Assembly (NCBI GenBank): GCA_051294905.1
Contig: CM119377.1
Coordinates: 2,914,001-2,978,000 of the forward strand
Source: Botryllus schlosseri
Taxonomy: Eukaryota
Length of the DNA stretch: 64,000 nucleotides
Reading direction: 5' to 3'
Shown here: positions 1 through 64,000 of the stretch, piece by piece
How the letters are laid out: each line of letters opens with the position of its first letter
Numbering within the stretch: the stretch's first letter is position 1
Notes under the pieces: model-generated
The model's input: only the letters and a program-made list of their open reading frames with translations
What the model was told of the DNA's origin: nothing
Database searches by the model: none
Translations under genes and position numbers: made by a program

Positions 1-299
1 CAGCCACAGACACACTTTATGTGAAAATGGACTTATAATTATCGCTTTACCGCTGCTTATGATCTTATACGTCTGCAGTTTGGCCACCTCTGGCCTGCTG
101 AAATAAGGATGAGCAAGGCTGCAACGTTATGGAAATGCTAACTAGTAATCAGAGCTAGCGGTTACCGGACCACAGTGGTTCTCAAATTAATACCATGACT
201 CGGACTTGACTCAGTCGAGAACTAAAGCTCCGATCACTTTGTTTGCGGTCAATTTATTTGTGATAGAGAAATGTCGACTCGAGTCATCGAAGTTTCTTT

Positions 300-540
300 G
301 CTCTGATTCCAATCTATTTGTGAAATGTTTCAATGCTCTAATTTTAATTCTAATCTGATCTCAGGTTTTTCTGAAAATGAGTACAGGACTGCGCAGTGAG
401 AAAGAGGCAGGTTTTGTGTACATCCTAATATAGTTCAGGAGTACCTGTGTAGCTGTAATTCTAATTGTGGTGTAATTTGTAAAAATCTATATAGGTATAA
501 TTATAATTCTGATCTAATTTGGAAAGGCTGAATATTTTCT
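300..540 (+). repeat. AT-rich ctaatt/ctaatct repeat family (also about 11900-12130 and 27400-27590)
   Basis: atttgtgaaatgtttc…tgaaaatg..acagg shared. Confidence 0.5.
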
Positions 541-560
541 AGTTCAAGTCTGTTCCCAAC

Positions 561-791
561 CTCCTCCGATAGCGGGCAAAGCTATGCTCTTCATCCCCAT
601 TCCGTCAGCCTGTCTCAATATTTTCAGCAATAGGTCCTCCATGGATTCATTCGTTTTTGGTATCGCCACATGAATGATCTTTTGACATTTCAAGTTGCCT
701 GCGTCGCTGTAACGGATATCGGCGTCTACGGTGCTCAATATGTTTCGAATATCTTCCCCAGCTCCGCTGAATACGGCACGAGACAATGGAC
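561..791 (-). CDS. Macrodomain exon (core, GPLSRAVFSGAG...IIHV...SIALPAIGG)
   Basis: 231 nt, phase 1-1, acceptor ttcgacAG, donor GTTGGG; typical macrodomain motifs. Confidence 0.9.
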
Positions 792-3700
792 CTGTCGAAA
801 AAGTTCATTTTATCGCATAGAAAACTACCGAGGGTGTCAGTAACAAAGTACTTCTACCAGGGTTGCAATGAATTGAGTCACGACTCGAGGGAGTCATATG
901 ACTCGAGACATTCAGTATGACTCGATTCAAATCTTGTTTATGAGTACCGATACTTGCAAAATAGGCCCAGAAACTGTATTGCATCTGCATGAATTAACAC
1001 TGTTCAGAGCGAGAAAAATGAGTAGGCCTCAAAATCGCGGAAAATTGCACTTTATTTTAACAAAAGTTGCAGTAAAAAGTTGCATTTATAATTTTTTCAA
1101 TTATCACGGTATGAGATACGGTACTCGAAAGGTTCCGTTGTATAACTTGACAGTTTAAAATTTGCAGGGTGTATGTCTTTTCCGTTTCTTTCGTCGCTTT
1201 TCACGCAATCACGATCATGCATACACGTTTATGTTATTTAGGTGTGAATCCTACCCGACAGCAGTTTGATGTCAGTTCCTGCAGAGCTGTCAAATTTGCT
1301 ACTTTCCCATTACACGGAGGGTCTGGCGAGACAGCCAAAAATTACATTTTGTTCGGTACATAGAGAGGACATAACGAAACAATTTGCCCAAAATGCCCAA
1401 CAGCTTAGCGACAACCCAGCCCTTCCTCCCCCTTAAACAATCCAAACGCGACACCCCAAAATTGACCGAAGGTCAGTGTTGACGACGATTACCAGTGAAC
1501 TCGGCACTTGTTGAATTCGGCCCTTGGTGAACTCGGCCCTCGGGAAATTTTGTATTAAAAATGCATTAAATATGAATTATGATTCTCGCATAAGGAAGAA
1601 TCACATGCCGTGGTAGATCTCGTAGCGGTATCGGTCACCATGATTGGTTACTGGAATGTTTGCTGGTGAACTCGGCACTAATCTTGGGATACCCTAACCC
1701 CTACCCTAATATCTCCCTCCCACAACCCTAATCTTGGGATACCCTACCCCAACTTTGACCCTAACTCACCTTCAATCTCCCTTTCAGCCAACCTTAATAT
1801 CCCCCTCCCCAACCCTAACCTTGGGATGCCCTAACTGCCCCCCCCCCCAACCCTAATATCCCCTCTCCGCGACCCTAATACCCCCAACCCTACCCTAATA
1901 TCCATCTCTCCATAGGCACAAAAAAATATATATTTTGACGTTTATAAATTTTTGTTAGTGTTTATGGGAAACATTTATTGGTGATCATGGTGAACACTTT
2001 TCGATCTCTACTTGCCATCCAAGAAGTGCCCTATCTTCCTCCACCATTCTCAAGAACCCTTCTTGTGACATAATAGCCTGTGGGCCACAAGCGATGTGCT
2101 GCCACATGCTGCACTCATCGCATTTCAAGGCAGCTTGATCCTCTAAAACTTCGTTATTACATAAAACACAGACATCCATCTTCTCAAAAGTCGTACGTCG
2201 GTCCCTCGCCAAGCCAACACTGAGCCGGCCACGCGTGGTCGTGGTTGATATGTAAACGTCGGGTTATCTCCCCCGCTTGCGCAATCCGTTATCTAATCAC
2301 GCCGTGACTGCGTGATCTACGCATGCCCTGACCTCCTTACAAGATTGACGAATCACTTGATAATACTATTATTAGTTTAATAATTCATATTCATAGATGT
2401 CAATACACTTTATTACAAAATTTCCTGAGGGCCGAATTCACCGAGGGCCGAGTTCACCAATGGCCGAGTTCACCAAGGGCCGAGTTTGTGCGGCCGAATT
2501 CACCAAGTGCCTGAGTTCATCGGCAACCTTGACGACTTCACCAAAATCAATAGCCAGAAAAAGGTGACTCAGTGAAAATGAAATTGTCGGTGGTCTCGGC
2601 GTCTGTAAAATGGGAAACTACCACAAATTTAGATAACCAAATTATTAAAGTGATCTATTTACATATTCTTCGGGCACGGTCGTGCTTGGCTGGGGTAGTC
2701 ATATGTCTTGGTCGAGTCATGCACAATGACTCGACTCCAAGCAAGACGAGTCAATACACAATATGACTTGAATAGGAATAGGATGCTGTTTATTTTTGTC
2801 CTTGATGATTTTGCGGCATATACTCCAACTCATGATATGACGTAAAAATTACACACAATCTGCGCATAACTGCATATGCATACCATAAGTGTGCATGGTG
2901 TGCATATGCCGCTGGACAAGGAAGGTGCAGAAATAATCTCGTGACGCTTCATGCACCATCCCTCCATGCTATCCCAGTATTGCCGAGCGCAAAGCGGGAA
3001 AACATGGATACCAGGGTTACTAATCAGGTCTTTGGTCTGACCTGGCCGGGGATCGAACCCACGACCTAACGATCAAGAAGCCGGATGCTCCACCATTACG
3101 CTATCTTGAGTCAAGTCGAGTCATAACACCTCCAATTCCATGGGTCTGTGAATGACAATGGCAAAAGACACCCACCATCAAACGAAAAACTTTTGTTGGT
3201 GGTATTCACGATCACATCCACATCTTCTTTTGTGATATCGCCTTCCTTGATTTCGTATGTGACGCTTCCGATGGATTTCTGAATAAGACACGCCTGGATT
3301 TGTAGCGCTCACAAATTACAAACCCATCGGGCGCCTAATCTCCACCCATGTTGAGGAGGACGTGAAACCAAGTGAGTTGTGTCAACACAATTATGATATA
3401 TAGCCTACACAATTATTATTTGACAGATCAGATTATTTGAGTAAGAAAATAGTGATGCTTCAAGAGACACATTCAAGAGCTGGTTTTATGTTATATGTTT
3501 TTAAGCGACAGCTGAGCGAAAATAATAAAGTGGTCTCGAGCGACACAGCGACACAGCGTCACAATATATTTGAACCAATCGAGTCTAACCCCTGACGTAG
3601 TGTAACCCCTCATTCTGAGTCCAACATGGGCATCTATCAATAAAATACACTATATTAGTGACTCAAATGACCATAATTGACATTGTTACTCTTTTACACT

Positions 3701-6700
3701 TATGGATTAATATGATTATATTCATTATGTCATTGTGATATTATGACCATATATTCATATGATTATATTCTATTATTAGCATTATTATATACCTACTTCA
3801 ACAGTAGTTTTATAATATAGTCCTGAATTTCTTCATATTCTTGTACTGAAGTCATGTATGTGATTTGGTATATCCAGCATAGAAGTCTATTTGTAGACTG
3901 CGTAGCTATGGGTTCTCCTTTGGGACCTATTTCGGCTAACATTTTCATAGGATATTATGAGGGCGAGCTTCTCTCCCAGCGTGTGTCCGTCAAACCATTG
4001 TTGTACCAGAAGATACTTCTGTCACATTCAGGAATGAGTTGGACTGTGAACAATTTCTCATTCACTTAACCTCGCTTCACCTGATTCTGGGAATCACAAT
4101 TTAAAAAGAAAATAACTCATTGTCATTTCTGGACATTTTAGTCGAAAAGCATGATAACGATAAATTTGAAACATACATCTTCAGGAAACTGACATTCACT
4201 GGCCAATACTTTCGTTGGAATTCATTTAGTCCAAGACGCAGAAAAATCAATCTCATAGGCAGCCTCGTGCGTAGAGCGTTGATGATATGTTCGGGTAATA
4301 AACTGAACTTAAAACTTGACAACATCCACAAAATCTTACTTGAGAACGGTTACCCTAGTCACGTTATCAACTGCAGCATAGAGAGGAAAGTAACGCAATT
4401 TAACGCAGAAAAGTCAACAGAGCCTACCGAACGAACAACCAGATATGTATACATCCATCTACCTGGGATTGGTCCTATTTCCCCCCGCTTTGAAAAGCAA
4501 TTGATTTCAGCGCTCAATAAGTGTTACACAGTGACGACCAATGTGATTTTCACGACTACGCAGCGGCTTCCTGCCCTTCAACAGAGCCATGTAGTTTACT
4601 AATTTAAGTGTCACTGTGATTGTGGCTACGTGGGAAGAATGTCAAAGCGCTTGCAGGAAAGCATAAATCAGCATGTCCCTAGATTCATTAGAACACGCGC
4701 ATCACGCTCACCCTTGACACATTCGCTCAAGATTGATGAGGAACAATCAAAGGCCACAAATTCTCCAATTGGCAAACACTTGTTGGATAATCCCGGCCGT
4801 GCGGAAATATTATCGAGACAACAGATTTCGCGTATTCGGAAAGGGTTATTTACACTTTCATTTGTGTGCCTTGGAGTGAACTTTTATCAAAATACACCAG
4901 CGAAGGCGGTGTCAACAAAAAGAGTTCGTGTATCATCTAAAAATAGTACATTGGACGCTCTCGTATTTGACATTTCATGCCGGTGACGTCATATTTTGTG
5001 GTACGATTGTTGATATATGATGTTCTTTTGTATTATCTACTAGTTGCTGACGATTACTCAGGCAAAAATATTCGGGTTCATTTCAATATGAATCTACTAT
5101 TCAATTGTATCTGATACATCTAGTACAAAAGTAACACATGTTGCATGGCATATCCAACACAAAAATCTCGTATGTGACGTGGTCTGACCGACACATATCG
5201 TTGTCGACACACACCTTGGGTAGCTGAACATATATCTCCTCCCCGAATTTCGTATCTGGCAGCCGATCGATTTGCACGACACAATTGCAATTGATTTCGA
5301 TCTCTTCTATGAGATAGCTGGTCGAAGACTCTTTCAAGAACTTATAGACACCGTACTTTTTCATCGATAACTCCTGCACGGATATGGACTCGATGAGAGT
5401 TTTCACTGTAAAAGAAAGCAGCTCATCACATCGCAGACAATTCGAATAAACTTGAAGTAGAGAAGTACATTCACATCATTCCAAAATTCTCTCTTTTCAG
5501 CTTGAAAAATAGGAGTAATTTAAGTATCTGCCAGATTATCTACTGACTGACCGCAAGAGGTGGTCAGTAACGAAATACCTCTACTTTTTAGGAGTATTGA
5601 AACAGGTTTTTCATAAATCCCACTATTTACTCGAGTGGTTATGCTTTTGCCTAGCTCCACTCCTATTGGATAGTTTGCTGAGAAAAACTAATAACTTTTT
5701 GCAGGGTTGTAATGATAATGAGTTATTGGTGACTCGACTTGACTCGGGTTCCTTTTGTCACATGCGTAAAATGACTCAACTCAAGTAAATTTGTGTGTTG
5801 ACTCGACTTGTACTTGAGTAATTGTGCATGACTCGTACCAAGCCACATGACTCGAGACTAAGGGCGGTCAAGACAGACATTTATTTTAAATAATCATTTG
5901 ATTTGAAATTTGACGCAATTCCAACCTGTAGAAGCGAAGGATATTTTTGCGAATCCGATATTTTTATCTGCAATAACTTTGCTTCCAATGAGCAAAAATT
6001 GGTAAACATTGTTCGGGTTGACAGTAGCATTAAAAATTCTTGGCCTTCAATTTTTGGAAAATATTCATAAATTTTCAAACTGCTGCGTGTTCGCATGCAC
6101 CAGTTGGAATCGAGTCAAATTCAGTGTGAAGCATTGTTTTTTTAGCACCCTCACAATTTAATCAGTGAATTACCAAAATCCGAGAAAAAAAACAACTTAT
6201 TTTTGCACAAGCCTAATGTCTGTCTTTCAGTGTCAAGGGAATTTACCTTCGTCGACCTTCCCTTCTTTTCCTGATATCTCAATTCCAGCGTCGTTCTTTT
6301 GATATTTTACGTCTCTCAGAATTTTCCTTTGCTTGTTCGCTTCCAACCATTTGAAGGCGGAATCAGTAGCTTGGACGGTCAACGTTGTGTCCTTATCGAC
6401 ATCGACTGAAAGCGATTCATGCTCCAAGCTCATGCGAGCGCTTTCCTGTTGACAAAAAAGCTTACAGCTTGTCGCAAGACTGTAGGCTTTTACTTAAGTG
6501 AAACCTCAGTATACATTGTGAATGGTGACTGAAGAATTCAGTCCGTGACAGCAGCATTTTAGATAAAATGTAATTGGAAACTAATGATCAGGAGAGCAAT
6601 GATTAACTGATATATTCTCACCTGATTAAGACAGGGCCATAAGATACACCAGAGAACTTACACCAACGAACAGGTTTAGGATTCTAATCGGAAAGGAAAT

Positions 6701-9700
6701 CGAAAAGTACTCGGAAACATGACTCAAGACTGGTGGAGTGGTGATTCAATTTCGTTGATCAGGCTTGGATTAGGATCCCGCCTCAAAAACATGATCGGTG
6801 TATCTCTAATAACTGGGGCTGGAATGAATCGAGTATTAGGCTTCAAATCAAGACGAATACCAGAGTATCACTCCTCCTGCTGTCATACCAGTATGAGTGA
6901 TGTGAAAAGTTTAAATAAGTATCTTTTTATGCGACCACACTGAATATAATGCCAGTTCCACTTTGTAGATCATTTGCGTTTTTTCGACCAGACCTGTATC
7001 CTTGCACATTCTGATAATACTGTGGGTTGAACACAACTTCACAGTTACCGTAAGTCATTTCCACGAACGTATATGCACTACGCATTCTGCGATAACAACC
7101 AATCGAGGTTCGGAAAAAGAATTCAAACAATAGTTTGAGTATAAAATTTAAACGGTCAGTGGAAAGGAACGTATAATTTTGATACTTGAAGATCCTCTCC
7201 CACTACTAGACTCTAATCCAGTGGTTCAGAACCTCGTCTCCAGATATTGTATCCTGCAGCGCACTGCGTGTCGATACCGAAAAGGCACTGTACTGTACAA
7301 GTTTTGAGAGTGATGCCCTTTGTACATTGAAGATGTTTTGAAGCTTTTTGGCCAAAATGATTAACTAAATATACTTTGGAATGCTACAAAATTAAATCGT
7401 CAGAATATTTCTTCATCGTATCATAAAGGATGATACTGCTGAGTGTTTTTACCCCCATTCGTGTTAAAGTTAAGAGCTTGGTGCAGTAATACATTTAATG
7501 TGAGGAAATCTATACCACATTCTTAGTTGATTTCGTAGTCACACAAAGCAAAATCCAATACAATAACTTCCCCGTGTTGCGAATCGCAGAGGAGAATTCG
7601 CGATCTGTATATCGATCTCCAACCAAATGCTATGCGCCCGTAGGCCTTACCCGATGGTTTGATCCCGAAAAAAGCACATACAATTATACAGTGAATTATA
7701 GTCGAGTGGTCTAATAGTGAAGTCCCAACCGGAAATTCGACCACTTAACCATTGTTCTTTTTTTACTAGAAATAGGAGGGCGCAAGACCCAGGCTATTTT
7801 CGAAAGGGGGCGCTGGAGAAAAAAAAGTGAAGAACCACTGTTCTAATCGATAGAATTACTACTAATAACTAGTCCGATTACTAGCGATTTCACAACCCAA
7901 GCAGAATACCGCACCTCTTCGATCATCTCTTGTAACGACTTCTCCGTAGCAGCTACAAGAGACTTGATGCCAACGATGACCAGACTGCTGTCATTTTCAA
8001 CCCAACGCACAGCGACGTTACTGCCCGACTTGACCAGCATCATGCAGAAACCTCTCATCCCTTCGTCGGCATTGATTTTCAAGACTTTGTAGCGGAGAAA
8101 ATACTGCTCTATTTTAACCCTGCAGTCCTCTTCCCACTCATTGGTGGACTCGGTCTGAAGAGAAGATAGTCTGTAACCTTAAGATGATAATCGGTCTGCA
8201 TGTATTATTTCAGAGTCGATCTTCTGCGATTAATGTTAGCACTTTTTTCAGCATCATACCAAACACGGTACTGAATGCAAGTTACATTATCTGCTGACCA
8301 TCTGCACTTCCACTACTTATCAAATGTTTTTAGACTACTTGCACTTCTGCGTAGTCAGTTTTTAGGCAAAAACATTTACCTTTCACGACTTGGATTCTGA
8401 ATAGTATGAAGCAGTTTTGGCACGAGACTACAACGACCCAGTCCCATGACTGTATGTATAAATTTTTTAAGTTTTCCCCTGTGTGTGGAGTCATTAGTAA
8501 GACAAGTTCTTGTAGCACTTGAATCATGGCAAAGTTGTACTTGATTTCAGCAAAAGTTGCAGTAAAAAAGCTGCATTTACAATTTTTTTAGATATATTAG
8601 GGTATGAGATACTCAAAAAGTTGAAGATTTGCACGGTATCTGCCTGTTTCGTTTCTTTCTTCACTATTCAATCGATCATGAATACATCTGTATGTTCTTT
8701 AGGTTTGAAAACTACATGACAGAATTTCATTGTCCGCTCCTGCAGAGCTGTCAAATTTGGTACTTTGCCATTTCATGGACGGCCTGTATAACCATATAAC
8801 AAGTCAAGTACAACACCAAAACCCCCTAGGTCTGCAAACTTGAGCCGAGGCATTGCAGCAAACCTAGTTTTGGCGACTTTAACAAAATCAATAGCCTGAA
8901 AAGGTGACCCAGTGAAAATGTAATGATCAGCAGTCTCCCTTGGGCGTCTCTCAAAGGGGAAAGGACCTAAAATTTAAACGATAGTGAATCAATGATGCGA
9001 TCTATTTAAATACAGTTCAGGCACTGTCGTGCTTGGCTGTGGTTTTAGGTATATAACTTTAATATGCAGCTGATCCATCATATAGCTCTTTGTTGAGCAA
9101 ATCAAAGACAGAACCCGACTAGAAATACTTTTATAGCATGTTCTTCAAATCACGCCTTTACATTTAGCGCAATACTTGATAAAAGCTGCAGTAAAAAGTT
9201 GATGCAAGTAGTTGCAGTATAAAACTTCTTCAAACAGCTTAAAACGCCATACTGCATGCATTCTGAGCATTTAGGAAGGTCCCGGAAGCAGTAAATAAAA
9301 GTTGCAAAAACTTGCCCTAAACCATTAGTCTAGGGCAGCGGTTCTCAACCTTTGTATTTCAATTACTTACGTAGCCTAAGGCCGCATTCTAGGGCATAGT
9401 AGTAATTAGCTAACTGGACACAAAATACCTACTTTAAACTGTCCATATTCATTCCCGGTGAACTCCGGACTATTCTACTTTTCACAACGACCTATTGTAC
9501 GCACCGAAATCCTGAGTGGCAATGTCATGAATAGTTGCTGGGACAGCATATTGTCGTGCAGGCGCAGAGCGTGAAAAATTTTCAGATTCACGAATGAATT
9601 CCGTAATTAATAGTAGTAGTATCACATATTACTATCAAATATTTATCCTTTCCCTGCCCATGTGATCAGATTCATGATGGAGGGAGTGAATGCGTTCGAA

Positions 9701-12700
9701 AATTCAGGGCAAGTTATAAACGCTAATGCATCTTCGACTGGGCCAATTGTTATTAGTCACTTTGTTGAATGCTGTTATTTTTGTTTGGAAATAACAGAAA
9801 ACATTGACAACAGGACACAAATTTCTTTCAAGGTAGGTTGCCCTGAGACTATATTCCTAATGCTGGTAGTGACTACAGAGAGCACGGCGTCGTTCAGTCC
9901 AGCCATGCTAACTGTGATCAGTTTTGGAATTGAATTAAATTGTGTTAATTTAGGGTAGCCTAATTGAGGGCAAAACCGGGCAACCGATATTGCATCCAAG
10001 TCTGTCTTAGGCAGTGCAGTTCGCCAGCTATTACCAGCAGCTACCCAGCACACCGAGCTTTTGGCTACTGCCAAAGCTATGAAGTAAGAAGGACTTACAT
10101 GTGGGAATTGCTCTATATCTTCAAAGATTATAAAAATTTGCTCAAATGAAAATGAAATCAGCCTATACTTAGCTGGAGTTTGAATTTGGCCCCAGGTTGA
10201 GGACCACACGGTCTAGGAAGTCATTAGTCATTTTGCGTTGGTGGAGAAGATGAATCTTACCATTTCAAAAATTAGCCACTTACGATTAACCTCTGAAAGT
10301 ATCCGAATCCTCGGACTTTCATTGAAGTACATTTGATATGTCTCCGAAATCAGTTAAGTTAGGGTTAGATTGTGTATTTATATTTGTATTTTGGTTTCAT
10401 TTTACCTTGTAAGGCATTTTAATATCTTGTTGAAGTTCCAAGAGACCGAAGAAGGTTATGTTTTGACTTTCATTACCTGAAAACCTGTGAGGTCTTGCAT
10501 GAAGTGAATTGCCTGGCAACGCAATACCGATGTTAACTACTTTAACCATTTCTGTCCAGTTGATTGTGAACTTTGGCATAGCATAAAATGCATAACTTAA
10601 ACATAGCAAAACCCAACCTCCAGTATATCTCCATACATCGTGAAAGTATCTCTGGTGTCATCGTCCAAAACAGGGGAGCCGAGCGGCCCCATGTGCTTGA
10701 CCAGATTTTCAAGCTGTTCGGTATTTTCCCCGATGAAAGCCGCGATTTCCGGGATATCACACTGATAACGCATCGTCACGCTTTTCTTTTTGTGCTGCCA
10801 CGAATACGCAGGTTACAGAGACAATCGTCAACCGTGAATCTAATTAAACGAGTGTCTTTATTTTGTACAAAGATACCTTGTCATCATAATGAATATAAAA
10901 GAACTGGAGAGCGCATTGAATCAGCCCCTCCCCAATTCTAGATATGAAAAGTAGAGATTAGGAGTTTTCTAATACAATTTTAGATTTGCCAAATCTAAAT
11001 GCATAAAAGTCTAGTCTTGATTGAGTATTGATTCTAGTTTGAAGAAGCATGCTTTTGAACACGGATATGAATTCTCGAATCCCCATTCGGATTCAAATAT
11101 TCAGATGATGGTCTCGGCCTCGGGGTTGTAATCAAGTCACAAGGCTCCGAGTCACAAGTCGACCTCACTTTTATAGTTTTGACACGAGTCGAGTCGAGTC
11201 ATTTTCAATTCACCACCAAGTCAAGTCCGAGTCCAAGTCATCAAGCAGGGGGTCAAGTCCGAGTCATGGTATTACGACTCGGGTCAGAGTCCAACCATTG
11301 TATTGACGGCTCAGTTTCCAGTTAAAGTCTTGTTAAACCCACTTTTTATAACTCTGTTTGGTGATATCGAATGATTCGCATTGATATTATACTAATTTTA
11401 CTAACTTTAAGCAGTTTTAACAGTTTCTGGTCGCATTTTCAAGCACCAGTACCAATAGACGAAACCCAATAGTGTTGTTACTTTACTATTCTTCGAAATT
11501 ACAATGGAATGTCGATCTTGCCCGTCTGAGTCTTGAGTCATATGACTTGGTTCGAGTCATGTGCAATGACTCGAGTCAAATCGAGTCGCCAGAAAATCCT
11601 GACTCGAGTAATTACAAACCTGCTCGGTCTTGGACTAGTTTGGTTTCAAAAATCCAAATCAGGATTTATAATGAAAGAAATGGAAAAAATTCATTATGAT
11701 GATTCAGTTTCGATAACATCCTTATTTTCAATACCGGTAGTTTTCATGTTTCATTGATCCTAGTTCAATAATTTCCTTGCACAAATAAAGACACCCCTTT
11801 AGACCCGAGACCCGCGCTAATCGGCAATCGGCTCCCACGTGCTGTGCAAACGCCACAACAACATTTCTTTCTTTCCAGCAAACTTGGACAACTAAATAAT
11901 TTTAATTGGACTAATCAGAACGATATACCGCTAATGTAATTCTAATCTATTTCTATGCTCTTAGAATTATAATTAAAATCTTAATTACGGTTTTCCTGAA
12001 AATGCTACAGGATAACTGTATAGTGCAGAACTTTCTTTTTGTCGTATTTCTTTCTAATTCGCATTTTAATTCAATTTCAAAGTTTTTGCAAATTCAGAAA
12101 TTATAATTCTAACCCAACTTGAATAAGCTGGAAATATTCTTTGTCATGACAAAGTCACATTAAATGTCAGAACCATTTTCGGAATATTATCAAACCGATA
12201 GAATTCGCTCACCGTCAAATCATAGAGCACCGCAGCTAGCCGCTTGGCTTCCTTACGAACAAAATCCTTCCATCCGCACACAATTAGACAGCCGTCCTCC
12301 TGAGACCATTCCACAGACACCTCGTCACTGTGACGACACTCCTTACGCATATGGCCGTGGTTCAGCAGCGGCACGTCGAGCTTGGTACAATCAAGTTTTT
12401 GCAAGATTTCTTTGATAGCCTTATTGCAATCGGCTTCCCAGTCTTCCACGGAGTCCACCTGGCAAACCACATATGGTGAGCGATCATGCATGATATTTAA
12501 AGAGAATTTTGAAGAGAAAGTGAAGTTACAATTCAATGAAATTGTTTTCAACCTGTGGAATGGTACATACTACTGCAGATAAAAAATTGAGCTTTTTTAC
12601 TTTTCTGAAGTGGAGTAATTCAAACAAACTTGATATGACATTGAGAACAGTGGATGCCTGACTCCTATCATTGCGAGACATTTATAAAAACTTGTTGAAC

Positions 12701-15700
12701 ATACGACACAGCGCTAATAGTAGCTTTTACAATAATTTTGTCCCACACCATATCAAGTGTATTGCAGTATTCACCTCACTGGCGACGCATAGTTCGTAAT
12801 TGTCGGGTGGTCCGCGATCTCATCTAATCTAGAACTCTATTAGGACTATGCTTCAACAATTAGATGCTTAATCTCACACATTCACCGATACACGGCCACA
12901 CAACTTTGTTCAACAATTTGACGGTTTAATATGAACAAAGAACAAAGAAATAGCAGCAGGTTATCTGAAGAACACTGCATTCAAACGGCAATCTACAATC
13001 TACGCGAATATTTTTTGCTAAATTCCTCCAACACAGCCTGGCCAGGCTTGCGCGCGGCCAATTGGTGACAAGCGTGTTGCCAATTAGCGAGATTTGGCTG
13101 TGCACTGCAAAAACTAACGAGACTCGATCTCGCTGAGATAATTGCGAAATTAAGTCCTTGATTACCGTGCCGGCTATCGTTGCTAGCCTGATTTACCACG
13201 TCTCCAACAAGCCTAGTTCCGCCGTTTGAAGAAGCGCATCTGCAATAGGCCCGTTACGAATTATACCATCGATGGCATGCACAATTGCATCTGCTTTACC
13301 TGGCCCGCACCATATCATCGTTAGTCTACACAACAATCGCATCTGCAATATGCCTGATACGAAAGATTTTGTCACAAGCCTAACGATCGCGTCTCGGGCC
13401 TAGCATGCTTTGGCTCCTATCTCTCGATGGATTGTATGCGGATTAGCGATTGTGATTAAAGAGTGACATCGCTTAACTGAATGACATCGAATGTCCGCAA
13501 TCGAACGCAAACATTTGCATGAGTACATACCAAATTGATTTTCCCTAATATTCGAACACAACCATCGGAAGATGTTTGTCAATGCTTGAGTTACGAAAGA
13601 TGAAAAAGGTTTGAAATTGAACCACCTGAAATCGGTGCCATTATAGAAAAGATTCCATACCAACTCGGACATTTTGACTTGTGCAAATCGTCACCGAGGC
13701 TACGTAATGTGCGTTGATATGCACGTAATACGAGTTGAGAAAGCTTGCATATTTAATTGTTCGCGATAGATTAGGGACTCGCTAATTGACAGCACTTCCG
13801 GACGCGTTAGCAAGCTTATCATACGCGTAAGTTCGTCTACGCGAGGCAAGCTTATCATACGCGTAAGTTCGTCTACGCGAGGCGATTGTATAATCGTCAT
13901 TTACGCATTACTTAACCCTAATGAATCAATGCCATAAAAATCAAAACCCCGCCCTTTTTATTTCAATCCCTCCCTTATTCTTTGGCTCGCTACGCGCCTG
14001 AGGAGGTACAGAACTTCAATATACTATTGGATAGTATATTGATATTGAAATGAAACTGAATATTTTCAGCTGACACCCGTCAGCATACAATTGGATTTTG
14101 AATTTAATCTCTTTGAATCCATTTTGTGTGCAAATAACTTTTGCCAACCGGCACCAGAGAAGTATTTGAGTTATAATAAATGTATTTTTGGATGTTGTGA
14201 TGAAAGCGATCCCACAATAGATAAATTGAATAGTATATTCATATTGAAATGAAGCCGAATATTTTCGGACAACGCTCGTCAGGGGTAATCGTCAGCAACT
14301 AGCAGAGAATTGGAACGAACATCGTATATCAACAATCGTATCACAAAATATGACATCACCATGGTCACAAAATATGACGTCACAGTGTTCACAGGGTAAT
14401 CGTCAACAGCCAGTAGAAAATTGAAAAAAACATTGTATTTCAACAATCGTATTACAAAATATGACATCGCCGTCATCAAGAAATACACCAGCCAAGGCTT
14501 CGTCAACAAAAGGAGTTTGTGTATAGATCTGCCATCTAAAAGTAGTACATTGAATGCTCTCTTATTCGAAATGTCCTGCTGGTGACGTCATATTCCAGAT
14601 ATTTAGAGTATGGAGAGAATCATACTTCTCAGAAACGTTACACCCATCTTCACATTGAGGGATTTCTGCATAAACCAAATAAAACGGAACTGTTTTCGAT
14701 TGTCAATTCAAAACTCAACCAAAATCGATAACAAGATTTAACAGCACGAAAATCAGAGGATATGTGTCAGCGTATAATTAGACATGGAAATATTCCAAAT
14801 CCGGAATCTGTTTCGACCACACTAATAATACAGTTGCATGAATTGAGTAACTGCGAGCATACCTCAAGGATCTCGGACTGAAAAGCAACGTGCTCGCTGT
14901 GTAACGTTACGTGTCCGCTGCCAGATAAGCCCTCGTCTTCGATATTGAGATTTCTCCTCATGAACGAAATAAGATACTTGTCGCAAGCAATCTGGACAGC
15001 CACAGATTGCTTTCGGTTCTGGAACGAAAGTGAGAGCAAAGATTGAAATTAAATGTAAACCGCAAACTTTCCAGACTATACCAAGAAGATATACAAGCCA
15101 GTATTGCTGTCGGTTGATAGTTCAGTAGAGTATCTCACCTCACAATCTACCATGATTGCTACGGATACAGACAGACATAAGTTTATTTCCATAAATGCGG
15201 GATGATAATAACAACACATTGGTATATATGCTATAAATAAAACCATATGCAGTTCCGTTTAGTTGTAATTTTATCCTATACGAAAACATCAGAAGATTGC
15301 GATACAATGAAAAGATAGGAAGGTGTCGAAACGGCTGTGAGTAGCATTTGAAATCAGACAATATATATGTTATGCCATATATGTTGTAATCACTAATCAG
15401 TACAATATAATAACAACAACATATCTGTATGTAATACATATAATCGTACATATTGATATGTATATACATAGCTTATAGGTAAGTAGTAAGGTGCTGTAGG
15501 AGGCATAGATATAGGAGGTACCTCTTATTTCATTGTTTATATATATTCGGATATTATTTGTATGGGAGCTTCCCTGGTCACCTACATCTTCGCATTTTTG
15601 ATCCAAGCTTTTAATCATCATAAAATCGGAATGTGGATTTCGATATTTTTCAGAGTCAGTTGGACTTGGATCTCGAAGCAGATTACAGTCTGTTATCTAG

Positions 15701-18700
15701 CCTGTGTGTGGCTTCGCAAATAAAAATCAGAGGGGGTCAAAGTAGCCAGCGTTGGAGATGTAGAAGTAGCTACTTCCATACCAAGTACAAAATGAACACA
15801 CGAAACGTATTCTTTATAAAAGTTGATTTGGTTGGGGTGTCACATTTTTGAAAATACGTTCAGTTACTGTGACACAGGTTGTTTCCCCTTGTTGTTACAC
15901 AAAAATTTTACCCTTAGAAGTGATACAAACATCCCAAAATTGGCTTCTAGTTTACTAAAGTAGTTTTTCTGGGAAAGCGTGAAGCAGAAATGGAAGTATC
16001 ATCAAACATACATACCTTGATGATTTCGAATTCGGCTAGTTTTTCAGACACTCTTTCTTTCACACCGCACACCAAGCATGCATTGCCCTGCCATTTAACC
16101 GTCAATTCGCCATCGTCGATATCGGTTTGATCGACTGTAGTCTTGGGATGAAACTGCACCACGCGGGAGTCGAAGTTATTGAAAAACCTTTGCAACTTGG
16201 CGTCGACGGTACTATGCCAGAATTCGATCTGCAAAGCAGTTCAAATCAAGTTTACAATATCAGAATTTAATTTTATTTTTGTTCTGTTGTCAGACTTGTA
16301 CAATGTAGGTACAAGCTACCAATCTGGTCGGATAACGATCAACTAATCACTGGCTTTCTGAGTTCTAGTTCTAGTTGCGCATTTAGAAATATTAGATGCC
16401 GAACAACTAAAAAACACGTGTTGTTTGTCATGAACAGGGTTGTAATGACTCGAGGCATGACTAGCCACGAGTCCCGATGTTCTGATGACTCGAGTCATTT
16501 TATCAAAATCCAGAAATGACTCGACTCAAGTCAATCTATGAATTGACTCCACCTGGACTAGAGTCATTGCGCATGCCTCGAGATTCAGACGGCTAAAACC
16601 TACATTTCATTATAATTTCGAAGAATAGTATAGTAACTATTGGTACTGGTACATGAAAATGCGACCAGAAACTGCTAAAAGTGAGGAAAATTAGTATATT
16701 ATCCATGTGAACCATTCGATATCACCAAACAGAGTTATGAAAAGTGGCTTTAACAAAATTTTAACTGGAAACAATGCAGTTAACACAATGACTTGGACTC
16801 GGACTCGAGTCATAATACCATGACTCGGACTCTGCTCGCCGACTTGGACTCGGACTTGAATCGGTGGTGAATTGAAAATGACTCGACTTGACTCGGAGCC
16901 TTGTGACTTGGTTACAACCCTGGTTGTGAGACATGATACTTGTCTGTTGTGCTATGTTCTTGCAGCCATATCTAGTTTAGACTGATCACTACCAACAGTG
17001 GCGTAACTAGGGGTGGGTTTAGGGCTCAAAACCTCGTGCTGTACTGATGTGGAATCTCGATCTGCTTCCGCTAAAATATATATCAATGTGTTGCTTCGGA
17101 ATGAACTCTAGCTAGATCAATTAAGTTGGATAGTTGCAGATTAGGCTATATAGGTTGTTAGCTCTAGTTCTAGCTGAGCATTTTTAAAATCTAGTAGTTT
17201 GCACGAGTTCGTCTGCGATGCTAATCGATATCATGAGTAATTATGAGCATCAAGCCGCGATCACACTGAATCGAACATTCCAACGCGCGGTTTCGTTCTC
17301 ACTCCAACCACAGCAACAGGGTGGCCACACTGAACAAAACAGTGAACAGGCTGCGCGAGTCCAGTAACCGCGCGAAAGTTTGTTTCCAGCGAAGCTTTCG
17401 GCTGACTACGCACAGGAATAGTTTACAGAACCGGAATAATGTACGATTTCGAAGAGACGCTGATTTCGTTGGTCAGGCAGCATGTGCATTTATATGACCA
17501 ATCGACAAAGTCCTACAGGAAGTCTTCTCTTCGTGAACAGAGCTGGACAAGCATTGGCAAGGCCTTGAACATACCAGGTGAGAAATGAAATATTGTTTAC
17601 TGTTATGTCTATCTTATCTTTTAATTAATTGTCGTACAGCAGAAGAGGCTAACGCTAAATGGGACTCTTTAAGGCAGAAGTACATGAGGAATCGCCGTGA
17701 TGGGAAGAGACTGAAGAAAAGTGGAGCAGGGGCAAGCTTTATCAGTGAGTGGCCCCTTCAGAAGCAGATGGCTTTCATCGAACCGTATGTGCAGTCAAGA
17801 ACGTAAGTTTGGTTCGCATACCATACCATCTTCCTTTCTTCGAATTGTCCTTATTGTTTCATCTCATTTTCAATAAAACACGAAACTTCCAACTTCATCG
17901 TTATATTTATTTAATTTATCTTTCATCAAATAACCTATGCCTATATGTTCATTATATCGCAATCAGTGTATTTATATTTGATGAAAATGTTATCAAGGGG
18001 ATGATTAGGCCGTATGATGAATAATATTACGAGTCTATGAAATCATTGACTACCGATTTTCTCGCACACATTACAAATTCACTTCTTTTTGCAGGACATC
18101 CAGTAACATGGATAAAATGATCATGATCGAGTTAGTTCAGGAGGAATCTGTTTCTGCAGATTTAGATCCTGAAGCTGAAGCTATCGAGGCTCAATCAAAT
18201 TCTACGGATCTGGAGTCTACCGGGGACGTGTTGTCATCTCCTACACAAGAAAGCTCTAGCTCTCCCTTGCCATCAGTCTCTTCAAAAAACTCAAGCCTAT
18301 CAGTCTCTTCAAAAATATCAAGCCTATCAGTCTCTTCAAAAATATCAAGAATATCAAGCCTATCTTCAACACAGAACACAAGCATGACTCCCTCGAGAAA
18401 GCGTACCGAGGTGCTAGACGACTTTGATTCGCTTGTTCTCAAACACTTGAAAAAAGATGCTGATGAACTCGACTACTTTGCCAGATTTATCACAGGATCA
18501 CTGAAGACCATCGAAGAACCTAAGAGATCTCAAGTGATAGAAGAAATTACGCAGTGTATTTCGAATGCGAAACGTAATGCTCTCACTGAACAACAAATCA
18601 ATACATGTACTCAGTGAATTCAGCTGTAATGTTTTCATTGAGCTGTAATGTTTTCATTGAACAACAGACCAATACATGTACTCAGTGAATTCAGTTTCAG

Positions 18701-21700
18701 TGAATGATTGTGAATTCAGTTTCAGTGAATGATTGGATGACTATTGAAATAGTCGGTGTAGGCATTTCGAACGTTTTTTGCAATAGTAGTGGAATTTCCA
18801 GTATAATGATCCAGCGAACGATCCTCAGGAATGATATCATCCGTAGAACATTCGGTATAGTTGGGCGAATGTTTGAGCAGATAATTGTGGAGACAACAAA
18901 TTGCCTTGACCATGTTATCCACATTTTCGACCTTTAAGGGGACAGGCTTTAGTAGAATCCGGAAACGTTGGACGAGGATGCCAAACGCATTCTCCACGAC
19001 ATGCCGTGCCCGAGATAGTTGTTTATTATAAACGTATCTCGGTTGGGCTAGGTATTTTCCAGGGTATGGTCTCATCAGGTGATATGATAGCGGGAAGGCT
19101 TCATCGCCAACAAATACATATGGTAAAGGAGGCTTTCCTGGCTCAACTTCCCGATCTGCAGGTAGCTGCAGTTCATTTGCAGCTAGTGCACGCCCAAATG
19201 GTGAATCGCGGAAAATTCCTCCATCCGATTCGCGTCCATAGCTTCCAACTTGAGCGAAACGAATCCTGTACTCTGCGTCAACAACCGCCATCAAAACCAC
19301 ACTGTAAGTTCCTTTGTAGTTGTAAAACAATGAACCACTATTTGCGGGACATTTCATCTGAACATGTTTCCCATCGATTGCTCCGACACAATTTGGGAAC
19401 TGCCACAGTTCTTCAAACTTTTCTGCTATTTCAACCCACTCAGAAGCAGAGGATGGAGTTTTCATATATGTCCATCGCATGTTATTCCATAACGCCGTAC
19501 AAGTCTCATGAACAATGTTGCATACAGTTGAGCGGCCGAGGCGATAGGATCCAGCGATTGTTCTGAATGAGTCCCCATGCGCGAGAAATCTCAAAGTGAC
19601 AGCCAATCTTTCCTCTACAGAAACAGCTTTCCTCCAGTTGGTATCGAGTTTGGCGATATCTTCTCCAATCAGTTGGATTAGATAATGAAACTGCTGTGGT
19701 TTCATCCGAAAGTAGTCGAAATAATGAGCTTCTCTTTCTAATTCATATTCCTTGACCAACCTATGATATTCTCCTAGCTGTTCCCGCCGTTGTAAAATAG
19801 GATGCACCCAGATCGATCTGGCCTGCATCTTTTTTTTCATTCTTCTTCGAATGCACAAAATTGCCAAGGCTTGCTTCTGATCAGGAGTTAATATCATACT
19901 GCAAGGTATAAATACACTGCAAGGTATAAATACAGAGTCATTGATGTGATATGAAGATACAGAGGTACCCGCAACTCTGCCCAAAGCAAATGTACCACAG
20001 CACACAGATTTGTACTAACTACTGGATTTGAAAAATGCGCAACTACCGGTATAGAACTACTTAATTTTCAAAATGGGTAGTTTGTGCAAATCAGACTAGT
20101 TATATTACACCAATCGCTATGCAACAACATCACCAAAAGCCTTCTGTCTTTCTTGTCTAGTACCACAATCGCCATTCACATGCATCGCTCACTGCCCTCG
20201 TACGATATGTCAGCACGACAACCACATCAACAAAATAGGTACCATCGCCCTCTCGTCGCATCGTCATTCAGACGGAATCGCGCTCGCGATCATTAAGATA
20301 AAGATACAAAGAAATGCTCCGCCGCATCGATCGCTGTTGATCTGGTCGCATTGTGTGTGATCGACCCATCAGAGTGTGGAATATAGCAATGTAGGAGAGA
20401 ATCACCAACACACACTACATAGCAATATCAGCGGTTCTAAACCGCTAGTCCGACAAATATACTGCAATTTCATTCTCAATTACAGAAATAAAACACCAAA
20501 TTTTATACTAATATATAAAAGTAGCCTAACTTGGAACAGTGACAGACTTGATCTTGAGCTTATGGTTCATTTTTGACTTGACCTACATCACAATGTTGCG
20601 GATGTTGTACAAAACTATTTAAATGTAACCAGCAACTCGTTCAAGACCAGTAATATGCAAGAGTTACGACTCTTTAAACAAAATTTCATGAAGTTCATCA
20701 GTACAATTCAGCGACATTTGACAGCGTAATCGAATCCAGCAACCATGGAATTCGAATACCTTTCAAAAGAATGGTGGTTCAAAAGAACTATGCATAACAG
20801 GAATAATAGACATACCATGTTATCGGAGTCGGTGGCTTGACCAACGACAGTAACCAAGCGGTCCGTTTCTTCGATCAAAGCCGACTCATCGGAGTTGAAT
20901 AATCCGTCAAATTGCTTCCCACACCGCTCGGAACGTTTGACAAAGTCCAGCAAGTCTACCGAGGGCGCTTGCCATTGGTGCAAAACAGCTTGCTGATTTG
21001 GGGCATAGTCCGAGACTGAGGAGGTTTCTATAAACGAATAGGAGCTGCTTGTCCACATCCACAAATCATTTTGAAACACTTGAAAAAGACAGATCATCCA
21101 AATTTTGGATGCCAGTGACGTCGTATTTGAAAATTTAGAAATCTCTACTAGTTGCCAACGATTACCCCTGACGAGTGTCGGTTGAACATATTGCGGTTTA
21201 TTTCAACATGAATACATTATTCAATTGTATATTGCAGTAGTTCTGTACCTCCAGGTGTCTTTTCAGAGAAATACTATGATGTCATATTTTTATATTGATC
21301 CTGAAAGACAGGGTCGCAACCGAGAAGATACGTGTCGGGCCGTCGACCCTCCTTTTATAAATAGAAACCCCTATTTTCTCAATGTCAATTTTATCTCCAA
21401 TATTTAGGCTCCATCAGCAAAGCTGAGTTCTGTGGCTCCCTCGCTTTGCACTCAGCATTTCTGGGATATCATTGGAGGGGTGGTGCAAGACTTAGAAAGC
21501 CTTGAAAGGATATTTCTGTACCTTCCTTGGCCAGCGGGATACGTATAACATGCACACATGATATGCATAAGCAAACATTCCACATATGTATATCATGAGA
21601 CAGAGTATGTAAATACTGCAAAACCATAAAGGACAAAAATATATAACGGCCTATTCCTATCAACTAGTAGATATTTTAAAGTTCTTACATAATGAGTTCT

Positions 21701-24700
21701 GTTGATGTTACTACCAGTTGCTGACGATTACCCCGGACGAGTATCGGCCGAAACTATTTGGGTTTATTTCAATATGAATATATCAATCAATTGCACAGAC
21801 ATGCCAATGCGTAATTGTTTGGAAAAGACAGTATTGGTATGTCTTGGTGTCGGACCATCATGAGATGTCGGTTAAACACCAGGACAATCACAGTCAATAA
21901 AGGTGGAATACATAGCACTATTTGCAAGCGGGCAACAGTAAACTTTCACAAAAACAATGCAGATGATTACCAGACCGACGATCATCTTCGTCACCTTCGA
22001 GACTAAACAAAGACAGTGATTCGTTGATTGAAGATAGACTGGCCATGGAGTCATGCCTTTGAATTCGGCTTCTTCGACCTTGATACTGCTGGTATCCGAC
22101 CTTCAACATACAAATCAATCAATCAATTTATTATTAACAATTTCATTATTCCAACACACCACAAGACTGTGATACAATGAAAAGATAGGAAGATATCGAA
22201 ATGACTTGGAGTAGACTTTGAAATCAGACACCCAACTGGGCCTAGGCGATGTAAAGAGGATTGCACACTGAATGAAAAGTAAAAAAGAGGATCACATAAA
22301 AAACAGGCAGAAAAAGAGGTGTCATGTGACGAGAGGCGAGGTCGTGGTCCAGTAAAATAAAGGGCTAACTGGTAAAAGCATGAATTACTCCAACAGCGGC
22401 GGGCCCCTTTCCAATGATGCATCTGTAGTTCTAAATATCCTTCTATTGGCAAAGGAAATTGGCCAAAAAGGCGCCGAGACACTGAAAACAAATTTCATTT
22501 CTAAATTTCGCTAATTGAATTGTTATGTTGGATAAAAGATTGCTTCAAGCCAAATTTGGATCCATTCCTACCAGTAGAAGCAGTGAAATTCCGAACTGGA
22601 ATTTCGACCCTTTTTGGAAATTATAGTATTTACAGTGGCATATTTCACTATCTCAAGGGAAACTTAAAATCTAATCAGTGAAATTGTGAAATTTTGAAAA
22701 ATAAGTTTTTTGATCAGACCATTCTATTACGTATCAACAATATTTTCCGGGAGGTTGAGCTTCAAAAGTACGCCAAGTGATATTGATGCAACAAAGGGTC
22801 AAAACATCCAACATCACATCATAGAAATTAATAATATCTCACGAAACAAAGTGACAAAAACGATATACTCACTGTTACGGCTCTGTAGCGATATACCAGG
22901 TCGAGCCTAACATTTTCAACCCTTGGCCTTTTGCCAATAATTGTTATGTTTTTCCTTGCGTTGATCTGGCCTCGAGTACCAGTTTTAATCTCCACCTTTT
23001 GAAAAATATGGTCAAGTTCAAAGAGTGTCATGATAAGGGCGCAATTGGAACTAGGGATGTCATGTCGTGTAGGTAAACGACAGGCAACAACATAATTTCA
23101 ATGGCCAAATGTTGCTAAAATACAGCCTAATATCAATCCAAGGAAGATATCACCGTCAAGTGTTTGAACTAAGCAAATTTATGCTCTCTCAGTGAAAAAC
23201 TACACAGAGTTGAGACTACTGTTTCTGAACTAAGATAATTTCACAGTAACACGTTAAGCATACCTCCGGATTGCCTGAATTTATCAATAGAAACGAGTAA
23301 ATGGCAACCCTGATCGACTAAAGAAAGTCAAGAAACCATCAAATTGATACATCACAACTCTTAAGTATTTTTTGGAAAAATCAGCCACAGTGATTTTTAG
23401 TGCGAAGCAGCTGTACATAATTGAGCTTTGGCGACTATAACTATTCAATCCTTTTAGTGACGAGAAAGTGCAGTGTTGCCATACACGATGTTGTGATTGC
23501 ATCAATTTGATATTTCTTCCGTCTTTTCCAATCATTTTTCCCATCTCCGAATCATCGATCTTCATGTCGAGAACGCAATAATTGTTCTGAAAATAATAAA
23601 GACCACCCTAGGCAAGACTCGAAGCGGCAAATTAAGCAGCAAATATTCGAATCACAGGTTGCCTATATGTCGTCGAGCGCTGAATAACCCTTATAACTGA
23701 AAAATCTATTGGCAATCTTTGAATTAATAGCTGTCTTGATATGTTAACTAAAAGAGAACTTTCATGAGCTGTGAAACATTTTGCAATATATCGGAGAGAC
23801 ATGAAATTCCAAAATATAAAACCTGTAGTGTTATGGAGTGTATGCATATAAAACCAATGGGATTTAGGAATAACGATTAAACACGACGCGAGTTCAAAAT
23901 TGGGCAGGTAACGAAATAACAGGAACGAGTTCGAAATCTGCAAGAGATTTATGTAATTTTTGTTGTGAAAGATAAAAATTCACAAGCAAATCATTTTCTC
24001 AGGAATTTCGATGATTAATTACATACATAAGTTAGAAGTTGTTTCACCACTTGGACATGGCCTTCCTTCAGTGGTGGGCCGTCACCTTTGATAACGAGCG
24101 CAGGAATTTGTCTTTCGACAGTTACAGTCACCTGGTGAAGAGAATATAGTGTTACGACTAAGGATAAAAACGGCATTTATTGGAAGTAGTGATAAGCTCG
24201 CGTAGTTGTCATAACGAGTACAGGAAATGAGTGTTGATCAAGTTAAACTTCCACTGTTTTATTTGCTGCCGAACGTAAGCTATCGATTTCAGTTTTTCTC
24301 ATCTTAACAATGGCATTAGTGATCCATAAAACTCGACTCAAATCACAATACTCGATTTGAAATCAAATAATCCAGAAACCAAATAATGGGAGAATGAATT
24401 TCAAAACAAACACACTAAAAAGGAAGCAGTCACATTGAAAAATTAGGTCGAAATTCAATCCCCTTACTTTCCACAAAATCCACATGCTCAAAACTCGCCA
24501 AACCTCAATAAACACATATCGAGTCAAGTGGGAAACACATGACAGATCAGTCAAAACGATCAGCGCCCGACTGAGTGTAAGCCTTGTGATTGTGAGTATC
24601 TCATGATAAAAATTTGTTGAAAATCGCATATTCAAAAGCACGAACTAGTACAAGTTGGCAAAACCTACTTGAGAAAAACTACCTCACTTACTGGACCACG

Positions 24701-27700
24701 TCTGAAAAGTGACATCAATGTTATCATCACGTAAAAAGAAAGCGTCACCTTGCTGTCGACCTTCTGTTGTATGTCCCCTAGCGCTTCCCGCGAATTCATC
24801 AAAACTAAAGCTTGCGAACCCGTCAGCGGAACAGAAATCGTCTGCATTTCGTTACGCAGTCGCCTCTGTCAAAATAGCAATATTTTGAATTTAGATTCAT
24901 TAAAAATATCTGGTTTCTTTGAAAACTCGAGGACGAATTTCCATTAACGAATTGCATATGGCAGAGCGCAAGTCGTTCTCTCAAAGTATACGTTGCCGAA
25001 TACTGCTGTTCATTTATTGATTGGAGTTACGATAGGGGGATTTGAATCATTGTAAAATCCGCGATACAGCATTAAATACACTGAATCCGTGACTTCTTCT
25101 ATAGTCACAATTTCATGTCGGAAAACCAGGTAGTATGAACCAAATTTTACAAATGATATCTCAACGTCACCGACACTAGAACTAAGTGCTGAATACAGAA
25201 CTAAAACAACAATGTGGTACCGTAATTTTTCAAATATAGTACTCCCCAATGTACAATAAGCACCCTTAAAATGGCGTGTAAATTCTGGGAAAAAGCCTGT
25301 ACCTGTGTATAGTACACACCCTACATTAGCAGTACATGAATAGTTATGTTTTAGTATTCAATGTCATTCTGTTTTGCATTACATAACGATAGTAGATAGC
25401 CGCCAAAGCCTGCGACACGATAGTTCAGGCCAGCGATATCTTGCGCACGAGGCCTATTACAGATGCGATTGCTCAGGCTAACGATTACGTCTTGCGCACC
25501 AGGCCTGTTGGAGATGAGACTGTAGTGTTCAGGCCATCAATTACATCTTGCGCACATGGCGATTGGCGTGTTGTATATGCGATTTTTCAGGCCTGTGGTT
25601 GACGTGAGGGTTGCCGCGCGCGCGTGCTGCAATCCATGACCTATTTTCGCTCACGTACAAACGGCAAACCGACTCGGAAGGATCGCTTGCTGTTGTGCAG
25701 CGCAGACGCTTCTTGCAAATTGGCAGCACGTACCACTGATAATACAAATTACTGTACGCAATGGCTGAATGCGATGCGCGAATAAAACAAACATGAAGAA
25801 CGGTGTGATTTCAAGTTATATTTAAATGGAGATTTTTTTCAAGGCTTGTTGTACCCATGCATAATGAGCACCCCCCGATTTTAGGACAAAAAATCGGTAA
25901 AATTTTGCGCATTATACATGGAAAATTACGGTACTTGACAAATACCTTGATTTGTAATTCCTCGCCCATCAATTTTTCAAGAGTTTCCACATTGTGTAAC
26001 GGCCCAGTGAAAATAGCGCTGTTATGTTTGAAATCTATTCTGACCTAAATGAAACAAGAATGTTGAAGAATGAGTAAAAACTAGGGTTACTTATTTAATC
26101 TAATCACTCGGACTCAGGTACTCGATTTGGCCCAGCCCTAGTATAGAGTAACAATGAGTGATGCTCGGAATACTCTACTTGAATCCCATGACTCCATTCG
26201 GAATCTGATCACTCAGGTGCTCGATTTTGTACAGCCCCAGTCACAACGCCACATACTAATTGCACTTACTTGAGAATATTGCGATCGCAATAGCGCCACA
26301 GCGCTCTTTACGTCCTCCTTCTCATGTGGGGCGAAACGTATCACAGTTTTGGAATTGCGATCCTTGAAATAACATATACTAAGCGATGCTGCTGAGAAGA
26401 CATGAGAAATTAGCAAAATTCTACATTCAAGTTAGACTTTTGGACAGTAAAGAACCCATTTTCAGTTTGCAGTACGTCACATAAATATATCTACAGTAAT
26501 TTCGGATGGATTACATGATTAAAAGGAATAATTCTTTGAACCGATAACAGACGATATAGATAATATTAGGATCTTGGTTGCTTTCACACCCTATTTAGCG
26601 TCCACTTGCAACGTAATAACGTGTAATAAATAAAATTATTACGTTTCAATTTGACACTAAATATGGTGTGAAAGCAACCAAGATCCTAATATTATTAAAA
26701 TGAGTATATCTACAAAACTTTAAAATGCATTTTAATGAAATATTCGTTTCCTAAATATATTTAAACTTGTGAAGCTTATCGAGCTGACACTCTCGTCAAG
26801 CTTTGAGTTATAATTTATCTATAACAGAAAATAAGTTAACGTTCGACATGACAAAGTTGCGTTTTAGATTACTTCAAAGCAAGGGGTAGGTTTAATCATG
26901 AAAAAAAAAACCGTTCAAGTAGAATGAGCCAGAAAAAAATCGACCAATAACTGTAGCATATTCGATACCCGATGACTAATCATTTTTTGAATATCTTCGA
27001 CAGCATCACGAACCCCTTCTTTAATGCCTTGCACTTTCACGTCACAGCTGTCAGAATTAGCTGAAGGCACCATGACGGAGACCTATCGTGACAAAGAGAA
27101 ATGGCTTGAAATATAGTCGGGATTATACTGCGTCATAATGTACCAGAGGTGGAACCTAGGTAAGCAAGCTATTACAGAATACTTTACCTTAAAACATTCT
27201 TGCAGTCTTTTGATGTTGCTTCCTTTAGTTCCAATAATGCAACCGTGCAGTTGTCTCTTGACAGGTATTACCTCACATGTGAACTTTGATTCCTGCAACA
27301 CAGCTATTAATTGAGATGAGTGCAATCGGATTACTACATATAACTGTGCATTCGGCTTCCTCGGGTTCTAGTAATATGCTGTTCAAAAAACGCGTTATCT
27401 AATTAGACTAATTAGAGTAAATGCAGGTAATCTAAATCTAATCTAATTTGTGAAATGTTTCTTTGCTCTGATTCTAAGCCTACTTAGGAAATGTTTCTAT
27501 GATCTAATTTGAATTCCAATCGAATTTCTGGTTCTCTTGACAATGCTACAGGAGAAGTTCCCAGTGACAAACAAGGCAAGTTTGCCCACCCACTGACAAT
27601 ATTGCCATAGCTCGGAAGACACTTGTGCGATTGGTGGAACCACGGATTGGTATCACATACTGTCTATAATTTCATGAAACTATGATGCAACTTTAGTATA

Positions 27701-30700
27701 AATACTCACATACTTGAACATAGGAAGTTTTTGGCATAGCGAGTGACTTACCACGTCAGCTACAACTCCGCGTATGAGATTCGCATATATGCCAACTTCA
27801 TACGGATGACCAGTAAGCACAATCTGATCCACGACACAGTTAAAAGCAACCTACAATACAAGAAAACCGGCTGACGTGAAAAAAATGACGGATTAAAAAG
27901 TACTCAAGTCCGATAGCTTCCTATCTGATTGGTATATCGCATAGTACAATGTGCAAGGAAGGTTCAATACAAGTGATGACCAGGTGTGTAAGCAGTTGAT
28001 CGCAGGGTGGAGAATTTAGACATTGCGACTAACGCAAAATGACTAATACCCTACGTGACTGCTGTGAAAAAACGAAAGGCAAATATACGGAAACAGTAGA
28101 ATCACCTCCATCTCAGGAAACTTGGGTTGTTTTTCTCTCAATGAATCCATGACCATTGGCTTCAGCCAGTCTTTCGCAGAGACGTAATCGTGCTCCCTTT
28201 TGACTACCTAACAAACGGATGACAGCAGCGTCAATTAAATCAATTTATTTCAAAGAGTGCAAACATTATAATGGGTGTGTCAAGTATACCTTGAAACTAC
28301 GTAAAGTGGGGCTATTTCCTTTTTTGAATGAAAAGATTGATAAATTCTAATCCATCACTGTTATACCAAGAATAAGTGAATCAAATAAATACGTATCATC
28401 AACATATTTTCATCCGAAGTATTTACATAGTCGGGTACATAATTGATTTCTCTCTCTCTCTCTCCCAAATTCTATCCACATCGACAAAAGCTCCCCATGA
28501 CCATCACCGATCAGTGTTCCCTATAAGCATCTCAAAAATTTATGTTTGACATGATCATCAACTGTGTCCAGCATGAAACTCGATAGAAGCCTTTAGGGTC
28601 AGGTCGGTGTAACGTAGGATTTTGGTTGAAGGTTAGGCGTTTAGCGTTAGAGTTAGGTTGGGGTATTGTACGATTATGGTTTAGGTTCAGAATGGTTCAT
28701 TACAATGTGGAACACCAAACATTTTGAGATGTTCATGGGGAGCCTTGGTGATGGTCAGGGGAAACACTTTTCTACGAGTATACGAATTGAGGAAGCACAC
28801 TAGACCGAAAGAGCCACTCAACCTCATTTAGAATGTCAGTCTTTGCCGTCTCTCTGTTGCCTGGCTTTCCTCTCACTGACATTCCATTCTTCTTTTTTGT
28901 GATCAGTACATCATTCTCTTTTTCCATCCGCTACACAGTAATTGAGAAGGGAATTGTGATGAATACATAGACTGGTAAAGAGCGTATTTTCAAAGGTATA
29001 CAAACTTTCATGAATTCTGTGCAAATCCTAGGCAGCCGATGCTGAGGTATGGTAAAGAATAGCTCTGAATTCTTCAATTCCTGCAATAAAACACAGATGT
29101 AGAAGTAACGTCGTACATTTCAACTCAAGTACTTTTGAAGTTGAAGTGCGCATACCAATGAAAAATGATTAATGACACCAGAAATAGGTGCAATTTTCTA
29201 AACTAAATCCAGTTACTCGGGGTTACCATACATCCTCTCTAAGGAGGATTTGACCTCCTTTTCCCAAAAATGAAAAATGTCCTCCAAGGACGCCAAAATG
29301 TCGTCCTTTTTTCAATTTGTCCACCTTGGACAGCCAAGCGATTGTACAGGCACACCTAAAAATCGCCGTAAATGCCGCAAAATATGGATTTTGATGGCAT
29401 ATATTTACGCAGCACAACAGTATTCCACTTAAAATTTCCAAATTACCCGTTTTCTTATATGATATTATAACTTTCATGATTTGTAAGAAGTGCCCTCTTT
29501 TCCCACAGTTACTGTGGTACAGGGATGATTTTTCCCCATTGGTACGACAATATCACTGAGAACAGCAATGCGAATGCAAACATAACCGCATACTAAACGG
29601 AATTTCAAGTCTAGGAAAGTAGTTTTGCTAAAAACGTAAGTAGCAGCGCACATATTCTAAAAACATAACCAAATAAGTAGGCGAAACCTAAAATTCACTG
29701 CCGAAAACAGAACTGCGATACAAATCATCTATTTGACACAAAATTCCGTTTTTACACAAATTTAATATTGCCACAAAACAGGAATGGATAGTAGACACAC
29801 ACCCATTCTTTGACAAACTTTTCCACAGCAGATTTGGCCTGAGATACTTGCTTCTTTTTACCGCGCAACAACACAGCGCAGTTGTTGGATTTCGGAGGAG
29901 TGACCTCCGCAAGAACGGTAAACTTGTTTTGCCACTCAAAAACTTTGCAGCAGTCCCCCACGGTCAAAACGGGATGAAGATTCTTCTTCACACTTATTCG
30001 AACTTCGACCTAGAATAAAGTACAGTGATTTGTAACTGTTGTTACTTATTAGGAATGTCACTTTATACGAGTGGTACACACTACTCAAGCACCACCAAGG
30101 TCTAGTGGCCGTACAGTAGACTCTTTTGCTAAACCTACTTGTAACAACGCCTGAAATATATTCGTATGTCTTGCGTATATCTGCGTCTTAAGAAGATCTC
30201 ACCAGGATACAGGATTCCAGGTTAAGTAGTCAGCCAGCTAAACCTATAATAATTTGGTTAGCTATACTTCTACTCCCAGGAAATATATACCCTATAACGT
30301 TGCATGGTACCTGAGCGATATCTTAAACGCTACTACGTTGCGTACGAGGACTTTCGACGTTGCCATCGAACTATCAATTTAGTAGCATAAAACTACTGAT
30401 TCGATAGAATCAGTAGACTCTTTTGCTAAACCTACTTGTAACAACGTCTGAAATATATTCGTATGTCTTGCGTACATCTGCGTCTTAAGAAGATCTCACC
30501 AGGATACAGGATTCCAGGTTAAGTAGTCAGCCAGCTAAACCTATAATACTTTGGTGAGCTATACTTCTACTCCCAGAAACAACATACCCTATAACGTTGC
30601 AGTATCTTACCATTTCAGCAACTTTATTCCTCAGAGACTCCGCCACAACATCTCCTTCTGACGGATGGCCCTCCAATATTACACGGTCAGGCATGCTTCC

Positions 30701-33700
30701 AGAATCAAGCTATCGAATAATAAGAATTCGGGGGAAGGATTATTACATCTACCTTGACAGGGATGGTATATGGATTGGATGAAAAAAATAAAAGATTCGA
30801 CCCAAAACTATCAAAACCGACGACAACATGCCTACATTCATGGGTTTGCAAGAGAGAAGTTGAAATAGTTAGGGTAACATACCAACATCACAGTAGGTTA
30901 TGATAGTCCTAATATACTTCTCATATGTACTTGTGTAATTTCTTTCTGTCTTCTGCTTGGAATTTTATTAGTAATTAGTGAAACTCTACTACTACTACTA
31001 CTACTACTATTTTGACCACACCTAATTACTACAGCAAGAGGCATGCAAAATGATGTCGAACCAATATCTAGTGGAAATAATTGTATATATATATAAAAAT
31101 ACAATAACTCATTGAAATAGTATGTCCTTGATCCAGCAGAAAATCCGGATGTGAATCAAAAGATTACAATACAACATCACAATTTCGAATGCGTCACCAA
31201 GCCACTGATGTCACAAGAATGATAATTCTAGCAGCAAAATTACCCGCAATTCAGGAAAATCCCGACGTTTCTGTTCCAAGAAGTCGGAAATGAGTGGTTT
31301 CATCCAGTCGGCAGCAGGGATAGAATACTGGCGATGGATAGAAACCTACGTAAAATGCACAACGGTAGATGGTTTGTGAGAGATTCAACTTTTAAATCAA
31401 TTTCCGGTATAGGTAGAGACATAGTCTCCAACGAATTTTACGACCTGATCCCAGCATTTGGGACAACCAACATTGACCGGCCTGTGTCTATTTGAAGCTG
31501 CAAATAACAAATCGGTTTACCTCAGCCAAAATATCTCTGTTTGTTTTCTGAACATCTGATTGTCTGCCCTTTATGACAACTCCATTCGCTACTTTTGAGA
31601 TCTGCACATTATTGTCTTTTTCTGATCTCTGAAAACATGATATGCAGCATAAAAGTCATTATTTGACTTAGAACTGTATTTAGTGAATGTGGGAAGTGAT
31701 TCCAACGCAAAATGTTGACACAAAGCAAGGTACAACACTGGAACATCGATTTGATTGCCCTGTGGTCCATGCTTTCAATTCCTGTGATTTGCAACTCACA
31801 GTACATGTCATCGAGAGCATATCTTAATTTGAATACTTGCTGGTCAACACTGCATATGTTTACTTTAATTTATTGACTGGACACTTTGACAACTCGTACT
31901 GCTGCCGCCATTATCACGATTGTGATGATTGGAACTGGTGTGGTGTCAATGTAAAAGTTAAGCTTAGTAACAAGCCACATTGACGTTGGCTATGTGCCCA
32001 AATGAAAGCAATGGTTAACAATACGATAGTATTCTTCAGAAATCAATTTCAACATGAACATGATTGGAATAAGAAATAATGACATGCGGTAGAGTAAACG
32101 ATATCGCGCGGTCTGAAAAGTAGGATTTCTGTGCTAGGGCTAGTCTAATGCAAGCAGGACCGCACAGACGAACAGGCAAGCTAGTGGATATCACATTGGT
32201 GCCAGTCAAGAGTGAACGGTTTAAAAAACTATGTCTCCCTTCAACAAAAATTATACATAATTCCGATGTTTCTGTGTAACGTAAAGAGGTTTGTAACCAA
32301 GTCCCAAGTCAATCTCACTTTGATAGTTTTGACTTGAATCGAATCGAGTCATTTTCAATTCACCGCCGAGTCAAGTCGGAGTCCAAGTCAGTGTGTAGAG
32401 CAGTGGTTCCGAACGTGGGCGATATCGCCCCCCAGGGGGTGATTTGGCGGCCTAGGGGGGCGAAAATGACGAAGGGGGCGATGACACGTTAAAACGGCTA
32501 TATTGGAGTCAAGTCGGAGAAATGACCTTTTTTTTTTCAATCAACCCACGGAAATTTCGTTGCAAAAGCGTAAAATTCGACAACGAGCTGAAAAGTTACC
32601 CTTTTTTTTTTTTAGTCAACCTGCCGATGATTACAGTTTGTATACCGATTTTTCGTTTCACGAAATCTGGGGTCGATGATCGGCGTCAAGCTTGAAAAGG
32701 GGGCGATGAGTTGAAAAAGGTTGGGAACCACTGGTGTAGAGGCCAGAGGGTCGAGTCCACTTCATAGCATTGAGACTCGAGTCCGAGTCCAAGTCATTGT
32801 GTTAACTGTTCTGTTTTGAGTTCAATCCGGTCTCTCTCTCTCTCTCTCTCTCTTCTAACAGTTTCTGGCCCTATTTTCCAAGTATCAGGAATGGTAGACG
32901 AAGTACCAATAATGTGGTGACTTTACTATTCTTCGAAGTTACAATGTCTGTTTTAGCCGTCCTAGTCCGAGTCATGTACAAAGACTCGAGTACAGGTCGA
33001 GTCAATACACAAATTGACTCGAGTCAAGTCGAGTCACCAAAAAATTGTGACTCGAGTCATTACAACCCTGAACGTAAATGAAGCGTGTTTCATGGAGCAA
33101 ACATTTATTGATTTTTACCAGAGCAAGAAATTTGGGGAGCTCAATACCTTTTACAGTGTTCCAATACTATTTACAGGTATGACAAAAGATTCATCACGAG
33201 GAGCTCGAGTGCGAGCCACAAGAATTGTCAAACCATCACACACGATTTGGAAATACATGAAATTGAAAAGCATTCGTCATGTAATGAATGTAATCAAACC
33301 TATTTCACTGACCTTGATGAAATCATCTTTAAGTCTATGTAATCGCTGCAAAGGCACGTGTAAAGTGGTGTCGTTTTTCCCCTGAAAGCAATATATCTGC
33401 TGGCAACTGCACATACTATACAGTACATATTGTACATACCAATTGCTGGATAAAGCTTAATATTTCAGATTTTGCATGAAATAGAGCATTGTTCTCCCCT
33501 CTGATGAAAACTTCACAGCTGCTTGAATCAGGAGCAGGTATCTCCATAACAACTCCATATTTCTGCTGCCATTCATTAACTTTGGAACCGTTTTTCCCGA
33601 TTAGAGCACCGTGCAAGTTTTTCTTCACATGAATGCGGAATTCACCCTTAAAAATGAGAATGTTTACATAGTGTTCATGAATTATCATATTTACTTTTTT

Positions 33701-36700
33701 AAGAGGTGCAAGGCAGTAGGGATTCTTTACCGGATTAAATTTGATCCGTTTTGGGGATTATAAAGCAGCATTTCGCTTGCATTTTAAAAGTTTTAGTATA
33801 TTTTTCAAACAATAAATTATGAGTGGGTTGGTCGTTAGGGGCAACCACTAGAATGACATCTGCTGAATCGACAATTTCCGGCTCAACCTATATTAACGAA
33901 AAGAGAGGTAGTATGAAACTTTTGGTATGTAATTGTAAAATGTAATGTAAAAAATTCCCGTTGAAGGGATAATATGGGTCACAAAATCTATTACACAATG
34001 ATGAGAAGGCGAACACTTTTATAAACGAGCAGATCTGATCCTGAACATGATAGAAATACATCAGTGGACCTAAAATACTATTTATTGTATTTTCTACTAA
34101 TTGCAAGATTGTATTGACCAGCTATATTACATTGGTTGGCCAATGGTCAGTTATGCCGAATGCTATCCCATGGGATGACTGTGAATGCGCTTAATATCTA
34201 GGGTTACGCAGTCATTTGAAAAATTATCATTGTCACAGTTACTGAATGAAAACAGAAGTTTAGATTGGACAATTTTACATATTCTGTGATGTTACGCCAT
34301 GAGTTCCAACTAAAATCGCAGGTCTGATAGTCAAACTCGCATGCTTATTTTGCCACTACATAGCTTTGCGTCATAAAAGCATGCGGCGGCTTTCATCGTT
34401 GTGAAAATCAACTCCAGAAGTCTAACTTCAGCAAAATGATCCAAGATACCGTCGACCTCAAACTGAAACGCACTATGACAGTGGTTCCCCACCAGTTTGG
34501 CAAAAAGACATGCCTTTAAAGGTCCAAGACAGAAACGTTTAAACTATCACGAATGCGGACCGTATTACACTTTAGCAAAGTACCAATGGCCACTTCCGTC
34601 TCAATTATTCAACACCAGGAGTGCTGTTATCTAGTCAGTAAATAAAAAATGAATGATTCGCCACTTTCCGTTGTGGTAACATTGCGAAAAACTTGGTATG
34701 TTGTCTAACAATAAATAATCAGGCCGACTTTTGACTTGAGTTGATAATTTGAAATATTTTTCACAGTCAGACAGATTTTAACTTGAAAAATAAAGGTAAA
34801 CACTTTCATAAGTTATGTAGGACTCGGCATGACTTTTTAGGGCTTACGAGTAATTTGGTTGAGAGGTCCAACAAAACCGTCTTGTGAGCTGCACTTTTAG
34901 CACACTTGGGCGAGATTTAAACAAATCACAAGGGAATGGTACGAATAGGGAAGATTTCAAATGGCATTTATACATACTTCTAGCTACAAATCAGCCAAAA
35001 GGAACAAACATAAAATAACGAAAAAATAACCTTCCTTTAAAATCATAAATTTGGGAACCACTGCAATATGAGATCATTTTATGGCTATAAAATTGTCCAA
35101 AATTTACCGGTGTGAATAATCAAACCAATTCAACGGTTACAAGTTGTCTGCTAGTGCAGGAGTAAAGTCCTACTCGCCTATGCATCAGAATAAAGCTTGT
35201 ATTGTCAATACTAACCAGTTGTGCAAGAAAACCTTCTATTTCAAACACTGCATTCTGAAGATATGCAACAGGCCCAGTAATAAGAATGACTCCTTTTATG
35301 TCATTATCAGCAAGCCTTGGGTCCTTGGGCAATATCTGGATACCAACTCCATATCTCCTCTGCCAGTCATTGACTTTTCCGGTTAAGGCGTAGCGAAAAG
35401 GTTTTTTCACACAAATTCTTCTTTCTCCCTGAACGTGATTGAAGTATGTTCATCAGTACGAAATACAAAAGTCATAACTTGGATCAAAACAGATAACTCT
35501 AATCATAAATTTAAGGTGTAGTCTGTGATCATAAGTAGAATAGCTTTTGAAATACATTGTTGTATGGGCCAGTTGATAAACACCTTCCGTGGTGTTAGAA
35601 AACTTGTGCAGTACACTTTGCTCAACATTTCCTGCAGCTGGTGAAGTACACTTATCCTGAGTAAGATACATTTATATATCGTAATGCCTTGAATACAATA
35701 GTAGATAGGTAACATAATTGTTATTTCTGAGTATCAACGATTAATATTTGCATGAGATACAGGTCTGAAAAAGGACTCGCATAAGACACAATTTTCCAAT
35801 ATTGGTCTTGAATTCAGAGAAATCAAAAACAAATATATTTCAAGATGATGTTACAACTTAGCAATAACACCCATCTCTTGCATATGTAACCGCAACATCA
35901 GGAAATCTGAAAATTCACAATTTCTATCGATAGAATGAAAATAATGACATTTGGTTCACGTTGTGATTCAAATTTGCCCTTGTGATTTCAATAATAGATG
36001 TGAAGAAATATATTCCATTACTGCTCATTATCTTCATAAAACTGAGTCACGCAAATGCCCAAGCAATCATGTGCAGACGATCTGCATTAGTAAGATAGCT
36101 AAAACAAATTAACAGCCCTACAAAATAAAGGGATGCGACTGAATAAATATGATCTATAAAATAAAGTGTTTAGACAAAATAAAAGAGCATACATAACATA
36201 AAAAATCGACATGACGGAACTCACAAAAACTCGAAGAACTTCTTCAATCTGATTGCCAACTGGATGCACAGCAGCTGGGTGTCCGCGAATGCATATACTA
36301 CCATTGTCCCAAGATATTTCAATCTATAACATTATCAAAGATGAAGTAAGTTGGCAACTAGATAACAATGTTATACACTTGTAAATTCTATCTCAGTAAA
36401 TAAGAGGAAATTGCAATCAGGTAGTTACATATGCAGATATGAAAGCTGGCTGATACAAACCAAAACATTATTGTGGATTACCAAAATAGAACTAACTTGC
36501 TCTAAATCAGGGGTTCCCAACATATAGACCATGAGCCTTTTTCAGGGGGCGGCAGCATGAAAATATTTAACATAACTATATCAAAATAAATAAATTTTAA
36601 TTCAATAAAAATAAAGTGAACTGTTGAAGCTACAGGGCTAAGCAAGTTATACCCTAAGCGTAATGAAATCGTTGCAGTTAACATCAACATATTGCTGTAA

Positions 36701-39700
36701 ATGCGAGTTCCAACTATGTTACTTCAAATGCAATAAATTATTAGCACATTGTCTTGGATATCCAGTATGACATGGACTGTTTCTTTCCACCAGCAGAGTA
36801 GAACAAGCAACACATTAACTGCATATGTAATAACTAATTAATGTGCTATCATATCTATTTTGTATGCTATTTATATCATTTCATTTATATATATCATTAT
36901 AACGTTTCTTAATTTATCAAGTGGTCGAAAAAATAGGGAAGGGCATCGTTCTTTTAAAATTGTCGAAGGGGACCATGGCGTAAAACATGTTGGGAGCCCT
37001 TGCTCTAAATTATTTCACAAATATATCCGGAAGAATAACGGTAAACTTGAAATACGAATCCATGCAGTCATGGAAAATACTCAATTAAACATACTTCAGG
37101 AAAAGACCTTTTCGCTTCCTCAATTTTGAGACGGCATTCATCAAAGACCCACTTGGGAGCGATATAATTCCTTACGTCGACTCGAGAAATCTGCGGAGAT
37201 TTGGTCAGTTGTTAGGTGAACTCAAAACAGACGACGGTAGAAGAATGCAAGATTAGAGTTACAAGTTCAACTTGAAATGACTGAATTTACAAGTGACCGG
37301 TCAACAAATAAGTCGTGTGCTAAAGCAATTGTTTATCACTATGTCACAACTCAACACATGGAATCACAATGCTTTCCAGCATAAGGATGAAAATTATTTT
37401 TCTGATGCCCACGTAGGAGAAATTTGTCACGCACAAATAGGAGACTATATGTAGACAAATCGCCATGCATTATCACGTAAATACAACCAATTCCCAAGAA
37501 ATAGATAGGACACCAGATAGGACTTTCATGATACACTGTGATTGTGTGAGAAATTCATAATAACTGCTACGCTGTTATACTATACTCCCGTATTCACATG
37601 AATATACATTATACATTACATATACCCATCAGATTTTGTGATACAATTGATGATACACGATGTTCTTGTACGAATGTAGGTGCCACTGTGATTGTGGCTA
37701 ATTGGGAAGAACGTCAAAGCGTTTGCAGGAACGCATAAATCAGAAGTCCTTAGATTTATGAGAACGCGCGCATCACGCTTTGTGAAAAGCTCACACTTGA
37801 CTCATCCGATCAAGCTTGATGCGGAGAGATCAAAGGTCATAAATTCTGCTAATGGCAACCATCTGTTGGATAGGCTAATCCCGTTTGTGCGAATAATTGT
37901 CGAGACGACAAATTTCGCATCATCGGCGGTGGACACTGGCATTTGTGTGCCTTGAAGTCGACTTTTATCAAAATATACCAACCAAGGCTGTGTCAATAAA
38001 AGGAGTTTGTGTATCATCTAAAAATAGTACATTGAACTCTCTCTTATTCGAAATTTCATGCCGGGGAGTGGTGACGTCATATTTTGTGATATGTTGTTAA
38101 TATCCAATGATCTTTCCAATTCTCTACTAGTTGCTGACAATTACCGAATCAGCCGAAAATATTCGGGTTCATTTCAATATGAATATTACTATTCAATTGG
38201 ATATACATTTGCGAGCCATTCCACAATTGTCATAGATTGAGTCTGAGCCAAGTCAAATCAGTGAATCGATTGAAGTCCTAACTCAAGTCCTCTCAACACT
38301 GGTGGAAGAACTACCAACAATTATCATTATCTGTGTCATATTAACTCACCTCATCCAAGATCAATTTCATTCCTGTTTGTATGCGAGCTGGTGGTCCGTC
38401 AAGCACAAGAAGTCCCGCTCCTTTCCATTTCACAGATACTCCGGCAGTACATCTAATATGCTAGACAGTAGACAGCGTATCAAGGTGGGATATATGTTGA
38501 GTGATGTACATTCGAACAAACCTGAAGGAAGTCGCCAGGAACTCGGTACAAGAGCGACGGATTGATACGCAGCTCATTATTGACTTCTTTCAGCTTGAAA
38601 GAAATAGAGCGTTAACGGCAGAAACATAACAAAGCCTCGAAAAGTCAAGAGCACACCAAGAAATGGGTCTTCACAGGTCATTTCTTACCGGAGGTACAAG
38701 TACCGATGCGGTACATTTCATGACAAATGCTACAATTTACACCAGGGGTAATCAAATCGGGGTACGAGACACGCGAGCAACGTCATTTTTCCGGTACTGG
38801 TACAATTTTCTGGGACAGCGACCTTAGGAATTAACGGTATATCGAGATTTAAGTTTGAGATCCTCAAATTATAGATTTCTAACATAAGGATGGATGCGCT
38901 GCAGTCGCCACGCTCGAATGCCACGAGAAGTCTGCTGAAGAGCCGGCTAAAAGCAGCATATTGGCAGTTGTAGAGCCGGCAATAATAATACTGGTCTTAA
39001 TCGAAAGCTAGTGTCACGCTGATTTCGAAAATACAAGTTTAAGTTTGATCAGGGCAATGTAACCAGCATGAAATAGTCGTCAACGTATTAAAATCCGTCG
39101 TTTAAAACAATCGCTCGACGCAATTAGCTATTGGTATTGTCATTGCGTTGTCACGCAATTATTCGGAACAATCGGCTTTGATAGCTAGTTCGGAGTGGTT
39201 TCATTGCTCTGACCAGATGTTGATTTGTATTTTCGGGGTCAGTGCGACACTAGCTTTCGATTAGGACCAGTATTATTAAATTTGAGCGCTCGGGTCGCTA
39301 GCTATAGGACTACCAATTATGCTGGTTTTAGCCGGCTCATCAGTAGACCTCTCCAGGTATTCAAGCGTGACGGCCGGGTCGCGCATCTATCTGCAGGTTG
39401 GTAATCTATATTCAAATCCAGCGTTTATTAAGGCTTAATAGCACCATGCTTTTGCCTCATGTATGTTATCCGTAATGACTTACTGTTTCTCTACTGTTGT
39501 TGTGGTAATGAGAGTAACTGCGAAGTCTATACTGTAGATCTCGGGGTAGTTCTATCAGAACCAGTAACTTCTGCTGATTATGATGGCTAATTGATTAGCG
39601 TTATGGGAATCTCCAGTGTTTTGCTATGTACAAGTACAATGATGAGCAGGCTATAGGCTACTTTATGGGTCTGGCCTAATATGGCAAAGTCGCATCCAGC

Positions 39701-42700
39701 AACGTCGACAATGTGTGAAGAGTCTTTACGCAACAGACTTACTCGTGTAGTAGCACCAAGTTCATCTATCGCAGTGGAATGATGTTTGAAAGTGTAAATA
39801 TAGAGTGGGGATGTGTGTTTCAATTGCGCACACTTTATGCAAAATCATTTCCGATGTATACAGAAAATAATTCGTGAGGGGTACGCATTGGAAAAAGTTT
39901 GAGAACCCCTGATTTACTTGTTTCGTTGATCATAAAATCTGATATAAATTGGTGCGGTAAAAGAAATTTGGGCCAAGTCCGACATCATGACCCAATGTCT
40001 GAGAACCACAATGAAAGCTGTGAATATGTACCTGTTCGTTTATTGCCAGCTTTGCCTTTTTGATATCATCTCTTCTTCCCGTCAGCTTCAAATAATTCTG
40101 TCTGCACCAACCCACGTTAACCCCAGTCCGGGCGGACACATTCTGCAATTGGGACAACGTCTAGTAACTATATGTGTCACAAACATGAGTAAAATGCTTA
40201 TTACCTGCAAAACTTCATGAGAAATTTTACGGCAATTGTCAGGTTTTATGTACATTTCCTTGGACTCCATCTTAACAAATATGTAAAATACATTCGTTGT
40301 AAACTTTGTTACAGCAACTAAACACACAATGATTCTCTTGCACTGAAATAATAAAATATAAAGCAGGAAGAGTACAGATTCAAGTCACTATGCATTAGCA
40401 AACATGATACATTCTTGTTACAACTTACAGCTTCTGACAGACAAAATTGACCTCAGTTGAAAAATAATTATCAAGCATCTGGCATTTCACTCATATCAGC
40501 TCGCGTACCAAATATCAATATTGTCAGCGTCAACAAGATTCAGAACACACAAAAGCAAACATAAATTCAACTACATAGCGCAGGTCACCTTATACAAAAA
40601 TAAATAACAACGCCACACAAGATATCTGCCGTTTGAGTTGAGTACTCAAAAGCGATACAAAATAGGAAGTTGCTGCTGACCAGTTAGCCTACAGACATCA
40701 AAATGAAGAGAAAATATTATTATGACATAAGATGTGCTTGCTACTTGGAATCATTGAAGTGTAGAGAATCAACAAGCCCATTCTTCACACTAAATGGTTT
40801 CAGTATTGTGCGAGCATTGTGTAATTTAGTTTTAAATGTATGCCCACCTTGAATTTTCAATTCATTAGGGCGCTGCAATTGCTAATAAGTTCACAGAGCG
40901 CAACATTTACAAGAATAGTTTGGGTAGAGGTTGGTAGGTAACCCGGTTATGAGTATGAGAGTATCCAACAACATGACTCTACTAATGTACTATAACTTTG
41001 TCACACATTACAACACTTCTCTCGCTTCATACCTAGTTAAACGTGTGTCTTGGGGATGTGTTTTTAATGTTACTGGATCCTTGATAAAATTGCTAGGTTA
41101 CCTGAAAAACGGTCACAACAAATTTGTCTCAATCCCCGCCTGTAGAAGCATTGCTATTAGAGGAGTACAGTTTGGATGTATTAAATTAAAATAAATAGAT
41201 TTTTTTTTAATTGTTTGGTTGTCTAAAAAACGTGCATAACAAATTTGGCTCAATTCCGATCCGTTGAACAGTGGTTTTCAAACATTTTTAGAGACGCCCC
41301 CCTTGATGCTAGTGAAAAATTTTGCGCGCCCCTATCGCCATATATAACAAAATTAAAAAGAGCATCCATAATGTTTGCAATCGCAACACATAGTTTTATG
41401 GTATCGAATGCTGAGACTGATGAGAGACTTACCAAATATGAAGTTCGGATTATAAACAGAGCAATAATTACGAGCTGGAGGTAAATCGCGCAGGCGATGA
41501 AAAAGCTTTCAATTGAATATTTTGTCAAAAATAATCATGCGAAGTGGTTGCACATAACATTTAGATATTTTAGCGAGTTTAGTGTCTAATCCCTTCTATT
41601 ACCATACTTGAGCTTGGCTGAACGGGGTGCTAAATAAAAAACCAATGGAGAGGCCAGCACGCCACTCAAACTTGGCACTTCGTCACGGAACAAACAATTT
41701 TCTTTAACGGTCGCAGGTGTTCGGCAAGAGAATAAATAATTTAAACGCATACTTTGTGCTGCCATAAAATGCGCTTCTTAAGAGTGTCATTTACAAAAAA
41801 AAAGTGTCCTTATTGAGTATATTAGGAGGGGCTACTTTAACGTTATTGTAAGCCACTTCGATTTAAATCCACGTTTTTTAGATTAAAACATATTATACAT
41901 GGCTTATGACACAACCTTATAAAGATATAACTTATTCCTACATGAATTTATGTCATTCAAGTTTCTACTCACTCTGCACTGGTGCTTGACAGACAAGCCC
42001 TAAAAGCGTCATCAAACAGCTACAAACAATCAAACATTCACCAGTTACTCTTAATTCAGATAATAATAAGATCTCGGTTGCTTTCACACCTTATTTAACG
42101 TCCACTTGCAAAGTAATAATTATATTTATTACACGAGCTTTCGGAGCGCCGCTCCTTCATCAGGTGTTAAAGTGAAAGTCAGAGACATCTTTTGATCGAC
42201 GCAAAGTCCGGTTTCAGTCAAAATTCAGAATCAGTGTTGGGATGGTACGGCGCAATCAAGACATTTAAATCGTAATTTAATGAAGATTACTGCCTTTGTT
42301 GAAACCTGGAAGTTTCAGCACAAATCAAACTCATTCCGAGTTCAAGGAACCATTTTCTCTCAGGCGGCTTCACGCCCCCAGTTTGAGAACCACTGCCATA
42401 GAATCTAACGTATTTGAGAATAAATTGAAGATTTGAAAAAAATAGTATTTACGGCGGAAAGTTCTATCATTATTTATTGTTTTCTACTGCTACTATTTTC
42501 TATTATATTATTTATTAAATCCGAAACTTTCTCCTCTAATGCTTCTCCTGTACAGGTTGGAAATGAGCCAGATTTTGTGTGCTGCGTTTTTTTAGGCACA
42601 CTATTAATTTATCCAATACCCAGTATAATTTGAAAAGAAATAGTTAATTTAGAGCAGCCCCAGTATGTATCTATCATCTCAGCATCAGACTCATGCACGC

Positions 42701-45700
42701 CTACTCCTATTGCAGATTTATATGCGAGTAATCCAGTCAATATCATGGCAAAGTCTCATTCAATATGTAATGCCAACAAAATCCAAGCTAACCTGGTTCA
42801 CTTTCCCTTTCATCTGATGTATCTTCTGTTCCACATCTTTCACTCGACCACTGACCGATATCGTTAATACCCCTTTCAAGCTCGAGAGCAGATGCACATC
42901 CACGGCAGCATCATTATGTTCAGCAGGGTCAAACGTATCAACGGTCTGAGTACGCACGGTGAATTGTGAGAAGAATTCGTCTAGGATTCTCTCGCATTCC
43001 TTGCGCCAATTTCCTGCAGCCTGCAAGATAATCATATGATATGAATCATTACGAAGTCGCGTGAATGCAAAAAAATGATAAACAAAAATTCAAGTATAAC
43101 AAAATAAAAAGACACACAAGTGTTATTTCCAAAAATGAAGTTTATTTTAGTGAAATGACGATCAGCGATACGGCCGTTACATCGTCATGTCAGCTGGTAA
43201 CATCATACAGTCATATATGTTATAAATGCAAATATATCTTGCAAAAAGTATGATGAATTAATATGTATAACATCAAGTGCGAACGCAATACGCATATTAC
43301 ATTATTATTAGGGCAAGTTTTTGTTACATTCAAATCGGTGGAAAGTGGCATTTATGGACAAGTTCCTTGAAATTATAAGGGTACGAGATACTCAAATCGT
43401 TCCGTATCCAAGGCACTCTAACACACTCAGTGTTGGCGACTTCAACAAAAATTGACCCAGTGAAAATATTAATTTCGTCGGTCTAGCCCAGTGGTTCCCA
43501 ACGTGGGCGATATCACCCCCCAGGGGGCGATTCCGCGGTCTAGGGGGGCGAAAATAACGAAGGGGGCGATAGGGGGGCGAAAGCGGACGAAGGGGGCGAT
43601 AGGGGTGAAAACAACGAAGGGGGCAATAGGGGGGCGATGGCGCGTTAAAACGGCTATATTGGAGTAGGGACCGTAACTACCGCACCCCAAACCCCCCAAT
43701 TGGTGGTGGGGGGCCCGAAATCATAGGAAGCCCAAAATTATTTTGTGAATTAACATGAATGATAGAGTAATTTTTTAGAAATTCATTCGACTTTTTCAAA
43801 AAATTTTCGCGCGGCGCGCAATTTAATATTTTCATGTATCTTGATGTTGGGGTCCCCGCCACCCAACAAAAATACGCATAATTTATGGAAATGGGAGGCT
43901 TCGGCGTCGGCCATTACTGCGCCACGACGCACCAAGACATATGAAGTTAGAGGCCATGTAACATGCGACTCCGAGAAGTGTGCCAGAACGATCAGCAGCG
44001 AGAAGACCTTGGCCGAAAAGAAATGCCCTTGTGCTGACCGAAAACTTCGATGTATTTACATATATGTTAAATTGTCCATAGGCGCCTTAATGGCTGGCGT
44101 CGAATGTTTCTGTCCTGGCGACCTTAACCCTACAGGACAAATGCCATCCCCACAAGGAAAGAATTATTCGCCAGTAAAGAAATACCAATATATGAAATCA
44201 TGTGAGTCTTTTAGTTTGGTACGTTTTGACGATTTCCATATCTTCTGACATAGCAGATATAGGAGGTCACGAAATAGCATCATGTAAAGAAGTCAATATC
44301 AACGATTCCGCCCGAAGATGTTTAATTATTATTTAGGGGTCCTACCTTTTTCAACATACCACATCGACCATATTGACCAATTCAAACATGAATTATATAA
44401 AATTGTCGCGCCTCGCCCGTTTAGGCGAAATACCGTGACTCACCAAACAGTACATGAAATAGGGTATAGCTGATATGTAGCGACAAAAAGCCCACTGGCT
44501 GAGGGGGGTCTGGGGTTTGGTTTATCACCCTATGCAGCCAAAGACCAACGTTTTTTCGGGTAGAGGGGGGAGCTGACGAAGTGCTGTTTTTCGGTTCCCA
44601 ACTGGGGGGCGATGATCGGTGTGGAGCTTCAAAAGGGGGCGATGAGTCGGAAAAGGTTGGGAACCACCGGTCTAGCCTGAATGCACGTCAAATCAGAAAC
44701 GACCTCCAATTTAAACTACAGTGAAATAATCAAGTGATCTATTTACATATAGTGCCAAATATTTCTACTAAAATGTTAGTTTCATGAAAAATCGAAAAGA
44801 AAACTTGCAAAAAGTTGCAATATAAGATTCATTCAAACAGCTTAATGCACCATACTACGTAATTTTTGAGTATTTGGATAGCTGCCAAAAGCTGTAAAAA
44901 ATGTCGCAAAAGTTGCAAAAACTTGCCCTAATTATTATCTTACGTGTACATGTACGCGAATTTACTGCTGTCAATCAAACTAGATGAAACAAGTAACAAG
45001 TAAGGTACCTATACAAATAACTTTAACAAGTAAAAAAATAATTAAAAAATAAGAAGCAAACGACAACAAATTTACTGTTATATTTTTCATGAACTGTAAC
45101 AGTTGAGCTAAGAGGAAAATTCATACTGGTGTTGAGCTTAAAGTAGAACAGACATAAAAATTTTGACTCGTCAGAGTTGCAAATTTTTGTGTGCAGATTG
45201 GCCAGAGTCGTACTCATTATAATATTTATTGCATTGAGTTTGTACTTTTTCTTATCTGCGTGAGTAGGGTTCGAACTTGTGGAATTTACTGACGGTATCA
45301 ATGGACCTCGACTAGAGAGATTGTTGATCTACAATATGAAAAACAATTATCACTTTTTCCAAAATATAGCTTCAACGAGCTACAATAATTAGATAAATGT
45401 AACGTCGAGCTGGTGTCAAAGTCGCAAATGTTGGCAAGCAAGAGTATTAGACTCTCGTAATTCAAGTAATCTGTGGTGCAATTCACTAGCCAGAAGCTTG
45501 TTCTCGAGGCAATGTTAGGATTCCAGTGTTTACAAAATGAAAGATATCATGAAATTGTGATGTCACAAGAATCTGGACCAGCGCAGAAATGTGGCTTTCA
45601 GTTCATTATAGTAGGGAAAATGTTATGTAATTATTTATGGTAGGTTACAAAGTTGGATGGGTCTTACGTTCAGCGTGGACTGCATTGAAACCCCACTTTG

Positions 45701-48700
45701 AGTTACTAATAATAGCCAGTTTTCAAATTTTTAACAGTGATCTTCACTAGATACCTAAAGTCATTATTAGCACTATACACAGTATACAGAGCTACCCAAC
45801 GCCAATGAATAAAATCACCTACTTGAGTAGGAAAATTAGCTAGCGGCTTAATTGCCACATGATCCACTGCAATGTTCACATTCGCATTTGCCTTTTTCAT
45901 TTCCAGTTCCAGTCTCCCTAAATCTTCAGGTCTCAACGATATGTATTTCATGATTTCCTTTTGAAATATATTGTCCTTTCCTTCTGGGTGTTGCCATTTA
46001 AAAGGTTGCAGTGCTGTAACAATTTTATACCGCGTTACAATATATCTCAAAGGAAATCGTAAAACACTATAGTTATGATATAGAAGCTGCATGCGAATGA
46101 TCCTAACCGAAATGTCACTCGGAAATTTTTGACACGACACAAATTTCCAACAGTGGTCATAATATTGTCAATTAAAGAATACATGCAGAGTTGTTTCAAC
46201 TGAAGGCATAAGTAACACAGTTAGTTCGTGAAAAGACCATGGTCGATATTACCGCATTTCTGCAAAGCGAGTAACAACTTTCAAAACCCCATAGCTAGGG
46301 CAATTTTTTTTTTGACCTAAAAAACGGAAGATTTTGACCTAAAAAATCTAAATTTTGACCTTTTTTGACCTAAAAAAACTGAAATTTGACCAAATTTTTA
46401 CCTCAAGTATGCAAATTAGGTGTTTTCGCATATAATGTTAAAATTGTACTACTTATCTTCATTTCTGGTTGGAACTGTCTGTCCTTACAAAGTAGATTGG
46501 CCTGAAAAAACGTTTTTGGCTCAAAAACTGACAGATTTTTACATGAAAAACTAGTCTTTAACGAAATCTGGCCCTATGAAGAATTCCAGTAGTTACATTA
46601 CGTATTCTGGTGGAAATAATTAAAATTTGTTGTAGTACAACGAAAGATCCTTTCCTACATTCTCGGGTAGAAAGTGTCTGTCCTTACTACGTAGCTTGCC
46701 AAGAACGGAGATAGAACGTTCAACAGCAGCATTTGTTGGCTGACAACACTCAAGTTGTGTGCACACTGCTGGTGACAAACCGTCTTGCTTCATTCTGACA
46801 ATGTTGTCTATATCACAATTTTTCAGCTTGCGCTTCTTGATATAAGAACCATGCAATGTCCAAGCAGTCTTGCTTCAGCTAGGATATTGCGGTACGTTGA
46901 TCATAAAACCATGTCACTATTTGTTTCATTTGACCATTTATGATTCACAATGAGCAGACGATGGTCCGTTTACAACGGTAGGCCTATAAAGTAGGCTACA
47001 AGCTGTAAAATATCAAATGATAAGTTCACCGACAGCGCAAAATCTACGATACAAACGAAATGCAGAGGTCAAAAAATGTTTGACTTTGTAAACAATTTTG
47101 ACAAATTTTGACCTAACGCTACAATTTTGACCTAATTTTGACTTTTTTTGACATGTCAAAAAAAAATTGCCCTACCCATAGCACATGCTACATTGCTACA
47201 CACAACTATTTATGGTATTAATATATGCCTACTCGCTACTCTGATGAGTGATGACCTTCACTATTGATTGACTTGCGATCGGGAAGGGGTATCATTGATT
47301 CCAGTAATTCGCAGCACTTTGGTAGCTATCATATGAATAAAACTTTAATTTTGTTCAAAACTGCGGGAAGCTGTAGCATACTAAAAACTGTGACTAGCCC
47401 ACCACTGAAAAATCTCAAATATTGTGGTATAAAAATGTCACTTATAACTCACCATTGCTAGCATCATTGACTTTCAAAGAATTGGCAGATCCTAAATAGA
47501 AGCCAATACTGTATATAAATAAATTGGAGGAATAGATGATAATCTACAGACACAACCGAAAACCAGTACCTGGTTGATTCAAAGGTACTATGAAACTTCA
47601 ACAGTAGAGCATATGTACAAAGAATAAGCACTCCTTAAAAGAATTTAATCTTGCTTATAAAAAAACTGCTCAAGAAACCAACATTAAGTAACACAATTTC
47701 GATATTATTTTCATTTATATTCTATTGAAGTTCTGTACGTCTAAGAAGGTCTTCAAATATTTATATTCTACAAAGTGATATTGCTACCTTTTCTCTGCTT
47801 TTGCTTAGCGCCTTTATTGGCCGGTGTCGCTTTCAGATTGTTATTTGGACCATCAACTGAAAATAAGATAGAAATTAGGTTATAATCAATAATAATTTCG
47901 ATAAAAAGTTGCAACAATTATATTCATTTCAATTGTTACCATTTAAAATAACAGCGTAGCTAACATCTGTCAGAATATTGAAGCGGTACAAACGCAAAGA
48001 AGCAACAAAAATTGCATATAAATCAGTCAAGTAGACAATAAATTATGCATTGCAAAATGTACGAATGTACAAAAGGCCTGAAAACAGTAAAGAAATTTTA
48101 ATCTTCAATAGATTATATTCCAAATACAATCGAGTACGACGATTGGTGATTATTGAAATTGCTCATTGGATCAGTCATTTAATTACATAGCTTCAAAGAC
48201 CGACAAGGAACCTCCCACAAGACAATTTTATCGTCCATATCCGAATATATATACCAAAATTTCATTAATTAACTCCATATGACATCATGTTGAGATTACA
48301 ACACAACGATATGAAGTATAAACCACACCAATTACTGTGGCAAATTTTTCAATTTACAGTTCGAGCGGACCATAAAGACGTGTTTATAAATATGGCATGC
48401 TGACAAAAACTTTGCCCGTAATCAATCCATATTCTATCACAGTAACAGAACAGTAACCATTAATACCAACCGAAGAATATTGTTTTGATGGATGGAAGCT
48501 CACAGAATGTAATGACATTTTTATGAAAATACAAAATTTCCAACTTCAGTATTACTTCCGGTATGTATTGTAGGGTAATTAGCAAATACTGGCAGTGCCT
48601 TACCCATATTTATTTCAAAACCTCAATAGAAATATCAGTCAGTAGATAAAGTGATAACAAGGTCTAAATATCATTCAACAAAAATTGAGCATTGCGAGGA

Positions 48701-51652
48701 CTTAAGTTTCTATCCCAACTGGAGACTTTGAAATAAAAGATGCACTGTAAATCATCAAATGACCATTGAAGGTTTGAATATGTTGCAGCATTGACTGGAA
48801 ACATTGATATTGTCCTTACAAAATATGTTGCTAAATGCCAACACATTACCTGTTCTTTCCGCAGGTGTAGCCTCTTTGTTTGAAGATGCCTTTTTATCAT
48901 GATTACCTGAAACAAACAGGGATGACCTATATATTCGACACCTTTGCTAGCATGGTAAATCTGAGGTGTTAGTGGCTCCACAATACCATAGTAACAAACG
49001 CATTGTACTTGTGACTTTCAAGTACATGTTGCGTATTTGAGCTCAAAAATATATGCGAAATAAAACAATACCATGCATGTTAGCTGCGGATGGAGCCACT
49101 GTATAACCATATCTTTTTGCCATCATTTATATGCTGTCTTTAGTCAGCTCACACCATTAACACACACTTTGAAGCTAGCAATTATACTGGTACTATATTA
49201 ACGAGTTAGCTTGTCCCTTGATAATACCAAGGTCTAGACTAGAGGTATCCTGTAAGTGTTTTAAACTTGAATTTGGATATGCTAGCATAATTTACTCATG
49301 TGGTAAAGCATCTAGATCCACGTAATTGCCCATACAATACCAAGGTCTAGACTAGAGGTATCCTGTAAGTGTTTTAAACTTGAATTTGGATATGCTAGCA
49401 CCTAGCATAATTTACTCATGTGGTAAAGCATCTAGATCCACGTAATTGCCCATAACACAGTGAAATCGTGCCCAGAATAAATGACAGTATACTCCTAAAT
49501 AATACTTTTCATATCTTAATACATAGTTGCAGCAAACAGTAACGTAATCAGAATCAATAGACCAACAGACAGTGATGTATAGTAGCCTATCATTGTATCA
49601 ACACACTATCTGGGTGTTGGCTGAACTATACTACTATACCATAGTATTAAGGAGACTATGGTCGCTACCATGGCTATTCACTAATATTGAACAAAATTCC
49701 ATAAATTCTAATCAATACATACCAGATTGGTTCTTTTCTTGCATAGAGCGGGGAATGGTGTCTGGATTTGCTTTTGATTTACAACCTCCACTTTCTATTT
49801 TCGTAACAGACATATACACCAAAAGTACATTGGTTATGTGACATAGGGTACAGATAGAAAATTCATACACTTACTCTTTTGACCAGTCTTCATTCCATCT
49901 CCGAAAGCCTGCTTTTGTACTATGAATGAAAGGTATTAATTAACAAAATGTCTGTTTTCACCAAGACAGTCAAAAATAATGTAATGGACAAATTATGTCA
50001 GCATTATGTAAGTAATCGAATTGAAATGCGTAACCATGGTTATGCACTTCAATTTCCTTACTTACATATTGCTGACATAATTCTGAAATTCAGTATCCGT
50101 ACCTATACTAGACAATGTTAGTTCAATTCACATAAATAGCAGAGTATATCACAGCGACCTGTTCATTACAGCCAGCTGCCTATGGTGGCTTACTGCACAG
50201 CAAGGAGTCAGTTATAAAACCAACAGTACCAGAGTATTATATTATCAACTCGAAGATACACCAGAAACCAGAACATTATCAAAATGAGTCATAGTCACTC
50301 CTACTGGGATACTTCAGGTTTACTATCAAAGTTCCAGGAAATTCTAAATATTAGTACAGCAGCGTGTACAATATGTATAATATATAAAACAGTTTGACAA
50401 TGTCTCAAGTAATATGAATATCATCATTCTCATCAAAACATACAGGTATATATAAATTATATACCTGATTTACCATAGCTGATTCACTTTTTGAACAATC
50501 TAGGCCTCTGGTCTGTTGTAGAGTTGAACAGGAAGATACACTTTCTACCAAGTTCATGACAACGGTTTGTGATGATGCAACATTACCAAAGCTTATTGAT
50601 ATTATTTGACGATGTAATATGAAGAAAGTTCAATCATTCTCTCTTGTCTCTATTATCAAAATTATGATAGTTTGATGTTAAAATCAGCTGATAAGTCAGC
50701 CAAACAAGATTTTGTTGTTAGAGCAGCAATGTAACAAATTGTCACATGGAAATTAGCATTGCAAACTTGGTAAAAACACACCAAAATTTTTAATGGCGGT
50801 CTAAAAATAATTAATTTTCTTGTAACTTATTTTCTGTACATCTTCAAAACAAAGTTCTACGGAAGAGCGATAGAGACATGTTGCTTCCACAGATTTTAAG
50901 CCAAAAAGTGGCTTTGTAGCATAAGCGCTTATCTAGATATGGCAAAATCCCTTCGGTGAGGGTGAGAGGGTGCAAGAACCTGAAATCATGACAGAAGTAA
51001 TTCAGTTGAGATTTGGGACCAAATGTCAATGGCAGTTTTTGAAATTCAAATTTTTTCACTCAACCCTAATAACCAGACAAGATAGCGCAATGGTAGGGCG
51101 TCCGGCTTCTTGATCGGTAGGTCGCAAGTTCAATCCCCGGCCGGGTCAGACCAAAGACCTGATCAATAAAACTGGTATGTGTGGCTTTGGCGCTCAGAGG
51201 GGCAGTGCAAGAATTAGAAAGCCTTACAAGGCTTATATCTGCACCTTTCTTGTCCAGCAGCATATGCACGTCATGCACTCAAGGTACCCATGAACCAAAC
51301 ACTGTCGAAGCATATATAGGCTACCTTATTGTTTTATCCTGGGCAAAAAGTCAACAGGTGTTTTCAATAATAATAACAGGTTAGCATACAATGTCAGCAT
51401 GAATAGCCAGCAGACCACAAAGGCTTATGTGACTTGCTTGCTAACTTTGCCAGCATTGTAAGATGTATCTACCAAACACTGATCACCCAATGCAGTACAT
51501 TTTTGTCACCTGATGGCTTTGCAGGATCATTATTGGAAGCGCCGCCGGCAGGTCCTAAATATGAATAACTCTAGTTACTGGAATAACTTGACAGAAACAC
51601 GTTACTATCTAACTTGAGGTAGGTCTTTTTCGTGGTTTTCTTCTACTCTGAC
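561..51652 (-). CDS. PARP14-like: Multi-exon PARP14-like locus (micro-exon N-terminus, RRMs, expanded KH array, macrodomain); 3' end lies outside the window; may be more than one tandem paralog
   Basis: About 40 minus-strand exons with GT-AG ends, many phase-compatible. The translations resemble PARP14 RRM, KH and macro regions (see individual exons). The catalytic domain was not seen. Confidence 0.8.
1487..2528. mobile_element. Non-autonomous TIR element with subterminal GGCCGAGTTCACC arrays, CCCTAA-rich core and PHD-finger ORF
   Basis: 8-bp TSD TTGACGAC (1479-1486, 2529-2536); inverted ends; superfamily not assigned. Confidence 0.8.
1985..2212 (-). pseudogene. PHD-finger fragment inside the TIR element
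   Basis: CVLC…CDEC..WQH.AC…W..E.C; one Zn ligand appears lost. Confidence 0.65.
2870..3110 (-). mobile_element. Related tRNA-SINE subfamily copy
   Basis: Reverse complement matches 51073-51295; a 3' part is also at about 21400-21570 (+). Confidence 0.8.
3176..3278 (-). CDS. Macrodomain N-terminal exon (KSIGSVTYEIKEGDITKEDVDVIVNTTN)
   Basis: 103 nt, phase 0-1, joins in frame to 561-791; GDIT..D.IVN signature. Confidence 0.9.
3880..5110 (+). mobile_element. Penelope-like retroelement, 5'-truncated and frameshifted (RT C-terminus + GIY-YIG + pLTR)
   Basis: AMGSPLGP, SFLDILV, YRK-like FRKLT, CHCDCGYVGR…RL…I.QH. Confidence 0.9.
5215..5405 (-). CDS. PARP14-type KH exon preceding the macrodomain
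   Basis: 191 nt, phase 1-0, cttttacAG / GTGTGT; KKYGVYKFL...EIEINCNCVVQI. Confidence 0.8.
6247..6445 (-). CDS. KH-like exon (ESARMSLEHE...IEISGKEGKVDE)
   Basis: 199 nt, phase 0-1, gtcaacAG / GTAAAT; in frame with 5215-5405. Confidence 0.75.
6939..7086 (-). CDS. Probable KH-like exon (MRSAYTFVEMTYGNCEVVFNPQ); 3' boundary uncertain
   Basis: Resembles exon 24749-24865; phase 2 start fits 7910-8154; donor ambiguous. Confidence 0.4.
7219..7840. mobile_element. hAT MITE
   Basis: CAGTGGTTC termini; TSD CTCTAATC/TTCTAATC. Confidence 0.8.
7910..8154 (-). CDS. PARP14-type 'W..DC' KH exon (TESTNEWEEDCRVKIEQYF...)
   Basis: Open frame, ctcttcAG acceptor; paralogous to 12213-12458, 16016-16228 and 42793-43020. 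Confidence 0.75.
8170..8500 (-). pseudogene. Degenerate RRM-like and linker exons
   Basis: PHTGENLKNLYIQ...FILF is RRM-like; VFGMMLKKVLTLIAEDRL* parallels exon 45823-46040 but has TGA at 8210-8212. Confidence 0.35.
8520..9319. mobile_element. hAT-like non-autonomous element
   Basis: Ends in CAAAAACTTGCCCTA, the same end as at 44930. Confidence 0.65.
9700..10150 (-). pseudogene. Degenerate macrodomain C-terminus followed by RRM-like start
   Basis: SIPKLITVSMAGL...TLKEICVL, then RRCISVYNLP in another frame; frameshifts needed to join them. Confidence 0.4.
10406..10512 (-). pseudogene. Frameshifted KH-like exon
   Basis: 107 nt between AG and GTAAAA; AIHFMQDLTGFQVMKVK shifts frame to ITFFGLLELQQDIKMPYK. 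Confidence 0.4.
10618..10794 (-). CDS. KH-like exon (HKKKSVTMRYQCDIPEIAAFI...)
   Basis: 177 nt, phase 0-0; paralog of the exon starting at 15018. Confidence 0.7.
11121..11622. mobile_element. GACTC/GAGTC-array MITE (hAT-like)
   Basis: TIR C.GG.TTGTAA; TSD CTCGGCCT/CTCGGTCT. Confidence 0.8.
12213..12458 (-). CDS. PARP14-type 'W..DC' KH exon (VDSVEDWEADCNKAIKEIL...); may extend to about 12570
   Basis: 246 nt, phase 0-0, donor GTGAGC. Confidence 0.75.
12975..13935 (-). repeat. Unassigned dispersed repeat with internal 48-52-bp units (copies at about 25380-25760 +, 53590-53920 +, 62240-62940 -)
   Basis: Shared blocks cgctaattgac.gcac..ccggac and cttaaccctaat, plus the unit gat.cgat.gttcaggct. 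Confidence 0.7.
13990..14600 (-). mobile_element. Penelope 3' end with tandem pLTR remnant
   Basis: Reverse complement of 4900-5110 and 63650-63910. Confidence 0.8.
14252..14288 (-). ncRNA. Hammerhead motif, partly decayed helix I
   Basis: ccc-CTGACGA-gcgttgtc-CGAAAATATTC-ggc. Confidence 0.45.
14790..15018 (-). CDS. KH-like exon (NRKQSVAVQIACDKYLISFM...CNCIISV); donor uncertain
   Basis: ttcgttccAG acceptor, phase 0 matching 16016-16228. Confidence 0.6.
16016..16228 (-). CDS. PARP14-type KH exon (IEFWHSTVDAKLQRFF...)
   Basis: 213 nt, phase 0-0, tttgcAG / GTATGT. Confidence 0.8.
16435..16922. mobile_element. GACTC/GAGTC-array MITE
   Basis: TIR CAGGGTTGTAA…TTACAACCCTG. Confidence 0.8.
17439..18617 (+). 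CDS. Harbinger Myb/SANT-like (MADF) DNA-binding protein, 3 exons: 17439-17577, 17640-17802, 18095-18617 (274 aa)
   Basis: LISLVRQHVHLYD…W..I…KWDSLRQKY MADF motifs; GT-AG introns; BESS-like C-terminus; open when spliced. Confidence 0.9.
18722..19897 (-). CDS. Harbinger (HARBI1-family) DDE transposase, about 391 aa
   Basis: WVHP, YFRM, AIDGKHV, SDGGIF, VGDEAFP, VENAFG motifs; uninterrupted ORF. Confidence 0.95.
   Translation of the reverse strand: MILTPDQKQALAILCIRRRMKKKMQARSIWVHPILQRREQLGEYHRLVKEYELEREAHYFDYFRMKPQQFHYLIQLIGEDIAKLDTNWRKAVSVEERLAVTLRFLAHGDSFRTIAGSYRLGRSTVCNIVHETCTALWNNMRWTYMKTPSSASEWVEIAEKFEELWQFPNCVGAIDGKHVQMKCPANSGSLFYNYKGTYSVVLMAVVDAEYRIRFAQVGSYGRESDGGIFRDSPFGRALAANELQLPADREVEPGKPPLPYVFVGDEAFPLSYHLMRPYPGKYLAQPRYVYNKQLSRARHVVENAFGILVQRFRILLKPVPLKVENVDNMVKAICCLHNYLLKHSPNYTECSTDDIIPEDRSLDHYTGNSTTIAKNVRNAYTDYFNSHPIIH
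20816..21078 (-). CDS. Coding exon upstream of 16016-16228 (...PSVDLLDFVKRSERC...)
   Basis: 263 nt open frame, donor GTATGT, phase 0 end. Confidence 0.6.
21145..21795 (+). mobile_element. Two solo Penelope pLTR fragments (about 21145-21260 and 21690-21795)
   Basis: agttgc.gacgattaccc…atttcaa.atgaata. Confidence 0.7.
22113..22370 (-). mobile_element. 3' end of a LINE or LINE-related SINE (CR1/L2-like) with AATAAA(TTGA)n tail
   Basis: Copies at about 15290-15360(-), 53370-53470(+), 54040-54240(-) and 54525-54740(-, (TGA)n tail). Confidence 0.55.
22873..23050 (-). CDS. KH C-terminal half exon (NITIIGKRPRVENVRLDL)
   Basis: Donor GTGAGT; start phase not reconciled with neighbours. Confidence 0.5.
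23485..23586 (-). CDS. KH exon with GxxG loop (MIGKDGRNIKLMQ)
   Basis: 102 nt, attttcAG / GTATGG. Confidence 0.85.
24027..24131 (-). CDS. KH C-half exon (VTVTVERQIPALVIKG...)
   Basis: 105 nt, phase 0-0, ttcaccAG / GTATGT. Confidence 0.8.
24749..24865 (-). CDS. KH N-half exon (RRLRNEMQTISVPLTGSQ...)
   Basis: 117 nt, phase 0-0, in frame with 24027-24131. Confidence 0.75.
25010..25260 (-). CDS. Possible RRM-like exon
   Basis: EKLRYH...VGDVEISFVKFGSYYLVFR; splice sites unresolved. Confidence 0.35.
26270..26391 (-). CDS. KH C-half-like exon
   Basis: 122 nt, cttctcAG / GTAAGT; TVIRFAPHEKEDVKSAVALL. Confidence 0.65.
26565..26697. repeat. Inverted duplication of the PLE pLTR tail seen at 42061-42135
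   Basis: atattaggatcttggttgctttcacacc … ggtgtgaaagcaaccaagatcctaatat. Confidence 0.75.
26969..27082 (-). CDS. KH C-half exon (VSVMVPSANSDSCDVKVQGIKEGVRDAVEDIQKMI)
   Basis: 114 nt, phase 0-0, completes the KH begun at 27188-27292. Confidence 0.85.
27188..27292 (-). CDS. Canonical KH N-half (IPVKRQLHGCIIGTKGSNIKRLQ)
   Basis: 105 nt, intact GxxG loop, gttgcAG / GTAAAG. Confidence 0.9.
27752..27850 (-). CDS. KH array exon type E (…IVLTGHP…)
   Basis: 99 nt, phase 0-0, donor GTAAGT; same size as 30611-30709 and 36225-36323. Confidence 0.85.
28106..28207 (-). CDS. KH array exon type D (…KFPEME)
   Basis: 102 nt, phase 0-0; paralog of 37095-37190. Confidence 0.75.
28495..28760. mobile_element. Small TIR element with degenerate TTAGG(G) core
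   Basis: ccccatgaccatcacc … ggtgatggtcagggg. Confidence 0.55.
28823..28930 (-). CDS. KH array exon type C (RMEKENDVLI…VRG…DILNE)
   Basis: 108 nt, phase 0-0; paralog of 31521-31628. Confidence 0.8.
29006..29080 (-). CDS. KH array exon type B (ELKNSELFFTIPQHRLPRICTEFMK)
   Basis: 75 nt, phase 0-0, donor GTTTGT. Confidence 0.75.
29803..30009 (-). CDS. KH array exon type A (VKKNLH…KVFEWQNKF), degenerate GxxG
   Basis: 207 nt, phase 0-0; same size as 33440-33646. Confidence 0.85.
30114..30601 (+). repeat. About 190-bp direct duplication, period 297 bp
   Basis: 30114-30304 vs 30411-30601 near-identical. Confidence 0.95.
30611..30709 (-). CDS. KH array exon type E (…VILEGHP…)
   Basis: 99 nt, ttcgatAG / GTAAGA. 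Confidence 0.85.
31395..31497 (-). pseudogene. Type D exon copy with in-frame stop
   Basis: LQIDTGRSMLVVPNAGIRS*NSLETMSLPIPE; TAA at 31438-31440; sits at the expected position between the C and E exons. Confidence 0.45.
31521..31628 (-). CDS. KH array exon type C (RSEKDNNVQI…IKG…DILAE)
   Basis: 108 nt, gttttcAG / GTAAAC. Confidence 0.85.
32286..33070. mobile_element. GACTC/GAGTC-array MITE
   Basis: TSD AACGTAAA on both sides; fragments also near 190-290, 870-940, 2700-2770, 5700-5860 and 26100-26210. Confidence 0.85.
32401..32733. mobile_element. hAT MITE nested in a GACTC-type MITE
   Basis: TIR CAGTGGTTCC; TSD GTGTAGAG; same family as 43489-44669. Confidence 0.9.
33440..33646 (-). CDS. 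KH array exon type A, canonical KH (LHGALIGKNGSKVNEWQQKYG)
   Basis: 207 nt, intact GxxG, donor GTATGT. Confidence 0.9.
34017..34215 (-). pseudogene. Decayed type A KH exon copy
   Basis: ILGPLMYFYHVQDQICSFIK parallels ITGPVAYLQNAVFEIEGFLAQ; stops upstream. Confidence 0.35.
34489..35063. mobile_element. hAT MITE
   Basis: CAGTGGTTCCC termini; TSD CACTATGA/CAATATGA. Confidence 0.8.
35216..35428 (-). CDS. KH array exon type A (GERRICVKKPF…KVNDWQRRYG)
   Basis: 213 nt, cgttcAG / GTTAGT. Confidence 0.85.
36225..36323 (-). CDS. KH array exon type E (…ICIRGHP…)
   Basis: 99 nt, donor GTGAGT. Confidence 0.85.
36508..37002. mobile_element. hAT MITE
   Basis: CAGGGGTTCCCAAC termini; TSD CTCTAAAT. Confidence 0.85.
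37095..37190 (-). CDS. KH array exon type D (…KRSFPE)
   Basis: 96 nt, ctccgcAG / GTATGT. Confidence 0.8.
37675..38205 (+). mobile_element. Penelope fragment (GIY-YIG + pLTR)
   Basis: Colinear with 4610-5110. Confidence 0.85.
38350..38460 (-). CDS. KH array exon type C
   Basis: 111 nt, donor GTGAGT; paralog of 40032-40142. Confidence 0.8.
38522..38593 (-). CDS. KH array exon type B
   Basis: 72 nt, donor GTTTGT as in 29006-29080. Confidence 0.75.
38860..39420. mobile_element. MITE with long inverted arms
   Basis: aataatactggtcttaatcgaaagctagtgtc / gacactagctttcgattaggaccagtattatt plus outer agccggctaaaa.cagcata arms. Confidence 0.7.
40032..40142 (-). CDS. KH array exon type C (…LKLTGRRDDIKKAKLAINEQ)
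   Basis: 111 nt, phase 0-0. Confidence 0.85.
40205..40270 (-). CDS. KH array exon type B
   Basis: 66 nt, phase 0-0, donor GTAATA. Confidence 0.7.
41269..42395. mobile_element. hAT MITE containing a Penelope pLTR fragment
   Basis: CAGTGGTTYTCAAAC termini; TSD CCGTTGAA/CCATAGAA (6/8). Confidence 0.65.
42131..42167 (-). ncRNA. Minimal hammerhead ribozyme motif (second PLE family)
   Basis: ACAC-CTGATGA-A-GGAGC-GGC-GCTCC-GAA-AGCT-C-GTGT. Confidence 0.7.
42793..43020 (-). CDS. PARP14-type KH exon (AAGNWRKECERILDEFFSQF…)
   Basis: 228 nt, phase 0-0; resembles the PARP14 segment that follows RRM3. Confidence 0.8.
43309..44930. mobile_element. hAT-like non-autonomous element hosting nested inserts
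   Basis: TIR TAGGGCAAGTTTTTG; TSD ATTATTAT on both sides. Confidence 0.85.
43489..44669. mobile_element. hAT MITE nested in 43309-44930
   Basis: TIR CAGTGGTTCCCAAC; TSD GTCTAGCC. Confidence 0.9.
45298..45490 (-). CDS. RRM-like exon (LILLLANICDF); boundaries approximate
   Basis: Resembles the PARP14 RRM2 LILLVENISG segment. Confidence 0.45.
45823..46040 (-). CDS. PARP14-like post-RRM exon (IMKYISLRPEDLGRLELEMKKANANVNI…IKP)
   Basis: Donor GTAGGT, phase 0 into 42793-43020; 5' boundary uncertain. Confidence 0.7.
46296..47174 (-). mobile_element. hAT deletion derivative with transposase C-terminal remnant (46620-46856)
   Basis: TIR TAGGGCAATTTTT, TSD CCCATAGC; QPTNAAVERSISVL..L..KDR.F.PEN resembles the hAT dimerization region. 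Confidence 0.85.
47453..51652 (-). CDS. Seven symmetric phase 1-1 micro-exons: 51614-51652, 51510-51554, 49875-49919, 49723-49794, 48850-48906, 47788-47856, 47453-47491
   Basis: 39-72 nt, all multiples of 3, pyrimidine-AG acceptors and GT donors, all open in the same phase; K/S/N/G-rich. Confidence 0.6.
49221..49453 (+). repeat. About 113-bp tandem duplication
   Basis: aataccaaggtctagactagagg…cacgtaattgcccata present twice. Confidence 0.95.
51073..51295 (+). mobile_element. Related tRNA-SINE subfamily
   Basis: AGATAGCGCAATGG…GTTCAATCCCCGGCCGGGTCAGACCAAAGACC. Confidence 0.8.
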
Positions 51653-52669
51653 CTGTACAAAGAAGAGCAAGATTTCGGTTAATTCAAACATGTTTTAATT
51701 CTTCACTTAGTTGCATGCATTCATGACATCCTAACGTGCAGTACACTAGGTGACGTGGATTCAGAAAATAACTTGGATATCTAAAATATTACCAATGTGC
51801 GCTTTTACATTAACACATGTTACAGTCATAAGCTGTAAAACTTCCGTTTTCATAGTCTAGGCAAGGGTCACATTTCTGCCCTTAGATGAATAAATAACAT
51901 CATAACTCATAACATATCGCATAGATCCTGAATATGATCATAGTGCGGCGGTACACTAACACATTTCACATTCATACAAGTCTGCTTTCTTACTCTAGGT
52001 CAGTGCTGGACAAACTTTCTCGTCTGCAAACCACATTTACTTTTCTACTTAGTTTGGCAAGGTGCACAGCTTTAGAACAGGTCAGAAACTGAGTTATTCT
52101 CTTTTTATCGAGTACTCAAGAGGTCTGGTATACTTGCGCCACCAAATCGGGTAAATTTGTCGTGAGACTATTTCTACGTAAACGTTTGTGTGGTCAAACT
52201 AGATACCATTTGCCTGGGATATATGTATCAATTTATATCCCTGATTTTACATTTTAGATTTTGTCCATTAAGAAGTCCGAATTTATGAAGTCCAACTACT
52301 TACTTACATTGGAACATTTGGTTTTTGATTACGTATTAATTGAAACATGCAGTACTGCAACGCCTAAGGATCACTCAGAGGAGAAACAAGCAAAAGGTGG
52401 ATTATGATAGCATTTTGTCGAAGCTTAATGTCAGACAAAATTGATGATCAAAAATATTAAAAAAGGGTCAGAAATTTGCGGAACTCATAAATGAAGTCAA
52501 AGAACTCAAAAAGAGTGTTGAATTCAGAGGTGAAAAAGATCAAGAAATAAAAGAAAACTCGTTACCACTGGCAAAAAACTATTGGAAGTTAAATCTAAAA
52601 ATAAAGGCCCGGAGCTAATACTGTATGAACTTGAAACTAGGGCTGGAAAAAATCAAGCGGGGCCTACCT

Positions 52670-52870
52670 GAGTGATTCGATTCAGAATTAGGATTAGGGT
52701 TTTTAGGATCGGATCGAGAATCAGGATTAGGGTTTTTAGGATTGCATCGAGAATTAGGGTTACGTTCTTTAGGATTGGGGGTGCGGGTCATTAGGGCTTG
52801 GGGTGAGTGTCCTTAGGCCTTAGGGTTGGGGGTTCCAGTCATTAGGTTATGGGTTAGGGTTTTTATTTTG
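52670..52870 (+). repeat. Degenerate TTAGGG-rich tract
   Basis: attagggttt repeats; similar to 1690-1915 in reverse orientation. Confidence 0.7.
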
Positions 52871-55800
52871 AGCACATTGTATTTTTGTGCATGCAAACTG
52901 GCCGTAATGTGTATGCGACAGCAGGATCAGTTGCTACGTTCACCATAACATCAGTTTACGTGCACAAGAATCAAGTTCAAAATAAGGTCAGTTGCAATTT
53001 TCACAATAAGATCAGTCGTGTTCACAATAAGGGAAATAGTGGGAAAAGGAGAGGACGTAGACCCCCCCCCCCCCTAATACCCCCCCCCCCCTTATCCGTA
53101 ACATCTGTCTACTTGAAACCGGCAATAGAGAAGCACATAGAGCAATTACCCAGTTTGACAAACATTGAAGAAGACTCGTCTAGACTAGTAATAACAGGAA
53201 TATTCCACCAACTAGAACTATAGAAAACTATACTCAAAAAACCAATATAGTTAGTTGACCGTCAGCAAACTAAATTGGTAGATTCACGTCCCAATAACGA
53301 CTACATAAAGTCTATCAATGAAACACACTATACTTGGCCTCCAGAATAACTTGCATACTGAATCAGAAATAAATGTCAGATCTCAAAGCCTACTCCAAGT
53401 CGTTTCGACACCCTCCTATCTTTTCATTATATCGCAGTTTTGTGGTGTTTTGAAATGGTAAAAATATTAAAAGGCCTAAACTGATACTGATGAAGAAGCA
53501 TGCTGAGCGAAATTGTCAAAAAAACGAGCTCGATACCAACCGGCCGGCTTTTGCTGTGGGTTGTTTGATGAATCCATCCTACCATAGATCGCCCACCGTT
53601 AGGCTAGCTCCCGGGACAGGCCTTAATCGGTGTGAACCATGCAATTTGGGATCACGTTGCAGACGCTGATTGCAGTCACGCGATCTCAGATCCAGAGGCG
53701 AATCATGCCTTTGTTCCGCTGCAGATTTGCTCTGCGAGGCTAGTGTCGATACCGGGGAATCCCTGGATCGAGTCAACGGACCTGATCAGCGTTGCCAACT
53801 CCGGATGGACCAAAATCGCTAAAACTGATGTTGGTGATCGCTTCATGTCACTAAATCTTGAAACGAAATCGCTAAGAATAGTCGCTAAATTTGCAATAAT
53901 TCCTAACACTTCGTAAACAAGAATATCTTGTCCGCTCTATTTTAATCGACGGTCTCAAATGCCTCTAGTTCATAATAGTGAAATAAATATCGTCATCGTC
54001 ATTGGTTCATTAGCAATTTTTACCAGTTCAATACATCACAAAAATGCGATACAATGAAAGGATAGGAAGGTGTCGAAGCGATTTGGAGTAGTCTATGGAA
54101 TCAGACACCCACCTTGGCCTGTAAAGAGGAGGCATGCAAACTGAATGAAATGTAAAAGAAGATAGTATAGAAAAAGCAAGCGACAAAAATGGGGTGGCAT
54201 GTCATGGAAGGCGAGATCAATAGGTCAGGTCGTGATCCGGTACAGGGCCGTAACTGCCTCACCCCAAACCCCCCAATTGGGGGGCCCCAATTTTTTTGGT
54301 GAATTAGCATAAATTATAGAGTGTTTTTTGAAACTTTATATGCGACTTTTTCAATAAATTTTCGCGCTGCGCGCAATTTTCGTGTTGCCAAATGTTATGA
54401 TTATTGGGTACTCTTCCCCCAAGGAAAAATACGCAAGATTTATAGAAATGGGCATATCGGCGTTGGCCAATACCGCGCCACGACGCACCAAGACATATAC
54501 AGTTTAAGGCCATGTAACACGCGACTCCAAGAAATCATCATCATCATCATCATTGGTTTACACCACAAAAAAATGCGATACAATGAAAAGATGTCGAAGC
54601 GACAAGGAGTAGTCTATGGAATCTGACACCCACCTTGGCCTAGGCGATGTAAAGAGGAGGCATGCACACTGAATGAAAGTAAAGAAGATAGTATAGAAAA
54701 AGAATGCGACAAGAAATAGGGCGGCATGTCATGGGAAGCGAGATCGACATGAGAACAGTGCTTAAAACATACTTGCTCTACTGGGCTGAACAACTACCCC
54801 TTAAAATGCGACGGCATAGAATAGGGGGTTTAACCCACGTGAAGTCCCTGTTATCAATCGTTCTCTATGAGTCGCCAGTTTCCTTTGCAACCGACATGGG
54901 AGTTCACAAGGGACAGGTGACGAAGTTGTTAATGACCCAGCCATACAGATAATAATGAATTGACGTTTGCCGCGTTTCTTGGCGGTGAAACAACCGAAAC
55001 TAGAAGTAGAACTAGCTACACTACAACTGGTTACGGGTCGGTGGATGCTGCAATTTTATTTAGCGTCGAGTGCGGAAGCCCCACTGACGCCACCGGGACC
55101 AAGGAAGTCCCGTCTTCTCGGAATAATTTAGCGCCCAAGGTATAGGATGTTCGGTGACGCTAGTCTCAATCGGGGGAAGTTTGTCGCCCCCGAACCCCTT
55201 CATGCTTAGCGAGGAAATTCCGTTAGCATTAATCAGGACACAGGTGTATGGAAGGATCCTGACAGAAAAAACGGCCGACGCATTCGCCACGAAGGATATG
55301 TGGGAATCGTTTCCGACGACGGCCCTATGGTCGCAGCAGTCGTGCCACTTACCGAGAAAGCCACTTTGAATGCAGCTGTCGCATCCACACTGAAACTAAA
55401 TAGTATGGATGGCGAGGAGTCTGGAGGCGATATGCAAGCCTCTCCAGAACAAGGGCCCCCGACGACAAAGGTAGTCGCCGGCGTGATGATAGATGCGGGC
55501 ACGCACCTACTTCAGAGGCAGAAACAGTCGGGCGTGGAAGCCCCATTGACTAAAGGTAACCTCGCCCTCTCTCCATCGACGTCAGAGTTATACGTCAAGG
55601 CCCAACCAGGCCAACTCGCGGTCCGATAACCACGTATGAACTGTATGATGGGACCAACGTAGAGTCGAATAGTGCTCTGTGACGATTGAAGGACTCACAA
55701 GTACGTGATAATCTTCAATTTCAGATCTTGTAGGCCTATCTATGATCGGGAATGTAAATATAATGGGAATTACTGTAATATACGACCTAGCTCAAGAATT

Positions 55801-57414
55801 ATGAGTAGAATACTACAAAGTAGGCCTATACATGTTGCAGACTTCGCATTCCTCATGCAATTCAAAAGATGAAATTATTGACGTAGAAGATATACTTGTG
55901 GCCACGTTTATCATCTGTACTAATAATGTTAAGTGGAAAATGTATTATTGCTCACAAATCTTAAACTGTGAAGTCAGACGTACTCATGTTCTTCACTGGG
56001 TTAGCCTATAGTGATGGAATCATGACCTTGTATTTAAGAATCGCCATCTATATACGATAGATAGACACATCGTGGTCAGTATGATGACACGTTGACAGTT
56101 GATTTGTCCGTGATTCATTTTAAAATACGCCGTTTGCACTAAAAAAATGACCTACCGGCCCTTTTGAGCTACGTTAAAGTGGAACGCAAACTGGATTTGC
56201 CTGTTTCTCTGTGTTTTCTTTTGGGTGTGAATCCTAATGACAGCATTGTGTTGAAAGAAATCTGCTCAATGGCAGTAAACGAATAAAACTGAAACCTCGT
56301 AAATAGGAATATGCTGACGCGCTATATCTGCGAGATCTCAATGACGTAGGATAGAACTGCTCTTAGGCAATTATGAATAGCATCTAATAACAGTAAAGTA
56401 GTAATAAATTAAAATAGAAAAATCCCGCGTGACATTCTCTGAAATATTCCAATGACGTAGGATGGAACTGCCCTCAGGCTGTAGTGATTTAAGATATAAT
56501 GAATTTCAGGAATTCAAATGGGTTAGCCTACGCTATCATGTCAAATCTCTTAAAAGCCTATAATTTATGGTAATCTAATACTTCCTGATGTTATCATCTA
56601 TAAATATTTACGGGAAATTATTAATAATCGTCATGATATCAGTACATGTTTCACCTGTACCGTTAAAGTGGGGCGTTTGGTTCATGAGTTCCAAATCGCT
56701 GATACATACCAGACCAAATTAAAAAAACTCCTTTGATCAGACTCGTTCAATTTCAAATTAGCAATTTTTAACGGGAGGTGGTGATATTTTCCTGTGCCAG
56801 TTGCGTTTATGTTGGAGGGGTCGATTGCAGGGACAGAATCATTAGGTGCCAGCCATTTAAGCACCCGAAAATCTATATCGAAGGCTTCGGAATACAAGGG
56901 TCGGTTTTATGGTGGTCAATCATTTTGGGAGCGCACTTTGCGGAGTCGCATGTAGCCTACTTTATATATCTTCGTGTGTCCCTGAACGGAAGTTGCCGGA
57001 GCTAACAGTCCCCAACCCCCATACTGAACTGACACTCCTACAGATTCAATCAACCCAACGACCTCAGGCTACTCTAGTGCATCTACTGGTACGGTTGTAT
57101 TGTCATAATTGAGAATGCAGCTAAATTCTATAATGGGTATTTGCGGAATAATTTTTTTTCGTCATACCGATAATAAAATCAAGACATGAACGGACACTAA
57201 ATCGCGCGAAGCGCGAAGAAAAATTTTAGGTCGCATACATTTGCCCCAAAATACTCTAATATCTATTGATTTTACGAAAATTTTCAAAAAATTTGGGGGT
57301 GGGGGAGCGCCCCTTTCGCCCCCCCTGGCTACGCCAGTGCTGGCTACTTGGTAAAATTGTTAGGTTACCTAATTTAAGCCTACACACAAAATTTGGATCA
57401 ATTCCAGCCAGTAA

Positions 57415-57682
57415 CCGAGCGAGATAGTGTAATGGTTGTGCGTCCGGCTTCTCGATCGGCAGGTCGTGGGTTCGATCCCCGGCCGGGTCACACCGAAGAC
57501 TCGAAAATTGGTATCCGCAGCTATCGTGCTAGGCGCTCAGCAATCACGGATAGCATGGAGGAGAAAAAAAAAACGGGGGCGCAGACTAGATGACCTCATG
57601 GGGCCGTATCGCAACTCCGTCGTCAAAGCATCTCGATGGTGCAGGCGAAAAAGAATATCATCTCTCTCTCTCTCTCTCTCTC
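57415..57682 (+). mobile_element. tRNA-derived SINE with Meta-like core and (TC)n tail
   Basis: A box TAGTGTAATGG, B box GGTTCGATCCC, GGTCA.ACC.AAGAC..AAAA.TGGTA…GCGCTCAGCA. Confidence 0.85.
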
Positions 57683-57894
57683 TTCTCGCTTCGACGATCT
57701 TACGCGTAAGCTCCACTCTCGCACGCTGCGCACGTGCGTATATAATAATATACAGTCACTAAAATTTGACGTAGTAAGCAAGTAGAGGGGAATCTCGGCA
57801 GACAGGGGCCACGGGCCGCATTTTCATTTAAGACGGAAAACTGTCCGCGGGCCGGATCCGACCCGCGGGCCGTATGTTACCCGCCCCTGCTATA

Positions 57895-59920
57895 AGCCTA
57901 CGTAGTTTGCAGACAAGATTTCGTATGGTATATATTGATTATATCAGCTAATGATGTACCAAGATTCAAGTCTGTCACTCATTGATTAGGGTAGTAATTG
58001 CCTTACCGAATTCGACCATGCCTAGGTGAGAGTCAGACTGAAACTAGGCTACCGCATAACAGATTTTACGCAGAAGTCGCTATTGATATGTGTTAATTTT
58101 GACGGTGTTCGATACGTATTTGGGAGACAAGATTTCGTAAGGTTTATCTTGATTATATGAGCTAACGATGTACCAAGTTTCAAGGCTATCACGCATTAGG
58201 GTAGGGTAGTCCGAGCGAGATAGTGTAATGGTTATGCGTCCGGCTTCTCGAGCGGTAGGTCGTGGGTTCGATCCCCGGCCGGGTCATACCAAAGACTCGA
58301 AAAATGGTATCCGCAGCTATCCTGCTAGGCGCTCAGCAATCACGGATAGCATGGAGGAGAAAAAAAAACGGGGGCGCAGACTAGATGACCTCATGGGGCC
58401 GTATCGCAACTCCGTCGCCAAAGCATCTCGATGGTGCAGGCGAGAAAGAATATCATATCTCTCTCTCTCTCTCTCTAGTAATTGTCTTATCCAAATCGAC
58501 TATGTATAAAGGTGTGCGCTAAACTAAAACTACGCTACCGCATAGCAGATTATACGCAAAAGTCGATATTGATGTGTGTTGATTTTGACAGTGTTCTATA
58601 CGGAGTTGGGAAACAAGATTTCGCATGGTATATCTTGATTATATCAGCTAACGTGTCAATTTTCAAGGCTGCAATTCAATGATTAGGGCAGTAGTTTAGT
58701 TAGCGATGAGTACACCCCAATCCTTGAGTTACAACCCTAAAACTTGGACCAGTGTTGGATAACATCATGAAGATATTCCATACGTAAAAATGGACACCGG
58801 CCAGTGCCGGCTTTTGCATAAATTCTGTTATGCGGTAGGCTGGATTCCAGAGGTCAGACGCTGCAGCTGCAGGTCTCTACACATACACGGTCGACTTCGA
58901 TAACGGAATTATTGCCGTAATCATCGGATGACGACCTAGAAATTTGCACAGTGTTTGATGACATCGCCAAGATATACCATAGTAAACCTTGTGTCCTCAT
59001 TCGGTATATAACACTGTCAAAATTAGTACAGACCAATACCGACTTTTACGTAAATCTCTTTAGCGAGCATCTAGTATAAATACGAGACTTCGGAAACGAA
59101 ATTACTGCCCTAATTAGACAGCCTTTAAACCTGGCAGTTCGTTAGCTGATATAATCAAGAAATACCATGCGAAATCTTGTCTCTCAAATACGTATAGAAC
59201 ACCGCCAAAATCAACCGATATCAATAGCGACTTATTGCGTAAAATCTGTTATGCGGTAGCCTAGTTTCAGTCGAGCTCTCACCTATGCATTGTCGACGTT
59301 TACGAGGCAATTACTACCCTAATCATAGAGTGACAGCCTTCTAACTTCGCACATCGTTAGCTTATGTAATAAAGATATAGGCCTATCCTACGAAGTCTTG
59401 TCTTCAAACTACGTATAGAATACATGCAGTCAAAATCAAAACATATCAATAGGGAGTTTTGCGTAAAATCGGCTATGCGTATTGCGTAGTTCGCGCACAA
59501 CTATACATAGTCGATTTGAATAAGGCAATTACTACATTAATCTTAAAGTGACAAACTTGAAACTTGGTGCAATGTTCGATGGTATCGTCAAGATATAACA
59601 TACCAAATCATGTGACCCACCCCGGTATAAAACATCGTCAAAATCAACACATACCGATACCGGCGTTTGCGTTAAATCACTGTTTCAGACGGATCGACAA
59701 TAACATACTTGACTTCGATAACGAAATTACTGCCCTAATCATGAAGTGAGGACCTTGAAACTTGGTACAGTATTAGATTACATCATCAAGATATACCATA
59801 CAAAATCTTGTCACCCATCTCGATATGAAACATCGTCAAAATCAACATATACCAATACCGGCTTTTGCACTGAATCAGTACTGAAAACGGATCGAAAATA
59901 ACAATCTTGACTACCCAAGT
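57895..59920. repeat. About 205-215-bp tandem repeat in two opposed arrays (foldback)
   Basis: agacaagatttcg recurs at about 57921, 58125 and 58611; reverse-complement copies from about 58730 to 59900. Confidence 0.8.
58211..58475 (+). mobile_element. Same SINE, near-identical copy inserted in a satellite monomer
   Basis: TAGT duplicated on the flanks; empty site GGGTAGTAATTG at about 57989. Confidence 0.85.
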
Positions 59921-60095
59921 GAAGCGTGAAGAAGAGAATTTTTTTCTGTGTCCACACCACCTTTGAGTACACTCTGATGTTATCGACAATTGACAAGTAT
60001 TCATTATGACGTGACAAGCCGGTACGGCGGCACCTATGTCTTCGTTGCTGCATGCGATGTTACTGACTGCTGGCATACTCTCGATTACTATAGAT

Positions 60096-61182
60096 CAGGG
60101 GTCGCCAACTCGAAACGGGTCGCGGGCCACTTTTCAAATTTCGTAGAGGCGGCGGGCCGCATGAATTCGATATCGATGAAAAATAGGCAACAACGTTCTA
60201 AAAGTCTACGTCAGTACGACGGTTAGCTACCGATGGACGTATTGACCACAAACGAAATAATATTTTATTAAAGGATTACAAATACAACAAAAGATCATTA
60301 TCATCAATTTTATTTTATTTAGAACTGTGAGCTGTGCACGATACCTGGAAACGATTTTCAGCAACTAAGGAATCGATATTGGGACTGGCGAGATACGTGA
60401 CTAGCCGAAAGACCATCTTCACGTAAAGCTCGATGTTGTGGCGAAACCCGAAGCCAGTGGTTCTCAAACTTTTATAGACACGCCACCATTTCTGATACTC
60501 AAAAATCGTCATATCACAAAATGCAACCAGAATGCTAGCAATCCCAACGTCTAGTTTGATGGCATGGAAGGGTATGACTGTTGATAAGAGAATTCTCTAA
60601 GATGAATTCTGGACTATACACAGAGCAATAACATTCCATCGAGGGAAAATCAGCTGATATGAATGGGCATACTGTCTTGACTTGCAATGGCCCAAACAAT
60701 GCCAAGACCGAGACGCTTACAAAACGGCTTAGGGCAGTGGTTCCTAAAACTGGGGAGCTCGCGCCCCTCGTGGGGGCGCGAAAATATTTTCAGTTGAGCG
60801 CATCTCCGCCTCCCCTTCTGATGCTTTCGCGTCCCCACGAGGGGCGCGCGATCCCCAGTTTTAGGAACCACGACCCTAAGCCGTTTTCTAAGCGTCTCGG
60901 TCTTGGCAGTGTTTGCGCCATTGCAAGTCAAGACTGCCCATTCATATCAGCTGATTCTCCCTCGATGGAGTGTTGTTGCCATCACCACAGCCGTCTTTGC
61001 TAGTGACGAATAGTGATATTGGGCACAAGAGAATAGCTTATTTTGAAACAACAACAGCAACATGTTGAAACTGTAGTCAATCTTAGCATTTCAAATTGGT
61101 TTTCTTAGCTTTCTTCCGAAATCTCAAATCAGGTCGCGGGCCGCAGAATATAACTTGGTGGGCCGCGTGTTGGTGACCCCTG
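60096..61182. mobile_element. hAT MITE containing an internal palindrome
   Basis: CAGGGGTCRCCAAC termini; TSD CTATAGAT. Confidence 0.85.
60625..60979. repeat. About 355-bp near-perfect palindrome
   Basis: cagctgatatgaatgggca…cttaggg mirrored as ccctaag…tgcccattcatatcagctg. Confidence 0.9.
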
Positions 61183-61226
61183 CTATAGATAACTAACCTA
61201 CGGGTAAATTAGTAATCTATATAGAC

Positions 61227-61930
61227 CAGGAGTGGCCAACCTTTTCGGCTGAAGGGCCACATGAAATTGACGAACGAGTGCGCTGCCCACTAGCCGCGCC
61301 AAGCGCGTAAAATTATAAAAGTTACCACTCTATTATTACTTGGGTATATTTCGGGTCGACTGTATACCGCCCGCTTGGATCAGTTTGCAAGGACAGGACT
61401 ATTCGGCATCTGGACATATCGATATCGAAGATTTCCGCTAATTTACGACAATCATTTTGTGCCTACATTTCATCGTCGACGATCTTTCTGCGAGCGCAAA
61501 AGCGAAAATACTTTCTCTCGAAATTGCGAATATATAGTTAGACTCAATCGGCTAAATCAGGCATTTTTTCATTTTCAGGTGGGTGTAGGCTACAAAGAAA
61601 GAAATCGTGTGACAATTAAACACGCGAAGCGTGAAGGAAAATTTTACTACTTATTTTTAGTTTATTGTAATGTACGACGATTTACTCAAAAATGAAACTG
61701 GACCCTGGATCAGCTTAAGCGTCGGAACTGATATTTTAGTCATCAATATCCCAAGTGTCGCGGCCAGACTAATCATATTTTTGGTTGGCATTACAAGTTC
61801 ACAATCTGAGCAGTTCAATTTCGATAATATAACATAATTTCGACAATATAATGGGAAATTAGCTTGCGGGCTACTGAAAACCTTCTCGCGGGCCACATAT
61901 GGCCCGCAGGCCGCAGGTTGCCCGCCCCTG
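61227..61930. mobile_element. hAT MITE
   Basis: CAGG.G.GG.CAACC termini; TSD ATATAGAC. Confidence 0.85.
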
Positions 61931-63000
61931 ATATAGACAGACACCTTCGATTGTTTTCAGAGCCGGAGCTGGAGCCGGAGCAGTGGTAATAATACGGCTC
62001 CGGAGCTGGAGCTGGAGCTAATGTATGATAGAAGAAAGCTCCGGAGCTGGAGCAATGCAAATTTACGGCTGCTCCAAAGCCCTGGTCGGAACGGATATTT
62101 TAGTCATCAACATCCCAAAGTTTGCGGTCAAGCTAATCAAATTTTCGGTTGGTTTTGCAAGTTCACAATAAATTACCTGGCTAATTTATTTCTTGATATT
62201 ATAACTAATTTCGATAATTACCTCGCAGGGCAGTCAAAACCTCGCTGGTTGGTCGCCCCTGATTTGGTTGGTCCGCATGCTTGCCTGAAATATCGCGTGC
62301 ACCAGGCCAGGACTGAAATCGTCACTGGCTTGAACTATCGATTCTATACAGCAGGTCAGGCGTGATATCGTCACTAGCCTGAACTACCGAGTCTACAACA
62401 AGGCCAGACTTGATATCGTCACTAGCCTGAACTATCGAGTCTACTCTACGTCTACAGCAGTCCTCGCACTATAGAGTACTCGCACGATTTGCCTGCTATC
62501 TCAATTTATGCCATTGCTGTGTCATACTGGCTTAAGACTGACAACGTGAAATTGAATAACTTTGGCTCTGCGCAATTGGTCGCAATTCGCAAACCGACTA
62601 GAAGGGGCGCCAAAAGATGAGACATGCCTGAATCACTTGAAATCGATGCCATTACAGAACAGATTCCACAGCAGACTATATCATTTTGATTGGTGAAAAA
62701 GTTCGTCGTCACGTAGGTTGCGAAATGCGTATTCAATTGTTCGCGCGCGTGTTGGTGAATAGTGAATATTTGGTACCGTATTGAAGCGAGATAGAGGAAT
62801 CGCTAATTGACGGCACCGCCGGACTTGCTGGCAAGCTTACGCGTACTGATACGCGTATCTTCGTCAACACGCGGACCCTTGTCTTATCCATGTATTATCG
62901 TCATTGACGCATGTACTTAACCCTAATAAATTAATGCTACCTTGGTAAATTTCAAACAATTTGAAACCCCTTCCTTTTTCGTATTGCCACCCCGTGTAAA

Positions 63001-63910
63001 AATAAAAGTCACAATCACAGTGGGACTTATATTCGTACACTACATTACTTTGTTGAAGTGCACGGTTACCCTGAACACGTCATCAGCTGCGGCATAGAGA
63101 GGAAATTAATGCAATTCAACGCAGAAAAACCAACAGAGCCCACCGAACGAACAATAAAATATGTTTATATCCATCTACCTTGGATTGGCCCCATTTCCAC
63201 GCGCTTTGAAAAACAATTGATTTCTGCGATCAGTAAGTGTTACGACACAGTCAAAACCAATGTGATTTTTACGACAACACAACCGCTCCCTTCAACACGC
63301 AAAGACGTTCTCCCTGCACTTCAACAAAGTAATGTAGCGTACGAATATAAGTGCCACTGTGATTGTGGCTACGTGGGGAAAACGTCAAAACGTCAAAATG
63401 TCTACAGGAACGCATAAACCAACATGTCGCCAGATTCATCAGAACACGTGCATCCCGCTCAGTGAAAAGCTCACCCTTAACTCATCCGCTTAAGATTGAT
63501 GCTGACCGATCAAAGGCCATTAATTCTGCCATTGGCAAACATCTGTTAGATAATCCGATTTGTGCGAATAATTATCGAGACGACCTATTTCGAATCGTTG
63601 GTCGAGGCCGTTCACAATTCCATTTGTGTGCCTTGGAGTCGACTTTTATCAAAATACACCAACCAAAACTCTGTCAACAAAAGGAGTTCGTGTACCACCT
63701 AAAAATAGTACATTGAACGCTCTCCCATTCACGAAATTTCATGCTGGTGACGCAATATTTTGTGATACGATTGTTGATATACAATGTTCTTTCCAATTCT
63801 CCACTAGTTGCTGACGATAACCCCTGACGAGTGTCAGCCGAAAATATTCGGGTTCATTTCAATATGAATATACTATTCAATTGTATATTGAAGTTCTGTA
63901 CCTCCAAGAA
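63001..63910 (+). mobile_element. Penelope fragment with inverted 5' duplication
   Basis: GIY-YIG YEYKCHCDCGYVGKT; 63001-63060 is the reverse complement of about 63318-63375. Confidence 0.9.
63819..63854 (+). ncRNA. Minimal type I hammerhead ribozyme motif in Penelope pLTR
   Basis: AACCC-CTGACGA-G(N7)C-GAA-AATATT-C-GGGTT: helix I 5 bp, palindromic helix III. Confidence 0.65.
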
Positions 63911-64000
63911 GCTCTTCAAATAAAATAGTATTTACGGTGACCGATTCTTTGTTTATTTATTATAGTTGTGCTCACCGTAAATACTATTTTATTCAAATCA

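What the first reader, a model, noticed from the sequence alone, without database searches (positions are those of the whole stretch)
5215..46040. PARP14 RRM-KH-(macro) module recurs several times: one giant protein or a tandem cluster
Seen: the 'W..(D/E)C…F' exon occurs at 42793-43020, 16016-16228, 12213-12458 and 7910-8154, usually followed by a 'K.SV' exon (15018, 10794). RRM-like traces are near 45.4, 25.1, 9.7 and 8.4 kb, and macro-like sequence is at about 9.9 kb and 0.6-3.3 kb. No clear intervening stop/polyA/ATG sets were found. Inferred: serial internal duplication or a multi-copy PARP14-like cluster of the kind seen in immune gene families.
Basis: partly seen in the sequence, partly recalled or inferred. 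Interest (0 to 1): 0.7.

Follow-up and report, generated by a model that had tools for sequence, protein, structure and literature searches.

The report
Repeated KH domains in PARP14-like gene
The recurring exons are copies of a small RNA-binding-type (KH) domain pair strung many times along a minus-strand PARP14-like immune-type gene; they are domain repeats inside a protein, not a cluster of separate genes.

Summary
The four 'W..(D/E)C..F' exons are real minus-strand exons with AG/GT borders. Three borders sets are exact; the 8-kb exon ends at 7915, not 7910. They are homologous to each other: leave-one-out profiles recover each copy at E 3e-6 to 3e-12, and the next frame scores 0.13.

The exon folds with pLDDT 96 as a type I KH domain. 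Its best match is human PARP14 KH2. The W helix is the last helix of a KH domain begun in the preceding 'K.SV' exon, so each K.SV + W..DC exon pair encodes a two-KH unit like PARP14 KH1-KH2 (TM 0.64).

A 956-aa protein from a relative's RNA contig maps collinearly from 24.9 to 0.5 kb. It holds the three downstream pairs in one reading frame, ending in a single reader-type macrodomain. These pairs are therefore internal repeats, older than the species split.

Upstream (46-26 kb) lies a further KH array. All 35 curated exons chain into 1,653 stop-free codons holding about 20 KH-like domains. No RRM was found, and no macrodomain at 9.9 kb. WWE and the PARP catalytic domain would lie off the window.

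Open point: the relative's reading frame starts at the 24.9-kb exon, so a second transcription start there is possible. The scan noted the 26-40 kb KH array in another note on this same DNA.

The parts
45823..45983 (-). Exon encoding a KH1-like half-domain. Together with the next exon it forms the first two-KH unit.
   Evidence: AG/GT borders. Weak Pfam KH_PARP14_1, E 0.017, below cut-off. The K.SV profile does not recognise it.
42793..43020 (-). W..(D/E)C exon, copy 1 (KH2-type domain)
   Evidence: Exact AG/GT borders, 228 nt. Recovered by the leave-out profile at E 3e-6. Genomic ORFs P0002 and P0010 from a relative are 58-66% identical.
40205..40270 (-). Tentative 66-nt exon: N-terminal half of a KH-like domain
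   Evidence: AAG acceptor, GTAATA donor, length divisible by 3. Read from the sequence only.
40032..40142 (-). 111-nt exon: C-terminal half (beta-beta-alpha) of a KH-like domain
   Evidence: AG/GT borders. Weak Pfam KH_PARP14_3, E 0.11. Included in the best exon chain.
38350..38460 (-). 111-nt exon: C-terminal half of a KH-like domain
   Evidence: AG/GT borders. In the best exon chain.
37095..37190 (-). 96-nt exon of the '102-type' (strand plus W-containing helix), super-repeat unit 0
   Evidence: AG/GT borders. Aligns with 31244-31345 and 28106-28207.
36225..36323 (-). 99-nt exon (beta-beta-alpha, 'GHP' motif), unit 0
   Evidence: AG/GTGAGT borders. Aligns with 30611-30709 and 27752-27850.
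35216..35428 (-). 213-nt whole-KH exon with a degenerate GXXG loop
   Evidence: 39% identical to the 33.6-kb KH exon, E 2e-8. AG/GT borders.
33440..33646 (-). 207-nt whole-KH exon with a canonical GKNG loop
   Evidence: Pfam KH_1 E 1e-12. PDB sequence hits to vigilin, PCBP2 and IMP KH domains.
31521..31628 (-). 108-nt exon (beta-beta-alpha), unit 1
   Evidence: 41% identical to 28823-28930. AG/GT borders.
31244..31345 (-). 102-nt exon (strand plus W helix), unit 1
   Evidence: 48% identical to 28106-28207, E 6e-8. AG/GT borders.
30611..30709 (-). 99-nt exon (beta-beta-alpha), unit 1
   Evidence: AG/GTAAGA borders. Aligns with its paralogues.
29803..30009 (-). 207-nt whole-KH exon with a degenerate GXXG loop, unit 2
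   Evidence: 43% identical to the 33.6-kb exon, E 6e-17. Same 207-nt length.
29006..29080 (-). Tentative 75-nt exon: N-terminal half of a KH-like domain, unit 2
   Evidence: Strong acceptor, weak donor, length divisible by 3. Read from the sequence only.
28823..28930 (-). 108-nt exon, unit 2
   Evidence: Paralogue of 31521-31628. AG/GT borders.
28106..28207 (-). 102-nt exon, unit 2
   Evidence: Paralogue of 31244-31345. AG/GT borders.
27752..27850 (-). 99-nt exon, unit 2
   Evidence: AG/GTAAGT borders. Alignment.
27188..27292 (-). N-terminal half of a canonical KH domain (GTKG loop)
   Evidence: Pfam KH_1 E 9e-8. AG/GT borders.
26969..27082 (-). C-terminal half of that KH domain
   Evidence: AG/GT borders. 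In the best exon chain.
26270..26362 (-). 93-nt exon (beta-beta-alpha)
   Evidence: AAG acceptor, GTAAGT donor.
25946..26044 (-). 99-nt exon, the last exon upstream of the possible second start
   Evidence: AG/GT borders. Same 99-nt length as its paralogues. The donor score is ordinary for this gene.
24749..24865 (-). Exon where the relative's reading frame begins: first half of a KH-like domain
   Evidence: P0001 residues 1-39 map here, with its Met on codon 1 of the exon. Good acceptor at 24866.
24048..24131 (-). Second half of that KH-like domain
   Evidence: P0001 residues 41-73 map here. AG/GT borders.
23485..23586 (-). N-terminal half of a canonical KH domain (GKDG loop)
   Evidence: P0001 residues 78-108, 52% identical. 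Pfam KH_1 E 4e-4 here and 6e-10 in P0001.
22873..22995 (-). C-terminal half of that KH domain
   Evidence: P0001 residues 109-154 map here. Acceptor and GTGAGT donor seen in the sequence.
20816..20992 (-). K.SV-type exon, copy 1
   Evidence: P0001 residues 182-236 map here. K.SV profile E 6e-24, though it is a training member. 36% identical to its positional orthologue.
16016..16228 (-). W..(D/E)C exon, copy 2
   Evidence: Exact AG/GT borders. P0001 residues 222-307 map here. Leave-out profile E 2e-6.
14863..15018 (-). K.SV exon, copy 2
Evidence: P0001 residues 307-360, 48-50% identical.
12213..12458 (-). W..(D/E)C exon, copy 3 (the copy that was folded)
   Evidence: AF2 pLDDT 96.2. Best match human PARP14 residues 381-456, TM 0.70. 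Leave-out profile E 3e-12.
10618..10794 (-). K.SV exon, copy 3
   Evidence: P0001 residues 436-495, 48-52% identical. Starts at 10794.
7915..8154 (-). W..(D/E)C exon, copy 4
   Evidence: P0001 residues 494-576, 41% identical. Only the donor at 7915 keeps the frame. Leave-out profile E 9e-11.
6247..6445 (-). Exon for a further KH-like domain
   Evidence: P0001 residues 590-644 map here. AG/GT borders.
5215..5405 (-). Exon just before the macrodomain. It may be the N-terminal part of a split KH domain; this was not tested.
   Evidence: P0001 residues 643-702, 38% identical, E 1e-15. AG/GT borders.
3176..3278 (-). First macrodomain exon
   Evidence: P0001 residues 703-738, 64-68% identical.
561..791 (-). 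Second macrodomain exon. The domain continues beyond the window start.
   Evidence: Pfam Macro E 5e-7. PDB best match is PARP14 macrodomain 2. P0001 residues 738-820, 58% identical. Nothing in 1-560 continues the domain.

Best explanation
The window carries the 5' and middle parts of a minus-strand PARP14-like gene. Its protein is mostly a long chain of type I KH domains, ending within the window in the start of a reader-type macrodomain.

The 'W..(D/E)C..F' exon encodes two things: the last helix of a KH-like domain begun in the preceding 'K.SV' exon, and then a complete second minimal KH domain. Each exon pair is thus a two-KH unit equivalent to KH1-KH2 of human PARP14. That unit occurs three times in tandem (20.9/16.1, 14.9/12.3 and 10.7/8.0 kb). 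A related form occurs once near the 5' end (45.9/43.0 kb).

Between them lies a second kind of repeat, made of four exons of 207, 108, 102 and 99 nt. The array grew by tandem duplication of exons whose lengths are multiples of three, which keeps the reading frame. The duplications are old: each copy has its own orthologue in a relative.

Inferred function, by analogy with PARP14 and vigilin and not shown here: the few KH domains with an intact GXXG loop bind single-stranded RNA or DNA; the many loop-less ones act as spacers or protein-contact modules; the macrodomain reads ADP-ribose. Most likely all 35 exons belong to one transcript. Whether WWE and a PARP catalytic domain follow cannot be seen from this window.
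For: - Borders: all four W..DC exons and the K.SV exons have AG/GT borders.
- Homology: leave-one-out profiles give E 3e-6 to 3e-12, against 0.13 for the next frame.
- Fold: the W..DC exon has pLDDT 96 with order alpha-beta-alpha-beta-beta-alpha. Its best Swiss-Prot model match is human PARP14 residues 381-456, TM 0.70, followed by FMRP KH0 and vigilin KH domains.
- Pair: the K.SV + W..DC pair from the relative has pLDDT 91 and forms two KH-like domains. It matches PARP14 residues 320-461 with TM 0.64, and vigilin KH4 at Z 8.4. Residues 316-468 of PARP14 are KH1-KH2 according to PMC10450202.
- One reading frame: P0001 (956 aa, from a 3,289-nt RNA-type contig) maps collinearly onto 14 exons from 24856 to 553, including three W..DC and three K.SV exons and the macrodomain.
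- Age: positional orthologues are 36-52% identical, paralogues 14-36%.
- Canonical KH: Pfam KH_1 hits at 33.6, 27.2 and 23.5 kb.
- Macrodomain: Pfam Macro hit, with PDB best matches among PARP14 and PARP15 macrodomains.
- Relatives: other proteins with this module sit in loci whose ORFs run KH, then Macro, then PARP, with PARP14-type RRMs upstream in one of them.
- Chain: the 35 curated exons give 1,653 codons without a stop, and 30 consecutive exons have lengths divisible by three.
- Junction: the intron at 26044/24865 is 1,080 nt, ordinary for this gene, whose median intron is 819 nt.
Against: - The relative's reading frame starts with a Met aligned to the first codon of exon 24749-24865. 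About 200 nt upstream of it in that contig carry stops in all frames and no detectable coding similarity. A transcript may therefore start there, and the upstream array could be a separate gene or a separate isoform.
- Because nearly all exons have lengths divisible by three, an unbroken frame does not prove one transcript.
- No RNA data from this species were available.
- The PARP14-specific Pfam KH models hit only below their cut-offs.
- The count of about 20 KH-like domains rests partly on reading secondary-structure patterns by eye in the 46-26 kb part. Several 'half' exons there have no identified partner exon.
- P0001 ends 135 aa after its single macrodomain, with no WWE or PARP domain, so the family assignment is by resemblance only.
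Confidence: 0.75

Rival explanations
1. There are two transcription units. An upstream KH-only gene or isoform runs from 46 to 26 kb and includes W..DC copy 1. A separate gene like P0001 (KH array plus macrodomain) starts at the 24.9-kb exon, from its own or an alternative promoter.
For: The reading frame of P0001 begins exactly at the codon aligned with the first codon of exon 24749-24865, and in-frame stops lie upstream in its contig. No coding similarity was found in those 200 nt. The window has an ATG seven codons into that exon.
Against: Only 1,080 nt separate the flanking exons, an ordinary intron length here, and that would have to hold a 3' UTR, a promoter and a 5' UTR. Exon 25946-26044 keeps a donor at the same position as its 99-nt paralogues, and exon 24749-24865 has a good acceptor. 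There is only one chance-level AATAAA in the interval. P0001 may be a paralogue or a short isoform. A KH1-KH2-type N-terminus at 46-43 kb followed by a macrodomain at the 3' end matches the domain order of one PARP14-like protein.
Confidence: 0.3
2. The window holds a tandem cluster of several PARP14-like genes, each W..DC exon marking one RRM-KH-macro copy.
For: PARP14-like genes are often found as tandem duplicates in other animals, according to the review PMC13224862. The module occurs four times on one strand.
Against: Three of the four copies lie in one reading frame of a relative's RNA-derived protein, only about 140 residues apart. No RRM and no macrodomain lie between the copies. No stops interrupt the chain. 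The copies are 14-27% identical to each other but 39-43% identical to their positional orthologues, so they are old, individually conserved domains rather than gene copies.
Confidence: 0.03
3. Part of the array, for example the 46-26 kb section, is a decayed, non-functional relic of exon duplications and is skipped in the mature mRNA.
For: Some KH 'half' exons (38350-38460, 31521-31628, 26270-26362) have no identified partner exon. A 50-nt candidate partner at 31.8 kb would break the frame. There is no expression evidence for this part.
Against: Every listed exon is open and has AG/GT borders. Paralogous exons keep the same lengths (207, 108, 102 and 99 nt) despite only about 40% identity, which points to long-term selection.
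Confidence: 0.07

Closest known systems
Human PARP14 (UniProt Q460N5): three RRMs, KH1-KH6, a split KH7 enclosing three macrodomains, KH8, WWE and the ART domain (PMC10450202)
   Same: The W..DC module is the best structural match to PARP14 residues 381-456 (KH2), and the exon pair matches residues 320-461 (KH1-KH2). The KH domains lie in line and are followed by a macrodomain. The macrodomain's closest solved relatives are those of PARP14 and PARP15.
   Different: About 20 KH-like domains instead of 8. The KH1-KH2-like pair is present four times. No RRM was found in the window. WWE and ART were not seen; they would lie off the window, and they are absent from P0001.
Vigilin / HDLBP / Scp160 (14-15 tandem KH domains)
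   Same: A long in-line array of type I KH domains mixing canonical and degenerate copies. Vigilin KH domains are the best solved-structure matches: Z 8.4 by structure, and E 9e-6 by sequence for the canonical KH exon.
   Different: Vigilin has no macrodomain. The W helix/KH2-type module points to PARP14 rather than vigilin.
PARP9 and DTX3L (KH domains with macrodomains, or with RRM and RING-DTC)
   Same: They carry KH-like domains of the PARP14 type. DTX3L residues 234-364 appear among the fold matches. Like PARP9, the relative's protein combines KH and macrodomains without an active transferase.
   Different: PARP9 has two KH domains, two macrodomains and an inactive ART domain. No RING or DTC domain is present here.

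Membership tests
PARP14-like (macro-PARP, clade 3) | C-terminal ADP-ribosyltransferase (PARP catalytic) domain | not testable with these tools
   The gene runs off the window start, and nothing in 1-560 continues it. The relative's protein P0001 ends without this domain. Other relatives' loci do have PARP ORFs downstream.
PARP14-like (macro-PARP, clade 3) | WWE domain before the catalytic domain | not testable with these tools
   It would lie off the window. It is absent from P0001.
PARP14-like (macro-PARP, clade 3) | One or more macrodomains of the PARP14/15/9 type | tested here: met
   Pfam Macro E 5e-7 on exon 561-791. The best PDB sequence match is PARP14 macrodomain 2. The orthologous domain in P0001 is closest to PARP15 macrodomain 2 and PARP14 macrodomain 3, at E 1e-14 to 1e-16. 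Only about two thirds of one domain lies in the window.
PARP14-like (macro-PARP, clade 3) | In-line array of PARP14-type type I KH domains (KH1-KH2 pair) | tested here: met
   Met by fold: TM 0.70 to PARP14 residues 381-456 and TM 0.64 to residues 320-461, from models with pLDDT 96 and 91. By sequence, only sub-threshold Pfam KH_PARP14_1, _3, _6 and _8 hits. Relatives with this module carry KH_PARP14_1 and _2 (P0029) or _1 and _6 (P0041); only the KH_PARP14_1 hits (and P0029's _2) reach Pfam's cut-off.
PARP14-like (macro-PARP, clade 3) | N-terminal RRM domains | tested here: not met
PARP14-type RRM ORFs from locus L004 find nothing in the window. RRMs could still lie in undetected small exons or upstream of the window.
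PARP14-like (macro-PARP, clade 3) | A split KH domain that encloses the macrodomain(s) | tested here: inconclusive
   Exon 5215-5405 sits directly before the macrodomain, and the tail of P0001 after its macrodomain reads like a strand plus helix. Neither was folded, and Pfam gives nothing.
Type I KH domain | beta-alpha-alpha-beta-beta-alpha fold with a GXXG loop | tested here: met
   The fold is met for the W..DC and K.SV modules, in a minimal form with one helix and no GXXG loop. The full motif is met for exons at 33.6 kb (GKNG), 27.2 kb (GTKG) and 23.5 kb (GKDG), with Pfam KH_1.
Vigilin family | 14-15 KH domains with no other domain; conserved vigilin KH sequence | tested here: not met
   A macrodomain follows the array. 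Pfam KH_Vigilin hits are only weak, E 0.05-0.1.

The most novel reading that the evidence does not exclude
All 35 exons make one protein with about 20 KH-like domains, roughly two and a half times human PARP14 and more than vigilin. It has no RRM cap and feeds a single reader-type macrodomain. As in the relative's mRNA and (per an unchecked scan note) another locus of this genome, it may lack the transferase end. It would then be an RNA-scaffold type ADP-ribose reader derived from PARP14, not an enzyme.
Probability: 0.25. Interest if true: 0.55.

Novelty: new variant of a known kind. Interest (0 to 1): 0.35.

Why it matters
PARP14 is a major interferon-induced antiviral ADP-ribosyltransferase. 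Its KH array was recognised only in 2023, and what that array does is still unknown.

A natural variant in which the KH1-KH2-type pair is present four times, with each copy conserved separately between species, argues that these loop-less KH domains are individually selected working parts rather than filler. It also supplies a set of diverged natural sequences for testing what the pair binds.

The gene is a clear example of a domain array built by duplicating exons whose lengths are multiples of three. For annotation, it warns that such repeats can be misread as tandem gene copies.

Tried and rejected
- Remote profile search. Only about nine of the 54 hits are true relatives. Most of the rest that were scanned are bacterial Big_2 or immunoglobulin repeat proteins that match the strand pattern 'V.V.W...L.V.G'.
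- Word-indexed search with P0001 found only P0001 itself.
- The contigs holding P0002 and P0010 were too short, and no DNA was returned.
- DNA-level alignment of the relative's contig to the window gave only five short matches, inside the most conserved coding exons, so its 5' UTR could not be placed on the window. A translated comparison of that UTR with window exons was also blank.
- K.SV profile: no sequence-level link to the 45.9-kb KH1-like exon.
- hhalign of the 102+99-nt exon unit against the W..DC module aligned only the generic C-terminal half, with probability 22%. It was therefore not counted as a further copy.
- A 50-nt candidate partner exon at 31.8 kb was rejected because it breaks the frame.
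- Pfam on flagged frames and on 46-64 kb frames found no RRM and no other gene. No tRNA genes were found.
- Literature searches for PARP14 in tunicates found nothing relevant.
- The KH exon's strong phmmer hits to Photorhabdus lectins were judged a repeat-motif artefact.
- My exon-chain predictor also picked spurious small exons and part of the Harbinger ORF. These were removed by hand.

Full report
**What the window is.** The window is eukaryotic DNA of about 40% G+C with no N. All coding signal relevant to the finding lies on the minus strand.

**Observation.** The fourth starts at 8154. Only the donor at 7915 (GTGCGG) keeps the frame with the next exon; the donor at 7910 does not. The 'K.SV' exons start exactly at 15018 and 10794, and a third copy lies at 20816-20992.

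A profile of the four W..DC exons finds only those four copies in the six-frame translation. Profiles built without a given copy and its orthologues still recover that copy as the best remaining frame. The E-values are 3e-6, 2e-6, 3e-12 and 9e-11 among 1,255 frames, with the next frame at 0.13 or worse.

The other parts of the observation fail. Frames at 45.4, 25.1, 9.7 and 8.4 kb give no RRM or any other Pfam hit. PARP14-type RRM ORFs from a relative's locus hit nothing in the window. Nothing macro-like is found near 9.9 kb. Macrodomain coding is real only at 3176-3278 and 561-791.

**What the module is.** I folded the 12.3-kb exon with an alignment of 14 natural sequences. The model has pLDDT 96.2, with the order helix, strand, helix, strand, strand, helix. 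Its best match among Swiss-Prot models is human PARP14 residues 381-456 (TM 0.70, 77 residues), followed by FMRP KH0 and vigilin KH domains.

A K.SV + W..DC pair taken from the relative's protein (P0001 residues 300-445) folds with pLDDT 91 into two KH-like domains. The K.SV exon gives strand-helix-strand-strand, and the domain's closing helix is the 'W..(D/E)C..F' helix at the start of the next exon. The rest of the W..DC exon is a second, complete minimal KH domain.

The pair matches PARP14 residues 320-461 with TM 0.64, and also vigilin, DTX3L and RBM43. A second aligner puts vigilin KH4 on top at Z 8.4, rmsd 2.2 Å over 68 residues. Residues 316-468 of PARP14 are KH1-KH2 according to PMC10450202. 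That paper describes PARP14 as three RRMs, KH1-6, a split KH7 enclosing three macrodomains, KH8, WWE and ART. The repeated unit is therefore a PARP14 KH1-KH2-type pair, not an RRM-KH-macro module.

**One protein or many genes.** The remote profile search found few true relatives. The best is P0001, 956 aa, called on a 3,289-nt contig of a public sequencing run. Because that one open reading frame spans what are 14 exons here, the contig is spliced RNA.

P0001 maps collinearly onto the minus strand from 24856 to 553. In order it covers:
- a KH-like domain;
- a canonical KH domain;
- three K.SV + W..DC pairs;
- two further exons;
- the macrodomain.

The three copies at 16, 12 and 8 kb are thus parts of one reading frame. 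Each window copy is 36-52% identical to its positional counterpart in P0001 but only 14-36% identical to the other copies. The triplication therefore predates the split of the two species, and each copy is kept separately.

Other proteins carrying the module have Pfam KH_PARP14_1/_2/_3/_6 and Macro hits. They sit in loci where a KH ORF is followed by Macro and PARP ORFs, and in one case is preceded by RRM_PARP14_3 ORFs. This ties the module to PARP14-like genes.

**The whole array.** I ran an exon-chain search using splice scores and codon usage and then curated it by hand. The result is 35 exons from 45983 to 561, all with AG/GT borders, giving 1,653 codons without a stop. Two of the exons are tentative.

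Thirty consecutive exons have lengths divisible by three. From 40 to 26 kb the exons form a second repeat with lengths 207, 108, 102 and 99 nt. Paralogous exons there are 39-48% identical. An unchecked scan note on this same DNA describes that array as well.

Three KH exons keep a GXXG loop and hit Pfam KH_1. The others are loop-less. By pattern I count about 20 KH-like domains. This number is approximate, because several half-domain exons lack an identified partner, and a profile-profile comparison does not link the 102+99-nt unit to the W..DC module.

**The open point.** P0001's Met aligns with the first codon of exon 24749-24865. About 200 nt upstream of it in its contig, after an adapter remnant, there are stops in every frame and no detectable coding similarity. 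A start at this point is therefore real in that transcript.

In the window that exon has a good acceptor directly after an in-frame stop, and an ATG seven codons in. The interval to the upstream exon is 1,080 nt, ordinary against a median intron of 819 nt. It holds a single AATAAA, which is the chance density. The upstream exon keeps its donor at the same position as its paralogues.

I therefore favour one gene (about 0.6-0.65), possibly with an internal alternative start. Two adjacent units remain a serious rival (about 0.3). An unbroken frame is no proof, since nearly all exons have lengths divisible by three.

**The 3' end.** Only about two thirds of one macrodomain lies in the window, and nothing in 1-560 continues it. 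The orthologous domain in P0001 is closest to PARP15 macrodomain 2 and PARP14 macrodomains 3 and 2 (E 1e-14 to 1e-16). It is far from the hydrolase-type macrodomain 1, so it is probably an ADP-ribose reader. P0001 stops 135 aa after its macrodomain, without WWE or a catalytic domain. Whether this gene has them cannot be told from the window.

**Mechanism (inferred).** By analogy with PARP14 (PMC10450202, PMC13224862) and vigilin, the array is likely a long scaffold for single-stranded nucleic acid, for protein partners, or for both. The three GXXG-bearing domains are the likely nucleic-acid contacts. The macrodomain would couple the scaffold to ADP-ribosylated targets. The array grew by tandem duplication of frame-neutral exon sets.

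**Verdict.** The feature is real and is explained by the known KH architecture of PARP14-type proteins, here in an unusually expanded form. It is a new variant of a known kind and of moderate interest.

Noticed in passing
window 18725-20014 (-): An intact 430-aa Harbinger/PIF-type transposase ORF (Pfam DDE_Tnp_4, E 2e-33) sits in the 4.6-kb intron between exons 20816-20992 and 16016-16228, on the same strand as the host gene. My exon-chain predictor wrongly pulled part of it into the gene model.
   Followed up: partly
window 1988-2263 (-): A 92-aa open frame with a sub-threshold PHD/C1-type zinc-finger match (E about 1e-4) lies in the intron between the two macrodomain exons. It is probably a fragment of a mobile element or an unrelated relic.
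   Followed up: no
window 4105-4983 (+), 37692-38097 (+), 62965-63713 (+): A repeated element with open frames 47-74% identical between copies and no Pfam match. One copy lies in an intron just upstream of the macrodomain exons. Other short repeat families are scattered across 51-60 kb and in several introns.
   Followed up: no
window 30088-30709 (-): A local tandem duplication of about 297 bp lies in the intron just downstream of exon 30611-30709. Translated copies are 79-93% identical. It copies intron sequence only.
   Followed up: no
window 47453-51652 (-): The exon-chain search linked five very short exons (34-69 nt), four of which carry one spare base at each border (the first, 51614-51652, does not), encoding a basic, low-complexity stretch, to the 45.9-kb exon. 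Their scores are low, and no start codon was identified.
   Followed up: partly
window 33440-33646 (-): The canonical KH exon gives strong phmmer scores (E down to 5e-18) against Photorhabdus propeller lectins. The matches come from a short motif repeated in every blade of those proteins, so this is an artefact and not a relationship.
   Followed up: no
L001 1-24: The relative's RNA contig begins with a sequencing-adapter remnant (transposase mosaic end). Its 5' end is therefore a library-fragment end and not a mapped transcription start.
   Followed up: yes

Follow-up and report, generated by a model that had tools for sequence, protein, structure and literature searches.

An exon array in Botryllus schlosseri predicted to encode about twelve KH-fold domains, next to a macrodomain coding region

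Does a run of small exons in this stretch of DNA encode a long series of KH domains, and does that series lie inside a PARP14-like protein? An earlier note proposed both, counting at least 17 exons and 11–13 KH-like units. Here, a splice-aware scan of the window (the whole 64-kb stretch analysed) finds 21 small exons on the minus strand between 25946 and 40270, encoding 785 aa in total (pI 9.3) and about 12 units, which confirms the array. On balance, we think it somewhat probable that these exons specify a genuine series of ~12 type I KH-fold domains in tandem, that it grew by blocks and that it is spliced, at least in some isoforms, to the coding region downstream; jointly, these points form the best explanation of the data. 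The PARP14 connection holds in part.

Organization and growth of the exon array

All 21 exons have AG/GT borders, open frames and lengths in multiples of three, and all are symmetric (phase 0-0), where "nearly all" had been claimed. As a strand control, the same scanner was applied to both strands of the array region; it yields 12 strong candidates on the minus strand versus none on the plus strand. Read along the minus strand, the array begins with a lone pair, B0 (40205..40270, 66 nt) and C0 (40032..40142, 111 nt), the two halves of KH unit BC0. An older B1-C1-D1-E1(-A1) set follows: B1 (38522..38593, 72 nt), C1 (38350..38460, 111 nt), D1 (37095..37190, 96 nt), E1 (36225..36323, 99 nt, with a GHP motif) and the one-exon unit A1 (35216..35428, 213 nt). 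Two clean A-B-C-D-E blocks come next, the clearest block copies of the array. Block alpha (33646-30611) comprises A2 (33440..33646, 207 nt), B2 (33313..33381, 69 nt, 58 nt beyond A2), C2 (31521..31628, 108 nt), D2 (31244..31345, 102 nt) and E2 (30611..30709, 99 nt); block beta (30009-27752) comprises A3 (29803..30009, 207 nt), B3 (29006..29080, 75 nt), C3 (28823..28930, 108 nt), D3 (28106..28207, 102 nt) and E3 (27752..27850, 99 nt). A split unit, A4 (A4a, 27188..27292, 105 nt; A4b, 26969..27082, 114 nt), and a weak pair of tail exons, X4 (26270..26362, 93 nt) and E4 (25946..26044, 99 nt), complete the array. X4 is phase 0-0 with a good donor and an AAG acceptor. By shuffle z-scores, neither tail exon is significantly similar to any class. 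X4 probably opens a diverged unit of D+E-like type, an uncertain assignment given this lack of similarity; E4 is E-like in size and pattern, and with z ≤2.6 its membership of that class is uncertain. The size lists of the earlier note are right overall, although a fourth B exon (69 nt) and a second 102-nt D exon had been missed. Of its "about three cycles", two are clean, and the rest resolves into the older, weaker set, the lone B0-C0, and A4 with the tail.

The proposed paralogous classes are borne out by blastp among 1107 open segments and by shuffling. The strongest pair is A2-A3 (E=7e-17, 43% over 70 aa); further pairs are A1-A2 (E=6e-8, z 12.2), D2-D3 (E=1e-8, z 9.2), C2-C3 (E=2e-6, 39% identity, z 10.3), E2-E3 (E=3e-4, z 8.7) and A4-A2 (E=2e-4; A4b also matches an A-class HMM at E=1e-3). 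Shuffle z-scores among array exons reach 18.6, and, as judged by these sequence comparisons, paralogy far exceeds chance. The older members (B0-C0, B1-E1 and the tail) are far more diverged, with z-scores of 1–5 (B0-B1, 3.3; C0-C1, 5.0; D1-D2, 4.1) and of 3–5 for the B1-C1-D1-E1(-A1) set.

In all five classes, the closest pair joins the same two blocks (A2-A3, B2-B3, C2-C3, D2-D3, E2-E3). This congruence implies that a five-exon, three-KH block was duplicated en bloc, and it agrees with the earlier proposal that the expansion stems from such a super-repeat. The paralogous blocks share only 26–41% identity, which indicates that the duplication is old or the sequence fast-evolving, rather than the event being recent. 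We suggest that the array grew by en-bloc duplication of the A-B-C-D-E block, and that older copies upstream would by now be partly lost or diverged. The seed may have been A5 (A5a, 23485..23586; A5b, 22873..22995; minus strand), a KH_1 unit with GKDG in the adjoining KH-macrodomain gene. In both A4 and A5, a phase-0 intron interrupts the unit at the identical residue, and within the array A5 has its closest relative in A4, which lies at the 3′ end; these two features make A5 the probable origin.

Fold of the array units

Three types of unit can be distinguished. Type A (one exon, ~70 aa) is of the canonical KH_1 type; the others are type B+C (two exons, ~60 aa) and type D+E (two exons, ~66 aa), and in D+E one long helix replaces the KH alpha1-GxxG-alpha2 element. 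The A units are bona fide KH_1 domains by sequence, through either Pfam or clear homology to A2. Pfam KH_1 matches A2 (48.1 bits, E=1e-12) and the A4a open segment (32.2 bits), both above cutoff, and the best matches of A2 among real PDB sequences are vigilin KH1 and KH6. A1 has no Pfam match of its own, and A3 matches KH_PARP14_6, KH_N4BP1 and KH_Vigilin weakly. As claimed earlier, just two of the ~12 array units carry GxxG in the canonical loop, A2 (GKNG) and A4 (GTKG); A1 and A3 lack it.

The profile check suggested in the earlier note thus succeeds for A2 and A4, but B+C and D+E give no significant Pfam match. Their local hhalign comparisons with KH yield P of 0.01–0.1, and profile searches against PDB sequences return nothing significant. 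Sub-threshold sequence matches are nonetheless enriched for KH families (KH_Vigilin, KH_N4BP1_1st, KH_PARP14_3): KH_Vigilin occurs in the array at E 0.05–0.1, C0 weakly matches the other two, and the protein matches include BICC1, FUBP, vigilin, KSRP and Rrp4. Structure prediction agrees with the KH proposal. AlphaFold2 models of single units were built on alignments of 6–7 rows, paralogues only. The B2+C2 model (pLDDT 91.3, pTM 0.75) has a beta-alpha-alpha-beta-beta-alpha order, which is KH type I topology, and its top Foldseek matches are FUBP1 KH2, PNPase KH, BICC1, KSRP, MEX3C and vigilin (probability ~1.0). KH domains are also the best matches of the D2+E2 model (pLDDT 80.8). In these models, then, B+C and D+E best match type I KH domains, with Foldseek E-values no better than 6e-3 to 1e-2. 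Unsplit counterparts of the B+C class are present at 6242-6406 in the window and at residues 617–648 of a related protein, P0002 (E=6e-6).

Could B+C and D+E instead be unrelated small alpha/beta modules that share a beta-alpha-beta-beta-alpha arrangement, leaving a true KH count of four? The missing profile-level signal would fit, as would the single helix of D+E where KH has two, and the phosphoglucosamine mutase C-terminal domain and secretin N1 domains score similarly to KH against the D+E model. We regard this as very unlikely, given that KH domains dominate the PDB match lists of both models, that the top VIA match is a canonical KH (rmsd 1.7 Å), that B+C shows the full six-element topology at high confidence, that KH families are enriched below threshold, and that these units alternate in fixed order with bona fide KH_1 domains. 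It is also conceivable, though improbable, that the exons are real but act as cassettes or are partly decaying. Mature proteins would then contain fewer KH units than are encoded in the genome, and B0-C0, B1-E1 and the tail exons may be relics. Since every exon is phase 0-0, any subset would splice in frame, and the divergence of the older members (z 1–5), the lack of class similarity in the tail and the weak AAG acceptors of several exons (B0, B1 and X4, also A2) point the same way. Yet all 21 exons retain an open frame and both splice sites, although copies are just 26–45% identical, and the B2+C2 model is very confident. Moreover, an AAG acceptor also serves A2, the strongest of the KH_1 units, which suggests that acceptors of this kind are functional in this gene. 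A genuine array of KH-fold units remains our preferred reading.

The adjoining macrodomain region: one gene or two

Minus-strand KH-like exons extend from ~43 kb to 5 kb, with a single macrodomain region, and shortly downstream of the array comes a coding region with KH and macrodomain sequences. In the collections searched, where proteins of the organism itself appear to be missing, one related expressed protein was found: P0002, a 956-aa product of the transcript-like Logan contig SRR32906214. Its alignment to the window is colinear between 24856 and 553 (25–58% identity). By tblastn, P0002 marks minus-strand exons at 24749..24865 (117 nt, phase 0-0) and 24027..24131 (105 nt), A5a, A5b and a macrodomain exon at 553..792 (E=4e-23; Pfam Macro, 30.1 bits) that is 58% identical to its own macrodomain. 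Besides its single macrodomain, P0002 has a KH_1 unit that is the orthologue of A5 (z 13) and, at 588–652, a unit of B+C type; the protein ends ~130 aa beyond the macrodomain. This macrodomain is closest to those of PARP15 and PARP14 (E 3e-16 to 2e-13) and by sequence is of PARP14/15 type. Its ESM-Atlas neighbours, a lead only, are PARP14-type fragments. Among known families, that of PARP14 comes closest to the downstream part.

The claim that the array sits inside a PARP14-like protein is therefore partly upheld: KH_1 and macrodomain sequences follow downstream in compatible phase, and the related macrodomain is of the right type. Against it, no ART or WWE domain was found in the 64-kb window, no PARP14-specific Pfam KH family reaches cutoff (best 15.9 bits versus 21), and P0002, in which an ART domain was searched for and none found, starts downstream of the array position. 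It has no counterpart of the 26–40 kb array; its coding sequence opens at the exon next after it.

Whether array and downstream part form one gene is close to evenly balanced, and we lean slightly towards splicing of the two in at least some isoforms. They share a strand, their phases are compatible, and there is a usable acceptor at 24865. Fusion would give one very long protein, a KH scaffold ending in a PARP14/15-related macrodomain. A less probable arrangement, though one to be taken seriously, is a split into at least two neighbouring genes, with one for KH units only running from the B0 ATG (40270) to near A4b or the tail, and a KH-macrodomain gene from the 24865 exon. The former would encode a stand-alone multi-KH protein of ~700–785 aa that arose when the 5′ end of the neighbouring gene was partly duplicated in tandem. 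The start of P0002 speaks for this, since its Met aligns with the first codon of exon 24749-24865, downstream of the entire array, and is preceded by in-frame stops, the leader having stops in all frames; codon 7 of the window exon is also a Met, and a purine occupies its -3 position. Likewise, the B0 ATG is in a strong Kozak context (A at -3, G at +4) and so is a plausible site for translation to start independently; no other ATG comes between it and the preceding in-frame stop, with a strong acceptor 72 nt upstream. Read-through of A4b would terminate 17 codons on, with an ATTAAA following after another 21 nt, but polyadenylation-like hexamers occur once per 820 nt, which makes this weak evidence. 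Several points speak against separate genes. The gap from E4 to the 24865 exon is just 1080 nt, and because the AATAAA in it sits only ~150 nt ahead of the exon, a promoter and leader exon would have little space. The acceptor of the 24865 exon is normal and the exon phase 0-0, KH-like exons go on upstream of B0, and P0002, at its level of identity, may be the orthologue of another paralogue.

Comparison with known KH proteins and possible function

Human PARP14 has 3 RRMs, 8 type I KH domains, 3 macrodomains, a WWE and an ART domain (PMC10450202, PMC13224862). The locus resembles it in having a run of mostly diverged type I KH folds, recognised mainly by predicted structure, with a PARP14/15-related macrodomain encoded on that strand too. 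It differs in the number of KH units (at least 12 in the array region and probably more than 20 KH-like units in the window, versus 8), in its clear three-KH, five-exon super-repeat, and in the single macrodomain region, with no RRM, WWE or ART seen in the window; the related P0002 also terminates without an ART domain. A long, closely packed tandem array with hardly any linkers is reminiscent of vigilin (HDLBP; Scp160 in yeast), which has 14–15 KH domains, and the D+E model has vigilin KH4, 8, 12, 13 and 14 among its best structural matches. Unlike vigilin, where most KH units keep GxxG, the array retains it in only 2 of 12; it also adjoins a macrodomain, and its exon-block repeat structure is different. 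Diverged KH units are also present in the vigilin family, in Scp160 (cited in PMC10450202).

A third comparison is with the KH-like (KHL) domains of DTX3L, PARP9 and the C-terminus of PARP14, defined through PDB matches 6Y2D, 6GY4, 1X4N, 1ZTG and 2ANR (PMC11080071). These, too, are KH folds without GxxG, found by AlphaFold2 and Foldseek with the same PDB neighbours. PARP14, PARP9 and DTX3L are absent among the top 30 reviewed-UniProt matches of either model (B2+C2, D2+E2), and the array lacks a RING-DTC or ART context. Charge alternates between its units: D+E are acidic (pI 5.2–6.1), as some KH-like domains of these proteins are, whereas A and B+C are basic (pI 8–10). The acidic character suggests protein–protein rather than nucleic-acid contacts. 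A2 and A4, and perhaps other basic A and B+C units, may be binding sites for single-stranded RNA or DNA. The D+E units, acidic and without GxxG, would serve as spacers or contact other proteins, a role described for the KH-like domains of PARP14, PARP9 and DTX3L. ADP-ribose on the targets that the KH scaffold holds would be read or removed by the macrodomain. We infer nucleic-acid binding, any immune role and the splicing of the array, whereas its exon structure, homology and predicted folds are shown directly.

Upstream of the array lies a further minus-strand exon of W type (42793..43020, 228 nt, phase 0-0). By eye, it shares a W...C likeness with W-type exons at 16.1, 12.3 and 8.0 kb. In blastp among open segments it has no detected match to the other W-type exons, and among the downstream ones only those at 12.3 and 8.0 kb are paralogues. 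The nearest ESM-Atlas clusters of the W-type unit, a lead only, are KH families.

Exon array and block repeat

The window is eukaryotic DNA (~40% GC), with a long coding region of many exons on its minus strand. Because this strand includes a macrodomain exon at 553–792, the gene runs from high to low coordinates. Using a splice-aware scan of stop-free segments together with direct reading of the sequence, we identify 21 minus-strand exons between 40270 and 25946, all of them in phase 0-0, with flanking AG and GT and lengths divisible by three. Their order on the minus strand is B0, C0; B1, C1, D1, E1; A1; A2, B2, C2, D2, E2; A3, B3, C3, D3, E3; A4a, A4b; and two tail exons, where A units occupy one exon (except the split A4), B+C and D+E are two-exon units, and the digit denotes the copy. 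Run on both strands of the array region as a control, the same scanner gave 12 strong candidate loci for the minus strand and 0 for the plus strand. Two exons downstream of the array, at 24749–24865 and 24027–24131, were also recovered by the scanner and are independently confirmed by a cross-species protein, P0002.

To assess paralogy, the 1107 open segments of the minus strand were all compared with one another by blastp. A2 is matched by A3 (43% over 70 aa, E=7e-17), A1 (E=6e-8) and A4 (E=2e-4), and the pairs D2–D3 (E=1e-8), C2–C3 (E=2e-6) and E2–E3 (E=3e-4) are likewise recovered. Global alignments with shuffle controls place the closest pair of every class in the same two blocks (A2–A3, z=18.6; C2–C3, z=10.3; D2–D3, z=9.2; E2–E3, z=8.7; B2–B3, z=4.4). 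Such congruence is predicted by en-bloc duplication of a five-exon block, with A2-B2-C2-D2-E2 (33646–30611, minus strand) and A3-B3-C3-D3-E3 (30009–27752, minus strand) as the two copies. At the protein level these copies are only 26–41% identical, a level at which synonymous sites are saturated, implying that the duplication is old or fast-evolving, not recent. The upstream B1-C1-D1-E1 set and B0-C0 pair are far more diverged (z=1–5). A1 is nearest to A2 (z=12), and the two tail exons (26270–26362 and 25946–26044) have E-like sizes and an E-like secondary-structure pattern, without significant similarity. In searches of all open segments with class HMMs, the seeds and the split A4 were the only members recovered.

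The scan, splice sites, phases and blastp paralogy thus confirm the exon array as it was observed in the earlier note, whose exon size classes match ours apart from two exons that it missed, the fourth of class B (69 nt) and the second D of 102 nt. Its proposal of a three-KH exon super-repeat is supported by the blastp pairs and the congruent closest block pairs.

In three of the four B+C units, the B-to-C intron is very short (62, 61 and 75 nt, at 40143–40204, 38461–38521 and 28931–29005, respectively). The B2–C2 intron (31629–33312) measures 1684 nt and holds repeats also present at 43.4–43.7 kb and 11.1 kb, and the A2-to-B2 intron (33382–33439) measures 58 nt. Stretches 29939–30322 and 30382–30709 form a tandem duplication of ~300–380 bp (79–96% identity in translation); most of it falls in the E2–A3 intron, and it also takes in the adjoining edges of the two exons. 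An Rfam search of the window returned zero matches.

KH character of the units

KH_1-type domains have a beta-alpha-alpha-beta-beta-alpha fold, with a GxxG loop between alpha1 and alpha2 that is needed for nucleic-acid binding. Pfam KH_1 (cutoff 21.5 bits) matches A2 at 48.1 bits and A4 at 32.2 bits, and the A class is the only one with an above-cutoff match to this profile. A1 and A3 have no Pfam match of their own; both are clear homologues of A2 by blastp. Vigilin KH1 and KH6 are the solved structures with the best real sequence matches to A2. Judged by profile and homology, the A class is KH. GxxG occurs in the canonical loop of only two of the 12 units, A2 (GKNG) and A4 (GTKG), bearing out the earlier count of two; B3+C3 has a GKPG too, but not in the canonical loop. 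The A and B+C units are basic (pI 8.1–9.9), and the D+E units are acidic (pI 5.2–6.1).

The two-exon units are harder to place. Pfam gave no significant match for single B, C, D or E exons, or for the joined B2+C2, B3+C3 and D2+E2. Local hhalign comparisons of B+C and D+E to the A class found the correct register, not significantly (P 0.01–0.1). In searches of profiles against PDB sequences, D+E had no KH match and B+C had sub-threshold KH matches only, in a list rich in KH proteins (BICC1, FUBP1/2, vigilin, KSRP, Rrp4). Because these units failed every profile test, one unit per class was folded from an alignment of only 6–7 rows, supplied by the other paralogous exons. The predicted model of B2+C2 (pLDDT 91.3, pTM 0.75) has the full beta-alpha-alpha-beta-beta-alpha topology. 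Its top solved Foldseek matches are FUBP1 KH2, PNPase KH, BICC1 KH, KSRP, MEX-3C and vigilin, with probability ~1.0 and TM 0.6–0.76, and E-values of only ~1e-2. Comparison to reviewed-UniProt models gives the same picture, with KH domains dominating. A type I KH fold for the B+C units is thereby supported at the level of a predicted structure. The D+E model also resembles the C-terminal domain of phosphoglucosamine mutase. PARP14, PARP9 and DTX3L are absent from the top 30 reviewed-UniProt structural matches of both models. The reading of the locus as a KH array is supported, for A by profile and homology and for B2+C2 by predicted fold. In the literature, the same approach, with the same PDB neighbours, served to define the KH-like domains of PARP14, PARP9 and DTX3L (PMC11080071).

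Downstream part and extent of the gene

When a library of 1.84 billion representatives, in which the organism's own proteins seem to be absent, was searched by phmmer with the 12.3-kb exon, only three matches resulted. One of these, P0002, is a long relative (956 aa) and comes from a transcript-like Logan contig of 3.3 kb (L001). Word-indexed searches with the whole of P0002 and with its macrodomain region alone each returned P0002 only; such searches depend on 5-residue words, which are rarely shared by relatives at 35–58% identity. P0002 is colinear with the window from 24856 to 553, that is, with the part downstream of the array. The 5′ leader of P0002 was considered as a remnant of decayed array exons, and this was rejected, as tblastx and blastn found nothing significant. 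One frame, L001:25–224, resembles the beta-beta part of a C-type KH half, with a class-HMM score of 1.9 that is reached by ~1% of shuffles, and was likewise set aside. The contig begins with a Nextera adapter remnant.

The downstream part has a repeat of its own, comprising three ~130-aa modules, each a ~55-aa piece plus an ~85-aa 'W-type' exon (20822–20992 and 16016–16267; 14854–15021 and 12216–12467; 10618–10806 and 7909–8160). Another W-type exon, at 42793–43020, precedes the array and brings their number to four. As a lead only, the ESM-Atlas features of the W-type unit suggest KH families (score 0.89). An intact 430-aa ORF (18725–20014, minus strand) sits in an intron of this part.

Several observations favor one long gene that would comprise the array and the downstream part: the exons share a strand and have compatible phases throughout, only 1080 nt separate the tail exon from the 24749–24865 exon, a KH-like exon is found upstream of B0 as well (42793–43020), and there is a single macrodomain region in 64 kb. 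The acceptor of the 24749–24865 exon is normal and its phase is 0-0; judged by sequence, the exon may be internal or may bear a start at its seventh codon. The P0002 Met aligns with the first codon of this exon, and the P0002 leader has stops in every frame. B0 begins with an ATG in a strong Kozak context, with an in-frame stop before it. Polyadenylation hexamers occur once per 820 nt in the window, and these and Kozak contexts are too frequent or weak to set gene boundaries. Searches for transcripts of this organism found none. Read-through of the A4b donor would reach a stop after 17 codons, with ATTAAA 21 nt further (26891–26917), which could be an alternative 3′ end.

Intron positions are a further point for one long gene. 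A4 and A5, the latter a KH_1 unit of the downstream part, both contain a phase-0 intron that lies exactly 11 residues past the second G of GxxG (27083–27187 and 22996–23484, respectively), and the closest relative of A5 in the array is A4. This shows common ancestry of the two units, not necessarily a shared transcript. Since A1–A3 are unsplit, either the intron is a shared ancestral one of A4 and A5 or it was lost in A1–A3. It is possible, if somewhat doubtful, that all same-strand KH-like exons from ~43 (perhaps 46) kb to 5 kb belong with the macrodomain to one transcript. The product would exceed 2,000 aa, with ~20–25 KH-fold domains, and would end in a PARP14/15-related macrodomain, possibly without an ART domain: a giant ADP-ribose-reading RNA/RNP scaffold built from two nested exon-block super-repeats.

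Relation to PARP14 and vigilin, and possible mobile-element sequences

The macrodomain exon at 553–792 scores 30 bits against Pfam Macro, and the window ends inside this macrodomain region. Using as query the P0002 macrodomain, which is 58% identical to the window stretch, PARP15 (3e-16) and PARP14 (5e-15 to 2e-13) rank ahead of macroH2A, PARP9 and MacroD. In the ESM-Atlas, the clusters nearest to P0002 consist of PARP14-type fragments (score 0.84), which is a lead only. PARP14-specific KH families remain below cutoff: KH_PARP14_1 at 15.9 bits (cutoff 21), and KH_PARP14_8, _6 and _3 at 14.0, 15.1 and 12.8 bits (cutoffs 27–28). RRM families had no match in the segments scanned, which cover part of the window. 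P0002, which may not be an orthologue of the window gene, has KH_1 and one macrodomain, and neither WWE nor ART. The PARP14-like setting proposed earlier is the weak point of that proposal; it and the single-protein reading are candidates only. With the macrodomain kinship and ESM-Atlas neighbours of P0002 on one side and no PARP14 Pfam family at cutoff on the other, PARP14 is therefore the nearest known family only, and we treat the array locus as a candidate relative rather than an assigned member. Human PARP14 has 3 RRMs, 8 KH domains, 3 macrodomains, WWE and ART (PMC10450202, PMC13224862). By comparison, the locus packs 12 or more KH-fold units into 14 kb of gene, shows an explicit exon-block repeat of three KH units, and has one macrodomain region rather than three and no demonstrated ART domain.

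The locus also differs from vigilin/HDLBP, a family characterized by 14–15 KH_1 domains, the KH_Vigilin profile and no other domains. Here, KH_Vigilin matches are sub-threshold (12.7–13.6 bits versus a cutoff of 27), most array units are not KH_1 by profile, and a macrodomain lies downstream. To our knowledge, vigilin, with its 14–15 domains, is the largest KH array described; if true, 20–25 KH-fold domains in one protein would exceed it. The KH arrays of PARP14, PARP9 and DTX3L were recognised only in 2023–24, with RNA recognition and protein-protein assembly as proposed roles. A literature search turned up no account of KH-array expansion in a PARP14-like protein; the reviews go no further than noting multiple PARP14-like paralogues in lancelet and in sponges (PMC13224862). 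The locus offers a natural test case: exon-block duplication has expanded its KH part, GxxG is retained by two units only, and units alternate between basic and acidic. Studying it could reveal the KH types that are dispensable, the way in which such arrays expand, and whether ART-less macrodomain proteins use KH scaffolds.

Finally, some sequences may derive from mobile elements. Three plus-strand copies of a repeat (4105–4983, 37692–38100 and 62965–63811), one of them in the C1–D1 intron, have open frames with a 'CDCGYVG' motif and may be fragments of GIY-YIG or Penelope-like elements. An open segment at 46623–46874 (minus strand) ends in a C-terminal motif that, by eye only, resembles the hAT transposase dimerisation region.
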